A DNA stretch of 64,000 nucleotides, taken from the NCBI GenBank assembly GCA_963809485.1, contig CAWEJX010000020.1, positions 1,056,001-1,120,000 of the forward strand. The letters run 5' to 3'. Origin of the DNA: an uncultured Acidobacteriota bacterium (GTDB taxonomy: Bacteria; Acidobacteriota; UBA6911). The position numbers and the translations under genes were made by a program. Below, one piece after another: positions 1 to 64,000 of the stretch. Each line of letters starts with the position of its first letter. Position 1 is the first letter of the stretch. The notes below the pieces were generated by a model that worked only from the letters and a program-made list of their open reading frames with translations, was not told the DNA's origin and made no database searches.

Positions 1-1063
1 GATACAAGACGATCAGCCTCGCCAGCTTCAAATCTCTCATTGCAATGTTCATGGAAGGGGTCAGGCGCGGCGCATCCATCCGCTTGCATTCCACTCCTAT
101 ATGCTTGCCATCCTTGATCAGCAATAAATCCAATTCGGCGCCCGCATGGGTAGCCCAGAAATATGATTGCTCCGGTTCGACTGCTTTCAAAGTTTCCTCG
201 ATGACGTAACCTTCCCAGGAAGCTCCGTTGCGCGGATGAACGGCGAGCTCCTGTTCCGTACGTATGCCGAGCAGGTAGTGGAGAAGCCCTGTATCGCGGA
301 AATATATCTTTGGCGATTTCACCTGGCGCTTGCCCAAATTTGCATGCCATGGCTGCAGCTGGCGCACCATGAATACATCCTGAAGCAAATCCACGTAACG
401 ACGGGCAGTGCCTTCGCTGATATCCAGGGTTCGGGCAGCTTCGGAGTTGTTCCAGACCTGGCCGTGATAATGCGCCAGCATGCTCCAAAATCGAAACAGG
501 CTGGTAGCGGGTATGCTGAATCCGAACTGCGGGACATCCCTCTCCAGGAAGGTAGTAACGAAATCCTTCCGCCAGGCGAGACTCTCCTCCTCAGAAGTGG
601 CCAGGTAAGAAAGTGGGAATCCGCCGCGCTGCCAATGCCGGGATTGAGATGCGAAGCCCACTTCTTCGAGGCTGAATCCGCCCATGGAGATGATCGTGAG
701 ACGCCCGGCCAGCGATTCGGATGATTGACGCAGCAGTTCGGGCGAGGCGCTGCCGAGTATGAGGAATCGGGCCGGCAGGGGCTTCCGATCGCACAGAACC
801 CGCAACACAGGAAAAAGATCAGGCCGGCGCTGGATTTCGTCGATGACGACCAGCCCGTGCAATTCCTGAAGCGCTATCATGGGCTGATCCAGGCGCGCAA
901 GGCTGAAAGGATTCTCCAAATCGAAATAGTTTATGGATTCGGGGGACAGAAATCGGCGGGCTAGAGTTGTTTTACCGCACTGGCGCGGTCCGATCAGCGC
1001 TACCGCACGACTGCGTTTCAGGGACCTTTCTATTCTATGGAACAAGGCTGTCCGGGGAATCAT
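1..1063 (-). CDS. AAA+ ATPase (AAA_14) with C-terminal DUF4143 domain, 3' end runs off the window
   Basis: Not in the ORF track (no stop in window). Manual minus-strand translation from ATG at 1063: MIPRTALFHRIERSLKRSRAVALIGPRQCGKTTLAR (Walker A) ... LVVIDEIQRRPDLF (Walker B) ... ILGSAS ... GASWEGYVIE ... FWATHAGAELDLL ... GVECK. Confidence 0.88.
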   Translation of the reverse strand, partial: MIPRTALFHRIERSLKRSRAVALIGPRQCGKTTLARRFLSPESINYFDLENPFSLARLDQPMIALQELHGLVVIDEIQRRPDLFPVLRVLCDRKPLPARFLILGSASPELLRQSSESLAGRLTIISMGGFSLEEVGFASQSRHWQRGGFPLSYLATSEEESLAWRKDFVTTFLERDVPQFGFSIPATSLFRFWSMLAHYHGQVWNNSEAARTLDISEGTARRYVDLLQDVFMVRQLQPWHANLGKRQVKSPKIYFRDTGLLHYLLGIRTEQELAVHPRNGASWEGYVIEETLKAVEPEQSYFWATHAGAELDLLLIKDGKHIGVECKRMDAPRLTPSMNIAMRDLKLARLIVLY

Positions 1064-1294
1064 AGGCGTATTATACCTTGAAAATCCGTCATCGCATGAA
1101 AGATTTTCAAGTTTGATGCGTTTCGAGATTCCAGGGTCTAGCTGCTTTGGTAGAATTGGGACGAGATCCACTGCCCTGAACCGCTGGAATATGCTGACCT
1201 TTGCGTTAGGTATCAGCTTTCGTCGGCGTTTAATGATCCTGGAACTGTATAACTCTGTCAGTTCCCCGATAGAGCAGAGGGATTGCCGATACAT

Positions 1295-2212
1295 TTATTG
1301 ACTGCCGCCCAATTCCAGCATTCTCTCCAGGGCGCGCAGCGCCTTTGAGGCGATCCCCTTCTCAACTGCTATAACTTCGCCGCCGTCCCCCAGGAGCGCG
1401 CGCTTGATGGAAAGCAACGACCCGCGCTTCATGTTCGGGCAGACGATCTCATCGGAAACCGGGAAGAAACGCTTGGAGGGATTATGCTTTTCCAGCGTAT
1501 GCAGGAGCCCGATTTCAGTCGCAATAATGAATTCCTGCTTATCGCTCGCGGCCACATGGCGACACATGCCTCCCGTCGACAGCACCGCGTCGGCAAGCGC
1601 CCGACACTCTCGCGGAGCCTCGGGGTGGATGAGTAGTTCGGCGCCGGGATGCGCTTCGCGCGCCGCAAGGATCATATCGGGACGTATACGGAGATGTGTG
1701 GGACACAGTCCGTTCCAAAGCACCATGGTCCGGCCGGTTCGCTCCTCCACCCACGACCCGAGGTGCCGATCGGGAACAAAGATGATGCCTCGGCCGGCCG
1801 GGAGCTTGCGGGCGATCTGCTCGGCGTTGGAACTGGTGCAGCACACATCCGACAGCGCTTTGATTTCCGCCGTGGAATTGACATAGCACATAACAAGATG
1901 ATCGGGGTGGCGCTCCTTGAGTTCGCGCAGTTCATGGGCCTCGATCATGTCGGCCATGGGGCAGCCGGCCAGCGGTTCGGGAAGGATGACTCTGCGCGAC
2001 GGATTGAGGATTGCGGCGGTCTCGGCCATAAAGCGCACCCCGCAGAAAATGATCAGAGAGGCAGCCGATCGCCTTGCCTCTACGCTCAATCCATACGAAT
2101 CGCCCACATAATCCGCACAGTCCTGCACGCTCCCCGGCTGATACGTGTGGGCAAGAATCACCGCGTCGCGTTCTCTCTTGAGTGAGGCGATTTCTTCGCG
2201 GATGTCCTCCAT
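1295..2212 (-). CDS. nadA: quinolinate synthase A
   Basis: ILAHTYQ, GDSY, FCGVRFMAETAAILNP, AGCPMAD, YVNSTAEIKA, CCTSSNA, CPTH, HPE and CPNMK motifs; start set at ATG 2212 behind AAGGA. Confidence 0.95.
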   Translation of the reverse strand: MEDIREEIASLKRERDAVILAHTYQPGSVQDCADYVGDSYGLSVEARRSAASLIIFCGVRFMAETAAILNPSRRVILPEPLAGCPMADMIEAHELRELKERHPDHLVMCYVNSTAEIKALSDVCCTSSNAEQIARKLPAGRGIIFVPDRHLGSWVEERTGRTMVLWNGLCPTHLRIRPDMILAAREAHPGAELLIHPEAPRECRALADAVLSTGGMCRHVAASDKQEFIIATEIGLLHTLEKHNPSKRFFPVSDEIVCPNMKRGSLLSIKRALLGDGGEVIAVEKGIASKALRALERMLELGGSQ

Positions 2213-2345
2213 TGGATTCCTTTCCGGCAAACATCAGGATCCACCGATGCCGATTTTTCCCGACCTCCCGTCAGCGGCCGCGCCAACCCCTTGCCGTAAA
2301 TCGGGATCGTTCCCGATCTCCAAAAACGATACATCCGGAACCCGA

Positions 2346-2375
2346 TTGACGATCCATACCACAATGTGGTACTAG
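2346..2375 (+). promoter_or_regulatory. putative sigma70 promoter overlapped by a 15-bp palindromic operator
   Basis: TTGACG at 2346-2351 and TGGTACTAG downstream; perfect 7-1-7 palindrome TACCACA-A-TGTGGTA at 2357-2371 in the divergent nadA/regulator spacer. Confidence 0.45.
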
Positions 2376-2488
2376 CAGACAGAATCATGATAATATGCGG
2401 CTGAGGCGTTTTCAAGACGGCGTCCCACCCCGTCCTGGGAGGCGCCGGGGAATGGATAATGTTCAAGGACTGTGACATCAGGATATTC

Positions 2489-2869
2489 ATGAATAAACAT
2501 GAGTTTTCGCATGCGCGGGCCAGGCTGGGCAAAACGCAATCGCAGATGGCGGACCTGCTGAGAACTTCTCCCAAGGCCATTCAAAGCTATGAACAGGGCT
2601 GGCGGTCCATCCCGGCTCACGCTGAACGGCAGATGTTGTTTCTGCTGGCGCTGAAGGACCGGAAAAGAGCCCGGAAGCCATGCTGGACTGTCAGAAAATG
2701 CTCTGCGGAACAGAGGAGGAATTGTCCTGCATGGGAATTCAACACGGGGAGTTTCTGCTGGTTCATCAACGGAACCCTGTGCGGGGGAAAAGTTCAGCAT
2801 GACTGGCACAAAAAGATGAAGATCTGCAGGTCCTGCGGCGTGATGGCCGCAGTATTGAGATCGGAGTAA
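2489..2869 (+). CDS. XRE-family HTH regulator with Cys-rich two-CW-type C-terminal domain
   Basis: ARARLGKTQSQMADLLRTSPKAIQSYEQGWRSIP (HTH_XRE), then CW..KC....CPAW...CWFINGTLCGG...CRSC. Confidence 0.8.
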   Translation: MNKHEFSHARARLGKTQSQMADLLRTSPKAIQSYEQGWRSIPAHAERQMLFLLALKDRKRARKPCWTVRKCSAEQRRNCPAWEFNTGSFCWFINGTLCGGKVQHDWHKKMKICRSCGVMAAVLRSE

Positions 2870-2879
2870 CCACATTACC

Positions 2880-3182
2880 ATGGGCGGCTTCAGCAAGGAT
2901 TTGAGGGAATTTGTATTGTGGCCCGGCAAGACCATCACAAGAGTCCGGGATACCGATCGTCCTTCGTTCGAGAATGCTCCGCCTGGTTATGCAAAAATGC
3001 GCAGATATTGCTCCAATCACCTGGAAGTGAAGATAAGGGATGCCGATTCCTTCATTCAAAGGATCGCCGGTTGTCACCATGTCATGGTTGCGGGAAATTA
3101 CCGCAAGGCCGTGTGTGACGCCATGATGAGAATGAATGCGAGGATTGTCGGGCCCTCCGACCTGTCAGCAGTGGAATCCTAA
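2880..3182 (+). pseudogene. probable C-terminal remnant of an L-fucose/L-arabinose isomerase-like protein
   Basis: CSNHLEVKIRDADSF..IAGCHHVMVAGNY resembles the C-terminal region of this family; only 100 aa, no clear RBS. Confidence 0.4.
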
Positions 3183-3212
3183 TTGCGGCTGTAAGCTTCC
3201 CAGAAGAAAATA

Positions 3213-3251
3213 ACGCCGACATACGCCGAAAAAACCGCTGACGAACGCCGA
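3213..3251 (+). repeat. 4x ACGCYGA phased module
   Basis: acgccgacat-acgccgaaaaaa-ccgctgacga-acgccga (10/12/10 spacing); partial inverted unit at ~3272-3283. Confidence 0.75.
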
Positions 3252-3422
3252 CAAAGCAAGTAATGATCAGTTCGTCGGCGTTAACAGGATTGCAGCGGCT
3301 TGACGGCGCCTGGTCCTGCCTAAACTTCATTGCTATGGACTGCCGGACTTCGGTAGAATAGGCCCAAATTCCGGAATTGCTTCTCACTGCATTTCACCGG
3401 CTGTCGACGTGGAGGATGCCTC

Positions 3423-6095
3423 ATGATAGGCAAGACGCTCGGCCATTATCAAATTACCAGTCAGCTCGGCAAAGGCGGCATGGGGGAAGTCTTTCAGGCC
3501 AAAGATCAGGTCCTTGGCCGCGAGGTGGCGATCAAGGTACTGCCTGAGGAGTTTGCCCGGGACACGGACCGGGTTGCCCGTTTCCGGCGGGAAGCCAAGG
3601 TTCTGGCTTCCCTGAATCATACGAATATCGCCGCCATTCACGGCCTGGAGGAATCCGGCGGAACAAACTTCCTGGTGCTCGAACTGATCGAAGGGGAAAC
3701 GCTGGCGGACCGGTTGAAGAGCGGCCCTATCCCTGTTGAGGAGTCCCTGAAGCTGGCTCTTCAAACTGCCGAAGCCCTTGAGGCGGCACATGAGAAGGGC
3801 GTGATCCACCGCGACCTGAAGCCCTCCAATATCAAGCTGACGCCGGAAGGCAAAGTGAAGGTATTGGATTTCGGATTGGCAAAGGCCTATGCCGGAGACC
3901 GGGATGAAGTAAACCTGTCGAACTCTCCCACATTGAGCGATGCGGCCACACAGCAGGGAGTCATTCTGGGAACGGCTGCGTATATGTCGCCGGAACAGGC
4001 GCGCGGAAAACCCGTGGACAAGCGGGCGGACATCTGGGCATTCGGCTGCGTCCTGTTCGAGATGCTGGCAGGCCGGTCTGCATTCTCCGGAAAGGACGTA
4101 ACCGACCTTCTGGCCGCCGTTATCCGCTCAGAACCGAAGTGGGGCAGCCTGCCGGCGAACCTGCATTGGCGTTTGCGGGAGGTGCTGGAACGCTGCCTGA
4201 AGAAGGACGCCAGGGACCGATACCATGACATTTCCGACGTGAAGGCGGATATTCAGAGAGTTTTGACTGACCCGAGCGGTGTGCTTGCGCAACCGCACAT
4301 TGAAGCGGAGCCTCGGACGAAACTGCGAACCATGCTGCCGTGGCTTGCAGCCGCTCTCGTGCTGGGGGCGATCGGCTCCGGGATCGCTGTCTGGAGATTG
4401 AAGCAGCCGCCTTCACCCGAACCGCGCCGTGTCATCCGCCTCGAGCATAATCTGCCCGAAGGCCAGCAATTCAATTTTAGTCCGACAATGTCGGGTCATT
4501 TGCTGGCCGTTTCTCCTGACGGCAGCAAATTCGTCTATAGCACTGCCAAAGGGCTTTACCTACGTTCCGTGGACGAACTGAATGCCGGCCTCATAGCCGG
4601 AACCAGTGACAATCCGCAATCGCCGTTCTTCTCATTCGACGGCCAATGGGTCGGCTACTGGTCCAAGGCTGACGGCAAGTTGAAAAAAATCGCCGTCCGC
4701 GGCGGCGCACCAGTGACTCTAAGCGATGTCACCTGGCTTTATGGCGCGACCTGGTATCCGGACAATACTATTGTGTATGCCGATTCGCTGAAAGGCGTCA
4801 TGCGCGTTTCTGCCAACGGAGGAACTCCGGAAGTACTTGTTAAGGGACCCTCTATTAGTCCGCAACTCCTGCCGGATGGAAAATCAATAATATTCACGGA
4901 TGTATCCGCGACGCCATATCGGATTATCGTCCAGACGCTCGAATCGGGAAAGCGGAAGGAACTGTTCGCAGGAGGGGGCGCCCAGTATCTTCCGACCGGG
5001 CACCTGATATATTGGCTGCAAAACAACCATAACCTTTTTGCCATTCCATTCGACCTCCGGAAACTTGAAGTCACAGGTGGGCCGGTTCCCATCGTCGAAG
5101 GTGTGGGATATTGTGCTATTTCCGACTCGGGAACTCTGGTCTATATGCCATACACAGGAGCCTCCGCAGCTGCAGCGCCCGGACGCACGCTGGTCCTGGT
5201 GGACCGGAAGGGAAAAGAAGAGTCTCTTGAAGTAGCCTCCAATTCGTATCGCTATCCCAGGTTTTCTCCCGATGGAACGAAAGTGGCTATAGCCATTTTT
5301 GGCGATAACACAGACATCTGGATCAGGGATATAGCCCGCAAGACCCTGACGCGCCTGACCTTCGAGGAGAGCAGCGAAATAGTTCCTGTATGGAGTCCGG
5401 ACGGCAAACGTATCGCCTTTTATTCCGATCGAAACAATAAGAGTGGCGTCTACCGGAAGGCAGCCGATGGAACCGGAGAGGTGGAGCAACTCTACTCGAC
5501 ATCGGCCATCATAATGCCATATTGCTGGTCGAGCGATGGAAACGCCTTGCTCATAGGACAGTTTGTCGGGGATGGAATGAGCAACCAGGATGTAAGCTTG
5601 CTGTCCACGCAAGGCGACCCGGCCGTTACACCGCTTTTGCGGGATAAATATATGGAAATGCAGGCGAGGATTTCGCCTGATGGCCGATGGATGGCTTATA
5701 CCTCCAACGAGTCAGGCAAGAATGAAATCTATGTGCGTCCGTTCCCTGATGTGAACAAGGGACGGTGGCAAGTATCCACAGAAGGCGGGGACAGCCCCCT
5801 CTGGTCGCCGGATGGCAGGGAGATATTCTATCTAAACGGCGATGCAATCATGGCGGTCCCGGTGGAAACCAAAGCAGCCTTCAGCCCCGGAACTCCCAAG
5901 CCTCTTTTTCATGGAAAATATGTTGCGGCTTACCCTGCTGATGGCACTCCATGGGACATCAGCCCCGACGGAAAACGCTTCCTGATGATAAAGCCGCCCG
6001 CATCCCCCGGCGACCAATCAACGGAGCAGCCGCGAAAACTCAACATAGTCCTGAACTGGACGGAAGAACTGAAACAGCGAGTTCCGGTAAAGTAG
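3423..6095 (+). CDS. Hanks-type Ser/Thr protein kinase with TM segment and PD40/TolB-like beta-propeller
   Basis: LGKGGMGEV, VAIK, HRDLKPSN, DFGLAK, GTAAYMSPEQ, DIWAFG; TM ~aa 305-325; repeated SPDG/WSPDG motifs. Confidence 0.93.
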   Translation: MIGKTLGHYQITSQLGKGGMGEVFQAKDQVLGREVAIKVLPEEFARDTDRVARFRREAKVLASLNHTNIAAIHGLEESGGTNFLVLELIEGETLADRLKSGPIPVEESLKLALQTAEALEAAHEKGVIHRDLKPSNIKLTPEGKVKVLDFGLAKAYAGDRDEVNLSNSPTLSDAATQQGVILGTAAYMSPEQARGKPVDKRADIWAFGCVLFEMLAGRSAFSGKDVTDLLAAVIRSEPKWGSLPANLHWRLREVLERCLKKDARDRYHDISDVKADIQRVLTDPSGVLAQPHIEAEPRTKLRTMLPWLAAALVLGAIGSGIAVWRLKQPPSPEPRRVIRLEHNLPEGQQFNFSPTMSGHLLAVSPDGSKFVYSTAKGLYLRSVDELNAGLIAGTSDNPQSPFFSFDGQWVGYWSKADGKLKKIAVRGGAPVTLSDVTWLYGATWYPDNTIVYADSLKGVMRVSANGGTPEVLVKGPSISPQLLPDGKSIIFTDVSATPYRIIVQTLESGKRKELFAGGGAQYLPTGHLIYWLQNNHNLFAIPFDLRKLEVTGGPVPIVEGVGYCAISDSGTLVYMPYTGASAAAAPGRTLVLVDRKGKEESLEVASNSYRYPRFSPDGTKVAIAIFGDNTDIWIRDIARKTLTRLTFEESSEIVPVWSPDGKRIAFYSDRNNKSGVYRKAADGTGEVEQLYSTSAIIMPYCWSSDGNALLIGQFVGDGMSNQDVSLLSTQGDPAVTPLLRDKYMEMQARISPDGRWMAYTSNESGKNEIYVRPFPDVNKGRWQVSTEGGDSPLWSPDGREIFYLNGDAIMAVPVETKAAFSPGTPKPLFHGKYVAAYPADGTPWDISPDGKRFLMIKPPASPGDQSTEQPRKLNIVLNWTEELKQRVPVK

Positions 6096-6282
6096 CGATA
6101 CCTGGTGGTTCCGCCCTTTCGGCCTGGAAGAAGACCCTGTGAACATGCTGACGCTTTTCGTTATAGCATTTTCCCTGATTGCGTTTGGCATTCCCTTGTT
6201 TGGAGTCGAGTCGGGATTCAATTTCGCGCTGCAGCAAAAGGCTCCCCCGCCACAGTTGGCGGGGGAGTACCAATGAACCGGC

Positions 6283-6759
6283 CTATTGCTTGTCATAAAC
6301 CACGAGATATTCAAACGATTTTCCATCTGGAAGGGGGACCTTCGCGCTGCCGCTGAAGATCTTGCCGTCCGGGCTGATGTTCATCTGCATCAGGAAAACC
6401 TGTTTGCCATCCTGCAAATAAACGTTGACGATATGATACGGATCTATTTTCGCGGCAACAATCGAAATACCCTTCTCGGGGCCGCCCTGCTGGTATTTTT
6501 GAATGCCCCCGCTTATCGGCACGGTCCATTTCGATACAACGACCTTGCCGTCCTTCTGGGTTGTGGTTGAGATTGATTCGTAGGTGTTGGGATCCAATGC
6601 CCGCATCTCGATGACGGTTTCCTTGACGTTTGCCATTTCACTGGGCGGAGCTTTCGATTTGGCAAGGTTGAGTTTCCACTTCCCTAAACTCGGATCTTGC
6701 GCCCAAACCATGCCTGCCAACACAAAAACGGCCAGAAAAAGCATCATTATCCTGCGCAT
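6283..6759 (-). CDS. secreted hypothetical protein (predicted beta-barrel, lipocalin-like)
   Basis: Signal peptide MRRIMMLFLAVFVLAGMVWA; GKWKLNLAKS motif; GGAGG RBS. Confidence 0.75.
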   Translation of the reverse strand: MRRIMMLFLAVFVLAGMVWAQDPSLGKWKLNLAKSKAPPSEMANVKETVIEMRALDPNTYESISTTTQKDGKVVVSKWTVPISGGIQKYQQGGPEKGISIVAAKIDPYHIVNVYLQDGKQVFLMQMNISPDGKIFSGSAKVPLPDGKSFEYLVVYDKQ

Positions 6760-7161
6760 GCGAAATACCCTCCGGTTAGTCTGCTGCTTTAATGCACGAA
6801 AGCTTTAGGCCAGCACTTCAGACAACATGAAAATCCGACGCGCTTGATTTGCCTGAAAGCGCGGAATGCCGAGCGAGCAAAAGAATCTTGAGCAATATTG
6901 AGCATAGACGTTTGCCTGAGATGCTGTATTTAACAATATTCCTACACAAAGCTGGGGGCATAGTCAATACGTTGCTGTTCAGGTCAACGGCTTCCCGCAA
7001 AATCGGGGATTTGATTGTGAACCGCTCAAAGTGGCTCGTCCGGGAAACGAGGCATTGGACACAATCCGCCGGAGGCTAAATATCCGTTTGGATCGGCTGG
7101 AGATATGCCTCCCCGGCGTGCTAGAATGCCAGTTCTTTTCCATATCAAGGAGCATGAGGGC

Positions 7162-10100
7162 GTGTCGCAACAAAATTTTGTGGAGATGGAGCACGAGGTT
7201 CTCGAATTCTGGGAGCGCGAAAATTGTTTCCAGCAGCTGGTGAAGAAAAACACCGGCAAACCTAAATGGTCTTTCCTGGATGGCCCCATCACGGCCAACA
7301 ACCCGATGGGCGTGCATCATGCCTGGGGCCGCACCTACAAGGACATTTTCCAGCGCTATCAGGCAATGACCGGGCACGAACTGCGCTACCAGAACGGCTT
7401 CGACTGCCAGGGATTGTGGGTGGAAGTGGAAGTTGAAAAGGAGCTCGGATTCAAATCCAAGCGCGACATCGAGGCCTACGGCATCGATGCTTTCGTCAAA
7501 AAATGTCGGGAGCGCGTGAACCGTTTTGCCGCCATCCAGAGCGAGCAGTCCGTCCGCCTGGGCTATTGGATGGACTGGAACAACTCGTACTACACGATGT
7601 CCGACGAGAACAACTACACCATCTGGACCTTCCTCAAAAAATGCCACCAGCGCGGCTTCATTTATCACGGTTGGGACGCGATGCCGTGGTGCCCGCGCTG
7701 CGGCACGGGAATTTCGCAGCACGAGATTTCCAACGAAGAACGGCCCGAGATCACCCATACATCCCCGACGGTACGCTTTCCCCTGATCGATCATCCGGGC
7801 GAATACCTGCTGGTCTGGACCACGACGCCCTGGACTCTTACCTCAAACGTCGCCTGCGCGGTACATCCCGAGCTGACCTATGCAAAAGTGCGCCAGGGGA
7901 ACGAGATCTACTACCTCATTCGGGACCGTGTGGAGGCCTGCATGGCTCCACACGGCCCGTACCAGATCCTCGAGGAATTCCCGGGCCAGCGTCTGGTGGG
8001 GTTGGCCTATAACGGCCCCTTCGACGAACTGGCAGCTCAAAAAAATGTCCGGCACACCGTTATCCCATGGAAAGAGGTCAGCACGACGGAAGGCACCGGC
8101 ATCGTTCACATCGCCCCGGGATGCGGCAAGGAGGACTACGAACTGGGCAAGGAATTCGGTCTTGCCGCAATCGCGCCCATCGACGAGTTCGGCATCATCC
8201 TCGAAGGCTTCGAGCCATTCACCGGCCAGACGGCCTCCGGCGTGGCCAAAAACATTCTCCGGTCGCTGAAGGAGAAAGGCCAGCTGTATCGGACCGAGGA
8301 ATACAAGCACGCCTACCCGATCTGCTGGCGCTGCAAGACGCAGCTTCTGTTCCGGCTGGTGGATGAGTGGTACATCAGCATGGACGAACTCCGGCACGAG
8401 ATCATCGAGGTCACCAAACAGACCCGCTGGATCCCGGAAGTCGGCCAGCAGCTGGAAATCGAGTGGCTGACCAACATGCACGACTGGATGATCTCCAAAA
8501 AGCGCTACTGGGGCCTGGCGCTGCCCATATATAAATGCCAGTCCTGCAATGTCTTCGATGTCATCGGCGGCCGCGAGGAATTGAAACAGCGGGCCGTGGA
8601 GGGCTGGGACCAGTTTGAAGGGCACACGCCCCACCGACCCTGGGTCGATGCGGTCAAAATCGGCTGTCCCAAATGCGGCGCCCCGACCAGCCGTATTCTT
8701 GACGTAGGAAATCCCTGGCTCGACGCAGGGATCGTGCCCTATTCGACCATGCGCTACAACACCGACCGCGCCTACTGGAACCAGTGGTTTCCCGCCAACT
8801 GGATTTCCGAGAGCTTCCCCGGTCAGTTCCGCAACTGGTTTTACGCCATCCTGGCCATGAGCACGGTTATGGAAAAACGCGCTCCCTTCCAGCTGATGTT
8901 CGGTTACCGGCTCATGAAAGACGAGAAGGGCCAGGAGATGCACAAGAGCAAAGGGAACGCGATCGAGTTCAACGAAGCGGCGGAGAAAGAGGGCGCCGAT
9001 GCAATGCGCTGGCTTTATGCCAGCCACAATCCCGAAAACGACCTCTGGTTCGGGTATCACAAGATCCATGAGGCGAGGCGCCAGTTCCTGACGCTGTGGA
9101 ATGTCTACGAGTTCTTCCTCACCTACGCGCGCATCGACCGGTTCGATCCGGCCGTGCCGCAGGTGCCTTATGAATCGCGCGGGGACCTGGACCGATGGAT
9201 CCTCTGCCGCCTGAACCGCCTGGTTGAAGCGGCTCACAAAAACTATTCGGGCTACAGCGTTCACCTGCTGATGCGCGAGGTGAACGCCTTCATCGATGCC
9301 CTCTCCCGGTGGTACCTGCGGCGCAGCCGCAGGCGCTTCTGGAAAAGCACCGACGACGACGACAAACTGGCCGCCTATCAGACGCTGTGGGAATGCCTGG
9401 TGACGACGGTCAAGGTCCTGGCTCCCGTCATCCCGTTCGCCGCGGAAAAAATATACCAGGAACTCGTGCGTTACTATGACGCCGGCGCGGAGCTTAGCGT
9501 GCACCTGTGCGATTTTCCGCAGCTGAATAGCGCTGCCGCAGTAAACGACCCGCGGCTGGTTCACATCATGGACTCTGTCCTGGAGCTGGTGGAGCAGGGG
9601 CACTCGGCGCGAAACAAGGCGGGTCATAAAGTCCGTCAGCCGCTCGCCGCCATGCGCATCGAGGCCGCAGAAAAATCCCTTCCCGAACAGATGACGCCCT
9701 TTCTGCCGCTGATCCTGGATGAACTCAATATCAAGAGGGCCGATTTTGTGGCTTCGGCAGCGGATCTCTACACTCTGTCGGCGCATCTGGATGCCAAAAC
9801 CGGCAAGCCGAAATTCGGCAGGCTTTATTCGGCGCTTCAGGAGGCTCTCGAGACCATGCAGGCAAGCGAAGTGGCAGCCCGGATCGGGGAGAAATCCGTC
9901 ATTAACCTTCAGGTCGGGCATGAAACCATTCCGTTGCTGCCGGAAGATATCGTCATTGAGAAAGTGCCCCGGAAACCATGGGTGATCTCAGAGGGAAATG
10001 GCTTCCTTGTGGCCATCAACACCGAGCTGGATGCCGATCTGGTCCGTGAAGGCCTCGTTCGCGACCTGGTGCGCCACATACAGAACATCCGCAAGGAAAT

Positions 10101-10299
10101 TGGGTTGGACGTGGCGGACCGCATACACATCGCCTATGCAGCCGCGGATAAACTTGCCGAAGCCGTTGCGGCGCACAGCGAGTACCTCGCAGGCGAAACG
10201 CTGGCGCTTGAAATCAAACGCAGAACGGAGCTTCCGGATTCAGCGCACGTGGTCAAGCTGGGATCGGAGAGCATCCACCTCGTGATAAACAAGGCGTGA
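7162..10299 (+). CDS. ileS: isoleucine--tRNA ligase, type 2
   Basis: DGPITANNPMGVHH (GXHH in place of HIGH), GFDCQGLWVE, WTTTPWTL, GTGIVHIAP, DWMISKKRYWG, EMHKS (KMSKS); type-2 C-terminus EGLVRDLVRHIQNIRK. Start uncertain (GTG 7162 chosen). Confidence 0.95.
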   Translation: MSQQNFVEMEHEVLEFWERENCFQQLVKKNTGKPKWSFLDGPITANNPMGVHHAWGRTYKDIFQRYQAMTGHELRYQNGFDCQGLWVEVEVEKELGFKSKRDIEAYGIDAFVKKCRERVNRFAAIQSEQSVRLGYWMDWNNSYYTMSDENNYTIWTFLKKCHQRGFIYHGWDAMPWCPRCGTGISQHEISNEERPEITHTSPTVRFPLIDHPGEYLLVWTTTPWTLTSNVACAVHPELTYAKVRQGNEIYYLIRDRVEACMAPHGPYQILEEFPGQRLVGLAYNGPFDELAAQKNVRHTVIPWKEVSTTEGTGIVHIAPGCGKEDYELGKEFGLAAIAPIDEFGIILEGFEPFTGQTASGVAKNILRSLKEKGQLYRTEEYKHAYPICWRCKTQLLFRLVDEWYISMDELRHEIIEVTKQTRWIPEVGQQLEIEWLTNMHDWMISKKRYWGLALPIYKCQSCNVFDVIGGREELKQRAVEGWDQFEGHTPHRPWVDAVKIGCPKCGAPTSRILDVGNPWLDAGIVPYSTMRYNTDRAYWNQWFPANWISESFPGQFRNWFYAILAMSTVMEKRAPFQLMFGYRLMKDEKGQEMHKSKGNAIEFNEAAEKEGADAMRWLYASHNPENDLWFGYHKIHEARRQFLTLWNVYEFFLTYARIDRFDPAVPQVPYESRGDLDRWILCRLNRLVEAAHKNYSGYSVHLLMREVNAFIDALSRWYLRRSRRRFWKSTDDDDKLAAYQTLWECLVTTVKVLAPVIPFAAEKIYQELVRYYDAGAELSVHLCDFPQLNSAAAVNDPRLVHIMDSVLELVEQGHSARNKAGHKVRQPLAAMRIEAAEKSLPEQMTPFLPLILDELNIKRADFVASAADLYTLSAHLDAKTGKPKFGRLYSALQEALETMQASEVAARIGEKSVINLQVGHETIPLLPEDIVIEKVPRKPWVISEGNGFLVAINTELDADLVREGLVRDLVRHIQNIRKEIGLDVADRIHIAYAAADKLAEAVAAHSEYLAGETLALEIKRRTELPDSAHVVKLGSESIHLVINKA

Positions 10300-10342
10300 G
10301 GATCTCGCGACAGTCGTTTTGAGACCGACTCTGGAGGCCCGT
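10298..10342. repeat. half copy of the 37578-37664 inverted-repeat miniature element
   Basis: gaggatctcgcgacagtcgttttgagaccgactctggaggcccgt aligns to 37617-37660. Confidence 0.6.
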
Positions 10343-10424
10343 ACGTAAAAATTTTAACGCTGACGCACGCCGAGGTACGCGAAAAATATAGTTAAAGAAT
10401 TTACGGGAATGAGAGTGTCCTTTA

Positions 10425-12065
10425 TTACTTACTTCCTTGCCTTAGCCTCTTCTGCGCGGGCTCGAATTCGTCGCCGGGGAGCCACGCCGGGATAGCGTCG
10501 GCCGCGGCTGCTTTCCGGCCTAGGACATAACCGAAGCGGGCCATTATTACATTGCCGCGAAAATCCATCTCGGGTCGGTACTCGTCAGAGGGCTGGTGGT
10601 AGTGCCGCTCGATAAACTCCCTTACTTTAGCTTCGCCCCAGGCGCTATCGTGCCCCCGGAATTTCATGCCCTGGTTGATCGTAAATGCAGGGACACCGTG
10701 GCGGCTGAAACTGAAATGGTCGGAGCGGTAGGAGTGCCCCGCTTCGGGGCGTGAATCGGGACGGATTGTCAGCTTGAACTCCCTGGCGGTTTCTTCCACG
10801 GCGGGATAGATGCTGGTGCGCTCGGCGCCGCTGACTTCCACTTCCTCCGGCACTCCCAGCGGCTGGACATTGTCGTAATTCAGGCCGAGGACCGGCTGTG
10901 AGGGAAGCTGCGCCAGGTGCCTTCCGAGGAATTCCGAACCGAGCAATCCCTGTTCTTCCGCCGTGACCGCCGCAAAAAGTATGGTCCGCTGAGGCGCAGG
11001 CCTTGTGGCAGCCCAGACGCGCGCAAGGTCCAGTAGAATCGCACAGCCTGTCGCATTGTCGGCTGCGCCGTGGTAAATATTCGCGCCGGCGGGTTTGCTG
11101 TTGTCGATGCCGAAGTGATCATAGTGCGCGCTGTAAAGGATAGCCTCGGTTTTTTTTGCCGGATGGGCGCCTTCCACCATGGCCAGAACATTGCGCGAAT
11201 AATACGGCTTAACCGAACTGGCTACGTGCGCCTTCAACCGGACCGGCAACTCGATCGGTTTGAAGTCGCGGGACTGGGAAGCCTGAAAGAGTTTATCGAG
11301 ATCAAGCCCGCTTTTTGCGGCCAGCATGCGCGCTACGTCCTGCTGAATCCACGAGGCGGCTGCAAGTTTTGGCGAGCCGTCCAGCCTCAGATATGATTTT
11401 TCGCCGCCCCAGGAATTGCGCACTACAGTCCAGGCATAGCTTGCCAGATCGGTACGGTGAATAATGAGAGTGGCGACAGCGCCGCGCCGGGCGGTCTCCT
11501 CGAACTTATATGTCCAGCGGCCGTAGTAGGTGAGTGCTTTGCCGTTAAAAAGGCCCGGATCATCCGAGACCGGTTCGTTGACAAAAAGGATCGCGGTCTT
11601 CCCTTTCAGGTCGTATCCCTTATAGTCGTCCCACCGGTATTCCGGGGCGGAAATGCCGTAGCCGACAAAGACGATCGGCGCATCGATGTCAACGGATTCG
11701 GTCTGGTTCTCGTTGGTGGTGACGTATTCGTCGAGCAACTTCAGGTCCATTGTTTCCCCGGGGCCGGTTACAAAAGCGAAAGCGGTCTCCGGCAAGGTTC
11801 TCACGGCAACCATAGGGACCTGCTGGAAATACGTGCCGTTTTCGCCCGCCCCTTTCAGGCCGTAGCTTTTGAACTGCGCGGCGATATATTCGGCAGCGAG
11901 ATCGCCGCCTTTCTGGTTCATGCCCCGCCCCTCGAGTTCATCACTGGCAAGGTATTTCACGTGTGCACGGATTGCTTCCGGATCAAATTCCGGCGCTCTG
12001 TATTTTTCGGCGAACGCCGCCGCCACAAAACCGACGATCGTTAGGACAGATAAAAGTATGCGCAT
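10425..12065 (-). CDS. secreted M28-family metallopeptidase with PA domain
   Basis: YLASDELEGRG, SAHYDHFG, GAADNATG, TAEEQGLLGS, RSDHFSF, YHQPSD; signal peptide. Confidence 0.92.
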   Translation of the reverse strand: MRILLSVLTIVGFVAAAFAEKYRAPEFDPEAIRAHVKYLASDELEGRGMNQKGGDLAAEYIAAQFKSYGLKGAGENGTYFQQVPMVAVRTLPETAFAFVTGPGETMDLKLLDEYVTTNENQTESVDIDAPIVFVGYGISAPEYRWDDYKGYDLKGKTAILFVNEPVSDDPGLFNGKALTYYGRWTYKFEETARRGAVATLIIHRTDLASYAWTVVRNSWGGEKSYLRLDGSPKLAAASWIQQDVARMLAAKSGLDLDKLFQASQSRDFKPIELPVRLKAHVASSVKPYYSRNVLAMVEGAHPAKKTEAILYSAHYDHFGIDNSKPAGANIYHGAADNATGCAILLDLARVWAATRPAPQRTILFAAVTAEEQGLLGSEFLGRHLAQLPSQPVLGLNYDNVQPLGVPEEVEVSGAERTSIYPAVEETAREFKLTIRPDSRPEAGHSYRSDHFSFSRHGVPAFTINQGMKFRGHDSAWGEAKVREFIERHYHQPSDEYRPEMDFRGNVIMARFGYVLGRKAAAADAIPAWLPGDEFEPAQKRLRQGSK

Positions 12066-12155
12066 GCCATCTCCCTGAGACGAAATAGACACAAAACTTT
12101 AGCATAAGTCCCGCTGTCCATGGACCGGATCCTTCACGAATCCTGCCAGGAGAGG

Positions 12156-12193
12156 TCAGCGTTCGTCGGCGCTTTTTCAGCGTGAGTCAGCGT
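12156..12193 (-). repeat. 4x ACGCYGA phased module
   Basis: Reverse complement acgctgactc-acgctgaaaaa-gcgccgacga-acgctga (10/11/10). Confidence 0.75.
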
Positions 12194-12257
12194 TCCAGGT
12201 TCAATAAAAGGGTGGCACCATTCATACATCGGCAATAATGGTAGTACAATCCCGTGC

Positions 12258-14195
12258 ATGAAAACCTGCTCCATCCTTTGTCTCTGTGTCCTGTGTTGTT
12301 CCTCCATCGCGATCCCCGATGACAGCGTCGGACTGATTATGCTTCAAAAGCGCATAAACCGCTTCGAAGTGGACCTGCAGGCGGCGGAGGCCATCCGCGC
12401 CGTAAAGCGCCTGCAGTACGCCTATGGGCATTATGCCGAATTCGGCTTGTGGCACGACCTGGCGGACCTGTTCGCCGAAAAGGGCATCGGGCACTATCCG
12501 GCCGGCAAACTCGGTAAAGAGGAAATACGCAAACTCTTCCTGCAGGAGGTTGGCAAGGGGAAACTCGGGCTGTCTGAGGGCGTGCTTTATCCGCATATCA
12601 TGCTTCAGCCGGTTGTGACCCTGGCGCCGGACAGAAAAACAGCCAAAGGGCGCTTTCGCGTTCTGGCGATGCTGGGCAGCTATGGAGGCGCTGCCATCTG
12701 GGCCGGCGGAGTCTACGAGAACAAATACATCCTGGAAGACGGAGTCTGGAAGATCAACGAACTGCATTATTACTCGATGTACACCGGCCGCTACGAGCAG
12801 TCCGGCTGGACAGCCGACAAAGGGACAATTCCCATCCACTACGATCCCGCGCGCGCAGGCACTCCGGTGCTGAATAAATCCATTCCGCCGCCGTCCGCTG
12901 AGCCACTACCCAGTCTGGCAGATCTAAGCAGGCGGATGACGGATCTTGCCCGGCGGGCACAAATCCTGAACGATGAAGCGGAAGTGGGGAATCTGCAGAA
13001 CATCTACGGGTATTACGTGGACCGGAAGATGTGGGACGACGCCGCGGACCTGTTCGCCGCCGACGCGACCATGGAAATGGGTTTGCAGGGTGTTTATGCC
13101 GGCAAAGCCCGCATACGGCGCGCGCTGGACCAGTTCGGGCCGCAGGGTTTGAAAGAGGGGGAGCTCAACGATCGTCTCCAGCTTCAAACCGTTGTCCACG
13201 TATCGCCGGATGGCCGCACCGCGAATGCCCGAAGTGTCGAATTAGGCATGTCGGGCGTCAATGGAGCCGGAGCGCAGTGGGGCGAGGGTGTATACGAAAA
13301 TGAATTTATAAAAGAAGACGGAATATGGAAAATCAAATCCCTGCACTTCTACCCCAGGCTGGTGACGGACTATGAAAAAGGATGGGCAAAGGATGCTCGC
13401 CCCGCGCCGGGTCCGAGCAAGGATTTTCCACCCGACCGCCCTTCGACCGAGGTGTATGAGATTTTCCCGAAGTTTTACATTCCGCCGTTTCATTTTGCCA
13501 ATCCCGTAACCGGCATGGAGACCAGGTATCCTGAGGGCATGCTCCACGCCCCTAAGCCGCGCAGCCCCATCCCGGCGGTCAATGCCGCTCCTGCGGTCCT
13601 GTCAATTGCGCGACTCCGGAAAATGGCAGTAGAAACGGAGCGACGGCTCGGCAAGGCCTTGGCTTATGATGCCGCTGAAAACCTTGCCAGCGCTTACGGC
13701 TATTACCTGGATGAATCCATGTGGGATGAGACAGCGGACCTGTTCTCCCGCGACGGCAAAAGGCGGCTGGCCTATATCAGCAAGGACAAGGGACGCGAGA
13801 ACATCCGGCAATCCATCAAGCGCCGCTACCCGGTCAGAAAACCAACAGACTATTTCACGGTCCATCAGCTCATCCAGCCGGTCATTCATGCTGCAAAGGA
13901 CGGGAAGGCGGCCAGGATGCGTGTGCGGCTGTTCCAGCTTGGGGGAGCGTCCGGCGGAAACGGCATGTGGATCGCGGGCGTCTATGAATGCAGGACAGGC
14001 CTCGAGGATGGCGTGTGGAAATTCAAGGCGATGGATCTGGACTACACATGGACAGCCGATTACAGGAGCGGTTGGGCTCGTATATCAGGCGATTCAAAAA
14101 AGATTGTTGCTGCGCCTTTCCCCAAGATTGTCGATCTGCCTTTTCATTACAGGAATCCGGTTACGGGGCGAAGGCCGCCCGTGTTTCTGAAGTAG
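12258..14195 (+). CDS. secreted protein with three tandem SnoaL/NTF2-like domains
   Basis: Three repeats LQYAYGHY/LQNIYGYY/LASAYGYY ... W..ADLF ... QPV ... GVYE ... EDG.WK; signal peptide. Confidence 0.85.
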   Translation: MKTCSILCLCVLCCSSIAIPDDSVGLIMLQKRINRFEVDLQAAEAIRAVKRLQYAYGHYAEFGLWHDLADLFAEKGIGHYPAGKLGKEEIRKLFLQEVGKGKLGLSEGVLYPHIMLQPVVTLAPDRKTAKGRFRVLAMLGSYGGAAIWAGGVYENKYILEDGVWKINELHYYSMYTGRYEQSGWTADKGTIPIHYDPARAGTPVLNKSIPPPSAEPLPSLADLSRRMTDLARRAQILNDEAEVGNLQNIYGYYVDRKMWDDAADLFAADATMEMGLQGVYAGKARIRRALDQFGPQGLKEGELNDRLQLQTVVHVSPDGRTANARSVELGMSGVNGAGAQWGEGVYENEFIKEDGIWKIKSLHFYPRLVTDYEKGWAKDARPAPGPSKDFPPDRPSTEVYEIFPKFYIPPFHFANPVTGMETRYPEGMLHAPKPRSPIPAVNAAPAVLSIARLRKMAVETERRLGKALAYDAAENLASAYGYYLDESMWDETADLFSRDGKRRLAYISKDKGRENIRQSIKRRYPVRKPTDYFTVHQLIQPVIHAAKDGKAARMRVRLFQLGGASGGNGMWIAGVYECRTGLEDGVWKFKAMDLDYTWTADYRSGWARISGDSKKIVAAPFPKIVDLPFHYRNPVTGRRPPVFLK

Positions 14196-14358
14196 AATTT
14201 CCGTGATGACTGCGCCATGGATTATCTTACATCTTAGCAATAATTTACGATGACCAGCCCGGCGCTGATTTGTTCGAATCAGCTGCCTGCCTCTATGGCA
14301 ACTGCTTGAAATAAAGCTATTTCAAATTCACGGCGGCCACCCCGACTGTGGCAGCGGT

Positions 14359-14473
14359 TGTAAAAGGATTTTACATATCGATTTGCCTGATTTTTGCATC
14401 AAATCATTGATTTATCAATAGATATAAGGATTGCTGGGCTCCGGCATCCATAAAAGTGTCGGCGCGGCTTACA
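14359..14473. promoter_or_regulatory. two TGT-N11-ACA enhancer boxes (PEP-CTERM/PrsR-type)
   Basis: TGTAAAA-GGA-TTTTACA at 14359-14375 and TGTCGGCGCGGCTTACA at 14457-14473, in an AT-rich spacer upstream of a sigma54 promoter. Confidence 0.65.
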
Positions 14474-14591
14474 CTATTCCTTTGTTTACAATCGATTAGG
14501 CCGATCTAATAATAAAAATCTAATTGGGCTAGTATAGTTTTTTCAATAACTTACCAACATCAGAGAAGTCTGAAGAGGCTTCGGTGAGCCA

Positions 14592-14608
14592 TTGGTATGA
14601 CTTTTGCT
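14592..14608 (+). promoter_or_regulatory. sigma54 (-24/-12) promoter
   Basis: TTGGTATGACTTTTGCT: GG at 14594-95, N10, GC at 14606-07; ~75 bp upstream of the PEP-CTERM gene. Confidence 0.7.
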
Positions 14609-14682
14609 TAATACTTAACAGTAGGATGACATTAAGTAAGCACTATGTCTGCAATTGATCATTTCTGTTAAAGGAGGAACTT

Positions 14683-15675
14683 ATGCAACGAACGCTTCTG
14701 ATAGCATTTGCGGCTGTGGCAGCTCTTTTTCCGGTGGCCAATACAGCCAGCGCGCAGGCTATCATCACAAACGGATCAGGAATTTACCTTGGCGTTAACC
14801 CGCTCGGTAACCTCAACGTCCTTGACGGTACCGGCGGCATTTCGCTAACCCCCACCAACGCAAGCTATATAGGTCTCTATTATTCCGGCATAGACGGTGA
14901 TGCCACTTCGCCGGGATGCCTGTGCGAGGGTTTTGGCGTGGCCGGCAATGGCGTGTCGGGTTATGCGGGCATTGAAATCGGAGGTTATGTCAACCTGAGT
15001 CAAACCTCCTTTGCCTCAACGGCATCAACCGCAACATCCATCGTGACTCTGACTTCGCTGCCCGATTTGCAGGTGACGCAGCAGTTCCAGCCATCGGATT
15101 CAACGGCCCTGATGGAGAACATTGTCACCATCACCAACCTGGGCGCCAGCACCATAACCGATGTCCGGTACAACCGCACTATGGATTGGGATATCCCGCC
15201 TACGACTTTTAATGAATATACGACAGTTCAAGGATGGCCGGCCGCCAACTTGCTATATACATCCGACGATGGTTTCGACACTCCAGATCCAATGGCTCTG
15301 CCCACTGGAATATTCGCCGCAGAGAACGTAAATTTCTACCATTCTGGACCTGGGGACCACGGGGCGTTTTTCACTTTTGCTTTTGGCGATCTCGATCCGG
15401 GCGAAAGCATTGATTTCTCGATCTTTTATGGCGCGGCGACCTCTGAATCTGCAGCCTTCGCGGCACTGGGCGCGGTCGGGGCCGAAGTATATTCCTATGG
15501 CCAGTCCAGCCTTGCCGGCGTACCCATCGGCGAACCTGTGACCTTCATTTTTGGTTTCAGTGGCGTAGGCGGAACACCGGTGCCGCCGCCAACCATTCCT
15601 GAGCCTTCGTCGATTCTGCTAATGGGTGCGGGACTGCTTGGTCTGGCATTTGCCATCCGCAGAAAAAGATCCTAA
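14683..15675 (+). CDS. PEP-CTERM sorting-domain protein
   Basis: Signal peptide; C-terminus IPEPSSILLMGAGLLGLAFAIRRKRS; AAGGAGG RBS. Confidence 0.93.
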   Translation: MQRTLLIAFAAVAALFPVANTASAQAIITNGSGIYLGVNPLGNLNVLDGTGGISLTPTNASYIGLYYSGIDGDATSPGCLCEGFGVAGNGVSGYAGIEIGGYVNLSQTSFASTASTATSIVTLTSLPDLQVTQQFQPSDSTALMENIVTITNLGASTITDVRYNRTMDWDIPPTTFNEYTTVQGWPAANLLYTSDDGFDTPDPMALPTGIFAAENVNFYHSGPGDHGAFFTFAFGDLDPGESIDFSIFYGAATSESAAFAALGAVGAEVYSYGQSSLAGVPIGEPVTFIFGFSGVGGTPVPPPTIPEPSSILLMGAGLLGLAFAIRRKRS

Positions 15676-15709
15676 CCCATCGTTGACAAAAGTATGCTTT
15701 GGATAAAAG

Positions 15710-15747
15710 ATCTCCTCTCCCGTTCCCATGGGAGAGGAGATTTTTTT
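15710..15747 (+). terminator. intrinsic terminator whose 3' arm carries the RBS of the next gene
   Basis: 12-bp stem ATCTCCTCTCCC/GGGAGAGGAGAT, 8-nt loop, T6, immediately followed by ATG at 15748. Confidence 0.7.
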
Positions 15748-17103
15748 ATGCCGCAAATGAAAGCGATCTTCAGAGCTGCATTTTCTTTGGCTTTCGTTTT
15801 GTGCTTCTCGCCGGTATCCCCATCCGACGACATTCCACTGATTCGGAACAACTCCCAATCCCAAAAACCTTCGGAAGATATCCCGCCCTCAAAGTCGAAT
15901 CCCGTGAACGCTGCCGAAGTGTCCTATAACGACGGCATTCGCAGCCTGGCAGCCGGCGACCTCGTCAGAGCCGAGCAATTGCTCAGGAAAAGCCTGGAAC
16001 TGGATCCCGGAATGGTCAACGCGATGCTGGCGCTTTCCGAGCTGGCAAAACAGCGGGGAGACTTAAACGGCGCCGGCACCTATCTTCAAAACGCCGTATC
16101 CAAAGGCGGCAAAACAGCCGAAGTTCAGCGCGCCTATGGCCGCTACCTTTACATCAAGCGCGACTTCCAGGGAGCCGAGGCTGCCCTCAGAAAAGCCACC
16201 GAGCTTGATCCGAAGTCCTACAGGGCCTTCGTGGACCTGGGAGACCTGTACCGGCAGGCTTTATACCGGCCCAGCGATGCCGTCACCGCGTACCGCAAGG
16301 CATTATCCATCGAGCCGAAGCACGCTGGAGCGCATTACGCCCTCGCGCTCGTTCTGGATCGCCTGGGTAAAGACGCCGAGGCGGAAAAGGAATTCAGGCA
16401 GGCGCTTTCGGTCCAACCGGAAAACGCCCAGGTGTGGCAGGCGCTTGCCGAGCATTATTTGCAGCGGCGGCAGTACGACAACGCAATCGAGGCCTGCAAC
16501 TCAGCCCTGAAAGCAAACCCGAAAATGCCCGCGTTTCACATGCAGCTCGGCGACATTTACGCCGCCAGGGGAGACGATGCGAAATCGTTTGCCGAATACC
16601 AGGCGGCGCTGAAACAGGATCCCAAGCTTGCGGCGGCTCAGGTTAAGATCGGGATGCTCCATCAAGGCCGGAACCGCATGGCCGAGGCCGAAAAGGCTTA
16701 CCTTGCAGCAGTAGCCGTCGATCCGAAACAGGCGGTCGCCTACAACAACCTGGCCTGGATGGCGGCCGAGCGCAAATCCCAACTGGACAAAGCGGTTCAA
16801 TGGGCGAAAAAAGCCGTCGGCATAAATCCGGCCGTCCCTCAATTTCACGTGACGCTGGGCTGGGTTTACCGGGCGCGCGGCGAGCTCGACAATGCGATCA
16901 CCGAAATCGAGAATGCTTCGCTGATCACGCCTGCCGCAGCCGAAACCTATTATTACCTCGGCCTTGTGTATTCCGAAAAAAGGATGAATGCGAAGGCGGT
17001 TTCTGCTTTCCAGAAAGCCCTTTCAATAAACAAAGGTTTCCCCTTGGCAGCCGATGCTCAGCAGCGGATCGACAAGCTGACAAAATCCAGCCGCAAGCCC
17101 TAA
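15748..17103 (+). CDS. secreted TPR-repeat protein (PrsT-like by context)
   Basis: Signal peptide then ~10 TPR units (A...LG..Y...G..A...YQ.AL..DP); AYNNLAW motif. Confidence 0.85.
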   Translation: MPQMKAIFRAAFSLAFVLCFSPVSPSDDIPLIRNNSQSQKPSEDIPPSKSNPVNAAEVSYNDGIRSLAAGDLVRAEQLLRKSLELDPGMVNAMLALSELAKQRGDLNGAGTYLQNAVSKGGKTAEVQRAYGRYLYIKRDFQGAEAALRKATELDPKSYRAFVDLGDLYRQALYRPSDAVTAYRKALSIEPKHAGAHYALALVLDRLGKDAEAEKEFRQALSVQPENAQVWQALAEHYLQRRQYDNAIEACNSALKANPKMPAFHMQLGDIYAARGDDAKSFAEYQAALKQDPKLAAAQVKIGMLHQGRNRMAEAEKAYLAAVAVDPKQAVAYNNLAWMAAERKSQLDKAVQWAKKAVGINPAVPQFHVTLGWVYRARGELDNAITEIENASLITPAAAETYYYLGLVYSEKRMNAKAVSAFQKALSINKGFPLAADAQQRIDKLTKSSRKP

Positions 17104-17159
17104 TTTGGCTTTCCTGCAAAATTTCGCGTTGATGCGCGTATCTATTTATATTCATTCAA

Positions 17160-17205
17160 GTTGCAGGTTGCAGGCACCTGTAACTGCAACCCGGAACCTG
17201 CAACC
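17160..17205. repeat. (CCTGCAA)n heptamer hairpin repeat
   Basis: gttgcaggttgcaggcacctgtaactgcaacccggaacctgcaacc; inverted relative at 19773-19822. Confidence 0.55.
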
Positions 17206-17216
17206 GCCGGGGAAAT

Positions 17217-19103
17217 CTATAATTTCCCGCCGGACGCTTCTGCTCCCGGAATCTGCCGGGGATGGGTCATGTTTTCCGGACGAAGCAGCTCATCCAGCAT
17301 GCCCTGCGTAATCCATCCTTTTTTCAGCACAAGGTCATAGACGCTTTTTCCCGTGTCCAGCGCCTCCTTTGCTATGGATACGGAACGTTCATATCCGATC
17401 ACCGGATTCAGGGCCGTCACCAGCCCGATGCTGTTTTCCACGTAGTCCCTGCATTTTTTCCGGTCTGCCTGGATGCCGCGAATGCAGCGGCTGGTCAGGA
17501 CCACGCAGGCATTCCGCAGTATCATGAAGCTCTCGAAGAGGTTCAGGGCAATGATGGGCTCCATCACATTCAGCTCCAGCTGGCCGGCTTCAGCGGCCAT
17601 GGTGATGGTCATATCGTTCCCGATGATTTCGTAACACACCTGGTTCACAACTTCGGGGATGACGGGATTCACCTTCCCGGGCATGATGGTTGATCCCGGC
17701 TGCATAGGCGGCAAGCGTATCTCCTGCAGCCCGCAGCGCGGACCCGAGGACAATAGACGCAGATCGTTGCAGATTTTGGACAGCTTTACGGCGATCCTCT
17801 TAAGCACCCCGGACATCTGGACATATGCGCCCGAATCCTGGGTTGCCTCGACCAGGTTGTAGGACTTCACCACCGGCACACCGCTGACCTCGCGGAGTTT
17901 CCGCGTAACGAGATCCGCATACCCCGGGGGGCTGTTGATCCCGGTGCCGATAGCCGTGGCGCCCAGATTGATCTCCTTCAAAAGGTCGCTCGCTTCGCGC
18001 AGCCGTTCCATGTCTTCACCCATCATCACAGCATACGCCCCGAATTCCTGCCCCAGTGTCATCGGCACCGCATCCTGCAGCTGAGTGCGGCCCATTTTAA
18101 GGACGTCGGCAAACTCCTTCTCCTTTTCCTCGAGGGCCGCCTTGAGCTCGCCCATGGCCGCCAGGATGTCCTTCAACATAAGGTTTACCGCCAGGCGTAT
18201 GGCCGTGGGGTAGGCGTCGTTGGTGGACTGGGAAAGGTTCACGTGATCGTTGGGATGAAGGTGGACGTAATCGCCCCGTTCAAAGCCAAGCAGTTCCAGG
18301 GCCCGGTTTGCTATCACTTCATTGGCATTCATGTTGGTCGAAGTGCCTGCGCCCCCCTGGATCATGTCGACCACAAATTGGTCCAGCAGCTTCCCGTCCA
18401 GCACTTCGTCACAGGCTGCCGATATTGCATCCGCCTTCGCCTTGTCCAGCACGCCCAGTTCGCAGTTGGCCAGAGCGCAAGCTTTCTTTATATATGCCAG
18501 CGCATCCACGAAGTGCTGGAAAGAGGACAGCCTGATCCCGGAAATGGGGAAGTTTTCGGTCGCTCTCAGCGTCTGGATACCGTAATAGGCGTGGGCCGGA
18601 ACTTCACGCTCCCCGAGCAAATCGTGTTCCCGGCGGGTCTTACCTTTGAGATAGGCGTTATCCTCGGTCGCGAGGCTTTCGGCCGCGTAGCGCAGCCTGT
18701 CGCTCACCGTTCGGGCGATCCGCGCCACGATGCGGTAGAACATGTCCGGGTAATCCCTCCGGGCCTGCTCGACGGCCTCGCGGGAGAGCTGTATCAATAC
18801 CACTCCCTCCCTCGTGAAGCCGCCGGCCGAGTGGGGCAGGTCGTCGAGCAGAAGGCCCTCGGACAGGATGCCCCCCTGCCGAAGCACGGCAAGGCATGTT
18901 TGCCGGCCGTGCAAACCGCGCACTATTCTGACCTCCCCCTCCTCCACCATCCCAAACCATTGCCGGGGTGTGGATTCGTGGAACAGCCACTCGGTTGGCC
19001 CGTATTCTTTCCGCTCCGCCAGGCCGGCCAGGTATTGCAGACTCCGATCATCAAACTCTGAAAACAGCGGCATCTTTTGCAGCAGCCGAACTATCTGTTC
19101 CAT
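17217..19103 (-). CDS. aspA: aspartate ammonia-lyase with N-terminal cyclic-nucleotide-binding-like domain
   Basis: YYGIQTLRATENF, QGGAGTSTNMNANEVIAN, SQSTNDAYPT, KMGRTQLQDAVPMTLGQEF, GSTIMPGKVNPVIPE; N-terminal ~150 aa cNMP-like (LQKMPLFSEF...EGEVRI); AGGAGG RBS. Confidence 0.9.
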   Translation of the reverse strand: MEQIVRLLQKMPLFSEFDDRSLQYLAGLAERKEYGPTEWLFHESTPRQWFGMVEEGEVRIVRGLHGRQTCLAVLRQGGILSEGLLLDDLPHSAGGFTREGVVLIQLSREAVEQARRDYPDMFYRIVARIARTVSDRLRYAAESLATEDNAYLKGKTRREHDLLGEREVPAHAYYGIQTLRATENFPISGIRLSSFQHFVDALAYIKKACALANCELGVLDKAKADAISAACDEVLDGKLLDQFVVDMIQGGAGTSTNMNANEVIANRALELLGFERGDYVHLHPNDHVNLSQSTNDAYPTAIRLAVNLMLKDILAAMGELKAALEEKEKEFADVLKMGRTQLQDAVPMTLGQEFGAYAVMMGEDMERLREASDLLKEINLGATAIGTGINSPPGYADLVTRKLREVSGVPVVKSYNLVEATQDSGAYVQMSGVLKRIAVKLSKICNDLRLLSSGPRCGLQEIRLPPMQPGSTIMPGKVNPVIPEVVNQVCYEIIGNDMTITMAAEAGQLELNVMEPIIALNLFESFMILRNACVVLTSRCIRGIQADRKKCRDYVENSIGLVTALNPVIGYERSVSIAKEALDTGKSVYDLVLKKGWITQGMLDELLRPENMTHPRQIPGAEASGGKL

Positions 19104-19193
19104 GAGAGCCTCCTTTGCAGCGATCACACCGGATGCGCGGACGGCGCAGAACCGCCCCCGCACAAGCACGCAAGGCCTGTGAATCCGCAGGAT

Positions 19194-19610
19194 CTATAAA
19201 TGATAATCCCCTGCAGCCTCAGGCTGATAAACCACCTCATCGATCCGCAAATGCCTGATGCCGGCGGGAACTTTCCACTCGACCGTATCTCCGGCACGAT
19301 AGCCGATCAGGGCAGTGCCTATCGGCGCAAGGATGGATATCTTTCCGCGCTCAAAATCCGCTTCGCTGGGGAACACCAGCTGAATCAGCATTTCTTTGCC
19401 GGTATCCAGATCCTTAACACGGATCTGGCTGTTCATCGTCACGACGTCTACGGGGATCTTTTTGGACGGCACAACAACTGCACGCGACAGTTCTTCCTCC
19501 AGATGTTCCAGGTAGGCCCTGTCCTTGGGATTCCAGTTATGCGTCCCCTCGAGCAGCTTCTGGAGCCGCTCCATGTCGAAATCGGTAATATGAAGTTTCC
19601 GGTTGGTCAT
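19194..19610 (-). CDS. rnk: nucleoside diphosphate kinase regulator (GreA/GreB family)
   Basis: ITDFDMERL...LEEELSRA...DVVTMNS...LVFP...ISILAPIGTALIGYRAGD...YQPEAAG. Confidence 0.92.
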   Translation of the reverse strand: MTNRKLHITDFDMERLQKLLEGTHNWNPKDRAYLEHLEEELSRAVVVPSKKIPVDVVTMNSQIRVKDLDTGKEMLIQLVFPSEADFERGKISILAPIGTALIGYRAGDTVEWKVPAGIRHLRIDEVVYQPEAAGDYHL

Positions 19611-19772
19611 CACACCCTCCTTTCAGGCCTAAACGAATGCAATCGGTTTATGGGGACGTACGCACCCAAGCCGCTATTGAGTATCAGGATGAGAACATCA
19701 GGTGGATGCCGGATGGTCCCAGCGTCCATACATCGGTCCGGCTGCCGCGATGCATCAGGGCGAATCCATTTT

Positions 19773-19822
19773 GGTTGCAGTATCAGGTTACAGGGCGCAA
19801 ATTCAATACCTGCAACCTGCAA
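19773..19822. repeat. (CCTGCAA)n heptamer hairpin repeat
   Basis: ggttgcagtatcaggttacagg...acctgcaacctgcaa. Confidence 0.5.
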
Positions 19823-20159
19823 AAAATCCGGCCTGGGGAAGCTGCCCGGTAGACTGCTCCCCGTTGATTATGATCCCGCAGGTCCCGGCGGAGGGCAATC
19901 GGGAGGACACTGGAAATTGACATCCGAGACGCTGAAAGAAGCCTCATCCGCTGGATAAAACCACCTGCTCCAAAGGATGACCTGAAGGAAGCAACCTTTG
20001 GAATTCATTGCCAATCCACCGATATCTCAGGCGAAAGACATGATCGGCGCCGAAAGGCGGGCAAGAAAGCGGTTGCAGCCGAACCGGCCTGCATGCTAAT
20101 GCTACAGGCATGAAGCCGCCGTCACCGGCTATGCTCTCAAGCGGCTTGGGAATTATCGA

Positions 20160-21310
20160 ATGGGTGCGCACAAGAATCCGGGACCCCGCGGGAAATCCCC
20201 GGAGCAAAGCGAAAATCAGCCTTCCCTGCAGGCTCATATCCTTGCCGAACGGGTAAAGGAACTGAACTGCCTTTACACGATATCAAAAATTTTCGACCGC
20301 AGGGGCCTCGACCTCGACAGCATTATCCGCAGGACCATTGAGGTGATCCCTGCAGCCTGGCAGCATGCGGATGTCGCCGGAGTGCGGGTCAGGCTCGATA
20401 AAAAATCCTTTCGGACAGACAGATTCAGGCAGAGCCGCTGGATGCAGGAATGCCCGATTATCGTGCAGGGAGTCCCGGTCGGGAGCATCGCCGTGAGCTA
20501 TTGCCAAAAACGGCCGGAGCAGGACGAAGGGCCCTTTTTGAAGGAGGAACGGAATCTGCTCAATGTCATCGCTCAAAGACTGGGCGATATCATTGAGCGC
20601 AAATGGTCGGAACAAAAACTGCTGCGCTATCAGGAGGAGCTCCGATCCCTGGCCACGGAACTGGCTCTGAGTGAAGAGCGGGAACGTCGACGAATCGCCC
20701 AGGCGCTGCACGACAGAATCGGGCAGGTCCTTGCGCTGATCAACATCAAAATCGGCGCCTGGCCGAGGCGCATTCCTCCCGGTCCCTGGCTCGGGAGTTG
20801 GACCACGTACGCAGCCTTGTTTCGGAGTCCATCACTGAAACCCGGTCCCTAACCTTCGACCTAAGCCCGCCCATTCTGTATGAACTCGGATTTGAAGCGG
20901 CGCTGGAGTGGCTTGCGGAACGTATCCAACAGCAGTACGGTGTGAATGTCGAAATGCGCTGCGGCGGAAAGGAATTAGCCCTCGACAACGAGTGGCGGGC
21001 GACCCTGTTCGCGGCGATCCGGGAGCTCCTGGTCAACGTCGGGAAACACGCCAAAGCACGGGCCGCTCGGGTAACGCTGAGGAAAAGCAATGGGAATATT
21101 GTCGTAACCGTCGAAGACAAGGGAATCGGGATGGATCCGATTCACCGGACGGGAGAAAAAGCCGCTGAAGGATTCGGCCTTTTCAGCATTCGGGAGCGGT
21201 TTCGTTTCATGGGCGGCCGCGTCGAATTATCTTCAAGGCGCGGAAAGGGAACTTCTGTGACGCTTATTGTGCCGGTCAAGGAACGCGAAAAGCCCGAAGA
21301 ACGGGGGTGA
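20160..21310 (+). pseudogene. cytoplasmic HisKA_3 sensor histidine kinase, split by a 1-bp deletion near 20757-20760 (real or assembly error)
   Basis: ERVKELNCLY...EGPFLKEE; EERERRRIAQALHD; restoring one C (GCC-CTG) gives KIGALAEAHSSRSLARELDHVR in frame with LSPPIL, ELLVNVGKHA, DKGIG, GFGLFSIRER. Confidence 0.85.
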
Positions 21311-21314
21311 AGTC

Positions 21315-21977
21315 TTGACGATTCGAATTCTGATCGCCGACGACCACAAAATCGTGTGCGACGGCCTGAAGGCCTTGCTGGAAAAGCAGCCCGAAATGGA
21401 AATTGTCGCCCAGGCGGCTAACGGAAGAGAAGCCGTGAAGCTCGCGGATGCGCACCAGCCGGATATGGTTATCATGGACGTGGCGATGCCCGACCTCAAC
21501 GGCCTCGAGGCCATGCGCCAGATTCTCTCCGCCCGTCCGCAAATCAAGGTCATCGCTCTCTCCATGCATGCCGACAGGCGCTATGTGACCGGCATGCTTT
21601 CAGCCGGGGCCTCCGGATACATCCTCAAGCATTGCGCCTTCGAGGAACTGGTGCAGGCCATTCACATCGTTCTCTCCAATCAGGTCTATTTGAGCCCGGC
21701 AATTGCGGGAATCGTCGTTCAGGAGCTTGCCCAGCCAAAGCGCGCACGGACAAGACGCTCCTCTCCGAATATCCAGGCTCTCACGTCCAGAGAGCGCGAG
21801 GTGCTGCAGCTGATCTCCGAGGGACACAGCGCCCGCGAAATCGCGCGACGGCTTCATCTGAGCGTGAAGACGATCGAAACTCATCGCAGGCAGATGATGG
21901 AAAAGCTCGAAATTCACAGCGTGGCCGATCTCACCAAGTTCGCAATTCGCGAAGGCTTGACTTCACTGGAAAAATAG
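21315..21977 (+). CDS. NarL/FixJ-family response regulator
   Basis: ILIADDH, MDVAMPDLNG, GYILK, LTSREREVLQLISEG...LSVKTIETHR; TTG start. Confidence 0.93.
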   Translation: MTIRILIADDHKIVCDGLKALLEKQPEMEIVAQAANGREAVKLADAHQPDMVIMDVAMPDLNGLEAMRQILSARPQIKVIALSMHADRRYVTGMLSAGASGYILKHCAFEELVQAIHIVLSNQVYLSPAIAGIVVQELAQPKRARTRRSSPNIQALTSREREVLQLISEGHSAREIARRLHLSVKTIETHRRQMMEKLEIHSVADLTKFAIREGLTSLEK

Positions 21978-22060
21978 CCCGACTCCGCTCCTGCGACCTG
22001 CAACAGCCCAAACCCCATAGTCGATTCTTATCTGCCATCCGCTGATGTCTTAGTCCATGA

Positions 22061-22098
22061 GTCATCCAATGGATGACCGTATCTCATCCGAATGATGA
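22061..22098. promoter_or_regulatory. tandem TCATC-N5-GATGA inverted repeats, candidate NarL-type operator
   Basis: GTCATCC-AAT-GGATGAC (22061-22077) and TCATC-CGAAT-GATGA (22084-22098); centres 22 bp apart. Confidence 0.5.
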
Positions 22099-22180
22099 AA
22101 AAATTTCGGTCATTCCCTTCCCGAAATTTAGTCTATTCCCGATTGCGCCTTGCGGCCTGCCGGAAGATTATTAGGAGCTC

Positions 22181-22630
22181 ATGAACCGCGGGAGGGAGCG
22201 AAGAGTGCCGCCCGATATTTTCGGCAACCTCAGCCGGGGCAACAATGTCATCGCGAAGCTGGAGGAACTCGGCTCGCTGAAAAGCCTGGACGAGCACCAG
22301 ATTGGGATGGCGCGGATTTTGAGGTTCAGGCAGAACCCGTCGCTTATTGATGCAACGCTGAAGCACACGCTGAGAATCGAGAAGGCTTCAGACATCCTGA
22401 TCGCTGAGGTGCTCAACGTGCTTGCCGCCCGGGACCTTCCGGTTTCCACGAGAGCCTTGGCTGCCGGGGCGCTCGGGCACCTAATCCACTGCCGCCCGGC
22501 GGATGCAATTTCCGATTTCGACATGGACACGGTCATCGAGTCGATGTCCTGCATATTGTCCAGGGCGGATTCCCCGGTCCTCAAGAAGGCTCTGTTCAAA
22601 GCCCTCGACCTGGCGCGAAGCCGGAAATAA
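22181..22630 (+). CDS. hypothetical helical (HEAT-like) protein
   Basis: AGGAG RBS; amphipathic helices, RALAAGALG motif. Confidence 0.6.
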   Translation: MNRGRERRVPPDIFGNLSRGNNVIAKLEELGSLKSLDEHQIGMARILRFRQNPSLIDATLKHTLRIEKASDILIAEVLNVLAARDLPVSTRALAAGALGHLIHCRPADAISDFDMDTVIESMSCILSRADSPVLKKALFKALDLARSRK

Positions 22631-22743
22631 TGCAAGCTATTTTTCGGCGTTTGTCGGCGTTATATTACACAAGCCTTCCCATGCCCCTAAGATTTGAAGA
22701 GTATGCTTACAGTGAGAGCTGAAGCCACAATCACGGAGATTTA

Positions 22744-22835
22744 ACGCCGACCTACGCTGAAAGGACGCCGACTCACGCTGTAAAAAAATAGATTTTTTCG
22801 GCGTTTGTCAGCGTTTTGTCAGCGTATATCAGCGT
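22744..22835. repeat. inverted pair of 4x ACGCYGA modules (long hairpin/cruciform)
   Basis: 22744-22780 (+) and 22798-22835 (-), both 10/11/10 spacing, around an A/T-rich centre. Confidence 0.8.
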
Positions 22836-22903
22836 TACAGAATAATGCCGTTGCCAAATGCTGCAAGTCCCCGCAAATTCCGGGATTTTGCCGCTGAACT
22901 GAT

Positions 22904-24409
22904 TTACTGGCTGCCGGATCTGATTACCGACGTAATCGCGCCGTACATGCGGCGATATGCTTCATATCCCGCATTCATCCGGGCCGCGGACGCAGGCTGC
23001 GGCGCAATGCGCCGGGACACACGCACCACGTCGCTGCAGGCGTCATCCACGGATTTCCACCTTCCTTCCCCGACCCCCGCAAGGATGGCCGCCCCATAGG
23101 CAGCGCCTTCCTCAGCCTCCACGATTTCCACCTCATGGTTGTAAACATCCGCCTGTATCTGGCGCCACAGGGCCGATCTTGCGCCCCCGCCGCCCAGGCG
23201 TATGCTGTGGACCGGGACGCCCATTTCCGAAAAGAGCGTGAACGAATCTTTGAGGCTGTAGGCCACTCCCTCGAGAATGGCGCGGATCACGTGTCCTCTT
23301 GTATGCGATGCGGTCAAACCGATCAGCGCTCCGCGGGCAAGCGGGTCCAGGTGCGGAGTGCGTTCTCCCATGAGATACGGCGCCCACAATAGCCCGTCGG
23401 AACCGGCAGGAACCGCGGAAGCTTCTTCAACCAGTCGATCGTACGGGTCCCGGCCGTCATCCGTACCGGCGCCGAAATGATCACGGAACCAGCGAAGCGA
23501 AAGCCCGGCGGCCTGGGTAACGCCCATGACGTGCCATCGTCCCGGCACAGCGTGGCAGAATGTGTGTAGACGGCCCACGGGATCAAGCGACGGCTTGCCG
23601 GTGGCCGCAAAAACTACGCCCGACGTCCCGATCGTGACGCTTACGGCGCCGGGCGCCACGATTCCCATCCCTGTCGCGCCGGCAGCCTGATCTCCGGCGC
23701 CGGCGACAACCGGCGTCCCGGTCTTAAGCCCCGATGCCGAGGCGCCGGCCGGTGACACCTGGCCGCATATTTCGGGCGATTCAAACAGTCCGGGCAGCAG
23801 GGACTCCTCGATTTCCGCCGCCTGAAGGATCTCACGGGACCACCTGCGCCCGGCAACATCCAGCAGCAGCGTCCCCGATGCATCCGCCACATCCGTGGCG
23901 CGCTCCCCGGTCAGCCGGAAGCGGACGTAATCCTTGGGGAGCATCACGGAACGGACCCGCTTCCATTGCCCGGGTTCGTGCCTGCGCACCCAGAGGAACC
24001 TGGTCAGGGTGAAATTCGGGAGCGCCGGATTGCACGTAAGCCGTATCAGGCGTTCCGCGCCCACCTTCAGCGTAAGTTCCGCACATTCCTCCGCGGTCCT
24101 CACGTCGCACCAGATAAGCGCCGGGCGCACCACCTGGTCGCCTTTATCCAGCATCACGGCGCCGTGCATCTGGCCGGAAAAACCCACGCAGGCGATGCTG
24201 CCTCCGCTCAAACCTGCGCCGGCCAGCGCCTTGCGAATCGCCAGGGAACAGGCGCGCCACCAGTCCTCCGGATTCTGCTCCGCCCATCCTATTTGCGCAG
24301 AGGCAAAAGCTTCGTGCTCCTCGGTTGCCGAAGCCGCCACACGCCCCCTCTCGTCAAGGATGAGCGCCCGCGTCCCTCCTGTCCCCACATCTATTCCCAG
24401 AAGATACAT
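22904..24409 (-). CDS. xylB: xylulokinase (FGGY family)
   Basis: LGIDVGTGG, SGQMHG, PALIWCDVR, LPKDYVR, DASGT, GAGDQAAGA, IGTSG, PYLMGERTP, EGVAY. Confidence 0.92.
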   Translation of the reverse strand: MYLLGIDVGTGGTRALILDERGRVAASATEEHEAFASAQIGWAEQNPEDWWRACSLAIRKALAGAGLSGGSIACVGFSGQMHGAVMLDKGDQVVRPALIWCDVRTAEECAELTLKVGAERLIRLTCNPALPNFTLTRFLWVRRHEPGQWKRVRSVMLPKDYVRFRLTGERATDVADASGTLLLDVAGRRWSREILQAAEIEESLLPGLFESPEICGQVSPAGASASGLKTGTPVVAGAGDQAAGATGMGIVAPGAVSVTIGTSGVVFAATGKPSLDPVGRLHTFCHAVPGRWHVMGVTQAAGLSLRWFRDHFGAGTDDGRDPYDRLVEEASAVPAGSDGLLWAPYLMGERTPHLDPLARGALIGLTASHTRGHVIRAILEGVAYSLKDSFTLFSEMGVPVHSIRLGGGGARSALWRQIQADVYNHEVEIVEAEEGAAYGAAILAGVGEGRWKSVDDACSDVVRVSRRIAPQPASAARMNAGYEAYRRMYGAITSVIRSGSQ

Positions 24410-24592
24410 GCTCCCTCCCCGCCCCAGGCATGCCTAATACAAAATATGATATAGTATTTTGCTTACATAATTTATTACGTTCAAACGTTCCACCCGCAAA
24501 AGCCAAATTGAGCTTATCGTGTACGTTAACGGGATGCTATAGTATCACCCACTTGCTGGATTGCGGCAAACGCCATCCGTACCGGAGGAGCC

Positions 24593-26935
24593 ATGAGGCC
24601 ATTGAAGGTTTTTTCGTTTATCACCATGTTCTGTTTTCTGGCGGTGTCCGTCTCATCGCAGGAAGCTCTTCCTTATCGCAATCCCAGGCTGCCTATGGAG
24701 CAACGCATCGCGGACCTGCTGTCCCGCATGACGCTCGAGGAGAAAATCGCCCAGGTAACCAGCGCGATGGAAAACCTCGCCAATGTGTCGGATCCCAAGT
24801 CTGCCCTGGTCGATGAAAAAGGCAAATTCCTTCCGGAACGCGCCGCCGTCCTGATGAAAGACGGCCTGGGGCAGTTGTCGCGCCCGAGCGGGATGCGTGG
24901 CCCGCGTGAGATGGCTGAATTTACCAATAGCATTCAGAAATGGGTCAAAGAGAACACCCGGCTCGGCATTCCGGTCCTGTTTCACGAAGAGTGCCTGCAC
25001 GGGCATGCCGCTCCCAAAGGCACCTCCTATCCCCAGGCTATCGCCCTGGCGTCAACCTGGGACCCGGAACTCGTCCAAAAGGTCTTCGACGCCACAGCCT
25101 TCGAAGTCCGCGCGCGCGGCGCGCAACAGTGCCTGACGCCGGTGCTGGACCTTGCGCGCGAGCCGCGCTGGGGCCGAACGGAAGAGACCTATGGGGAGGA
25201 TCCCTATCTTGGATCGCGGATCGGGGTTGCTGCCGTGAAGGGATTTCAGGGCAACGGTCCCTTCATCGACAAAACCCACGTGATCGCGACAGCAAAGCAT
25301 TTTGCCGTACATGGCCAGCCGGAAGGCGGCTCCAACGTGGCGCCCGGAAATTATTCGGAGCGCGTCATACGCGAATATTTCCTGAAGCCGTTTGAAGCGG
25401 TGGTCAAGGAAGGCAAAGTCCAGAGCGTCATGGCATCGTACAATGAGATCGACGGCATCCCTTCCCACAGCAACAGGTTTTTGCTGGATACCATTCTCCG
25501 GCAGGAATGGGGATTCGACGGCGTAGTCGTTTCCGACTATTTCGGGATCCGGCAGTTGCGGACAACCCATCATGTGGTGGACTCCAATGAGGAAGCCGCA
25601 AAGCTGGCCCTGGAATCGGGAGTGGATATCGAGCTTCCCTACATCGAGGCCAATCACCTGCTGGCCGATCTCGTGAAGCAGGGTAAGGTTTCGGAATCCT
25701 ACCTGGACCGTGCGGTCGCCCGCGTGCTTCAGTCCAAATTTATCACGGGCCTTTTCGACGATCCCTTCGTCAATCCCGCATACGCCGAGAAGATCACCAA
25801 CAGCACCGAACACCAGAAGCTGGCGCTCGAAGCGGCGCGCAAATCCATCATCCTTCTCAAGAACCAGGGCAACCTGCTTCCGCTCAAACGCAATAGCTAC
25901 CGCCGGATAGCCGTGATCGGCCCCAACGCGGCCGAAGTGCACCTCGGAGGATACAGCGGCATGCCGGGCCGCGGCGTGAGCATCCTGCAGGGGATCAGGG
26001 ATAAGGCGGGCAGGGACACCGAGATCCTTTACGCCGAAGGCTGCAAGATCACCGAATCTCTTCCCGACTGGAATGCCGACAAAGTCGTGCTCGGAGATCC
26101 AGAGCTGAATGCAAAACGCATTCAGGAGGCCGTAACCGTCGCCGAAAAAGCCGACCTCATCATTCTCGCGCTAGGCGGGAACGAGCAGACTTCGAGGGAA
26201 GCCTGGGCGGGCAACCACCTCGGCGACCGCGACAACCTGGATCTTCCCGGCAACCAGGACGACCTTGCGAAAGCCATGGTGGCGCTGGGCAAACCGGTAG
26301 TGGTATTCCTGCAGCACGGCAGACCGAATTCCATTAATTATGTCGCAGAGAACGTTCCGGCAATCCTGGAAGGCTGGTATTTGGGACAGGAAGGCGGGGC
26401 AGCTGTCGCCGACGTTCTTTTCGGAGATGTCAATCCCGGCGGCAAGCTGCCGGTATCGGTGCCCCGTTCCACGGGCCAGCTGCCGATTTACTATTATCAA
26501 AAGCCCTCCGCAAGGCTCCAGTACCTGGGCTCCACCTCGCAGCCGCTTTACCCCTTCGGCTGGGGTTTGAGCTACACGACCTTTAAATACGCTAACCTTA
26601 CTCTGTCGCCAGAATCGATCGGGACCGAGGGAAGGACCAAGGTGTCGGTCGACGTGACCAACACGGGATCCGTGCGCGGCGACGAGGTGGTCCAGATCTA
26701 TATTCGCGACGAAGTAAGCTCCGTAACGCGTCCGGTCAAGGAATTGAGAGGATTCCGCCGGATCACGCTCGATCCCGGCAAAGCGCAAACCGTGTCATTC
26801 ACCCTGGGGCCCGACGAGCTCTCTTTCCTCAACCGCGACATGCGGCGGGTGGTGGAGCCTGGAACGTTCAATATTATGGCCGGCGGCAATTCGGCGGAAC
26901 TGATCGAAACCACCCTGACCGTTTTGGCTAAATAA
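24593..26935 (+). CDS. secreted GH3 beta-glucosidase/beta-xylosidase with Fn3-like domain
   Basis: EECLHG, REPRWGRTEETYGED, AKHFA, VMASYN, VVSDY, PFGWGLSYTTF, RPVKELRGF. Confidence 0.93.
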   Translation: MRPLKVFSFITMFCFLAVSVSSQEALPYRNPRLPMEQRIADLLSRMTLEEKIAQVTSAMENLANVSDPKSALVDEKGKFLPERAAVLMKDGLGQLSRPSGMRGPREMAEFTNSIQKWVKENTRLGIPVLFHEECLHGHAAPKGTSYPQAIALASTWDPELVQKVFDATAFEVRARGAQQCLTPVLDLAREPRWGRTEETYGEDPYLGSRIGVAAVKGFQGNGPFIDKTHVIATAKHFAVHGQPEGGSNVAPGNYSERVIREYFLKPFEAVVKEGKVQSVMASYNEIDGIPSHSNRFLLDTILRQEWGFDGVVVSDYFGIRQLRTTHHVVDSNEEAAKLALESGVDIELPYIEANHLLADLVKQGKVSESYLDRAVARVLQSKFITGLFDDPFVNPAYAEKITNSTEHQKLALEAARKSIILLKNQGNLLPLKRNSYRRIAVIGPNAAEVHLGGYSGMPGRGVSILQGIRDKAGRDTEILYAEGCKITESLPDWNADKVVLGDPELNAKRIQEAVTVAEKADLIILALGGNEQTSREAWAGNHLGDRDNLDLPGNQDDLAKAMVALGKPVVVFLQHGRPNSINYVAENVPAILEGWYLGQEGGAAVADVLFGDVNPGGKLPVSVPRSTGQLPIYYYQKPSARLQYLGSTSQPLYPFGWGLSYTTFKYANLTLSPESIGTEGRTKVSVDVTNTGSVRGDEVVQIYIRDEVSSVTRPVKELRGFRRITLDPGKAQTVSFTLGPDELSFLNRDMRRVVEPGTFNIMAGGNSAELIETTLTVLAK

Positions 26936-26938
26936 ACG

Positions 26939-27125
26939 GGTAATCACCCAGCTCTGCCGGGACTCACAGAGTTTGACAGCTCCAGGATCATTGAAGGCTG
27001 ACGGGCAATGACAAAACACTGACGAACGCCGATCCCTAAGGCGGCGGTCGGCGTTCGTCGGCGATTTTCAGCGTAGGTCAGCCTTATGGATCCTTGAGCT
27101 GTCATAATCTTTAGGTGCCCCAGCA
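26939..27125. mobile_element. degenerate palindromic derivative: two inverted IS200-type left ends enclosing two inverted ACGCYGA modules
   Basis: ggtaatcacccagctctgccgggactcacagagtttgacagctcc at 26939-26983 is the reverse complement of the element left end; gagctgtcataatctttagg at ~27096; modules at 26995-27032 and 27048-27083. Confidence 0.6.
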
Positions 27126-27211
27126 AAATTTGATGCTGCCGATGCATTCAGTGTATTTCGTTCAAAAAAATCCATCACGTTATTGCCGGAATTCCAGCCG
27201 GAGCCGCTGCC

Positions 27212-28627
27212 ATGAAAAATGAATTGAGATTGAACGAAGACCGCCTTTTCCCATCGGATCCGGATCAGCGCTCCATTGCCCGGAGGCTCTATGCTGAGGT
27301 CGAATCTCTGCCCATAATCAGCCCGCATGGCCACACGGATCCGCAATGGTTCGCGGAGAATGAACCTTTCCGCGATCCGGCCAGCCTGCTGGTTATTCCG
27401 GACCATTACGTATACCGTATGCTTTACAGCCAGGGAGTGCCGCTCGAGTCTTTGGGCGTTCCCGCAACGGATGGCCGGGCCGTGGAGCAGGACTCGCGCA
27501 GGATCTGGCGATTGTTCGCACAGAACTGGTTTCTGTTTCGCGGCACACCCACGCAGATTTGGTTCCACCACGTGCTGCACGAAGTATTCCACATCCGGGA
27601 ACGCCTGACGCCGGAATCGGCCGACCGCATCCATGACCGGATCGCCGATTGTCTCGCCCGCCCCGAGTTTCTTCCGCGGGCTCTTTTCGAGCGATTCAAC
27701 ATAGAGGTGCTGGCGACAACCGAGTCGCCGCTGGATCCGTTACGGCACCACAATAAACTGCGAAGCTCCGGGTGGAGCGGCCGGGTAATTCCAACCTATC
27801 GTCCCGATCCCGTAACCGATCCGGAGTTTGAGGGTTTCCCCGGCAACGTTAAAAAACTCGGGGAAATCACGGGTGAAGACACCGCCACGTGGCGGGGCTA
27901 TTTGCGCGCGCTATTCGACCGCCGCCGCTTTTTTGCCTCGCTCGGAGCCACCGCGACGGATCACGGCCATCTTACGGCGGCCACGCGCGACCTGTCCCCT
28001 GATGCATGTGAGACTCTTCTGAAAAAGGCGATGCGGGGCGACATTACACCGGAGGAGGCCGAAGAGTTCCGCGGCCAGATGCTCACGGAAATGGCGCGGA
28101 TGAGCATCGAAGACGGGCTGGTGATGCAGCTTCACCCCGGAGCTTTCCGGAACCACAACATCTCCCTGTTCCGTGATTTCGGAAAAGACAAAGGCGCGGA
28201 TATTCCCATGCGCACCGATTATGTGCGCGCGCTCAAACCGCTTCTGGACCGCTTCGGAACCGACAGCCGGCTGTCGCTGATTCTCTTCACTCTCGATGAG
28301 TCGGCCTATTCCAGAGAACTTGCCCCGCTGGCCGGCCATTATCCCGCGCTCAAGCTCGGTCCCGCCTGGTGGTTTTACGACAGTCCCGAAGGTATGCGCT
28401 TCTTCCGCGAACGGACCACCGAAACCGCCGGTTTTTACAATACCGCGGGTTTCAATGACGACACCCGGGCGTTCCCCTCGATCCCGGCGCGGCATGACGC
28501 TGCAAGGCGGATGGACTGCGCCTTTCTAGCGCGCCTGGCGGCCGAGCACCGGCTCGATGAAGACGAAGCGCGGGATGTGGCAATCGATCTTGCATACCGG
28601 CTGGCAAAAAAGGCCTATAAGCTGTAA
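27212..28627 (+). CDS. uxaC: glucuronate (uronate) isomerase
   Basis: LPIISPHGHTDP, PDHYVYRMLYSQG, FRGTP, MQLHPG, LGPAWWFYDS, GFNDDTRAF..IPARHD. Confidence 0.95.
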   Translation: MKNELRLNEDRLFPSDPDQRSIARRLYAEVESLPIISPHGHTDPQWFAENEPFRDPASLLVIPDHYVYRMLYSQGVPLESLGVPATDGRAVEQDSRRIWRLFAQNWFLFRGTPTQIWFHHVLHEVFHIRERLTPESADRIHDRIADCLARPEFLPRALFERFNIEVLATTESPLDPLRHHNKLRSSGWSGRVIPTYRPDPVTDPEFEGFPGNVKKLGEITGEDTATWRGYLRALFDRRRFFASLGATATDHGHLTAATRDLSPDACETLLKKAMRGDITPEEAEEFRGQMLTEMARMSIEDGLVMQLHPGAFRNHNISLFRDFGKDKGADIPMRTDYVRALKPLLDRFGTDSRLSLILFTLDESAYSRELAPLAGHYPALKLGPAWWFYDSPEGMRFFRERTTETAGFYNTAGFNDDTRAFPSIPARHDAARRMDCAFLARLAAEHRLDEDEARDVAIDLAYRLAKKAYKL

Positions 28628-28704
28628 AGGCAGCCGCCAAGGCTTTTTGGCAAATAAAGCCTGTTCCGCTGCCTCAAGTGTCAGCCTTCGTCGGCTTTTG
28701 CTCA

Positions 28705-28825
28705 CCGACCCTCGCCGAACAAATCGGCGTTTGTCAGCGCTTTTGTCAGCGTATCTCAGCGTTTCAAAACACGGAGCTGTCAAACCCTATGAGTCCCCCG
28801 GCAGAGCTGTGGGTTTACCAATAGA
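28705..28825 (-). mobile_element. partial copy (left end + cargo) of IS200/IS605-type non-autonomous element
   Basis: ccgaccctcgccgaacaaatcggcgtttgtcagcgc...ggagctgtcaaaccctatgagtcccccggcagagc...gtttaccaataga; flanked by TGAT on the minus strand. Confidence 0.8.
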
Positions 28826-28950
28826 ATCACCGGGAAAAACCTGGAAATTGCCAATGCGGCTAATGATCAAAAGCCTCCGCTCCGGGATTGATCTTTTTTG
28901 CACTTTCCTATTGTGTTGGCCAATCTCTGACTCGATAATCGCTGGGCGCA

Positions 28951-29163
28951 GTCAGGTACCTCCGGCAAAGCCGGAGGCTTGAAAGATTGGAACCGCTCAA
29001 AGCGGTTGGAGGAGTTACGCCGGTCTTGAACGCTGACTTACGCGGGCAAAAGCCGAACAAATCGGCGTTTGTCAGCGCTTTTATCAGCGTTTCTCAGCGT
29101 TTCAAAATACGGAGCCGTCAAACTCTTTGAGTCCCCCAGCAGCGCCGCGGGTTTACCAATGTA
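28951..29163 (-). mobile_element. non-autonomous IS200/IS605-type element (PATE/MITE-like), copy A
   Basis: gtcaggtacctccggcaaagccggaggcttg...aaccgctcaaagcggtt...tcagcg repeats...ggagccgtcaaactctttgagtccccc...gtttaccaatgta; target TAAT. Confidence 0.85.
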
Positions 29164-29222
29164 ATTATGTTTGATGATGAGCAGTTCGGAAGAAGGGAAT
29201 CATAAGCCGAAGGAGAAACACA

Positions 29223-30556
29223 ATGGCAGCAAAACCGGAGAATTGGAAATCGCTGACGGCGGAAGAAAAAGAAAAATCAGGCTGGACGCCTGGATTCGCG
29301 GAGACGGGATCAAGTTCGAGAGTCCCGAAGCACGCGCAAGATTCATCGAACGCGCAACACGCTTCAGAGACGCCCTGGAAATGAAGAAGCTCCCGGACCG
29401 GGTGCCTATTGCGGGCCTGGGAGGCGCTTTTGTTTACCGGAGAGCCGGCATCCCTCAGAAGGCGACTATGTACGACCGGTGGGAAGAGGCGTCCAAGGCC
29501 GTGATCAGGTTCCACGAAGATTTCCAGCCCGACAGCACGGCGGCCACATTCATGATGTCCGGGGCCTCCATGGAGGTGCTCGGTCAGACCAACATGAAGT
29601 GGGCCGGATACGGCCTGCCCGACGACGTTCAGTACCAATACGTGGAACAGGAATACATGAAGGCCGAGGAATATGATCACTTCCTGCTGGATCCTTCGGA
29701 CTTTGTTTTGCGCCGTTTTCTGCCCCGGATGTACCGGTCTCTAAAAGGGCTCGAAAAGATGGCGAATTTCGGAAGCCAGGGAATCCAGATCGGCGCCCGG
29801 GTGATTTACCCCTTCCTCGACCCCGAGGTGCAGGAAGCGCTGAGCCTGATGAAGAAGGCCGCCGAATTGACGTTGCCGCCGGCGAAGATTTCGATGGAAA
29901 TGTCGAATAAAATCCTCGGGATGGGTTTCCCGCGCCTGTTCATGGGATTCGGGGCGGCTCCCTTCGACGTGGTCGGAGACACTTTGCGGGGCACACGCGG
30001 CGTCATGGTGGATCTCTACCGCTGCCCGGACAAGGTGCTCCGTGCGTGCGAAAAGGTCCTCGACCTCACGCCCGTGCCCGACATCCCGCTGGGCGAGCCG
30101 CCGCTCATCATGATGCCGCTGCACAAGGGCGACGACACGCACATCTCGCGCAAGCAGTTTGAAAAATTTTACTGGCCGACCTTCAAGCAGCTCATGCTGA
30201 ACATGATCGACGAGGGCCTGATACCTTCTCCGTTTGCAGAGGGCACCTACAACCAGCGGCTGGACTATTTGACCGAGCTTCCCAAAGCGTCGGTGTTGTG
30301 GTTCTTCGACCGCACGGACATGCACAAGGCGAAAGACGTCCTCGGCGGTCACAGTCCCATCATGGGCAACGTCCCGATCACGCTGATCGCCACCGGGGCG
30401 CCCGAACAGGTCAAGGCCTGCTGCAAGGACCTCATCGATTATTGCGGCAAGGGAGGGGGATATATTCTGTGCTCGGGAACCCAGCTCGACGACGCCAAGG
30501 AAGAGACCGTCCGGGCAATGATCGATTTCACCAGGGAATACGGAGTCTATAGGTAA
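29223..30556 (+). CDS. uroporphyrinogen decarboxylase/MtaA-CmuA methyltransferase-family protein; 1-bp deletion in A-run at 29266-29270
   Basis: KKLPDRVP, MKAEEYD, APFDVVGDTLRG, FEKFYWPTFK, GNVP, GGGYIL. AAGGAG-ATG 29223 reads MAAKPENWKSLTAEEK and joins RKIRLDAW if one A is restored. Confidence 0.8.
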
Positions 30557-30733
30557 AATCAAACCGATTCCGGCGAATCGAGGGCTTAAGCGATCGAGCC
30601 TATCCAAGCCGCCGGAAGCGTTCGACGGGTCTTAACCGGTCCCATACGCCGGCAAAGGTCCCATGCCTGCGTCTTTTGCCGGCGTATTTCATCCTGCGCC
30701 CGATTCCGGGCGCATCCTGACATCCCCATTCCT

Positions 30734-31744
30734 CTATTGTATCGGGTATCCTTCCGACGTCTTCTTTCGCGCTGAATCCCCTTTATCCGTTCGGATGAGG
30801 AAGAATGCATAGGTCTTGTCGACCTTCTTCGTAATGATCGGGGCGTGCACAAACATCGCCGGGCAGACAGACACCATGGGTTTGTTGAAGTTGTAGATCT
30901 CCTTTTCCGGGCCCATGTACAGATCGATTTCGCTGCCCAGAGACTGCGGCCGGCCCGCGTCGAGGCCCACAAAAACCAGAAACTCGTCCCCGACATGCAC
31001 GTGCGGATCAAATCCCTCCGAGTGCCAGTTGCCCAGCCCTTTGTAGAATCCCCAGGTGAAATTAACGTTGAATCCCTCCAGGCTTTTGGCACGCGGCCAG
31101 GCGATCCAGAATGCGTTTCCCGGCCCCGTCATCTTGGTCACATCCCCCATGGCGGAGGATGAGACTTTTTTGACCAGTTTTGCATATTCCTGAGTTTCCG
31201 CCTGTTTGGCAGGGACCGGAACCTTTGCGGCTTTGTATTCGCCTTCGAGACCAATCTCATAGTGCGCGTAAGGCTTTTCGACCTTCAGGGCCTTGATCGG
31301 GCCGAACGGCATGTCTTTGGGAACGCACACGATGGTGGGAACATCGAAGACATATTTTTCAAAATTCCTGCCCAGGGATATTTCTATCTCCGCGCCCAGG
31401 TAGTTGGGCTTTTCCGGATCGAGGCCGACGAACGCCAGGCAGGTGTCGTAGGGATGCACCAGTCCCTCGTTCTGATAGGCGCCGGGTTTGCTGTAATACC
31501 CGAATGAGAAATTGGTGTTTCTGCGGTTCAGGTCCTTGCCGGACGTGCGGAAAATGGAATCGGCACAGCCCGGCCCTCCCCGCCCCTTCTTGTAGGAAAT
31601 TGCATGAAAATAGCTCTGGTATTTTTTTGCGGCAGCCGCCGCCCGGGCATCCGCGGAGCCTGCAAACGCCAATGCTGCGGCGCCAAAGCCCACATCCTTG
31701 ACGAATTCCCTTCGACTTGTGATCTTTCTTCCTCCAGCAGCCAT
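30734..31744 (-). CDS. Tat-exported protein with two cupin-like domains
   Basis: SRREFVK Tat motif; two repeats HPYD/HVHVGDE..FVGLD...LG(A/S)EI...P(K/A)..H.P. Confidence 0.75.
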   Translation of the reverse strand: MAAGGRKITSRREFVKDVGFGAAALAFAGSADARAAAAAKKYQSYFHAISYKKGRGGPGCADSIFRTSGKDLNRRNTNFSFGYYSKPGAYQNEGLVHPYDTCLAFVGLDPEKPNYLGAEIEISLGRNFEKYVFDVPTIVCVPKDMPFGPIKALKVEKPYAHYEIGLEGEYKAAKVPVPAKQAETQEYAKLVKKVSSSAMGDVTKMTGPGNAFWIAWPRAKSLEGFNVNFTWGFYKGLGNWHSEGFDPHVHVGDEFLVFVGLDAGRPQSLGSEIDLYMGPEKEIYNFNKPMVSVCPAMFVHAPIITKKVDKTYAFFLIRTDKGDSARKKTSEGYPIQ

Positions 31745-31982
31745 GGCCGTTCTCCTCCTGAATAAAGATATTGAACTGTCGATATGGTTCGAGCTGCCTA
31801 TTCTAAAACTGCCGGCTCAGTCCCGCAACGCCATTTCGCACTGGATGCAAAACCAGTCCATCGATGGGGGGCCTCCAGAAACTGTCCAGAAACTGTTCCC
31901 AGATCCGAAACCTTTGGATGCATGCCGGAGGCTAGGAACATTTTCCGGCGTGCCGCTTGAGGCGTGAGGATAAGCCGGAAAA

Positions 31983-32219
31983 GTCAGGTACCTCCGGCAA
32001 AGCCGGAGGCTTGAAAGAGTTGAACCGCTCAAATCGGTTGGACTAATTACGCCGGTCTTGAACGCTGACTTACGCGGGCAAAAGCCGATGAGGCGCTTCC
32101 GATCCCCGCCGAACAAATCCGCGTTTGTCAGCGCTTTTATCAGCGTTTCTCAGCGTTTCAAAATACGGAGCTGTCAAACTCTTTGAGTCCCCCGGAAAAG
32201 CCGGGGGTTTACCAATGTA
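31983..32219 (-). mobile_element. non-autonomous IS200/IS605-type element, copy B
   Basis: Same sequence as copy A plus a ~24-bp internal segment; intact left-end hairpin cccccggaaaagccggggg; target TGAT. Confidence 0.85.
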
Positions 32220-32326
32220 ATCAAAAAAAGCTCGTCCGGAAGTTTGACAAATTCAGGCTCAGAACTTAATAAAAATGGCGGAAAACGGTGATGAACAAAT
32301 TCCACTGCAATATGGAGGTTTGACCC

Positions 32327-32797
32327 ATGAGTTTCATGCCAATCGATTTTCATGAGGATATGGACAGGATGAGAAGGGAAATCGACCGGATCCTGGGTGA
32401 CGACAGGCTTTCCACGTGGACATTTCCGTTCTCGAGAATCTCCTTTCTTCCCGGCCGCGCAGCGAGGGCGTACCCGCTATTAAACATCAGCGAGGACAAA
32501 GACAGCGTCTACCTGGATGCCCTTGCGCCCGGAATTGAACCCAGTACGCTGAAAGTGTCCGTAATCAAGAACCAGCTGACTATTTCCGGAGAAAAGATGC
32601 CACTCCCGGAAACCGTCAAGGACGAGTCAATCCATCGCAGCGAGCGATCTGCAGGACAGTTCGCCCGAAGCCTGTCTCTTACGGTGGACGTGGACAGTGA
32701 CCGTGTCCAGGCCAACTACAACAACGGGATGCTCCGGATAATTCTTCCCAAAGCCGAAGCGGCGAAGCCCAAACAAATAGCGGTAAAAGTGGGCTGA
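32327..32797 (+). CDS. Hsp20/alpha-crystallin small heat-shock protein
   Basis: YPLLNISE...PGI...LTISGEK...HRSERSAGQFARSLSL...ANYNNGMLRIILPK..AKPKQI. Confidence 0.92.
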   Translation: MSFMPIDFHEDMDRMRREIDRILGDDRLSTWTFPFSRISFLPGRAARAYPLLNISEDKDSVYLDALAPGIEPSTLKVSVIKNQLTISGEKMPLPETVKDESIHRSERSAGQFARSLSLTVDVDSDRVQANYNNGMLRIILPKAEAAKPKQIAVKVG

Positions 32798-32833
32798 AAC
32801 GCATACAACTATCGATCATGGAGGTGTAGAAAA

Positions 32834-33247
32834 ATGACCGAAAAAACCGCTTCTCTCACCACTGAAAAACAGGGTGCTTTGCAGACAGCGAGCGAAAAGT
32901 CGCTGGCCACAAGGGATGAAACCCGTTACGTAGCCCCGCCCGTGGATATTTTTGAAACCGAAGACGCGATCGTGGTTATCGCGGATCTTCCAAGCGTCGG
33001 CAAGGAGGACGTGGACATCCGGGTCGAGGACAGCATCCTGACCATAAGGGGAAAAGCCACTTACAGCCCACCGGCCGATTTGCTCCGGGAGGAGTTCAGC
33101 CTGGATGGGTATTTCCGGCAGTTCCAGCTGAGCGATGAGGTGGATCAGGAAAAGATATCAGCCGAAACCAAAAACGGCGTGCTCACCATTCATCTGCCCA
33201 AGGCCGAGAAATCCAAGCCCAGGCAGATCAAGGTAAAAATAGGCTGA
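32834..33247 (+). CDS. Hsp20/alpha-crystallin small heat-shock protein
   Basis: PPVDIFETED...ADLP...LTIRG...FRQFQL...ISAETKNGVLTIHLPK..KPRQI. Confidence 0.92.
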   Translation: MTEKTASLTTEKQGALQTASEKSLATRDETRYVAPPVDIFETEDAIVVIADLPSVGKEDVDIRVEDSILTIRGKATYSPPADLLREEFSLDGYFRQFQLSDEVDQEKISAETKNGVLTIHLPKAEKSKPRQIKVKIG

Positions 33248-33508
33248 TGCCTGGCAGCGGAGACGCTCGCGAACTGACCGTATCAAGCTTTTCAGTTGTT
33301 CGACATCTATCAGTCCGGTCTTGGCAGGGGCGGCCTCGAGGCCGCCCACCGCATGCTCATCGATCCCGGCTGCGGGCTGTTTTCCGTCCCTGCGCATCCC
33401 GGCGAGTTACACTATCCTCAGTTCACTGCTGATAACCGGTTTTCGACGCTTTCCTGTTAGCCGACTGCATCCAACCGGGAATTCGCGAGCGAATCCGGAG
33501 GTGTAACA

Positions 33509-34240
33509 ATGGCAAAAAACTATTACGCGATATTGGGCGTTCTGCCGACGGCCACCCTCGATGAAATACGGTCCGCCTACCGGAATCGGGTGAAACAATT
33601 TCATCCGGATCATTTCGGCAAAGACACATCGCCGTTCCTCAATGTGCAGGAAGCCTACGATTTATTGGGCGATGAGGTCAGCCGAAGTCGGTATGATCAA
33701 AGCCTGAAGAAATCCAGCCCGGAAAAAATGTCCGCGGCAAGCCCCGAGCCTCTGATCGACCGGTCAAGAAGGCCCATGCCGGAGCCGATGAAAGGCCCTC
33801 GCAGGTATGCCGATTTCGGAACCATTTCACCTTTGGAGTCCTTTCGCGGTTTCCGCCCGTCCTATGACGAGATATTTGACAACTTGCTGAATTCCCTTGA
33901 TCTCAGGTCGCACTCGAAGGCCGAAAGCTACCGGACTCTGACTATGGAGGTTCCATTGACGGCGGAGCAGGCGCGACGGGGCGGCAGCCTCCGGGTTGTT
34001 ATCCCCATCCAGAGCACCTGCCCCACGTGCCGGGGCTTAGAGATCCTGGATCTTTTTGAATGCTGGCGGTGCTCCGGGACAGGATCCACCCGCTATGAGC
34101 TTCCCCTTCAGGTGGAGTATCCTGCGGGAATTCAGGATTCCTACCGGATTGCCATTCCTCTGGACCGGTATGGCGTTCCCGATGTCTGCCCGGTTCTCTT
34201 GTTCCGGATCACATCCTCGCACGACATCGAGGAACTATAG
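33509..34240 (+). CDS. J-domain (DnaJ-like) protein with a half zinc-finger
   Basis: NYYAILGV...EIRSAYR...FHPD...VQEAYDLL; CPTCRG and CWRCSGTG. Confidence 0.85.
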   Translation: MAKNYYAILGVLPTATLDEIRSAYRNRVKQFHPDHFGKDTSPFLNVQEAYDLLGDEVSRSRYDQSLKKSSPEKMSAASPEPLIDRSRRPMPEPMKGPRRYADFGTISPLESFRGFRPSYDEIFDNLLNSLDLRSHSKAESYRTLTMEVPLTAEQARRGGSLRVVIPIQSTCPTCRGLEILDLFECWRCSGTGSTRYELPLQVEYPAGIQDSYRIAIPLDRYGVPDVCPVLLFRITSSHDIEEL

Positions 34241-34329
34241 CGTCCCGGTTTGACTGGGCTGCATGACAAGTCCCGGCAGGGGCGGCCTTCCGACCGCTCT
34301 GACAAAAACGGGGACGTCAATCCGCCTAA

Positions 34330-34563
34330 GTCAGGCACCTCCGGCAAAGCCGGAGGCTTGAAGGATTGGAACCGCTCAAGGCGGTTGGAGGAGTTCCACC
34401 GGCCTTGAACGCTGACTTACGCGGGCAAAAGCCGATGAGGTGCTTCCGATCCCCGCCGACCAGATCGGCGTTTGTCAGCGCTTTGGTCAGCGTATCTCAG
34501 CGTTTCAAAATATGGAGCCGTCACACTCTATGAGTCCCCGGGCAGAGCCGGTTTACCAATAGA
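34330..34563 (-). mobile_element. non-autonomous IS200/IS605-type element, copy C
   Basis: Colinear with copy B; abuts TAAT (34567-34564), whose TAA is the stop codon of the SnoaL gene. Confidence 0.85.
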
Positions 34564-34564
34564 A

Positions 34565-35239
34565 TTACTTCACCCCCGTTACGGGGTGCGGGTAGTGGAA
34601 GGGAATGACGAAGATGTCGGGCCAGAATTTCATCCCCTCCGGCTTCAGTTCGTCCGGACCGCGCGGATCCTCGGGGTAAGTTTTGAGATAAGGCGACACC
34701 ATAAGCAGTTTGCCTGAGGAATGCGCCCAGCCTTTGTCGTATTCCGCCTGCCAGACAAGGTTGTAATTGAATACCTTAAATTTCCAGACCCCGTTTTCCC
34801 TGGCATATATGTTTTCGTACACCCCTCCTTCCCAGAACTGGCTCGGGATGGGAGTGGGAACTTTCCGGCTTTCGTGAACTCCGCCCATCAGGAAGCAGCG
34901 GAAGCGTCCTTTGGCAGTCACGCGATCCGGCGCAACATCCACGATATCCTGGACATGAAGGTGCTCGGTCAGGACGCCGTTGGTCGGCCCGTTTACACCC
35001 ATCCCGGCCCCATACATCCGCCTGGCGCCATCCTTGCCCTTGAAGATGCCATTCAGAAAATAGATCAGGCAATCGTCCGCGAAAAGATCCACGATCTCCG
35101 CCATCAGCCATTTATCCATGTAGTAGCCATATTTGAACTGCAGCGTGCGTATGGCCTGTATATCTTCGAGAATGCCATTCCGGTGCGAAAGCTCCTCGAC
35201 CTGCCTCCTCAATGCGGCAATTTCCTCCTCGATTGTCAT
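34565..35239 (-). CDS. SnoaL/NTF2-like domain protein
   Basis: LEDIQAIRTLQFKYGYYMDK...GVYENIY..ENGVWKF...PFHYPHPVTG. Confidence 0.88.
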   Translation of the reverse strand: MTIEEEIAALRRQVEELSHRNGILEDIQAIRTLQFKYGYYMDKWLMAEIVDLFADDCLIYFLNGIFKGKDGARRMYGAGMGVNGPTNGVLTEHLHVQDIVDVAPDRVTAKGRFRCFLMGGVHESRKVPTPIPSQFWEGGVYENIYARENGVWKFKVFNYNLVWQAEYDKGWAHSSGKLLMVSPYLKTYPEDPRGPDELKPEGMKFWPDIFVIPFHYPHPVTGVK

Positions 35240-35282
35240 TCCGGCCTCCTGTGGATGATGGATTTACAGTATGAAAAACCTT

Positions 35283-36092
35283 TCATTTCCTGGCGGCCCG
35301 GGCCTGCCGCAGCATTTCGTCCAGATCGTCTGAAAGCTCCGTATAGGATCCCGACAGCTCGTCGTAGCGGCCCGAGGCCAGGCTCAGGCATCTTTGCGCG
35401 CAGCGTTCCAGATCCGCCAGCGCGTCGGGTTTGGCCTTGCGCTCCTTCAATCGCTGGATCATCTCAGGCTTCCAGCGCTGAGCCCCCGGATCTCTCATGG
35501 TGATTTCCGCCAGCTCGGTTATTGAAAAGCCCGGATCGATGGAAAAAGCGCTGATGCCGAATTCCCTGGTTTCACTGTCCACCAGCTGTATCAGACGGTT
35601 CTGGGCGCATTTTCCGAGGCAGTAGGGCGACATGCTTGCGTCCAGCCGGTGGGATCCCATGGCGGAGACCATGATGATGCGTCCCGCCCGCCGCTCGATC
35701 ATGGACGGCAGGATTTCCCTGATGAACATGAAGGGGGCGCGGATGTGAACCTCCTGGGCGAACCACCACTCATCGGGGTCCGCAACCCAGATCGGCGCGA
35801 ACGGTCCGGGAATGCCGGCGTTGTTGACCAGGAGCGTAATCGGCCCGAATTTCTCCGCAGTTGCGCGCACCGCGCGCGAAACGTCCTCCGGCCGGGTCAC
35901 GTCTCCGCCCACGGCAAGCCCCCGGCCGCCAGCGGCCTCGATCTCGGCTGCTGTTTTGTCAAGCTCGGCTTGAGTGCGTGAAGTAACCGTTACAGCGGCG
36001 CCTTCCGCAGCGAACCTGAGGGCGATCGCTTTGCCGAATCCTCGTCCGCCACCCGTAATTAGTGCCACCTGTCCCGAAAGCATTCCGTTCAT
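35283..36092 (-). CDS. short-chain dehydrogenase/reductase
   Basis: TGGGRGFG, LVNNAG, S..., YCLGK (YxxxK), IDPG. Confidence 0.92.
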   Translation of the reverse strand: MNGMLSGQVALITGGGRGFGKAIALRFAAEGAAVTVTSRTQAELDKTAAEIEAAGGRGLAVGGDVTRPEDVSRAVRATAEKFGPITLLVNNAGIPGPFAPIWVADPDEWWFAQEVHIRAPFMFIREILPSMIERRAGRIIMVSAMGSHRLDASMSPYCLGKCAQNRLIQLVDSETREFGISAFSIDPGFSITELAEITMRDPGAQRWKPEMIQRLKERKAKPDALADLERCAQRCLSLASGRYDELSGSYTELSDDLDEMLRQARAARK

Positions 36093-36291
36093 ATTTTCCT
36101 CTTGCGGCTGTATGGATTTGCATCCCGCTGGAAAAAAGGATTTTAAGGACGAACAAAACTCGTAATCCGTCCCCGCTGATTTTAAGCCTTATGTCTGCAT
36201 TCTGTACCGGTCAGGGCTTGGGATCCCGACCATGATTTCCGATTCTATCAGAAAGGGCGAAGGAAGAGCTGAAAATATATATCGCATTGTA

Positions 36292-36329
36292 TCAGCGTAT
36301 GTCGGCGTTTTGTCAGCGTCCGTCAGCGT
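36292..36329 (-). repeat. 4x ACGCYGA phased module
   Basis: Reverse complement acgctgacgg-acgctgacaaa-acgccgacat-acgctga (10/11/10). Confidence 0.75.
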
Positions 36330-36486
36330 TATAGTTGAAGAGATGTCCGGCGAGCCGGTGACAGCCGGCGATGCGGAACTTGACCCTCCGGCAGGGTTTC
36401 ACTATACTGCGGCCCACCAGAACACATTAGAACGAGTTCTCATTTAATCAAATGAAAATCCGGCCCACCCTTATTGAAGGAGGTTC

Positions 36487-37029
36487 ATGGCCATGGCGAG
36501 ATCAAAATACGGGAAATATTTTATGACGGAGCCGATAGAAATAGGCCCGATGCTTCACGTATGCGGCGAGGACGGCTGCATTGGCGCCAAATTCGACGGT
36601 TTTCCGATCGAAATGCAGTTGCTCTGCCTCAGCAAGCCGGGCGTCATGATTCACAAGCCCCACGCACACGAGGTCGACGAACTGTTTTTCATTTTCGGCG
36701 GCAATCCGCAAAATTATTTTGAGTTTGGCGCGGAAATCGAAATCATGATGGGCGAGGAGCATGAACGGCACATCGTCAACAAGACCACGATCATCTATAT
36801 TCCCAAGGGAGTGATCCATTGCCCGATAACGACGCTGAAGGTCGACAAACCGGTGCAGTGGATGCATGTCCTGTTCCAGGGCAAATACCATATGGGAGCC
36901 GGCGACGACATGTCGAGCCACCCCAGGCACTCGGACCGCCATCCTTACGACAAGGATGAGATTGTCAAACTCAGAAAAGGCATTACGGAAGGCATACTGG
37001 GCAAAAAACCCGTAGCCGCCCGAAGATAA
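36487..37029 (+). CDS. cupin-like protein
   Basis: PHAHEVDE..FGGNP...GAEIE..MGEE.E.HIVNK...IPKGVIHCP; AAGGAGG RBS. Confidence 0.8.
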   Translation: MAMARSKYGKYFMTEPIEIGPMLHVCGEDGCIGAKFDGFPIEMQLLCLSKPGVMIHKPHAHEVDELFFIFGGNPQNYFEFGAEIEIMMGEEHERHIVNKTTIIYIPKGVIHCPITTLKVDKPVQWMHVLFQGKYHMGAGDDMSSHPRHSDRHPYDKDEIVKLRKGITEGILGKKPVAARR

Positions 37030-37076
37030 AACGAGGCCGGCGGCTTCTGCCCCAGGGCCGCCCGCATTTACGTTTG

Positions 37077-37129
37077 AGGCTGCTGCCGGCTCCTGCCATA
37101 GTCGATGGGAGCCCGTGGCAGCCTTTTTT
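37077..37129 (+). terminator. possible intrinsic terminator
   Basis: AGGCTGC...GGCTCC / GGAGCC...GCAGCCT stem followed by a T-run. Confidence 0.4.
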
Positions 37130-37175
37130 GTTGCATACCAGCGGGAATGCTGCCCGCAGGAAGGGAGATTATCTA

Positions 37176-37574
37176 ATGGACAGTTCCAGGTATGACAAAT
37201 ACGTGGTCTATGTTCCCAGGAAGAGCGCCCCGGATGCACCTTTTCCTTCGCTGACATTGATGAGTAACGAACTGGTCCCCGGGTGCAACGTCGACATCAC
37301 GTTTAACTGGGTGATGCAGGCAATGGAAATGAAACCGGACCAGCCTCTCAGTCATGCGCATGACTATGACGAGATGATCATCAACCTGGGCACCGATCCC
37401 AAAAATCCTGACGACCTGGGCGGCGAGGTCGTCGGATTTTTGGGAGATGAAAAACATATCCTGAACAAAACCTCGGCCGTCTTCATACCGAGGAATGTGG
37501 AGCACGGCGTGGCCGGCTTCAACCGCTTCGACCGGCCCTACATATTAATGAACATCAAACTGCGCGGGAAATAG
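37176..37574 (+). CDS. cupin-like protein
   Basis: HAHDYDE..LGTDPKNPDDLGGEV...FIPRNVEHG; start at ATG 37176 behind AAGGGAG. Confidence 0.8.
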   Translation: MDSSRYDKYVVYVPRKSAPDAPFPSLTLMSNELVPGCNVDITFNWVMQAMEMKPDQPLSHAHDYDEMIINLGTDPKNPDDLGGEVVGFLGDEKHILNKTSAVFIPRNVEHGVAGFNRFDRPYILMNIKLRGK

Positions 37575-37577
37575 GCC

Positions 37578-37664
37578 AAGGACGGGGCTCCAGAGACTGT
37601 CCTAAAACTGCCGGCGAGGATCTCATGACAGTCGTCTTGAGACAGTTTCTGGAGCCCCGTCCTT
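37578..37664. repeat. 87-bp element with 24-bp terminal inverted repeats (MITE-like or bidirectional terminator)
   Basis: AAGGACGGGGCTCCAGAGACTGTC ... GACAGTTTCTGGAGCCCCGTCCTT (1 mismatch); half copies at 10298-10342 and 31869-31895. Confidence 0.7.
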
Positions 37665-37675
37665 CTCACTGAATT

Positions 37676-39508
37676 TCATTCTCTGTTTTTGCGCGCCGTA
37701 TAGGCAATGTCGAAGATGGCCGAGGAAATAGTCAGCTTGCCGTCCCTGCGAATGAGATAAAGGCGCTGGAACAGCACCTTCACCTTACGCCCGTTCTGCT
37801 CCGTCACTATCGACATAGACTCGGGAGCCATTCTGCTTGCCAGGCCGGCGTCGGCATTATCGGATTCGCGCACAAGTTTTTCCGCAAACGCGCCAATATC
37901 AATCTGTATCGGGTCGAAGCCGTTCCGCGCGTCTCCGATCTGCAGCACCAGCCTGTCCAGGCCTTCATTCGCCACATACGAGATCCCTTCACCTTCAAAA
38001 CGATGCTCCTTCTTTTGCAAATTCATCACCAGGGACTGCTGCCGGAGCACACGGTCATAGCCGCTAATATCCGCCGGCAGCCTGGCGTCGAGCGCGAATT
38101 CCCTCCCCCCGGATGCGCCCCGGTATTCGACATGCGCCACACCCATTTTATCGAGCACTTCGGAAACGGACTCATATTGGGAATATCCCGGCTTCGCTTC
38201 CCGCCCGATCTTCTCTTCAAACCAGGGCTGGATGGCGTCATATCCATGAATCCGGCTCAGGTAGCGGACCATCGAGCCGATCTCCTGGGTGTCGTCCTGC
38301 GTCACCTTGCCGTGTTCCTTGTTCACTTTGCCGGCGACCAGAATGCCGTTTTTCACCAGCAGTTTTTCCAGCCGTTTCACCTGGCTTCGTTCGGACACCC
38401 GCAGCAGCCCCCACGGACCGAAGCTCATCAGAAACGCGAGCAGGCACAGAGAGCCTATGGTGAATTTTATGCTTTTGGTTCTACTGAATAAAAAGTAGAG
38501 CACCTGAGCCGACAGCCAGGTTCCCAGGGCGATTCCGGCATAACGGCTCTCGGTGATCCCGTAATCCCCGATGCGCTCGGCTACCGCCAGGAACAGGACT
38601 ACAACGAGCGGAATCAGGACGATATACAGCCATTTCCCCGCGGCCCGTATCCATGCGTTGCCGGACTTGTCCCGGACCGGGTGCATCAGAAGGAGCGACA
38701 ATATGGCGGTCGCGGAAAATCCGAGAATCAGGCTGCTGACCCATCCCTTCGGCCAGTTCCAATCGAGCAGTATCTTCAGAAGGTACGCATACAGGATCAC
38801 CAGGTAGACGATCACGAGCGTGAGAAGAACATATTGAGCAAAAACCTTCAGACCTTTGGGATAGTCTTCGATCCGGTCGAGACCATCCAAATCCTCCGGC
38901 ACTCCCGCGAAGAAAAACCAGGGAGCGAAAAGCCCGGCCACAAGAACCCAGAGCTCCATATACCGTTTGTTCGGGATGTTGACGCCGAAAAGGTTATCAA
39001 GGGCGGCAAGGGCAATCGACAGTCCAGCAAACAGGACGGCCGAAAAAATAGCGGTCACAAACAATCGGAAATAGAGCGCCTTGTTGTATTGCCAGAAACC
39101 GTTCCCCTCTCCTTTTTTCATGTACGGCCCGATCATCATCAGCAGAACCAATCCGGATGCCAGCAGACCGAAGCGCATCATCGTCGCCGCCGGAGCGTTC
39201 GGCAAGGCCCGCGGGACCGTAAACGCGTATGCGACGAGCAGCAGGATGCCAAGCAGCTGGGCGCCCGCAGACATGCTCTTGCCCCATTTCCATTTTTCCG
39301 CTGCAAGCGCCAGCGACGCCAGCAGGGGAATCCCAAGTCCCGCGGCAAGAATAACCGGGTAAGCCGCGCTGGGTTGGTTGGGTTGCCCGGACTCAATTCT
39401 TGACAGGGCGGCCAATACTCCCGTAAGCGAACAGAGCATCACAAAGGGAAAGCGGGCGGCCGCCCGCTTCGTTTCTGAGAAGACCTGCACAATCGAGGGC
39501 AGTTTCAT
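37676..39508 (-). CDS. DUF4153-like polytopic membrane protein
   Basis: ~11 TM helices; RFP, VLLTLVIVYLVILYAY, RIGDYGITESRY, SERSQVKRL motifs. Confidence 0.8.
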   Translation of the reverse strand: MKLPSIVQVFSETKRAAARFPFVMLCSLTGVLAALSRIESGQPNQPSAAYPVILAAGLGIPLLASLALAAEKWKWGKSMSAGAQLLGILLLVAYAFTVPRALPNAPAATMMRFGLLASGLVLLMMIGPYMKKGEGNGFWQYNKALYFRLFVTAIFSAVLFAGLSIALAALDNLFGVNIPNKRYMELWVLVAGLFAPWFFFAGVPEDLDGLDRIEDYPKGLKVFAQYVLLTLVIVYLVILYAYLLKILLDWNWPKGWVSSLILGFSATAILSLLLMHPVRDKSGNAWIRAAGKWLYIVLIPLVVVLFLAVAERIGDYGITESRYAGIALGTWLSAQVLYFLFSRTKSIKFTIGSLCLLAFLMSFGPWGLLRVSERSQVKRLEKLLVKNGILVAGKVNKEHGKVTQDDTQEIGSMVRYLSRIHGYDAIQPWFEEKIGREAKPGYSQYESVSEVLDKMGVAHVEYRGASGGREFALDARLPADISGYDRVLRQQSLVMNLQKKEHRFEGEGISYVANEGLDRLVLQIGDARNGFDPIQIDIGAFAEKLVRESDNADAGLASRMAPESMSIVTEQNGRKVKVLFQRLYLIRRDGKLTISSAIFDIAYTARKNRE

Positions 39509-39526
39509 ATTGGTTTCTCAAGCAAA

Positions 39527-39557
39527 GTTGAATGTTGAACGTTTGAACGTTGAACGT
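39527..39557 (-). repeat. (ACGTTCA)n heptamer tandem repeat
   Basis: gttgaatgttgaacgtttgaacgttgaacgt; inverted relative at 43700-43736, short copy at 24477-24492. Confidence 0.55.
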
Positions 39558-39600
39558 CAAAAACGCATGAGTGTTGGCGATTCTGCTCGCCAAATGCCGC

Positions 39601-41664
39601 TTAAGCCGCCGTTTCCCGGCGGGCGTCGAAGTAGAGGCCGATCGCCAGGAGCAGGAACATGGCCAGGCCGATCCAGTTGTGCCATCCCTCCAGCCAGGGG
39701 CCGTAGATTTTCACAAGGTCGGGCACAATCGACTTCCCGGAAGAATCCTCGATGAACCTGAGAAGTGCGGCAAGAACGCCGACCAATGCCCCGCCGGCGA
39801 TGAAGCCCGAAGCGATCAAAGTTCCTTTCTCGTGCCGCGCTTTGCTCAGCGTGCTGTTTTTCGAAGAGTGCTGCAGGAACCACGCGACCGCCGCTCCGAG
39901 GACGAGCGGTGAATTCAGCTCCATGGGCAGGTACATGCCGAGCGCAAAAGCAAGCGCCGAGACGCCGCACATCGCCACCACAACCGCGAATACGGCCCCA
40001 AGCGCGTAGAGAAACCACGGGGCTCCCTCCGATGCCATAACGCCCCGCAGCACCGCGGCCATCGCGTTCGGCTGCGGCGCCGGCAGCGGATTCGGGTGTC
40101 CCGGCCCCGGCGCGAATCCGTATACCTTCGACATGAGCAGGATGACCGCCGTGGTCGCGGCGGAAGCCGCGATCGCGCCGACCATGTTGCTGATTTCGAT
40201 ACGCTTCGGCGTGGCGCCGAGCCAGTAGCCGATCTTGTATTGAGTCACCAGCGATCCGGACATGGATAGCGCCGTGCAGACGACGCCGCCGATCAGCAGA
40301 ACCTGCAGCATGCCGGATTCCCCGCCCAGTCCGAGTCGCGAGAGAACGACCGCCGTGATGATCAGCGTGGTCAGCGTCATGCCGGAAATCGGCGTAATCG
40401 AGATCATCGCGATGGCCCAGGCGGAAACGGAAGCGAACAGGAATGCGATGACGAGCGTCAGCAGGACGGACGTTAGAGAAATCTTCGTTGCCCCGCCCAT
40501 CCCCGACAGAACGGAAAAGCGGAAATATAGGAACACCAGGAGTCCGGTAGCAGCGATCCCCAGAAGGACCGCGGACATGGGCAGCGCGCGATCGGTGCGC
40601 TCCGCGGCGCCGCCGACGTGTTTATTCCGGGCCAGGCGGACAATCTCTCCGGTGGCCTGCCGGGTCGCCTGGACGATCACGGGAGACATTTTGAGGATCG
40701 AGAGTATGCCGGCCGCAAAGATGCCGCCGATGCCGATCGGGCGCACATAATCAAAAAAGATGTCTTCGGCAGGCATTTGCGCCAGCGGCGTCGCGCCGAC
40801 GGCAATCGCGCCCGGAATGAACTGGCCCAGATGAGCGAACAGCGGCACCAGCACGAAGAACGAAATGAAGGAGCCGGCCAGGATGATGGAGGCATAGTGG
40901 ATGCCCATGATGTACCCGAGGCCCAGAACCGCGGCCGACGTGTTCATCGTGAACACCGCCTTGTATTTGTTGGTGACGTCGCTCATCACGCCGATGGCGC
41001 CGGTCGTGAAGTTTTCCGCCCAGGCGCGCATCGACGGGCCTACAAAATCAAATGCTGCGGCCGTAATGGCAGAGTAGCTCAGCACGATGGCGCTGTGCCC
41101 GCCCCGCTTGCCGGCCATCAGGATCTCGGTTGTGGCGCGCCCCTCGGGATAGGGCAGTTTGCCGTGAAGGTCGCGCACGAAGTACCGGCGGAAAGGGGCA
41201 AGGAAGAAGATTCCGAGATATGCGCCGAGCAGCGGCACAAGAAATATCTGGAACAGGGACGAGCGGTCCTCCAATCCCAGGATATAAATGGCCGGCATGG
41301 TAAAAACCGAGCCGCCGGCGATAATCCCGGAGGTTGCGCCAATCGCAAGCACATTGACGTTCTCCAGCAGAGTCGAGGCTCGGCGCCTGAAAAACTTCAC
41401 GGCCAAAACCGAGAAGCCGACTGCAAGAATCGAGATCGGAATGGCCGACTCGATCCCCTGGCCCAGCTTCAGGGCAATGTAGGTCGCGGCAGCCGAGAAA
41501 ATGATGGACCACAGGAAACCCTGAAGGATCGAGCGCACCGTCAGTTCGGGCAGGGATTGCCGCGCGGGAATAACCGGCTCGTACGACTCGCCAGGCTTCA
41601 GCTCGCGAAATGCATTCTCCGGCAAACGGGCTTCGTCCCGGTTCACCACAGGTTCTGCCGTCAT
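39601..41664 (-). CDS. OPT-family oligopeptide transporter
   Basis: ELTVRS, YIALKLG...AIPISIL, FTMPA, LPYPEG.AT, PAPQPNAMA, LGMYLP, ASGFIAGGAL. Confidence 0.92.
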   Translation of the reverse strand: MTAEPVVNRDEARLPENAFRELKPGESYEPVIPARQSLPELTVRSILQGFLWSIIFSAAATYIALKLGQGIESAIPISILAVGFSVLAVKFFRRRASTLLENVNVLAIGATSGIIAGGSVFTMPAIYILGLEDRSSLFQIFLVPLLGAYLGIFFLAPFRRYFVRDLHGKLPYPEGRATTEILMAGKRGGHSAIVLSYSAITAAAFDFVGPSMRAWAENFTTGAIGVMSDVTNKYKAVFTMNTSAAVLGLGYIMGIHYASIILAGSFISFFVLVPLFAHLGQFIPGAIAVGATPLAQMPAEDIFFDYVRPIGIGGIFAAGILSILKMSPVIVQATRQATGEIVRLARNKHVGGAAERTDRALPMSAVLLGIAATGLLVFLYFRFSVLSGMGGATKISLTSVLLTLVIAFLFASVSAWAIAMISITPISGMTLTTLIITAVVLSRLGLGGESGMLQVLLIGGVVCTALSMSGSLVTQYKIGYWLGATPKRIEISNMVGAIAASAATTAVILLMSKVYGFAPGPGHPNPLPAPQPNAMAAVLRGVMASEGAPWFLYALGAVFAVVVAMCGVSALAFALGMYLPMELNSPLVLGAAVAWFLQHSSKNSTLSKARHEKGTLIASGFIAGGALVGVLAALLRFIEDSSGKSIVPDLVKIYGPWLEGWHNWIGLAMFLLLAIGLYFDARRETAA

Positions 41665-43454
41665 GAATTCACCTCCTCGCTGTACTTTTCCATAACCGAT
41701 TCGATAACCCTGCGCGACAGGCTGTGGTAATTCGCCTTCCCCTGCTCGTAGATCGCCCTGGCAAGGGCCCGGGTGCGGGCATGTTTGCCCAGGGCGGAGT
41801 AGAGCGGACGCAGGTACTTCATCCGGCCGACCTCCAGCAGCACTTCCCGCACACGCTCGAAAACCGGTTCATAATCAGACCCGGCGGCGATCGTCAGCCA
41901 TTCGACCAAAATCTCGTAGTTTCCACGCCGCGTAAGCCGCAGGTTTTGATCCAGCCAATCCAGCGACGCGTGGTCGAGCCGGCGCGGAAGGCTTTGGAGA
42001 AAGACGAGCAGTTCGCTTGAATCCCAGTCAGCGAGTTGCTGCGGCGACGGGAGCTTTCCGGCAGCAAAAGCCTCTGCTGCCGCCACGAGGTCATCCAGTT
42101 GCTCTGACTTGAAAATCGGGGCGTTGTCGGGCATGCCCGGCCGGTACAGCCATGCGTCTGCGTTCACTGCCGCAGCCGCTCCGGGCAGTTCCTGTTCCAG
42201 AAAGGCCAGGAATTCCTCGGTGGTTATGGAGGTGAAGCGGAAGGCATTGATATACGCCCGCATGAAGCGGTCAAAACTTTCCCGCCCTGCATGGCGCTCC
42301 AGGAGCGTGACGAAGCGGGCGCCTTTTTCATACGGAATCGATGAGAAAGCTTCATCGGGATCCACCCCCTTCAGGTCGGTGCGGAGCTTCGTGAGCGGCG
42401 AATCCGATCCGAAGCGGGCGACCGACTCGTCCAGCGCCTTCTGGCCAATAGCCCATCGCAGCGCAGACGACTTTTCGCCGTGAATGGCGTCCAGGATCCT
42501 CCGTTCGGCCCATGTCGTGAAGCCCTCGTTCAACCAGAAGTGATCCATGCTGGCGTTGGTGACCAGGTTGCCGGTCCAGGAGTGGGCCAGTTCGTGCGCG
42601 ATGACGTCGACCAGCGAACGATCGCCGGCTATCACGGTCGGGGTGAGGAATGTCATGCGCGGGTTCTCCATGCCTCCATACGGGAAAGCCGGCGGGAGGA
42701 CCAGCATGTCATACCGGTCCCATTCATAGGGGCCAAAAAGGCGCTCGGCGGTCGCAATCATCTGCTCGATCTCGCCGAATTCATGGGCAGCCTTGTCAAC
42801 CATACCCGGCTCCGCCCACACCCGCGCGCGCGGCGAAAGATCGCACGGTTGCAGGTCTCCGACCGCAATCGCAAAAAGGTATGGAGGAACAGGCTGGGGC
42901 ATATGGAAAAGGAAAGTGCGCGTACCGCGTCCCCGTTCGGGCAGAATGCCTGCGGGCCCGGCCGACATCACGGCAGAGAGCTTATCCGGAACCGTAACCG
43001 CGGCATTGTACGACACGCGCACCCGCGGCGTATCCTGGCACGGAATAATAGTGCGGGCGTGGATCGCCTGGCACTGCGAATACATGAACGGATGGCGCTT
43101 GCCCAGCGTCAGCTCAGGCTCGAACCACTGCAGCGCGACAGCTTCACTCGAGGTCGTATAGTCAATGGTTATCAGGGCGGTTCCTTCCGGCAGGTCGAGT
43201 CTCAGCCGCCGCCCCAGGATCGGGTCTTCCCCGCCGAACTCGAAGGGGATGTCCTCTCCGTCCTGACCATAGGCGGAGCGGATAGCGAGCGCTTTGGTAT
43301 CCAGATCGAAAAAGCCGGAAGAGGGCTTCTCCAGTTCAAGGGTCACGGATCCATTGATCTGGCGGTTTTCGAAGTCGACGAACCAGTTCAGGCGCAGGTG
43401 CTTTGTACGCGGCTGGTAATTGTCATAATGGGAATGCGGATCGATAGTAGCCAT
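41661..43454 (-). CDS. M1-family aminopeptidase (leukotriene A4 hydrolase-like)
   Basis: SQCQAIHAR, FPYGGMENP, HELAHSW, FWLNEG, PYEKG, GRMKYLRPLY; ATGA overlap with the OPT gene. Confidence 0.95.
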   Translation of the reverse strand: MATIDPHSHYDNYQPRTKHLRLNWFVDFENRQINGSVTLELEKPSSGFFDLDTKALAIRSAYGQDGEDIPFEFGGEDPILGRRLRLDLPEGTALITIDYTTSSEAVALQWFEPELTLGKRHPFMYSQCQAIHARTIIPCQDTPRVRVSYNAAVTVPDKLSAVMSAGPAGILPERGRGTRTFLFHMPQPVPPYLFAIAVGDLQPCDLSPRARVWAEPGMVDKAAHEFGEIEQMIATAERLFGPYEWDRYDMLVLPPAFPYGGMENPRMTFLTPTVIAGDRSLVDVIAHELAHSWTGNLVTNASMDHFWLNEGFTTWAERRILDAIHGEKSSALRWAIGQKALDESVARFGSDSPLTKLRTDLKGVDPDEAFSSIPYEKGARFVTLLERHAGRESFDRFMRAYINAFRFTSITTEEFLAFLEQELPGAAAAVNADAWLYRPGMPDNAPIFKSEQLDDLVAAAEAFAAGKLPSPQQLADWDSSELLVFLQSLPRRLDHASLDWLDQNLRLTRRGNYEILVEWLTIAAGSDYEPVFERVREVLLEVGRMKYLRPLYSALGKHARTRALARAIYEQGKANYHSLSRRVIESVMEKYSEEVNS

Positions 43455-43916
43455 GCGGCACGCCTTTCCAGCGAGATCGGGGAATCAGCACTCTTTCCTT
43501 TGCAAGACCATACGCCAAATTCAGCTCCATTGAAATCAGTTTTGCGCGCACGAATCCGGTCAACCTGCACTCAAGAAGCGGATTCGCACCTTCCGGTCGT
43601 GCCCATTGTCTTCCAGCCTGAAAACCATCCCTGCGCGAAGTTCCGCAAGCATGGCGGAAATTGCCGAAACCCTCGCTTCCTGCCGATTCCAGCGATGCGC
43701 ATTCCCCGTTTCACGTTCAACGTTCCACATTCCACAGCCGTAGTTTGAATGAAGGGCGTACGCAATGAAACCGCCAACCCGCACAGATAGGCAAACAGCC
43801 CTAATCTCCGCTCCATTCTGACCGAAAAGCAAGGTAGGGCATCATTTTGCGCGGCTGGCAGGACATGGCTGCCGGATGCCCGCGACACGGCAAACATTTG
43901 GAGGTCCGGTAAGCCT

Positions 43917-46253
43917 GTGGATCGACACGACCTGGCAGTCCAGGGCACGAACGATGGGATATGGGATTGGGATCTGACGACAAGCCGGATCCACTACTCT
44001 CATGGATGGATCTCCCTGCTGGGCCTTGGGGAAGGCGAGTTCGACAATACGCCGGAAGAGTGGTTCCGAAGGATTCATCCCGAGGACATCCTCTCGGTCA
44101 AGCGCGAGATCGAGACCCATCTGCAAGGAAAATCCGCGCGGTTCGAGATCCAGCACCGGATGCTTCATCACGATGGCTGCTACCGTTGGCTGTCATGCCG
44201 CGGATTAATCACCCGGGACGACAAGGGGCGGGCGACGCGCATCCGGGGCATCCACGAGGACATTACATCCGAAAAAGCCGTGGATTCGCTTACCGGCCTT
44301 CCCAACCGTCTTCTGCTCCTGGAGCGGCTGACGCGCTCCATCGAAAGGGCCAGGAAGCAGCAGGATTTTCTTTTCGGCATCCTGATCCTGGATCTGGACC
44401 TCTTCGAATCCGGGATCAGCCGGCTGGAGACCCTGGACTGCGACTCCCTGGTCATCGCGGCCGCGCGCCGCCTGGAAACAGCTTTGAGGACCAGGGATAG
44501 CCTGATAGGCGCAGGGCACGCAGACTTGATCGCGCGTTCCGGCGGCGAGGAATTTATTATCCTGCTCGAAGGGCTGAGCGAGGTTGGAGAAGCAAAAAGA
44601 GTTGCCGAACGGCTGCTGAAGGTGATCCTGGCCCCCTTTACTTTTAATGGCCGCGAAGTCTCCCTGTCCGCAAGCATCGGCATTGCGTTGAGCGTAACGG
44701 GCTATCGCACCGCAGAGGAAGCCCTGAGGGATGCGGACACGGCCCTGCATCGTTCAAAGGCATTGGGCAAATGCCGCTGCGAAGTCTTTGACACGGCTGC
44801 CCTGCAATCCACCCAGGTCCGGAACCAGACTGAAAAGGAACTCCATGGGGCCCTGGGCCGAAACGAGTTCTTGGTCTGCTATCAGCCGATCCTGTCGCTG
44901 GCGTCGAATAAAATCGCTGGTTTTGAAGTCCTGGTCCGGTGGAACCACCCGTCCCGGGGCATGATATTGCCGTCGGAATTCATCCCGATTGCCGAGAAAA
45001 CCGGACTCATCAATATTTTGAACCGGTGGGTCATGCAGCAAGCCTGCTGGCAGCTGAAATCCTGGCGAACGGATCCGCGCATTTCCAAAGACCTGTGGAT
45101 TTCGCTGAATCTGTCCGGCGCCCAATTCCTGCATCCCGACCTGGTTAATGAAATCAGCGGGATCTTAAGCGAAACCGGCCTCGACGCCGATGGCCTCCTG
45201 CTGGAGCTGACTGAGGGAACTGTGATGCAAAATCCCGAAGAGGCTCGAAGACTGCTGATGCAGCTCCGCCTCATGGGCGCGAGGATCGGTCTTGACGATT
45301 TCGGCACGGGATATTCTTCGCTTGCTTACCTGCGCCGGTTCCCCCTGGATTTTCTGAAAATCGATTATTCGTTCATCCGGAGCATCGAGAGCGGCTCGGA
45401 TCCCCTGGAAATTATCCGGACGATATGCAGGCTCGGCCATCAGTTGGGCCTGCGTGTCATCGCCGAAGGAATTGAAACTCCCCGCCAGCTGGACCTGGTC
45501 CGGTCGCTGGACTGCGAATTCGGCCAGGGATTCCTTTTTTCAAAAGCGGTCAGCGGCGAGCAGGCGGAGATCCTGTTGGTGGAGGGATTCATACCCCGGG
45601 AGGACACTCGCCCGGCAGAGTCCGGACCGGACGCCACACAGGAACCGGCAAGGAAGCCGCAATTCAGAATAAAGCGGAAATATGCTTTTGCAGGTCTGAC
45701 ACTCCTTGCCCTGCTGCTCCTGGCAGGCTTCCTTGACCGGCTGAATCGTCCGAATGCTTCTCCCGTAGCTAACACTTCCCCGCCGGCCGCTGCGGTCAAG
45801 CTGGAAAAACCCGCGACCCCATCGGCCATTCAGGAAGTCGAGCCAAAGCCCCTTGCCAGGGAGACACAAAAGGCCTCCAAGATGAATAGCGGCCTGAAAA
45901 CTCCGGCCCCCGCACCCAAGGCTGAGATGAGGAAAGCGGCCCCGGCCATTTACAGATTCCCGGTTGTGCACGATCATCGTCTGGGCAGTTGTGAGGGAGT
46001 CCTGAGAATCGGGAGCGACGGCATCGCTTTTATCGCGAACAACGGGAAGCACAGCTTTGCCCTGAAACATTCCGAATGCCGGTGCACTATGAATCCCGAT
46101 CGGTTGACCATCCGGTCCGGATCGATGGTTTTCCGCTTTAAATCCGACTCCCTCGATGAAGAGGATAACCGGTCCAAACTCTCCGAAATCTACCGCAGCG
46201 TTACAAAGCTTAACCCCTCCACGGAACCAGGTAACGTCGACTCACGCCCATAA
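43917..46253 (+). CDS. PAS-GGDEF-EAL protein with C-terminal TM helix and extracytoplasmic domain
   Basis: GTNDGIWDWD (PAS), DSLTGLPNR, SGGEEF, FEVLVRW, LELTE, DDFGTGYSSL, AEGIE; then TM (YAFAGLTLLALLLLAGFL), Pro/Ala/Lys linker, HDHRLGSCEG domain. Start uncertain. Confidence 0.9.
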   Translation: MDRHDLAVQGTNDGIWDWDLTTSRIHYSHGWISLLGLGEGEFDNTPEEWFRRIHPEDILSVKREIETHLQGKSARFEIQHRMLHHDGCYRWLSCRGLITRDDKGRATRIRGIHEDITSEKAVDSLTGLPNRLLLLERLTRSIERARKQQDFLFGILILDLDLFESGISRLETLDCDSLVIAAARRLETALRTRDSLIGAGHADLIARSGGEEFIILLEGLSEVGEAKRVAERLLKVILAPFTFNGREVSLSASIGIALSVTGYRTAEEALRDADTALHRSKALGKCRCEVFDTAALQSTQVRNQTEKELHGALGRNEFLVCYQPILSLASNKIAGFEVLVRWNHPSRGMILPSEFIPIAEKTGLINILNRWVMQQACWQLKSWRTDPRISKDLWISLNLSGAQFLHPDLVNEISGILSETGLDADGLLLELTEGTVMQNPEEARRLLMQLRLMGARIGLDDFGTGYSSLAYLRRFPLDFLKIDYSFIRSIESGSDPLEIIRTICRLGHQLGLRVIAEGIETPRQLDLVRSLDCEFGQGFLFSKAVSGEQAEILLVEGFIPREDTRPAESGPDATQEPARKPQFRIKRKYAFAGLTLLALLLLAGFLDRLNRPNASPVANTSPPAAAVKLEKPATPSAIQEVEPKPLARETQKASKMNSGLKTPAPAPKAEMRKAAPAIYRFPVVHDHRLGSCEGVLRIGSDGIAFIANNGKHSFALKHSECRCTMNPDRLTIRSGSMVFRFKSDSLDEEDNRSKLSEIYRSVTKLNPSTEPGNVDSRP

Positions 46254-46487
46254 AAGCGCTGACCAACGCCGAGTCCCAATCCGCCTTTTCCATGATTCCT
46301 GCTGCTGCGCGGCAGCCTCATCCCATTTTGCTTTGGGCGGCCCCGAGGTGCGATTATAATTAGCAGTGATTCGTCAGTCATCACCTTGCAGGCCGTCTGA
46401 AGCCGGCTTGCGGAACTGGCTCGTAACGTATGCATCCCATCCCTGGTTCGCCGGTCGCGATCCGCAAATCATTTGAGGAAATCACCC

Positions 46488-47972
46488 ATGTCAACCGCAA
46501 TTGAAGGCCTGAAGCCGGAATTGGTCTGGAAGTATTTCGCGGAAATATCCCGCGTCCCCCGCTGCTCAAAAAATGAAGCCGCCATGACACGATATGTCCT
46601 GGATACCGCAAAAAAGCTGGGATTGGAGGCGAAATCCGACAAATTCGGCAACGTCGTGGTCCGAAAACCGGCTTCTGCCGGCCGCCGGGAAGTCCGCTCG
46701 GTCGCGCTGCAGGGACACCTCGACATGGTGTGCGAAAAGAACAAGGACAAAGTCCATGATTTCCTCAAAGACCCGATCGAACTTGTCCGCAAGGATAATT
46801 TCCTGATGGCAAACGGCACGACGCTCGGTGCGGACAACGGCATCGCAGTCGCGACCAACCTGGCAATCATGGAAGACCGATCGCTGGAACACGGCCCGCT
46901 GGAATTTCTGTTTACTGTGGATGAAGAAACAGGGTTGACCGGCGCCCATAACCTGCAAGCGGATTTTCTGGAAAGCCGGACGCTTTTGAACCTGGATTCG
47001 GAAGAAGAGGGGGCGCTCTATGTCGGCTGCTCCGGCGGGAGGGACACGACCGGGGTCTGGGACATTCACCTGGAGCAAGCCCCGGCTTCCATGAGGGCCG
47101 TACGGATCAGCGTCACAGGCCTGAAGGGCGGCCACTCCGGTCTGGAAATCGACAAGGGCAGGGGTAATGCCATCAAGATCATGGGCCGGGCTCTCACGGG
47201 ACTCAGCACTATCGGCGCCCGCATGTCATCCATCAACGGAGGCAACAAACGCAACGCCATCCCGCGGGAATGCGAAGCCGTTGTGCGTATTCCCGCCAAA
47301 AATCTGGAATCGGCCGGGAAGATTGTCGGTGACCTGAACGGCACGGTCAAAGCCGAACTGGCCGGCACCGAGCCCGATCTGATGTTAAGCATGAATGAAA
47401 CGGGCACGGGCAAAAATGGGAAAGTCCTACGCAAGGCGGAACAGCAGAGGATCCTGCTGACGATTTCCGGGCTTCCCCACGGTGTGATAAAAATGAGCGC
47501 CGATATCCCCGGGCTTGTGGAGACCTCGATGAATCTGGCCGTCATCCAGACAACCTTGAAATCCGTTCGAATCTCGACGAGCCAGCGAAGCTCCGTCGCA
47601 TCGGAAATCGTCGAGATCGCGGAAACCGTTTCATCCATCTTCAAGCTGGGCCGCGCATCGATTGAGGGATCCGACGGATACCCGGGCTGGAAGCCGAATA
47701 TGGATTCGCCGGTTTTGGCCCTGGCGAGGGAAACCTATCGATCGCTGTTCGGGAAAGATCCCGAGGTCAAGGCTATCCACGCCGGGTTGGAATGCGGAAT
47801 CATCGGAGAGCGTTTTCCCGGCATGGATATGGTATCGTTCGGCCCAACTCTCGAAGGCGTTCATTCGCCCGACGAAAAGATCCACATCGACACGGTCGAG
47901 AAGTTCTGGATCTTCCTGCTGGAGATCCTCAAAAGAGCGAGTCAGGCACCTCCGGCAAAGCCGGAGGCTTGA
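46488..47972 (+). CDS. pepD: aminoacyl-histidine dipeptidase (M20C)
   Basis: LQGHLDMVCEK, TTLGADNG, VDEETG, NLDSEE, GLKGGHSG, IHAGLECG, HSPDE; the last ~10 codons and the stop come from the mobile element. Confidence 0.93.
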   Translation: MSTAIEGLKPELVWKYFAEISRVPRCSKNEAAMTRYVLDTAKKLGLEAKSDKFGNVVVRKPASAGRREVRSVALQGHLDMVCEKNKDKVHDFLKDPIELVRKDNFLMANGTTLGADNGIAVATNLAIMEDRSLEHGPLEFLFTVDEETGLTGAHNLQADFLESRTLLNLDSEEEGALYVGCSGGRDTTGVWDIHLEQAPASMRAVRISVTGLKGGHSGLEIDKGRGNAIKIMGRALTGLSTIGARMSSINGGNKRNAIPRECEAVVRIPAKNLESAGKIVGDLNGTVKAELAGTEPDLMLSMNETGTGKNGKVLRKAEQQRILLTISGLPHGVIKMSADIPGLVETSMNLAVIQTTLKSVRISTSQRSSVASEIVEIAETVSSIFKLGRASIEGSDGYPGWKPNMDSPVLALARETYRSLFGKDPEVKAIHAGLECGIIGERFPGMDMVSFGPTLEGVHSPDEKIHIDTVEKFWIFLLEILKRASQAPPAKPEA

Positions 47973-48119
47973 AAGATTGGAACCGCTCAAAGCGGTTGGA
48001 CTAGTTACGCCGGTCTTGAACGCTGACTTACGCGGGCAAAAGCCGACCCTCGCCGAACAAATCGGCGTTTGTCGGCGCTTTTATCAGCGTATCTCAGCGT
48101 TTCAAAACACGGGTTACCA
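47941..48119 (-). mobile_element. non-autonomous IS200/IS605-type element, copy D (left-end hairpin deleted)
   Basis: gtcaggcacctccggcaaagccggaggcttg...cgtttcaaaacacgg then directly gttacca. Confidence 0.82.
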
Positions 48120-48257
48120 GGTTTGGCAGCCATTGGCAATCCGAAGCGGAGAGAGTATAATAGAGATTCAAATCGAACCTCCTGGATTAGCCGCACTCAC
48201 CTGCCCACAAGAGCTTCGATGCAATTTCATCTCGCCTTTTCGAAAGGAGCGGACTCC

Positions 48258-48587
48258 ATGTCGAAGGACTTTGTTCTGCAGTTGAGGTATCTGGGCGTCC
48301 TCCCCCAAACCGGCTATTTCGAATACGGCTTCCGTATTGAAAACAAGGATAAAAGCGTGCGGCAGGTCATTCTGACCATCGAGGATACCTTATTCCGGAA
48401 GGACGGCTTGATGTTCCAGGAAGCTCCGGACCTCTGCTATCAGAAGGTCCTGATGGATCTGGAAAATGAAAATGGCGAAACGCGCCTCCCTGCTCATATC
48501 CCCATAACGGCTCTGGACATTGCTCATTACAGGGGCTTGCACCCCAATGTCAAATTGCGGAGATCCTCCCACAGAGAAGCAAAATAG
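48258..48587 (+). CDS. hypothetical protein
   Basis: AAGGAG RBS; EYGFRI...FQEAPDLCYQK. Confidence 0.65.
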   Translation: MSKDFVLQLRYLGVLPQTGYFEYGFRIENKDKSVRQVILTIEDTLFRKDGLMFQEAPDLCYQKVLMDLENENGETRLPAHIPITALDIAHYRGLHPNVKLRRSSHREAK

Positions 48588-48675
48588 GCCCGCCTGCCGC
48601 GCCGGCATAAACATTGCCGAGAACGGAACAGAGAGAGGAAAACCCGGGATCAGTTTCCTTTCGGGCGCCCGGGGT

Positions 48676-50181
48676 TTACTCCGGAACCTGCAGGTCCGGC
48701 ATGGTGCGCGCCGAGAATAGCGGCTGGCAGAGTTTCCCAAATAAACGAGCCCACTTGACAGCGAGCGACTGGCGCGCGCTGTCCGTGGCGATTCCCGTGT
48801 TGGCATACATCTGCCGGTAAAGCTTGGAGATGAACACGAAGGCCAGGCGCGACCGGATCTTCGGAACGCACCGCGAGCGCCGCCAGATCTTGGGCATGCT
48901 GTAAAAGGTATCCCAGATCTGCTGAGTATGCCGGCGTATTTCATCCGCGGACATAGTGGGATGCGGTATGTATAATTTGGGCCTCCGGTCGGCCGGAATC
49001 AGCCAGTGCCTGCTTGGAGGAATGCTTTCTGCGCCGGGATTGCCCCGAAGTGTCTGCTTTTCCCATTTTTCAAAATCAATCGTGCCGGGGAAGGGCGTTA
49101 GAGGGACAAATTGAGCAAATGTCAACCCCGCGCGATCTGCAAGGTCGGAAGTGGCAACAAAAGTTTCGGGGGTGTCGCTTTGCAGACCGAAGATAAATGA
49201 ACCAAGCACGTGAATGTCGAACTGGCGAAACTTCTGCAAACGCGCGACAAGGTCTTCGCCCGTTGCGTTGAAACTCTTATAGGTGCTTTTGAGGCCTTCG
49301 GTTGTTATCGATTCAACGCCGACAAGCGCACCCCTTATCCTTGCGGCACGCAAAGCTTTCAGGAATTCCTCGTCCTCGGCAACCTCCATGGTAAGCTGGG
49401 TAAAACAAATGAGATCGCCGGATATCCGGGCCATCCGATTCATCAACTCGAATCGTTCTCGCCGGAGCGACAGGAGCCGCTGATAGTGCGATTTATCCTC
49501 ATTGCGAGATGCGTGCTCGAGGTCCTGAAGACTTACGGAGTAGAAATTGTCGTCGGCCAGCGCGATAAAGCGGTAGCCAAGACGGCGTAGAGCCACAACT
49601 TCCTCAATGACGGCACCCACGGGCCGCTGCCGCGGCGTCTGTCCGTCGGTCCGCCAGACCGAGCAGAACGAGCAGTGCTTTGGGCAGCCGCGAACGGTTT
49701 GAACGGAAGCCCACATGTATGAACCTCGCCGGAGGAGATCCCAGCGCGCCGGAGCGAAATCGGCGGCGTCGATGGTCCCGCCTTCATATAGCGGGCGGGG
49801 ATTGCCCCGGGCGCAGTCCGAAATTGCCGTAGCCCAGACCAGGTCGCCATCCCCCCGCACCACGGCTGCCGCGGCGCCAAGCTGACGGGGCTCTTCCGGA
49901 AACAGGCTCGCGTGAATGCCGCCGAAGACTGCCATTCCCCCGTGTTCATGAACCATTCGCCCCACTTCATAGCCACGGAGAGCATTACTCGTGTGGATGC
50001 CGATGCCAACGATATCCCCGGGCCGGACTCTTTCCGCCTCAAAGCGCTCGAGCGTCTCGTCGGTGATAATAGGGTCCCCATAGGATCGAGGCGTTGCACC
50101 GGCCAGCACATACAGCCAGCGGGGGGTGATGACGCCCATTCCAAAAGATACATCACTCGGATTGACCAGGTGTATTCGCAT
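48676..50181 (-). CDS. B12-binding-domain radical SAM protein
   Basis: N-terminal GGIHASL...VRGDG; RGCPKHCSFC; ADDNF, VGVES, SFIFG, TPFPGT. Confidence 0.9.
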   Translation of the reverse strand: MRIHLVNPSDVSFGMGVITPRWLYVLAGATPRSYGDPIITDETLERFEAERVRPGDIVGIGIHTSNALRGYEVGRMVHEHGGMAVFGGIHASLFPEEPRQLGAAAAVVRGDGDLVWATAISDCARGNPRPLYEGGTIDAADFAPARWDLLRRGSYMWASVQTVRGCPKHCSFCSVWRTDGQTPRQRPVGAVIEEVVALRRLGYRFIALADDNFYSVSLQDLEHASRNEDKSHYQRLLSLRRERFELMNRMARISGDLICFTQLTMEVAEDEEFLKALRAARIRGALVGVESITTEGLKSTYKSFNATGEDLVARLQKFRQFDIHVLGSFIFGLQSDTPETFVATSDLADRAGLTFAQFVPLTPFPGTIDFEKWEKQTLRGNPGAESIPPSRHWLIPADRRPKLYIPHPTMSADEIRRHTQQIWDTFYSMPKIWRRSRCVPKIRSRLAFVFISKLYRQMYANTGIATDSARQSLAVKWARLFGKLCQPLFSARTMPDLQVPE

Positions 50182-50210
50182 AGCGGAGCTCCTGATTGAG
50201 ACGGGACGGG

Positions 50211-50516
50211 TTACCAGCGTGACTGGCGGCGGCTACGTCCGCCTCCAGCAGAGCCCCCGCGGCGTTCAGGTTTGGGCCGCGCTTCATTGACGGTAAGACT
50301 GCGTCCGCCCAGCGAAAAGCCGCTCAATCCCTCGATGGCTTTCCGGGCATCTTCTTCGGTTGCCATATCGACGAAGGCAAAGCCCCGCGATCTCCCCGTA
50401 TCCAGGTCGCGCATTACAGTTACCGAATCTACCGCTCCCTTTTGCCCGAAAAGCTCTTTTAGCTCCGCTTCTCCCACCGTATAGGATAGATTGCCGACAT
50501 AAATGTTCTTTCCCAT
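50211..50516 (-). CDS. RRM-domain RNA-binding protein
   Basis: IYVGNL (RNP2), RGFAFVDM (RNP1), LTVNEARP, Gly/Arg tail. Confidence 0.93.
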   Translation of the reverse strand: MGKNIYVGNLSYTVGEAELKELFGQKGAVDSVTVMRDLDTGRSRGFAFVDMATEEDARKAIEGLSGFSLGGRSLTVNEARPKPERRGGSAGGGRSRRQSRW

Positions 50517-50861
50517 TTTACGAACCTCCCGTATGCCGGAGACAGACAACACTCCGGACTAGCAGCCAAAAACCACTGGCAGCCCCAGTGGGCTGCACGC
50601 GATGGATCGCAGCTCTATGCGTGATTAAAGGAGGGGGGATGAGCCAAGGAAGCCTGAAACGACTCTCCGCGCCGCACTAGCAGAGGATGGTTTTCCACCG
50701 GACAGGCTGAACGATATCACGATCCGGGCTGATTGTAAAAAGGAATGGGACAAATTTGTGTAAATTCGCGCCTATTGTGAAACAATTGACACCTCAAGCG
50801 GTGCGAGCTAGCATCACGATCCGTTGGCAAGCGAGTCCATTCAAAAGAAAGGAAATAACAC

Positions 50862-51914
50862 ATGCGACCGGAATCCTTACATCAAGTGCGGGCGGCGCAC
50901 AGCCCGGCGCCGAAGACGATTCTGCTGCTGGCTTTGCTGGCAGCCATCCTGACTGCAAGCGCATTGATTGCAGGCGAACCCGAATGGAATCCCGCCGCCA
51001 TTAAAGAGTGCGACCGGGCTTGTCTGATCGGCATCATGGACGGATATATGGACGCCATCTTCAAGCACGATCCCAAAGCCGTGCCGCCTCTGTCGATCGA
51101 TGTGCGCATGACTGAAAACGCAGGGGAAATGGAGGTGGGCGAAGGGGTTCTCTGGCGCTTCAAGACGGAGCCGACCAGCTTCAGGATTTACGTTGCCGAT
51201 CCGGTTGCGGGACAGGTCGCCCAGCAGGCTCGACTCAAGATCGGGGGCCGGGATGCCCTGGTTGCCGTCCGATTGAAGGTCGACCGGGGAAAAATCCAGG
51301 AGATCGAGCAGCTGTATGACAGAAATATCGATGCGGCCGCAATTCCCCTCCTCACTACGCCGCTGCCGATCCTGACGGCGGATGTCGCGCCGGCAGAGAG
51401 GACCTCGCGCGATATTCTGATGCGCGCCGCCAATTCCTATTTCGACGCGCTGGAGGGTGACAACGGGAAGATCGCGGCATTCGCCAACGATTGCGTCCGC
51501 CACGAGAACGGCTATCAGACCGTGAACAATCCACCGCCGGGAGGACGCATGATGCCGGCGCCCTTCATGCCCACCGCGGACACTCCGCAGGGCCGCGAGA
51601 TGCTCAAATTCAGCATGCTGACCTGCGCCCAGCAGATCGACACCAAAATTTTTGCATACATGAAGCACATCCGGCCGCGGCGGGCGCTGATTGTCGACGA
51701 GCAGAAGGGACTGGTGGCCACATTCCCGCTGTTCGTCCACGACGGCACCAGCCGGAACGCCAAGCCGGATGCGCCTCCCGGAATGCTGCAAAACCTCGTG
51801 ACCATGGAAACATTCGGTATCCGCGGCGGACTGATCCGCCACGTCGAAGTGTTTCCATTCGTGAATTTGCCCTACGGCCTCGGAAACGGATGGACCCTCG
51901 GCTCCGGCCGCTGA
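50862..51914 (+). CDS. secreted hypothetical protein (duplicated NTF2-like fold likely)
   Basis: Signal peptide; CDRACL...Y..A, VRMTEN, IQEIE, ANSYFDAL, CVRHENG. Confidence 0.75.
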   Translation: MRPESLHQVRAAHSPAPKTILLLALLAAILTASALIAGEPEWNPAAIKECDRACLIGIMDGYMDAIFKHDPKAVPPLSIDVRMTENAGEMEVGEGVLWRFKTEPTSFRIYVADPVAGQVAQQARLKIGGRDALVAVRLKVDRGKIQEIEQLYDRNIDAAAIPLLTTPLPILTADVAPAERTSRDILMRAANSYFDALEGDNGKIAAFANDCVRHENGYQTVNNPPPGGRMMPAPFMPTADTPQGREMLKFSMLTCAQQIDTKIFAYMKHIRPRRALIVDEQKGLVATFPLFVHDGTSRNAKPDAPPGMLQNLVTMETFGIRGGLIRHVEVFPFVNLPYGLGNGWTLGSGR

Positions 51915-51929
51915 TGCTCGTCACAGGAT

Positions 51930-52000
51930 TCAGCGTACGTCGGCGTAATTGAATTCTGGAGCTGGCAAACCCGCGGAGTCTCCCGGCGAAGCCGGGGTAC
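51930..52000 (-). mobile_element. decayed left-end fragment of the IS200-type element
   Basis: tcagcgtacgtcggcgt...ggagctggcaaacccgcggagtctcccggcgaagccgggg. Confidence 0.5.
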
Positions 52001-52044
52001 GACCGATGCATGTATGCAGCGCACTCTTTAAAAACGCGCTTTTG

Positions 52045-53883
52045 TTACGGAATCGGCTTCAGATCAACGGTCCTGGTCAATTTGCCGGCTTTCCTCGAGG
52101 TGTAATCAAACGTTACCGACCCTTTGCCCGAAAGCACGAACTGAAATTCCGCCTTCCCGCTGCCCGGCACCTGCATCATCTGCAATTCCGGCCTGTATGC
52201 CTTGTATTCGACCCGGTCCAGGTATGCGTCCAGCAACGCTCCACCTGCAATAACCTTGATCCCCTGCCCGGAGACTTTCAGCATGTCGCGCGGATACAGG
52301 TTCTTCTGCACCGCGCCGTAGCTCATCGATGGAATTGTGTGCGCGTTCGCCAGGCGAACGCGGACCTTATAAAGCGTATCGCCGATCTTCTCGATCGAGA
52401 AGACGTCCATGCTTATCTTGGGCGTTTGGGCCGCGGCGTACAGCACCACCGACGCGTTTCTGAACACGAGATCGTTCAGCATGAACGGGTGCGGCAGGCG
52501 CGAGCTCATCTTGACCCAGCCGCCGATTTCTATGTCCCCGTATTGCGGGTGTTTGAAGGGCTTCCACGGCTTGTAGAGTTCGCCCTGGACGACGTTGTCG
52601 CTGAATTTCAGGCGCTCGCGTTCCTGTGCAGGGTTGCTTCCCGTCAAATCCATCCCGCCCGGCGATTGCGGCTTCTCATCAGGGCCGCGGTACATTTCCG
52701 CCTCACTGACAAAAAGCTCCCCCACGAAACTGTATGCGCCCGCCAAGTTTTCAGTGAAGTCTGCGAAGTCGCCGTTGGTTGTGTACAGATCCTTCCACGA
52801 CACCAGATACCGGTAGCCGGGAACGATTTTTTCGGCGTTCTTGCCGAGGATGTCGTACACCGCCACATCGGATGGATTCATCGGCTCCCCGGATTTCGCG
52901 GTCGGTCCGCGGAGATACATTCCGCCGCTGTTGTGGAACGCGAAGACAACGATGATGTTGGGGCGATCCATGATGTACTTCGCAATGGCGCGCAATCCCG
53001 ACGCTTCAAAGGGGAAATCTCCGGCGCCGCTTTGCACATAAGGCGGGAACCACCGGAAACCCCAGTTGCGGTTTCCGTCCATATACCCTTCCTCGTCCTC
53101 GTTAATCCGCCCGTCTCCGTCGTTGTCGCTCCCCTCTTCGCCAAGCAGAGTCCACTCCGCCTTGTCGCCGGGCTTCAGCGGCACCATCAGCCGGGGCTCC
53201 TCGGGATCCGTCTTGTAGCGGCCGAACGGGTCGCGCTTGCGCATCGTGCAGATGTTCCCGTCGCCGTCGAGATCGTCCGGGCCGTCCTCATCGACAAGGC
53301 CGTCGTGATCATCATCTTTCGGGATCCGAATGCTGCGGTTTGAGCTGGGCGTGTTGGCGTCGTGGAAGAAGTGATAGCGGCCGTCCACGTTCACGACCGG
53401 GATCACGTAAAAAGCGTTCCGGTCGACCAGTTCCGTGACCTGGCTGTTGGAGCCGTAGAGGACGAGCAGGCGGTTTAAAAACGCCAGCGCGACTTCGGCG
53501 GCCTGGATTTCGTTGCCGTGGATGTTACCGTCCACATATACGCCGGGCTTGGAGAGAGCGGCTCCGGTCTTCGGATTGTTGACGGTCATGGCCCAGATTT
53601 CGCGCCCCTCCTCGCTTTTGCCTACCACATCGATGGCCGTCAGCCCCGGATAGGCTTCGTGCAGCGCGCGCAGCGCCTCGCCCACCTGCTCGTAGGTGTA
53701 GTAGCGATCAAAACGGAGCGGGACCGTTATCTTTTCGCTGGAGGTGAACGCCAGCGCCTTCTGCGGCGGCGCGGATGCGTCCGGCGCACTTTGCGTCGTG
53801 CGGGACGGCGACTGGGCGGCGCCGCGATACCCGGCTGCCAGGACAGCCGTCAGTATGGCCATAAGCGCGATACGTTTTTTCAT
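52045..53883 (-). CDS. secreted M14 zinc carboxypeptidase
   Basis: GKSEEGR, GNIHGNE (HxxE), NVDG, DGNRNW, AFHNSG, FVGEL; acidic DxDxDG inserts. Confidence 0.9.
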   Translation of the reverse strand: MKKRIALMAILTAVLAAGYRGAAQSPSRTTQSAPDASAPPQKALAFTSSEKITVPLRFDRYYTYEQVGEALRALHEAYPGLTAIDVVGKSEEGREIWAMTVNNPKTGAALSKPGVYVDGNIHGNEIQAAEVALAFLNRLLVLYGSNSQVTELVDRNAFYVIPVVNVDGRYHFFHDANTPSSNRSIRIPKDDDHDGLVDEDGPDDLDGDGNICTMRKRDPFGRYKTDPEEPRLMVPLKPGDKAEWTLLGEEGSDNDGDGRINEDEEGYMDGNRNWGFRWFPPYVQSGAGDFPFEASGLRAIAKYIMDRPNIIVVFAFHNSGGMYLRGPTAKSGEPMNPSDVAVYDILGKNAEKIVPGYRYLVSWKDLYTTNGDFADFTENLAGAYSFVGELFVSEAEMYRGPDEKPQSPGGMDLTGSNPAQERERLKFSDNVVQGELYKPWKPFKHPQYGDIEIGGWVKMSSRLPHPFMLNDLVFRNASVVLYAAAQTPKISMDVFSIEKIGDTLYKVRVRLANAHTIPSMSYGAVQKNLYPRDMLKVSGQGIKVIAGGALLDAYLDRVEYKAYRPELQMMQVPGSGKAEFQFVLSGKGSVTFDYTSRKAGKLTRTVDLKPIP

Positions 53884-55916
53884 TGCAAACCTCCCAACCG
53901 GACTTCCGCTGAATCGCCCCCGGCGTTTGCCGACTCCAGCTTCAGCTGAAGTGCCTGCGGCTTTTTCGACTGAATAAGGTATTTCAGCTTAACGCTCTTC
54001 ATCGCGTCTATATCATTGATTGTCATGCGATCCCTTCCGGAGAGGAAGACCAGCCCGCTGCCGCCGATGGTGAGAACAACCGGGCCGACACGGCGGTTGC
54101 GCTTTCCCATGGCCGTCGGAAGAGGGAGTTCGCCCGCATTTTGAATCCAGGCCGTCAGTTCATATACGCCCGCATCTTTGACCGCGACTTCGGTCTTGAG
54201 GATCTTCACCCGCGGCAGCTTTGCCGCGAGCCTGAATACCCATGGAGCCTGGCCCTCGATCAGGCTTCTGATCATCGCAGGCGGCGGCGTGCTGTCCGCG
54301 TAGGGAACCGCGCCGCCGATCTCCACATCGCCCAGGGCCGCATGTTTGAACGGCGCCCACGCGGCAAATCCCTTGCCGTCGAGGGCCTTGTCGCTAAACG
54401 CCGCCAGCGCCTTCAGCTTCGGATCGACGGCGCCCGTCTCTTTGGGTTTGGGCATCTGCTTAAGCATCCCCGAGATTTGCTTCGGTGTTATCTTGCCGCT
54501 CTTAACTCCCTCGATGACGGCCGCCGGCTTGATGGTATCCGGGGCGCCGACCTCCTTTAGGAAAACGGCAAGCTTATCCTCCCCCAGCGCCAGGAATGCG
54601 TCAGCCTGCATTCCTTCGAGCGTATCAGCCGTGATGCCGCTCGTGCCGGATTTCTTCTCGGCGACATCGGGCAGCGTCCAGAAATCCAGACTGAAAGTAG
54701 GGACTCCGAGGTGATAATAGGACCACAATTCGAAGGAAGCGTCCTTGGGCTGTGCCGGCGCGAGGCGCTTGCCGTCAAGTTTGCTTTGCTTGAGAAACTC
54801 CTTGTAGCGTTCGGAGAACTCATTGTAGTACTTCAGGTCTTCTTCGAGCGGATTCACAACCGCGCCAAGTTCAAGGATCGACGCGACCGTCGCCTCGGTA
54901 ATTTCCATGCCCGGCGGCGCCATGGGCCGGACGAATTCCATGATTTCCTGCATCGTGTAGGTGGCGCCCGGATCGAGGCCGAACATTTTGGCATAGCGCT
55001 CGGGGATCTTGATTTTGGTGAGATCGACCGAGCCTTGCCGGCCTCCCGCGGGTGGCTGCAGGCACATATTGGTGGCTCCCAGGGTAAAGGTCATGGCGAT
55101 TTCAGGATGGTCCATCACGAACCTCATCACGGCGAACGTCTCCGGTTCGCTTCCGGGCCAGTCTCCGCTCGTTGCGGTGAAATGTCTGAACAGGTGCGGA
55201 AAAGTGGCGCTGATGTCCGTTCCACCCGGGCCATCCTCGTTATATTCGCCGTCGCCGTCGTTGTCGATGCCCTCGGTATAAAGCTTGTAAAGGCCCTTCT
55301 CCCCTTTCGACGGATCGGCGCGTCTCATGAGGCGCGCGTCATCCCCGTCCGGGATCCACTCGCCGGCCGGATCCTTCGCGCGCATTTCGGTGATGATGCC
55401 GTTGCCGTCCAGATCCTCCGGACCGTCCTCGTCCGCGGCGTCATCCATATCGTCGTTGTGCGGGTTGCCGTTCCTGCCGCTGGCGAACATCGGCTTCGCA
55501 AAGAAACGCTCCGCGCCGTCCGGATTGCCGGCGGCGAGGATGTACCAGGTAAGGTCCTTCCGCGTCTCCTCTTTGCCGATCACCTGCTGAGCGAGAAATA
55601 CCGCGGCTTCGGAGGCTATAGGGAGCGTGCCTTCCAGGTTGGCGACGATGAAGACCGCCGGCGCCCGGCGCGCCTTGCTGCCGATCTCAGGACCTGCTTC
55701 GAGCACAATCAGGTCGCGCCCTCCCGGGCTTTGCCCGATTCTGTGAACCGCCGTCAGGGCGGGATTTGCCTGGTTGATTGCCGAAATAGCCGCATTCATT
55801 TCCTGCGGCGTGTGATAGCGGTCGAACTCAACCGTGTCCGCGGATTTTGTGCCTCCTGCGGCGGTAAGCCCGACCGTGATGCCCAGGATAAGGACCCGGC
55901 AGGTTGCGTGCATCAT
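53880..55916 (-). CDS. secreted M14-family carboxypeptidase homologue with degenerate zinc site
   Basis: GQSPGGR, ANLEGTLP (no HxxE), NPDG, DxDxDG inserts; ATGA overlap with the downstream M14 gene. Confidence 0.82.
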   Translation of the reverse strand: MMHATCRVLILGITVGLTAAGGTKSADTVEFDRYHTPQEMNAAISAINQANPALTAVHRIGQSPGGRDLIVLEAGPEIGSKARRAPAVFIVANLEGTLPIASEAAVFLAQQVIGKEETRKDLTWYILAAGNPDGAERFFAKPMFASGRNGNPHNDDMDDAADEDGPEDLDGNGIITEMRAKDPAGEWIPDGDDARLMRRADPSKGEKGLYKLYTEGIDNDGDGEYNEDGPGGTDISATFPHLFRHFTATSGDWPGSEPETFAVMRFVMDHPEIAMTFTLGATNMCLQPPAGGRQGSVDLTKIKIPERYAKMFGLDPGATYTMQEIMEFVRPMAPPGMEITEATVASILELGAVVNPLEEDLKYYNEFSERYKEFLKQSKLDGKRLAPAQPKDASFELWSYYHLGVPTFSLDFWTLPDVAEKKSGTSGITADTLEGMQADAFLALGEDKLAVFLKEVGAPDTIKPAAVIEGVKSGKITPKQISGMLKQMPKPKETGAVDPKLKALAAFSDKALDGKGFAAWAPFKHAALGDVEIGGAVPYADSTPPPAMIRSLIEGQAPWVFRLAAKLPRVKILKTEVAVKDAGVYELTAWIQNAGELPLPTAMGKRNRRVGPVVLTIGGSGLVFLSGRDRMTINDIDAMKSVKLKYLIQSKKPQALQLKLESANAGGDSAEVRLGGLQ

Positions 55917-56212
55917 GGTTTCCCTCATGGATCTCATAATTTTCCCGGAGAGGATCTACACGGATTCTTCCCCGGCGTTTATCCGCATCCATCAAATGCC
56001 GAAGAAAGGACGCCGGGCGGGGATTATATACCATTTGTGAGGTTCAGGAGATTTTTGGCAATCGGGAATTCTCCCCCAGCGCCTGGGCCCATGCCTGGCA
56101 AGCGGGCGTTCTGGACGCGGGTTTGCAGGCTTGCTGCTTCCTGCTTTTAACGCGGATAAAAATCCTGTACCATCCCGGCTATCGACCTAAATCACACATC
56201 AAGGAGGCTCTC

Positions 56213-56872
56213 ATGGCTGCTCAGGTCCCCAAGGGTTGGTACGATATTTCCGTACCCCTCAAACAAGGAATGAACTATCTGTCGATCGATCCGGTGGCGC
56301 CCAAAATCTATCGCTACAGCGACGTGGATCTAGGCTCAAAGGTCACCATGACCATGCTGGAGATCATCTCGCACACCGGAACGCACATCGATGCCCCGCG
56401 CCATTTCATCCCGGGCGGGTCCACGATATCGGATATGGCCCTCGACGCCACCATCGGGCCGGCGCGCGTCCTCGAAATCAAGGATCCCCAAAAGATCAAG
56501 GTGCCGGAACTGAAAAAGCACAACATAAAGAAGGGCGAACGGATCCTGTGCAAGACGCGGAACTCGCCGACAGTTTATGAATCTTCGAAATTCATCGAGG
56601 ATTATGTGTATCTCGACGCCGATGCCGCCGCTTACCTTGCGGAAAAGCAGATAGTGCTTTTCGGCCTGGATTGCATCACCATCGGTTACTTCAAGGATGA
56701 AGAGAGCATAGTTAAAACACACCAGAGCCTGCTCTCTGCAGGCATTTATATTTTGGAGGATTGCGCGCTGGGCAACGTGCCGCCCGGCGAATACGAGCTC
56801 CTTTGCCTGCCGCTTCTCATGTACCACGGCGACGCCGGCCCATGCCGGGCCATCCTCCGCCCGTTGAAATAG
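56213..56872 (+). CDS. cyclase-family metal-dependent hydrolase (kynurenine formamidase-like)
   Basis: DISVPL, HTGTHIDAPRHF, GLD, H..LL...IYILE, LPL...GDAGPCRAIL. Confidence 0.9.
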   Translation: MAAQVPKGWYDISVPLKQGMNYLSIDPVAPKIYRYSDVDLGSKVTMTMLEIISHTGTHIDAPRHFIPGGSTISDMALDATIGPARVLEIKDPQKIKVPELKKHNIKKGERILCKTRNSPTVYESSKFIEDYVYLDADAAAYLAEKQIVLFGLDCITIGYFKDEESIVKTHQSLLSAGIYILEDCALGNVPPGEYELLCLPLLMYHGDAGPCRAILRPLK

Positions 56873-56941
56873 ACCTGATTGTTTGGACGGTATTATTGGG
56901 TACCGCAAAACAGGCTGAGGCCCGAGAAGGCAGTTTTTTGC

Positions 56942-57496
56942 TTATACCCTTATAAGAAACCGGCAGGAGGGAGCGCCCTGCTTAATCGACTGGACAAGCT
57001 CGACACGGACGGGCTTTTGCGCCAGGGTGTCAAAAACCTCCCGGACCCAGCCCGCCGAACAGTGGCAATAGGTTTTGGGCAGCAGGATTGAGCTGTCGGC
57101 CATAAGCTCGCAATAGCATCGTGAATAGCCCCAGCGGATGGTATCACCGTCCATGCCGAGGTTGTCTTTTCCCAGCGTCCCGGCCATAGTTTCGATGAAT
57201 CCCCTGATGTTGCCCTCATATTTCTTTGCCAGCGTCAGGATCCCGCTGCGGCGGGCGCATGCGCGTCCGCAATCTTCCATCAGCTTCACCCGGCTTGGTT
57301 CATCCAGCTGCCTCTCCAAGTTCTGCATCAGCGTCAGAACATAGGCTTCGCGAAAGCGTCTTTCGGCTTCGCGGGCTTTCTTTGCTTTTTCCCCGGCGTC
57401 GTCCCCCGGCTTAGTCTCCTGCCCTGTCAGGAAGGCCCCTCCTCCGCAGGCAAGACAAAGCTGCGCGGTCCGCATCAGAAATTCCTTTCTTTCCAT
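56942..57496 (-). CDS. Cys-rich hypothetical protein (DUF6144-like) with Tat-like leader
   Basis: MERKEFL leader; CGRAC, CYC, YCHCSAGW, SIKQGAPSCRF. Confidence 0.7.
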   Translation of the reverse strand: MERKEFLMRTAQLCLACGGGAFLTGQETKPGDDAGEKAKKAREAERRFREAYVLTLMQNLERQLDEPSRVKLMEDCGRACARRSGILTLAKKYEGNIRGFIETMAGTLGKDNLGMDGDTIRWGYSRCYCELMADSSILLPKTYCHCSAGWVREVFDTLAQKPVRVELVQSIKQGAPSCRFLIRV

Positions 57497-57630
57497 CGTC
57501 CCTCCTGAATATCGGGTTAGCCCGCGATAGGACACTCCCGGGATTTGGGATACGGAGGCTTCCTACATGTATCGGCAATTCTCCGATGTACCGGAAGACC
57601 CATTGAACTTCGCAGTGTCGGGATCAAATA

Positions 57631-57669
57631 ACGCCGACACACGCTGAAAAAAACGCGGACGAACGCGGA
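57631..57669 (+). repeat. 4x ACGCYGA phased module
   Basis: acgccgacac-acgctgaaaaaa-acgcggacga-acgcgga (10/12/10). Confidence 0.7.
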
Positions 57670-57902
57670 CCCCAGACGAGGGAGTCTGCGCGCAAAACCC
57701 GACGAAGCTCATCCAAGGAGCTTTGGACATACGCAATTGCATCCCACTCTATCGATACTGTCCATTGATCTTGGCCCGGTTCGACACCCGCATCGTCCGG
57801 GAATTTTTATCCTGAATGGAATTGTACTATAATGAATGCGATCATTTCTTAGCGCTTTTTTTGTTTCCCGCGACCGCAGACAGGCCGGAGGGTATCCTGC
57901 CC

Positions 57903-60497
57903 ATGATCGGCCAGACCGTTTCGCATTACAAGATTCTGGAGAAGCTCGGCAGCGGCGGCATGGGTGAAGTGTTTCTTGCCGAGGACACATCGCTGCGCCG
58001 GAGAGTGGCGCTCAAGTTTCTTCCCCCGGATAAGCAGCAGAGCGAAACGGCTCACAACCGTTTCCTGCACGAAGCCAGATCCGCAGCGACCCTGGAGCAC
58101 GCCAACATCTGCACCATCCATGAAGTTGGCGCCATAGGGGACAAAGACTTCATCGTGATGGAATACGTGGACGGCCAGACGCTTCAGAAACGTCTGGCAG
58201 AATCGCCCTTGCCCGTAGCCGATGCGCTGCAGATTGCGCTCGAGGTCGCCGAAGCAATAGAGGAGGCTCACGATAAGGGCATAATCCACAGGGACCTGAA
58301 ACCGGCCAACATCATGCTGACACGCAAGGGACGGGCCAAGGTCATGGATTTCGGCCTGGCCAAGCATCTGATTTATCCGGACCAGGTCGACAGCAAGGCC
58401 GAGACGTTGACGATCACCAATTACGAGGACACCCCCGGCGGGACGTTGGCCTACATGTCTCCCGAACAGCTGCGCGGTGAATCCGTCGATTTCCGGTCGG
58501 ACATATTTTCACTGGGCGTCGTCTTCTACGAGATTTTGACACGGCTTCATCCTTTCCGGGCATCCACCGCAATCGTCACAAGCGACCGCATCCTGCATGA
58601 AGCGCCGGTTCCCGTGGGCAAGCTCAACCCGGAAGTCCCGGCGGATATCGAGCGTCTGATTCAAAGAATGCTGGCCAAGGATCCTGCAGAACGTCCCGCC
58701 GGCATGCGCGAAATAATCGACGGTCTGCGCGCCGCCCTCCCGCCGGCATACGCTGCCTGGCATGAGCCTGGAGGCGCGCTGCAGCTGTTGAGGCGCCGAT
58801 GGAAACTGATCCTTGCCGTTTGCGGAATCGGACTGCTTTTGCTGGCTGCAGGCTTCTTCGTGCTGCGCCCGACAGTCCGCAAAGATATCGCGGGCAGCGT
58901 GCCTGCCCGGATGCACCTGGCGGTCCTTCCTTTCACTGCCATTAACGCTACCGGGGAAGCCGCGGCGTTCAGCCGGGGATTGACGGAAACGCTGAATGCC
59001 AGGCTGACCCGGGTCACCGAGCGCCACTCTCTGCAGGTCGTTCCCGCAAGCGACATACGCGCCCAGGATATCCGCACTCCCGACCAGGCGCGGCGGGAAT
59101 TGGGCGTGAACCTTGTGCTGGAAGGGAGTTTTCAATGGGCCGGCGATATGCTGCGTGTAACTTACGTATTGCTGGACATGATCACTCACCGGCAGCTCCG
59201 GGCCGATACCATCACGGCCGCTGCCGCCGATCCGTTTGCTATTGAGGATATGGTGGTGGCCAGCGTGCTGAACAACCTCGACGTTGAGCTCCGGCCCGCG
59301 GAAAAAAACGCCCTGGCCGCGAGGGGGACACAGCAACCCTCCGCCTATGATTACTATTTGCGCGCCCGCGGCTACCTGCAGGAATACCAGAAACCTGAGA
59401 GCATCCGGAGCGCCATCGACGTGCTCCAGCGCGCCCTCGAGCTGGATCCCAAATACGGTCTGGCATACGCGGGACTGGGCGAAGCCCAATGGCTTCAGTA
59501 CAAGCAGACCAGGGACGCGAAATGGGTGGAGGAAGCGCTTGCTTCATGCAGGCGGGCGGTTGTCCTGGATGCCGACCTTGCGGGCGGACACAGCTGCCTG
59601 GGCACCGTATTCACCGGAACGGGGCAATATGAACAGTCGGTCCGCGAGTTTCAGCGCGCGGTAGCCCTGGACCCGACAAGCGACGATGCCCACCGCGGCC
59701 TGGCATCCGCCTACGAAAAGCTGGGCATGTTATCCGATGCGGAGCGAACATTCCGCCGGGCCATCGACCTGCGGCCGCAATACTGGGCAGGCTATAACTG
59801 GCTTGGGGCATTTTATGCCGGTCAGGGGCGATATGGCGAGGCCGGCCGGCAGTTCGTTCAGGTAACCAAACTGGCGCCGGACAGCTTTGTCGGCTTCGCC
59901 AACCTGGGCGGAATCTATCTTCTCGATGGACGCTATGCCGAGGCGACTTTAATGCTCGAGCGCTCGGTTGCCCTGAGACCCACAAGCCAGGCATATTCCA
60001 ATCTCGGCACGGCCTGTTTCTTCCAGAGAAAATTCGACGAGGCAGCCCGCGCTTACCAGGGAGCCACAGAACTGGATCCCAAGGAATGGCTGCTCTGGGG
60101 CAACCTGGGCGATGCGTATCACATGACTTCAGACAAGCGCGACCGGGCCGCCGAAGCCTATCGCCAGGGGCTGGCGCTTGGTGAACTCCAGTTGAAGGTC
60201 AATCCGCGCGATGTAACCTTGCTCGGCTATATGGCCTACTATCACGCCATGCTGGGCGAGAAAGAAAAGGCGCGTGAATGCTCCCGGCAGGCGCTTGCCC
60301 TTAATCCCGGCAACCCGGAGCTTCTTTTTAACCTCGGGCTCGCCTGCAGTCAGATGGGCGAGACAGTGCAAGCACTGGATTATCTGAAAAGGGCGCTGGC
60401 CGCAGGCTACTCCCGGCCGACTGTGCGGGATACGCCGTTGCTGGACGGGCTGCGCGCCAAAAGTGAATTTCAAAAGCTTTTGCGGCTGTTTCCTTAA
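57903..60497 (+). CDS. Ser/Thr protein kinase with TM segment, TolB-N-like domain and TPR repeats
   Basis: LGSGGMGEV, VALK, HRDLKPAN, DFGLAK, YMSPEQ; LAVLPF...LVLEGS; ~9 TPRs. Confidence 0.93.
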   Translation: MIGQTVSHYKILEKLGSGGMGEVFLAEDTSLRRRVALKFLPPDKQQSETAHNRFLHEARSAATLEHANICTIHEVGAIGDKDFIVMEYVDGQTLQKRLAESPLPVADALQIALEVAEAIEEAHDKGIIHRDLKPANIMLTRKGRAKVMDFGLAKHLIYPDQVDSKAETLTITNYEDTPGGTLAYMSPEQLRGESVDFRSDIFSLGVVFYEILTRLHPFRASTAIVTSDRILHEAPVPVGKLNPEVPADIERLIQRMLAKDPAERPAGMREIIDGLRAALPPAYAAWHEPGGALQLLRRRWKLILAVCGIGLLLLAAGFFVLRPTVRKDIAGSVPARMHLAVLPFTAINATGEAAAFSRGLTETLNARLTRVTERHSLQVVPASDIRAQDIRTPDQARRELGVNLVLEGSFQWAGDMLRVTYVLLDMITHRQLRADTITAAAADPFAIEDMVVASVLNNLDVELRPAEKNALAARGTQQPSAYDYYLRARGYLQEYQKPESIRSAIDVLQRALELDPKYGLAYAGLGEAQWLQYKQTRDAKWVEEALASCRRAVVLDADLAGGHSCLGTVFTGTGQYEQSVREFQRAVALDPTSDDAHRGLASAYEKLGMLSDAERTFRRAIDLRPQYWAGYNWLGAFYAGQGRYGEAGRQFVQVTKLAPDSFVGFANLGGIYLLDGRYAEATLMLERSVALRPTSQAYSNLGTACFFQRKFDEAARAYQGATELDPKEWLLWGNLGDAYHMTSDKRDRAAEAYRQGLALGELQLKVNPRDVTLLGYMAYYHAMLGEKEKARECSRQALALNPGNPELLFNLGLACSQMGETVQALDYLKRALAAGYSRPTVRDTPLLDGLRAKSEFQKLLRLFP

Positions 60498-60512
60498 ACC
60501 AGGGAGGCTCAA

Positions 60513-60821
60513 ATGGGAGGCTCAGTAAATAACGTTACAATTAGGGTGTTGAGGGGTGCTATCAGCGTCACTCCAGAAACCGTGAATTTATCGGCAAGCA
60601 ACGGGGATTATATAGTTTGGATTGCAGATCCTGATAGTCTGGATTTCCTCGTCTGTTTCGGCGACAAATCTCCCTTCAGGGGTTCACATTTTACAAATCG
60701 ACACCATAACTCCGGCCCGCCCCAGGTCGTCCCCGGCTTGGGCCATGACGTGGAGTTCTTCAAGTACAGCGTGGAGGTCGGAGAGCTCAAAGTGGATCCC
60801 GGCGTGATCATCAAAACGTAG
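60513..60821 (+). CDS. small all-beta hypothetical protein
   Basis: GGGAGG RBS, 15 bp after the kinase stop; ...IVW...F.VCF...SPF...KYSV...DPGVII. Confidence 0.7.
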   Translation: MGGSVNNVTIRVLRGAISVTPETVNLSASNGDYIVWIADPDSLDFLVCFGDKSPFRGSHFTNRHHNSGPPQVVPGLGHDVEFFKYSVEVGELKVDPGVIIKT

Positions 60822-60975
60822 CCAGATGGATCGGTTTTTCTACACCGCGGGAATCAGTTCGTCGATACAGGTCCCTGTTTGTCTGGCGCTGGCCGGATAG
60901 ATCGAGGCGAAATGACAGCCTCCGGCAGAGCCGGCGGATTGCGCCATAAACTTCACGCGCAGAAAATTCCCGCCA

Positions 60976-63903
60976 TCAGAAAGACGGCATCGGTGAGGCT
61001 ACGGCTCGTGCAACCGATTCGATCGCGATAGCGGCCACGGCGGCCCCATAATCGAGATCGATATTCGACATGTTATCGTTGATGTCGTGGTAGCCGACCC
61101 GATTGATGTCGTAGTTCTCCATGAAGAGCACCGCCGGTATCCCCGCATCGGAGAAAATCTGGCCGTCGGTGTTGAAAAGCGAACTGCGCATATCTCCCGG
61201 CAGGCGAATTTCGCCGCGCAACTGCGGGTAGCGCGCGATGTCCGGGATCGAAATGCCGTCTTTGCTGCGGCGGCCCGGTCCCCGATGGCGCCGCTCCGGC
61301 TTGTGGTTCCATTTCCGGGCGTGCGCATTCCATATCATGTTTGCCAGGTGTGCCTGATAAGCCAGCCAGACAGACTGCCGGCTCAGTCCCGGTGAGATCT
61401 GAAACTCGTCCCGGTCGCGCTCGCGGTTATGGGCAATCATGTCCAGGACATAGGCGCCCTCGATTTTGATTTTCGAGAAGTCATACGCCTTTTTGTCCGA
61501 AACATGCAGCCTGAGGCCGCGCTCGACCAGCGATTGAGCCAGGTGACGGGCGCCCATGCAGTCCGAAGGGAATTCCTCACCGGTAAGGTGGACGAGCCAG
61601 ACGTCGCAGTCGAGCTTGCCATCCCGGCTGAGCTTCAAAAAGATCGGCGCTGCCAGCATGAGAGCCGCCGTCGCGGAGTGGTTGTCATCGGCACCGGCCG
61701 CGGCCACTCGTGCCAACGTGCCGCCCCTTTCCTTGTAGTAGAAGTCCTCCATGTAGGCGGTGTCGTAGTGGTCGGCCATGATGACCGCGCGGCCGCGGTC
61801 CCTTCCGGGTATCACCACGAGCAGGTTCCGCTCCCGAAGCGTGCCGTTTTGATTGCCTAGCCATCCCTGCATCCAGGAATAATCAAAATCGGTGCGCCAG
61901 TGGAAGGGCAGTTCGCCCGCGAGGGCTCTGCCTCGCATCCCCTGCTTCTCGATCAACTTCCGGTAGTAAGCCAGTAACCAGTCCCCCAGGGCATCCAGGT
62001 CGCGCCCTTTGTGTTTGAGGATTTTTTGCGTTGCCGTGTCCGTCACACAGTCTGCGTTGTCCTTGTTGATGAAGCGGCCCGTGGCCAAACGGGCGATGGT
62101 CTTCCAGTATTCGACCTCGAAAGTGCGGGTTGCGGTATACCGATACGTGACCGGTTCCGGCAATGGATGCAAGGCAAGGTCGCTCCTGGGAGTAATGACC
62201 CGCTGCAGTGTATGACGCAACAAATAGCCGTAGGATGTTGGGCTGTTCCACCCTGCAACGTCATCGAGCCACTGCTCGAGAGTCTTGTCTTTATGGATAA
62301 CGACGATGTTCCGCGCGAAATCACGGGGCAAAGCCTTTTTGCCGAGAAAGTCCCAGACCGTCATCAGTTTGAATACATTGAGCGCGATCTGGTAGTCGCG
62401 GGTCCCGTAGGCCTTCTTATATCCCCGCACCGTTGCGATGAACTCGGGACGCCGCAGCAGTTCCGGCCATAGCTCGACCGGTTCTGACAAATCGGGCTTC
62501 TCGGCGTCATAGGCGGTCAGAAAGCCCAGAGGCGCGTCATCCAGAAGCTTTGCCCGGTGCGTTTCCGGATCGACAAAGGAAACGAGCGGCATGTGCCAGA
62601 AGACTTCGTATTTTCCGACCCGCATCGGCGGATAGTAGATCCGGTATCCGAAGCGGCCTCCTTCGCGGATCGCCTGCGCGGCAATGCGGAGCTCTTTGCG
62701 GCCGGCGCGCGGCCCATCCAGAAGGAACTTGTATTGGTCGGTCCAGATCTGGGAGTTGCGCGCCATCGGTTTGCCGTAGAGCCCGACAGCGTCCGGGGAG
62801 GTGCTGAAGAGCGCCTGTGAGAGGCGGACTTCGTCGCCCGCAAATGCCAGTTCGTCCTGGTATTGCTCGATCCGTTCCCATCGGTTAGTGCGCCGGTAAG
62901 TGTTCGGCAGCTTCTCTTCCGGCGTTTCCGGCTCCGGACTACCCGCTCCACGTTCGCTCAGCCAGCCTGACTGAAGGAGGCGCAATCCCCGTGGCGCTTC
63001 ATGGCGGGCACACACATTGAGCAGGGGGATCTGCATTGCCAGAGGGAATTGGGGCTGCATCTTCAGGTACGCGGGCACGCCCCAGAATATTAGGCTCCCT
63101 GGGAAAGGAAGCAGATGGAGCTTGCCCTCCAAATAAGCTCTGCGGACGTTCCGGGGCAGTGTGCCAAACGGACGGAAGGTTAGAAGATACTTGACGCCCC
63201 TAAGGGACTCCCTTTCGCCCAAAATGAAGGGCCCCGTCCAGGACGGCAAAGGGTCCTGCTGCCACAATCGGTTTATGCTAGGTCCGGAACCCGGCAGAAT
63301 TCGGAACCCGGTGCGGCGCAGATCGCCCAATTGTTCTGGTTTTTCTCCGTATGCAGCCTGCAGCAATCTTCGAATAAAGTCGACGGCATACTCGGAGCGT
63401 CTCTCCCGGCCCGGCGCATAGTAGAAGCTTTTCCAGAAAGCCCTCTCGGGTCCCTGTTCGCTGCTCCCATAGAACATCCAGCGGACGCGTCCCTTGTCAT
63501 CTTGTGCTTTCGACAGCGCCAGGGGCAATAGGGTCACATATCGTTCGTGCGGCATTGGGCCGGGCAGGTCAGCGAGCTCTTTCGGCCAATAGATGTTCCG
63601 TTCGAGACTGGCGCGGCTGATGCCTCGGGCCGGCTGTTTCCGGCCCAGGCGTTTCAGGGCCGGCAGGAGCTGGTTTGCGATAAGCTGAAGTCCGGGGCCA
63701 AGCTCGAAGGCCTGTTCGCGTTCATTGACCGTCCAGGTAAAGGGATCCTCCGGGATTCGCGGGGCAACGTGGTCTTTTCCATAGGGCCGCCACCCGATCC
63801 ACGGCGAGGGCATCATCTCGGAATATGCCGGCATCCGGAACCGGTTTCTCTTCCCATATCTGGGAACGTCCGTTAATAGCTTGTCCCAACCTTGCGTAGC
63901 CAT
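60976..63903 (-). CDS. large protein with C-terminal M28-family peptidase domain and uncharacterised N-terminal ~650 aa
   Basis: MADHYDTA, GADDNHSA, TGEEFP, VLDMI, NTDG, GYHD; start at ATG 63903 behind AAGGAG. Confidence 0.85.
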   Translation of the reverse strand: MATQGWDKLLTDVPRYGKRNRFRMPAYSEMMPSPWIGWRPYGKDHVAPRIPEDPFTWTVNEREQAFELGPGLQLIANQLLPALKRLGRKQPARGISRASLERNIYWPKELADLPGPMPHERYVTLLPLALSKAQDDKGRVRWMFYGSSEQGPERAFWKSFYYAPGRERRSEYAVDFIRRLLQAAYGEKPEQLGDLRRTGFRILPGSGPSINRLWQQDPLPSWTGPFILGERESLRGVKYLLTFRPFGTLPRNVRRAYLEGKLHLLPFPGSLIFWGVPAYLKMQPQFPLAMQIPLLNVCARHEAPRGLRLLQSGWLSERGAGSPEPETPEEKLPNTYRRTNRWERIEQYQDELAFAGDEVRLSQALFSTSPDAVGLYGKPMARNSQIWTDQYKFLLDGPRAGRKELRIAAQAIREGGRFGYRIYYPPMRVGKYEVFWHMPLVSFVDPETHRAKLLDDAPLGFLTAYDAEKPDLSEPVELWPELLRRPEFIATVRGYKKAYGTRDYQIALNVFKLMTVWDFLGKKALPRDFARNIVVIHKDKTLEQWLDDVAGWNSPTSYGYLLRHTLQRVITPRSDLALHPLPEPVTYRYTATRTFEVEYWKTIARLATGRFINKDNADCVTDTATQKILKHKGRDLDALGDWLLAYYRKLIEKQGMRGRALAGELPFHWRTDFDYSWMQGWLGNQNGTLRERNLLVVIPGRDRGRAVIMADHYDTAYMEDFYYKERGGTLARVAAAGADDNHSATAALMLAAPIFLKLSRDGKLDCDVWLVHLTGEEFPSDCMGARHLAQSLVERGLRLHVSDKKAYDFSKIKIEGAYVLDMIAHNRERDRDEFQISPGLSRQSVWLAYQAHLANMIWNAHARKWNHKPERRHRGPGRRSKDGISIPDIARYPQLRGEIRLPGDMRSSLFNTDGQIFSDAGIPAVLFMENYDINRVGYHDINDNMSNIDLDYGAAVAAIAIESVARAVASPMPSF

Positions 63904-63913
63904 GGGTCTCCTT

Positions 63914-64000
63914 TCAGGATAGCTCCTTCTGGTAGACGAGCTTGTCATCGCCGATTTTATAGAAGTTCCGTATCCGGGCCGCCAATTCATAGCCGGCGCG
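63914..64000 (-). CDS. 3' end of probable GNAT N-acetyltransferase (partial)
   Basis: Manual translation RAGYELAARIRNFYKIGDDKLVYQKELS*, typical of the C-terminus of RimI-like GNATs; stop 10 bp before the next ATG. Confidence 0.6.
   Translation of the reverse strand, partial: RAGYELAARIRNFYKIGDDKLVYQKELS

Follow-up and report, generated by a model that had tools for sequence, protein, structure and literature searches.

A high-copy family of probable gene-less IS200-group elements with guide-matched ends in an Acidobacteriota genome

The repeats described here are very probably gene-less derivatives of the IS200 group (PATEs), belonging to the IS200/IS605 family and moved as single-stranded DNA. 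The kind of element is already well known; the copy number here is unusually high, and the matching transposase gene is absent from the assembly. A blastn search with one complete copy (copy B) as query, followed by chaining of 547 HSPs, places 337 loci in the 6.04-Mb genome (assembly 95.67% complete, 7.32% contamination). The family thus extends far outside the 64,000-nucleotide stretch of DNA that was analysed (the window) and amounts to 84,046 bp, or 1.39% of the genome. Both ends are present at 207 of the 337 loci, while 49 retain the right-end side only, 51 the left-end side only, and 30 are internal pieces. Most copies are intergenic, with 37 of the 337 midpoints inside long ORFs.

The family occurs in two size forms, a short form of ~240 bp and a form of 402 bp. 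Among the 197 copies that carry both terminal motifs, 95 measure 200-260 bp and 82 measure 380-420 bp, 51 of them exactly 402 bp. Copies of the 402-bp form match their consensus with a median identity of 97%, those of the short forms with 90%; the two most similar 402-bp copies are 99.4% identical. No protein-coding gene lies between the element ends, as expected of a PATE. A 64-codon frame in the 402-bp form, intact in 36/56 copies, gives no coding signal: substitutions fall on the three codon positions as 50/71/72, with 55 synonymous and 138 non-synonymous changes, and a hidden ORF was rejected on this non-coding pattern. Rfam at gathering thresholds returned no match anywhere in the window. 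A plasmid collection searched with the element yielded only two end matches of ~50 nt (84-86% identical). Among public runs searched as assembled contigs, none contained at least half of the sampled element words; in three RNA or possibly-RNA public runs the fraction present was 0.05-0.06. A literature search with four 19-nt hairpin strings found no paper, and a keyword search for strand bias in IS200-derived MITEs or PATEs found papers on eukaryotic MITEs only.

In the window, a find-repeats comparison over positions 26000-53000 reveals four to five co-oriented copies, alignable over ~240 columns, whose top (active) strand is the window minus strand. Three are complete short forms, and direct reading confirms to the base the boundaries that an earlier, sequence-only reading had given them. 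Copy A (28951-29163, 213 bp) starts with GTCAGG and ends with CCAATGTA on the plus strand, and is flanked outside the element by its top-strand target TAAT (29164-29167). Copy C (34330-34563, 234 bp) has the target TAAT at 34564-34567. Copy B (31983-32219, 237 bp) displays the whole architecture. On its top strand the left end is preceded by the flanking target TGAT (32220-32223) and contains the left guide TAAA (32208-32211) and a subterminal hairpin CCCCCGG-loop-CCGGGGG (32189-32207). An interior palindrome with TCAGCG and CGCTGA arms spaced by ~11 nt forms a passenger module (32061-32157). At the right end, the guide CAAG (32010-32013) lies directly 5' of the foot of the hairpin CCTCCGG-CTTTG-CCGGAGG (31991-32009), and the putative cleavage site TGAC occupies 31983-31986.

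The remaining sequences in the window are incomplete. Copy D (47941-48119, minus strand), proposed as a fourth copy, is a genuine repeat but defective: it keeps the right end and the interior, while the left-end hairpin and the terminal bases are deleted, and it is not followed by TRAT. A fragment first placed at 28705-28825 is real but reaches 28688; it is a half copy on the minus strand, comprising the right arm of the central palindrome of the 402-bp form and the left end, next to a TGAT target at 28826-28829. Another, given as 26939-27125, is an old degenerate copy that spans 26927-27125 on the plus strand, in the opposite orientation, with 70-73% identity. The supposed fragment at 51930-52000 shrinks to a weak relic of the left-end region at 51958-51997 (minus strand; 80% identity over 40 nt, E 9e-5). 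A hairpin at 60919-60937, also suggested as a possible copy, has no adjacent guide or cleavage motif and no BLAST match, and was therefore left out of the family.

Across the genome, a top strand read from left to right consists of the flanking target TAAT or TGAT, T-NN-ATTGG, the left guide TAAA, the hairpin CCCCCGG-CTCTG-CCGGGGG, the palindromic passenger and the right end, which is composed of a small hairpin AACCGCTTTGAGCGGTT, the right guide CAAG, the hairpin CCTCCGG-CTTTG-CCGGAGG, T(A/G)CC and TGAC. The two end hairpins, both predicted to fold in single-stranded DNA, have perfect 7-bp stems and 5-nt loops; they resemble each other and lie in the same orientation on one strand. Conservation breaks off sharply outside ...CCTGAC (253 ends) and outside TRAT (246 ends), so that the subterminal hairpins proposed from the window copies hold for the family as a whole. 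The TRAT/TGAC boundaries are likewise kept genome-wide. The target is TAAT at 160 and TGAT at 38 of 231 left ends (198/231), with 33/231 non-TRAT targets, and TGAC closes 211/242 right ends, where the boundary keeps a 1-nt ambiguity from sequence alone. The guides are TAAA at 199/231 left and CAAG at 204/242 right ends. The two termini differ, and terminal inverted repeats are absent, as the sequence-only reading had stated together with the lack of an ORF. The sole long inverted repeat is subterminal, 41 nt long and 71% complementary, and exists because the two end hairpins are similar palindromes.

These ends obey the guide/cleavage code of IS608. The structures of that element are said to include, as the third pair of the rule, cleavage position 4 with guide position 4. 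Applied here, the rule turns TAAA into TAnT and CAAG into TGnC, and both predictions, made already from the window copies, match the observed sites. The end geometry and guides of IS608 are described in PMC3201880, and the first two pairs of the rule (cleavage position 1 with guide position 2, and 2 with 1) agree with PMC5934647, which gives A+16:T-3 and A+17:T-4 pairing and purines as disfavoured at +1. By analogy, a dimer of a Y1 HUH transposase supplied in trans would bind both hairpins of the top strand while this is single-stranded on the lagging-strand template. Each 4-nt guide would pair with its own cleavage tetranucleotide (TAAA with TAAT/TGAT, CAAG with TGAC), and cuts would fall 3' of TAAT and 3' of TGAC. 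The element would then exit as a single-stranded circle, leaving the donor scarlessly closed, and the circle would insert into single-stranded DNA at a replication fork, 3' of a further TAAT. Homology with IS608 and ISDra2 is our basis for inferring catalysis, a circular intermediate, where the transposase comes from and any continuing movement.

Empty sites agree with the boundaries. At the orthologous site in genome G006, copy C is absent and the sequence runs from ...CCGCTTAT straight into ATTACTTC, with the length of the window minus 34330-34563 and an identical TAAT. Metagenome contigs from two runs (X2 and X3) also span the copy C site without the element. Of eight insertions into other repeats, six agree with these boundaries and two were too diverged to read. 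Precise insertion without target duplication thus fits the orthologous empty site, the two metagenomic ones and the six paralogous ones, bearing out the claim that duplications are missing. Copy B is probably also absent from G006, where a spacer of ~170 bp stands in place of 384 bp and divergence of the left flank prevents an exact placement of the junction. The copy A region, together with one gene, is wholly missing there.

The orientation of the elements follows replication, and the proposed active strand lies on the lagging-strand template. Plus and minus copies number 78:4 on contig C20, 0:24 on C6 and 21:1 on C1. On C7, which carries dnaA at 454,563, 17/19 loci are in plus orientation on the left side and 13/15 in minus orientation on the right side, with the position of oriC taken from dnaA, the GC-skew minimum and the orientation flip alone. 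On the other contigs, orientation matches the sign of the contig GC skew at 258/303 loci; the bias on C8 is weak (29 vs 18). Gene orientation does not explain this strand bias, since the elements are randomly oriented relative to neighbouring long ORFs (364/674). A bias for the lagging-strand template is documented for IS608/ISDra2-type elements (PMC5027513).

As the sequence-only reading had anticipated in calling for a TnpA encoded elsewhere, Y1 tnpA genes with the same ends exist in relatives. They lie between homologous ends and in the predicted left-to-right direction in G002:C286, G007:C580, G024:C107 and G019:C59. All four are decayed: one has an N-terminal deletion, one a TGA stop with an interrupted right end and one an internal deletion, and the G019 gene has a frame disruption by our own reading of its sequence. 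The G007 TnpA scores 134.9 bits to NCBIfam transpos_IS200 and 123.2 bits to Pfam Y1_Tnp, and its read-through protein contains the HVH motif and the C-terminal Y. Homologous ends also flank tnpA in a widespread TnpA clade, to which an ISMex34-family element belongs. Of 80 loci encoding TnpAs that are 63-71% identical, 76 have the same hairpin type, and the PATE can be aligned with the clade elements over ~45 nt at the left end and ~60 nt at the right; some members with an intact TnpA have nearly identical ends.

Covariation in this clade lends the guide rule strong support. The rule predicts the target at 71/75 left ends (7.6 by chance) and in 16/19 guide classes, and the cleavage site at 56/66 right ends (5.0 by chance); when the guides were shuffled among the loci 5000 times, neither the left nor the right count was ever reached. 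The exceptions number 4 left and 10 right ends, and most of the right-end misses arose where the script chose the wrong hairpin. The covariation supports the view that in this IS200 clade the target is set by three DNA bases and can be read from sequence. Natural variants, one of them in G019, suggest that a guide changed from TAAA to TAAG would shift the target from TAAT to TAAC.

In the assembly itself, a search for a cognate tnpA gave four Y1_Tnp matches, none flanked by family ends. In tblastn, the closest match to the cognate clade came from C6: a pseudogene with 52% identity that is broken by TAG and accompanied by a different hairpin. G006, the only other copy-rich genome, has three Y1 matches, none of them a cognate tnpA. 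A search for autonomous copies, as lone left and right halves no more than 12 kb apart, gave three pairs in the genome; the one that was read, on C16 with halves 4.6 kb apart, encloses ordinary metabolic genes and was rejected. No TnpB (PF07282) was found in the 95.67%-complete assembly, and an omega-RNA reading of the interior was dropped on this ground. The identification as a PATE family and the existence of homologous tnpA-bearing elements in relatives stand, whereas mobilisation in trans, the third part of the same claim, is something we infer, as the assembly has no cognate tnpA.

We think it very unlikely that the family is not IS-derived but a REP/BIME-type repeat that a RAYT has spread and the host has domesticated for a structural or regulatory use. 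Its high copy number and mostly intergenic placement would suit such a repeat, as would an intact 150-aa Y1 gene on C15 amid arrays of other small palindromes and a 279-aa ORF that scores 71.6 bits on REP_Tyr_transpos, below the cut-off of 80. The C15 gene, however, scores as transpos_IS200, is 27% identical to the cognate clade and has different flanking hairpins. The elements are 213-402 bp long, not palindromes of ~35 nt, and their two distinct ends share homology with those of IS200 elements that carry tnpA. Nor do they resemble the single palindromes of ~20-40 nt that cluster around a RAYT gene, and none adjoins a Y1 gene in this genome.

Inside the elements, TCAGCG repeats form a palindrome, which is also found free-standing elsewhere in the genome. 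Triple CAGCG arrays number 268, of which 55 lie outside the family loci, compared with 1 for a control motif, and palindromes whose centre is AT-rich number ~56, some of them arrayed in tandem and clustered on C7 and C8. Such free-standing units would agree with the palindrome itself being what moves or amplifies, by recombination or through an unknown enzyme, with the IS200-type ends incidental. Yet similarity among copies is bounded exactly by the IS200-type termini and not by the palindrome, metagenome contigs break at these same two points across many different flanks, and the target motif, strand bias and empty sites all belong to the whole element. We regard the palindrome as the mobile unit as scarcely credible. 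A classical MITE moved by a DDE transposase, suggested by small size, high copy number, the lack of an ORF and the 41-nt, 71% complementary subterminal inverted repeat, can be dismissed with near certainty, because that repeat is internal, the termini differ (GTCAGG... and ...CCAATGTA on the plus strand), terminal inverted repeats and target duplication are both absent, and a strong replication strand bias is unexpected from double-strand cut-and-paste.

Within the preferred reading of the family as PATEs, the passenger may have a role of its own. The 402-bp form has a predicted single-strand fold of -137.6 kcal/mol (z -13.6), in which a short helix, immediately internal to both end hairpins, closes off the interior. 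The zipped interior would thus bring left and right ends side by side at any element length, and this could account for the 402-bp form being the youngest and most uniform burst. Both copy-rich species are without a cognate tnpA, yet copy C, and probably copy B, is absent at the G006 site and the closest 402-bp copies are 99.4% identical; an outside or non-cognate driver of the bursts may therefore be involved. This may have been a transposase on a transient mobile element or a resident non-cognate Y1 such as the C15 gene. Taken together, an adaptation of the passenger to single-strand transposition and bursts driven by a visiting or non-cognate transposase form a tentative and rather doubtful proposal.

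The family and the 80-locus TnpA clade, with 19 different left guides, provide a natural test of the IS608 guide/cleavage rule. In practical terms, annotation can now cover a second, related family besides the ~340 intergenic sites of this one (1.4% of the genome), and the orientation of the element offers a free marker of replication direction for each contig of a draft assembly. It also has to be asked which source supplied the enzyme to a PATE population that is large and fairly young and has no cognate transposase in its own assembly.

The family agrees with IS608 from Helicobacter pylori and with ISDra2 in its subterminal hairpins, which lie on one strand, in a 4-nt guide directly 5' of each hairpin foot, in the pairing rule, and in having T as the first and A as the third base of both cleavage sites (PMC3201880, PMC5934647 and PMC5027513). 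According to the same sources, insertion 3' of the target without duplication and an active strand on the lagging-strand template are also shared. In contrast to IS608, the PATE has neither tnpA nor tnpB and combines a TAAT/TGAT target with a TGAC right end instead of TTAC with TCAA. Its perfect 7-bp stems with 5-nt loops are a further difference, and its spacings are shorter: 8 nt separate target and guide and 4 nt separate hairpin and TGAC in the PATE, while the cleavage sites of IS608 lie 19 and 10 nt from the hairpin feet.

An ISMex34-family element on plasmid p2META1 of Methylorubrum extorquens AM1 (RefSeq annotation) shares the hairpin type CCCCCGG-CTTTG-CCGGGGG, the end architecture and the guide rule. 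In this copy the guide AGTT accompanies CTAA upstream and AAAG accompanies TTAC downstream, and its TnpA is 65% identical to the G007 TnpA that lies between PATE-like ends. ISMex34 and the clade elements are ~0.7 kb long and carry tnpA, whereas the PATE has a palindrome in its place; the pairing of TAAA with TAAT and CAAG with TGAC is common to only part of the TnpA clade.

PATEs were reportedly named from work on Haloquadratum walsbyi. They are also reported from Geobacillus stearothermophilus and Halanaerobium hydrogeniformans, are short, retain only IS200/IS605 ends and are presumed to move in trans (PMC7290912, PMC10055086). Against the 337 loci found here, these reports give a single PATE-like sequence for H. 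hydrogeniformans, and for G. stearothermophilus they speak of 'several' in a set of 47 elements. The present family differs from known PATEs in that its passenger is a repeat palindrome and not an omega-RNA, and in having no resident cognate tnpA. REP/BIME repeats with their RAYT (TnpA-REP) share with it a Y1-related, hairpin-based, high-copy and intergenic character, but the PATE is set apart from them by its size, its two distinct ends, the homology of these ends to those of insertion sequences and its specific target.

The repeats in the window are a high-copy family of palindrome-associated transposable elements (PATEs), non-autonomous elements of an IS200-group (ISMex34-like) insertion sequence. 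Their boundaries, target, empty sites, strand bias, homologous tnpA-bearing ends and guide rule bear out the non-autonomous IS200/IS605-type assignment proposed in the sequence-only reading, and a blastn search with window copy B against the whole assembly (6.04 Mb, 21 contigs; the window is C20:1056001-1120000) confirmed the multi-copy character, with 547 HSPs chaining to 337 loci. Together these loci make up 1.39% of the genome (84,046 bp), and both ends are present in 207. Both terminal motifs were located in 197 copies; lengths of 200-260 bp account for 95 of these and lengths of 380-420 bp for 82, with 51 measuring exactly 402 bp. The 402-bp form has a median identity of 97.0% to its own consensus (closest pair 99.4%), while the short forms are less uniform (median 90.4%). 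Of 30 relatives sampled, only G006, from the same genus, has many copies (33 among the matches listed); nine others show short matches to the element ends only.

A repeat search of window positions 26000-53000 recovered the four to five co-oriented copies noted earlier, alignable across ~240 columns. Direct sequence reading gives identical boundaries for copies A (28951-29163), B (31983-32219) and C (34330-34563), all on the minus strand. Copy D (47941-48119, minus) is a repeat copy, but its left-end hairpin and terminus are missing and it cannot be counted as complete. The fragment first placed at 28705-28825 is real, starts at 28688 and comprises the left-end half of a copy of the long form; that at 26939-27125 is an old family copy in opposite orientation, spanning 26927-27125; and that at 51930-52000 reduces to a weak relic at 51958-51997. 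The hairpin at 60919-60937, once a possible member, lacks all of the flanking motifs of the family and is not counted. Window positions 28627-30721, ~2.1 kb absent from G006, hold a 461-aa ORF with homologues in four related genomes (G003, G005, G012 and G015) as well as copy A and the half copy; two family copies sit at the edge of this presence-absence difference.

On the plus strand, conservation starts at GTCAGG (253 ends), preceded by A in 201 of the 253, with the next base outward at background; at the other end (246 ends) it extends through ...GGTTTACCAAT-NN-AAT(T/c)A, beyond which it falls to the background level. These profiles give a minus-strand layout of TRAT/T-NN-ATTGG-TAAA-hairpin ... 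CAAG-hairpin-TRCC-TGAC/T (R, A or G; slashes, element boundaries), the minus strand being the proposed active, or top, strand. The proposed TRAT and TGAC boundaries are kept genome-wide: the target is TAAT at 160 and TGAT at 38 of 231 left ends, with guide TAAA at 199, and the right cleavage site is TGAC at 211 of 242 right ends, with guide CAAG at 204 and a following T at 195. In IS608 the guide tetranucleotide 5' of the hairpin pairs with the cleavage site at positions 1:2, 2:1 and 4:4, and the family's ends obey this rule as had been claimed (TAAA with TAAT/TGAT, CAAG with TGAC). The first two pairs are A+16:T-3 and A+17:T-4 in IS608 (PMC5934647), for which the geometry of the ends and a T-4/A-2 contact have also been described (PMC3201880).

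The element junctions are fixed by empty sites, which also uphold the reported lack of target duplication. The orthologue of the copy C site in G006 reads ...CCGCTTAT/ATTACTTC..., with the length of the window minus 34330-34563 and, at its junction, a top-strand TAAT. Element-free contigs from two metagenome runs span 34308 to 34575 (X2) and 34308 to 34566 (X3), with 33 and 24 letters of diverged flank between; the X3 site matches the length predicted for an empty site exactly, and the X2 site exceeds it by one base. When eight insertions into other repeated DNA were compared with uninterrupted paralogues, six agreed with these boundaries and the other two could not be read because of divergence. 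The suspected 1-nt ambiguity of the right boundary persists, with T on both sides. In IS608, purines are reported to be disfavoured in the +1 pocket of TnpA (PMC5934647); this would explain the T at each +1 position with the boundary unmoved.

Within contigs, nearly all copies point the same way (C20 78:4, C6 0:24, C1 21:1, C16 11:0). On C7, which carries the only Bac_DnaA match in the genome (C7:454563-455039), plus copies make up 17 of 19 loci left of dnaA, and minus copies 13 of 15 loci right of it; the flip falls between 440,690 and 483,361, and the cumulative GC-skew minimum lies at ~420 kb. On the other contigs, orientation matches the sign of the contig GC skew at 258 of 303 loci. Gene orientation does not explain this bias, because long ORFs split nearly evenly by strand (C20 426:398), neighbouring ORFs share the element's strand in 364 of 674 cases, and only 37 of 337 family midpoints lie inside long ORFs. 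The agreement with GC skew places the version on the window's minus strand on the G-rich strand, the lagging-strand template, where the active strands of IS608, ISDra2 and other family members also lie (PMC5027513).

The element interior is a palindrome with arms of TCAGCG / CGCTGA repeats at ~11-nt spacing, AT-rich at its centre in one PATE subfamily (L117). In the short form a predicted helix just inside both end hairpins closes the interior, and we infer that such zipping would bring both ends together in single-stranded DNA. In the 402-bp form, found genome-wide with no copy in the window (for example L118, C9:100400-100900), the centre has expanded to form arms of ~60 bp, and the top strand has a predicted fold of -137.6 kcal/mol (z -13.6). 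The ~45-nt loop of this central palindrome occurs in two reverse-complement orientations (56 to 24, 2 unclear), which suggests that the loop has inverted repeatedly between the arms or that there are two lineages. The interior is a version of a palindrome module that also stands free: triple CAGCG arrays number 268 in the genome, 55 of them outside family loci (control motif: 1). Free-standing palindromes consist of 3-4 CGCTGA-type repeats, an AT-rich centre (e.g. AAAAATATATATAAATTTTTT) and 3-4 TCAGCG repeats, spaced by ~11 nt; a pattern search found ~56 with AT-rich centres, some within copies of a PATE subfamily. Window examples lie at 22740-22846 and, all minus, at 57630-57724, 3212-3251 and 46244-46272. 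Some of the AT-rich-centre palindromes cluster between unrelated genes at C8:607-670 kb and C7:715-784 kb, and stand-alone tandem arrays with periods of 117-154 bp occur at C7:251470-251975, C8:627665-628253 and C8:639877-640691. Protein-binding sites, another mobile repeat and decayed copies are all candidates for the free-standing palindromes.

Copies of this family are also inserted into a second non-coding repeat family (C8:143826-144056), which has at least 80 BLAST HSPs genome-wide (e.g. C20:1215338, C1:140911). On one strand its right end is AAAG-CCTCCGG-CTCTG-CCGGAGG-ATAC-TTAC, in which guide AAAG and cleavage site TTAC match the rule's prediction. Its copies are biased to one strand contig by contig, as in the first family (C20 17:1), and probably represent a second PATE family of IS200 type.

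The cognate Y1 tnpA expected between the same hairpins is present, damaged, in four relatives but absent from this assembly, where none of four Y1_Tnp matches is flanked by family ends and no TnpB domain was found. At C6:298547, an IS200 pseudogene, interrupted by TAG near codon 24 and truncated at its right end, has target TAAT and guide TAAA as in the PATE, but the hairpin CGCCGCC-TCT-GGCGGCG; a near-identical, frameshifted copy occurs in G006. This sibling element (L001, C6:297047-300400; L033, G006:C43:36030-37550) is dead in both species, differently: by the stop and the loss of the right end here, and in G006 by the frameshift together with damage to the right-end hairpin. The only intact Y1 gene of the assembly, a 150-aa IS200-type gene at C15:225627 (L002, C15:224127-227471), lies among arrays of other small palindromes of two types, CCCGGCCTT-AAAGGCCGGG and CCGTCGC-GCGACGG, repeated every ~143 bp in a REP/BIME-like arrangement. 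Of the remaining two matches, one is truncated (C20:492361) and the other is a 279-aa ORF (C20:1133001) that has a sub-threshold REP-transposase match.

In the four relatives, tnpA is bounded exactly by sequences homologous to both ends and, on the proposed top strand, reads in the left-to-right-end direction. Each of these copies is damaged: G002:C286 has an N-terminal deletion and its contig stops within the right end, G024:C107 has an internal deletion, G007:C580 has one in-frame TGA and a right-end hairpin broken by another insertion, and the damaged G019:C59 copy has guide TAAG with TAAC upstream. The G007 insertion (L011, G007:C580:800-2000), of ~190 bp with terminal inverted repeats (CACACTGTTATACACAAG...), is a different small element. 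Read through the TGA, the predicted G007 protein is by its sequence a typical IS200 TnpA (NCBIfam transpos_IS200 134.9 bits, Pfam Y1_Tnp 123.2 bits; HVH and C-terminal Y visible); tblastn found no closer relative of it in this genome than the C6 pseudogene (52%).

A search for related loci yielded 80, from many phyla, encoding TnpAs 63-71% identical, 76 of them with PATE-like hairpins; alignments of the PATE with these insertion sequences share ~45 nt of the left and ~60 nt of the right end. The rule was tested on a fixed geometry (stem 7 bp, loop 5 nt, guide the tetranucleotide 5' of the stem), the predicted tetranucleotide being sought 7-13 nt upstream of the left guide and 3-7 nt downstream of the right hairpin. 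It fits 71 of 75 left ends (chance 7.6) and 56 of 66 right ends (chance 5.0), counts reached by 0 of 5000 shuffles in either case. Since the loci are related to each other, guide classes are the fairer measure: 16 of 19 fit at the left end and 5 of 13 at the right, where misses mostly reflect the script picking another hairpin. Left guide/target pairs include TAAA/TAAT, TAAG/TAAC, TAAC/TAAG, TAAT/TAAA, AAAT/TTAA, AAAA/TTAT, GAAA/TCAT, CAAC/TGAG, AGAC/CTAG, AGTT/CTAA and AAGC/TTAG, and right-end guide/cleavage pairs include AAAG/TTAC, CAAG/TGAC, CAAT/TGAA and GAAG/TCAC. PATEs are already known as a kind of element and this family is new; its ends have the same architecture as a RefSeq-annotated ISMex34-family element on a Methylorubrum plasmid, whose TnpA is 65% identical.
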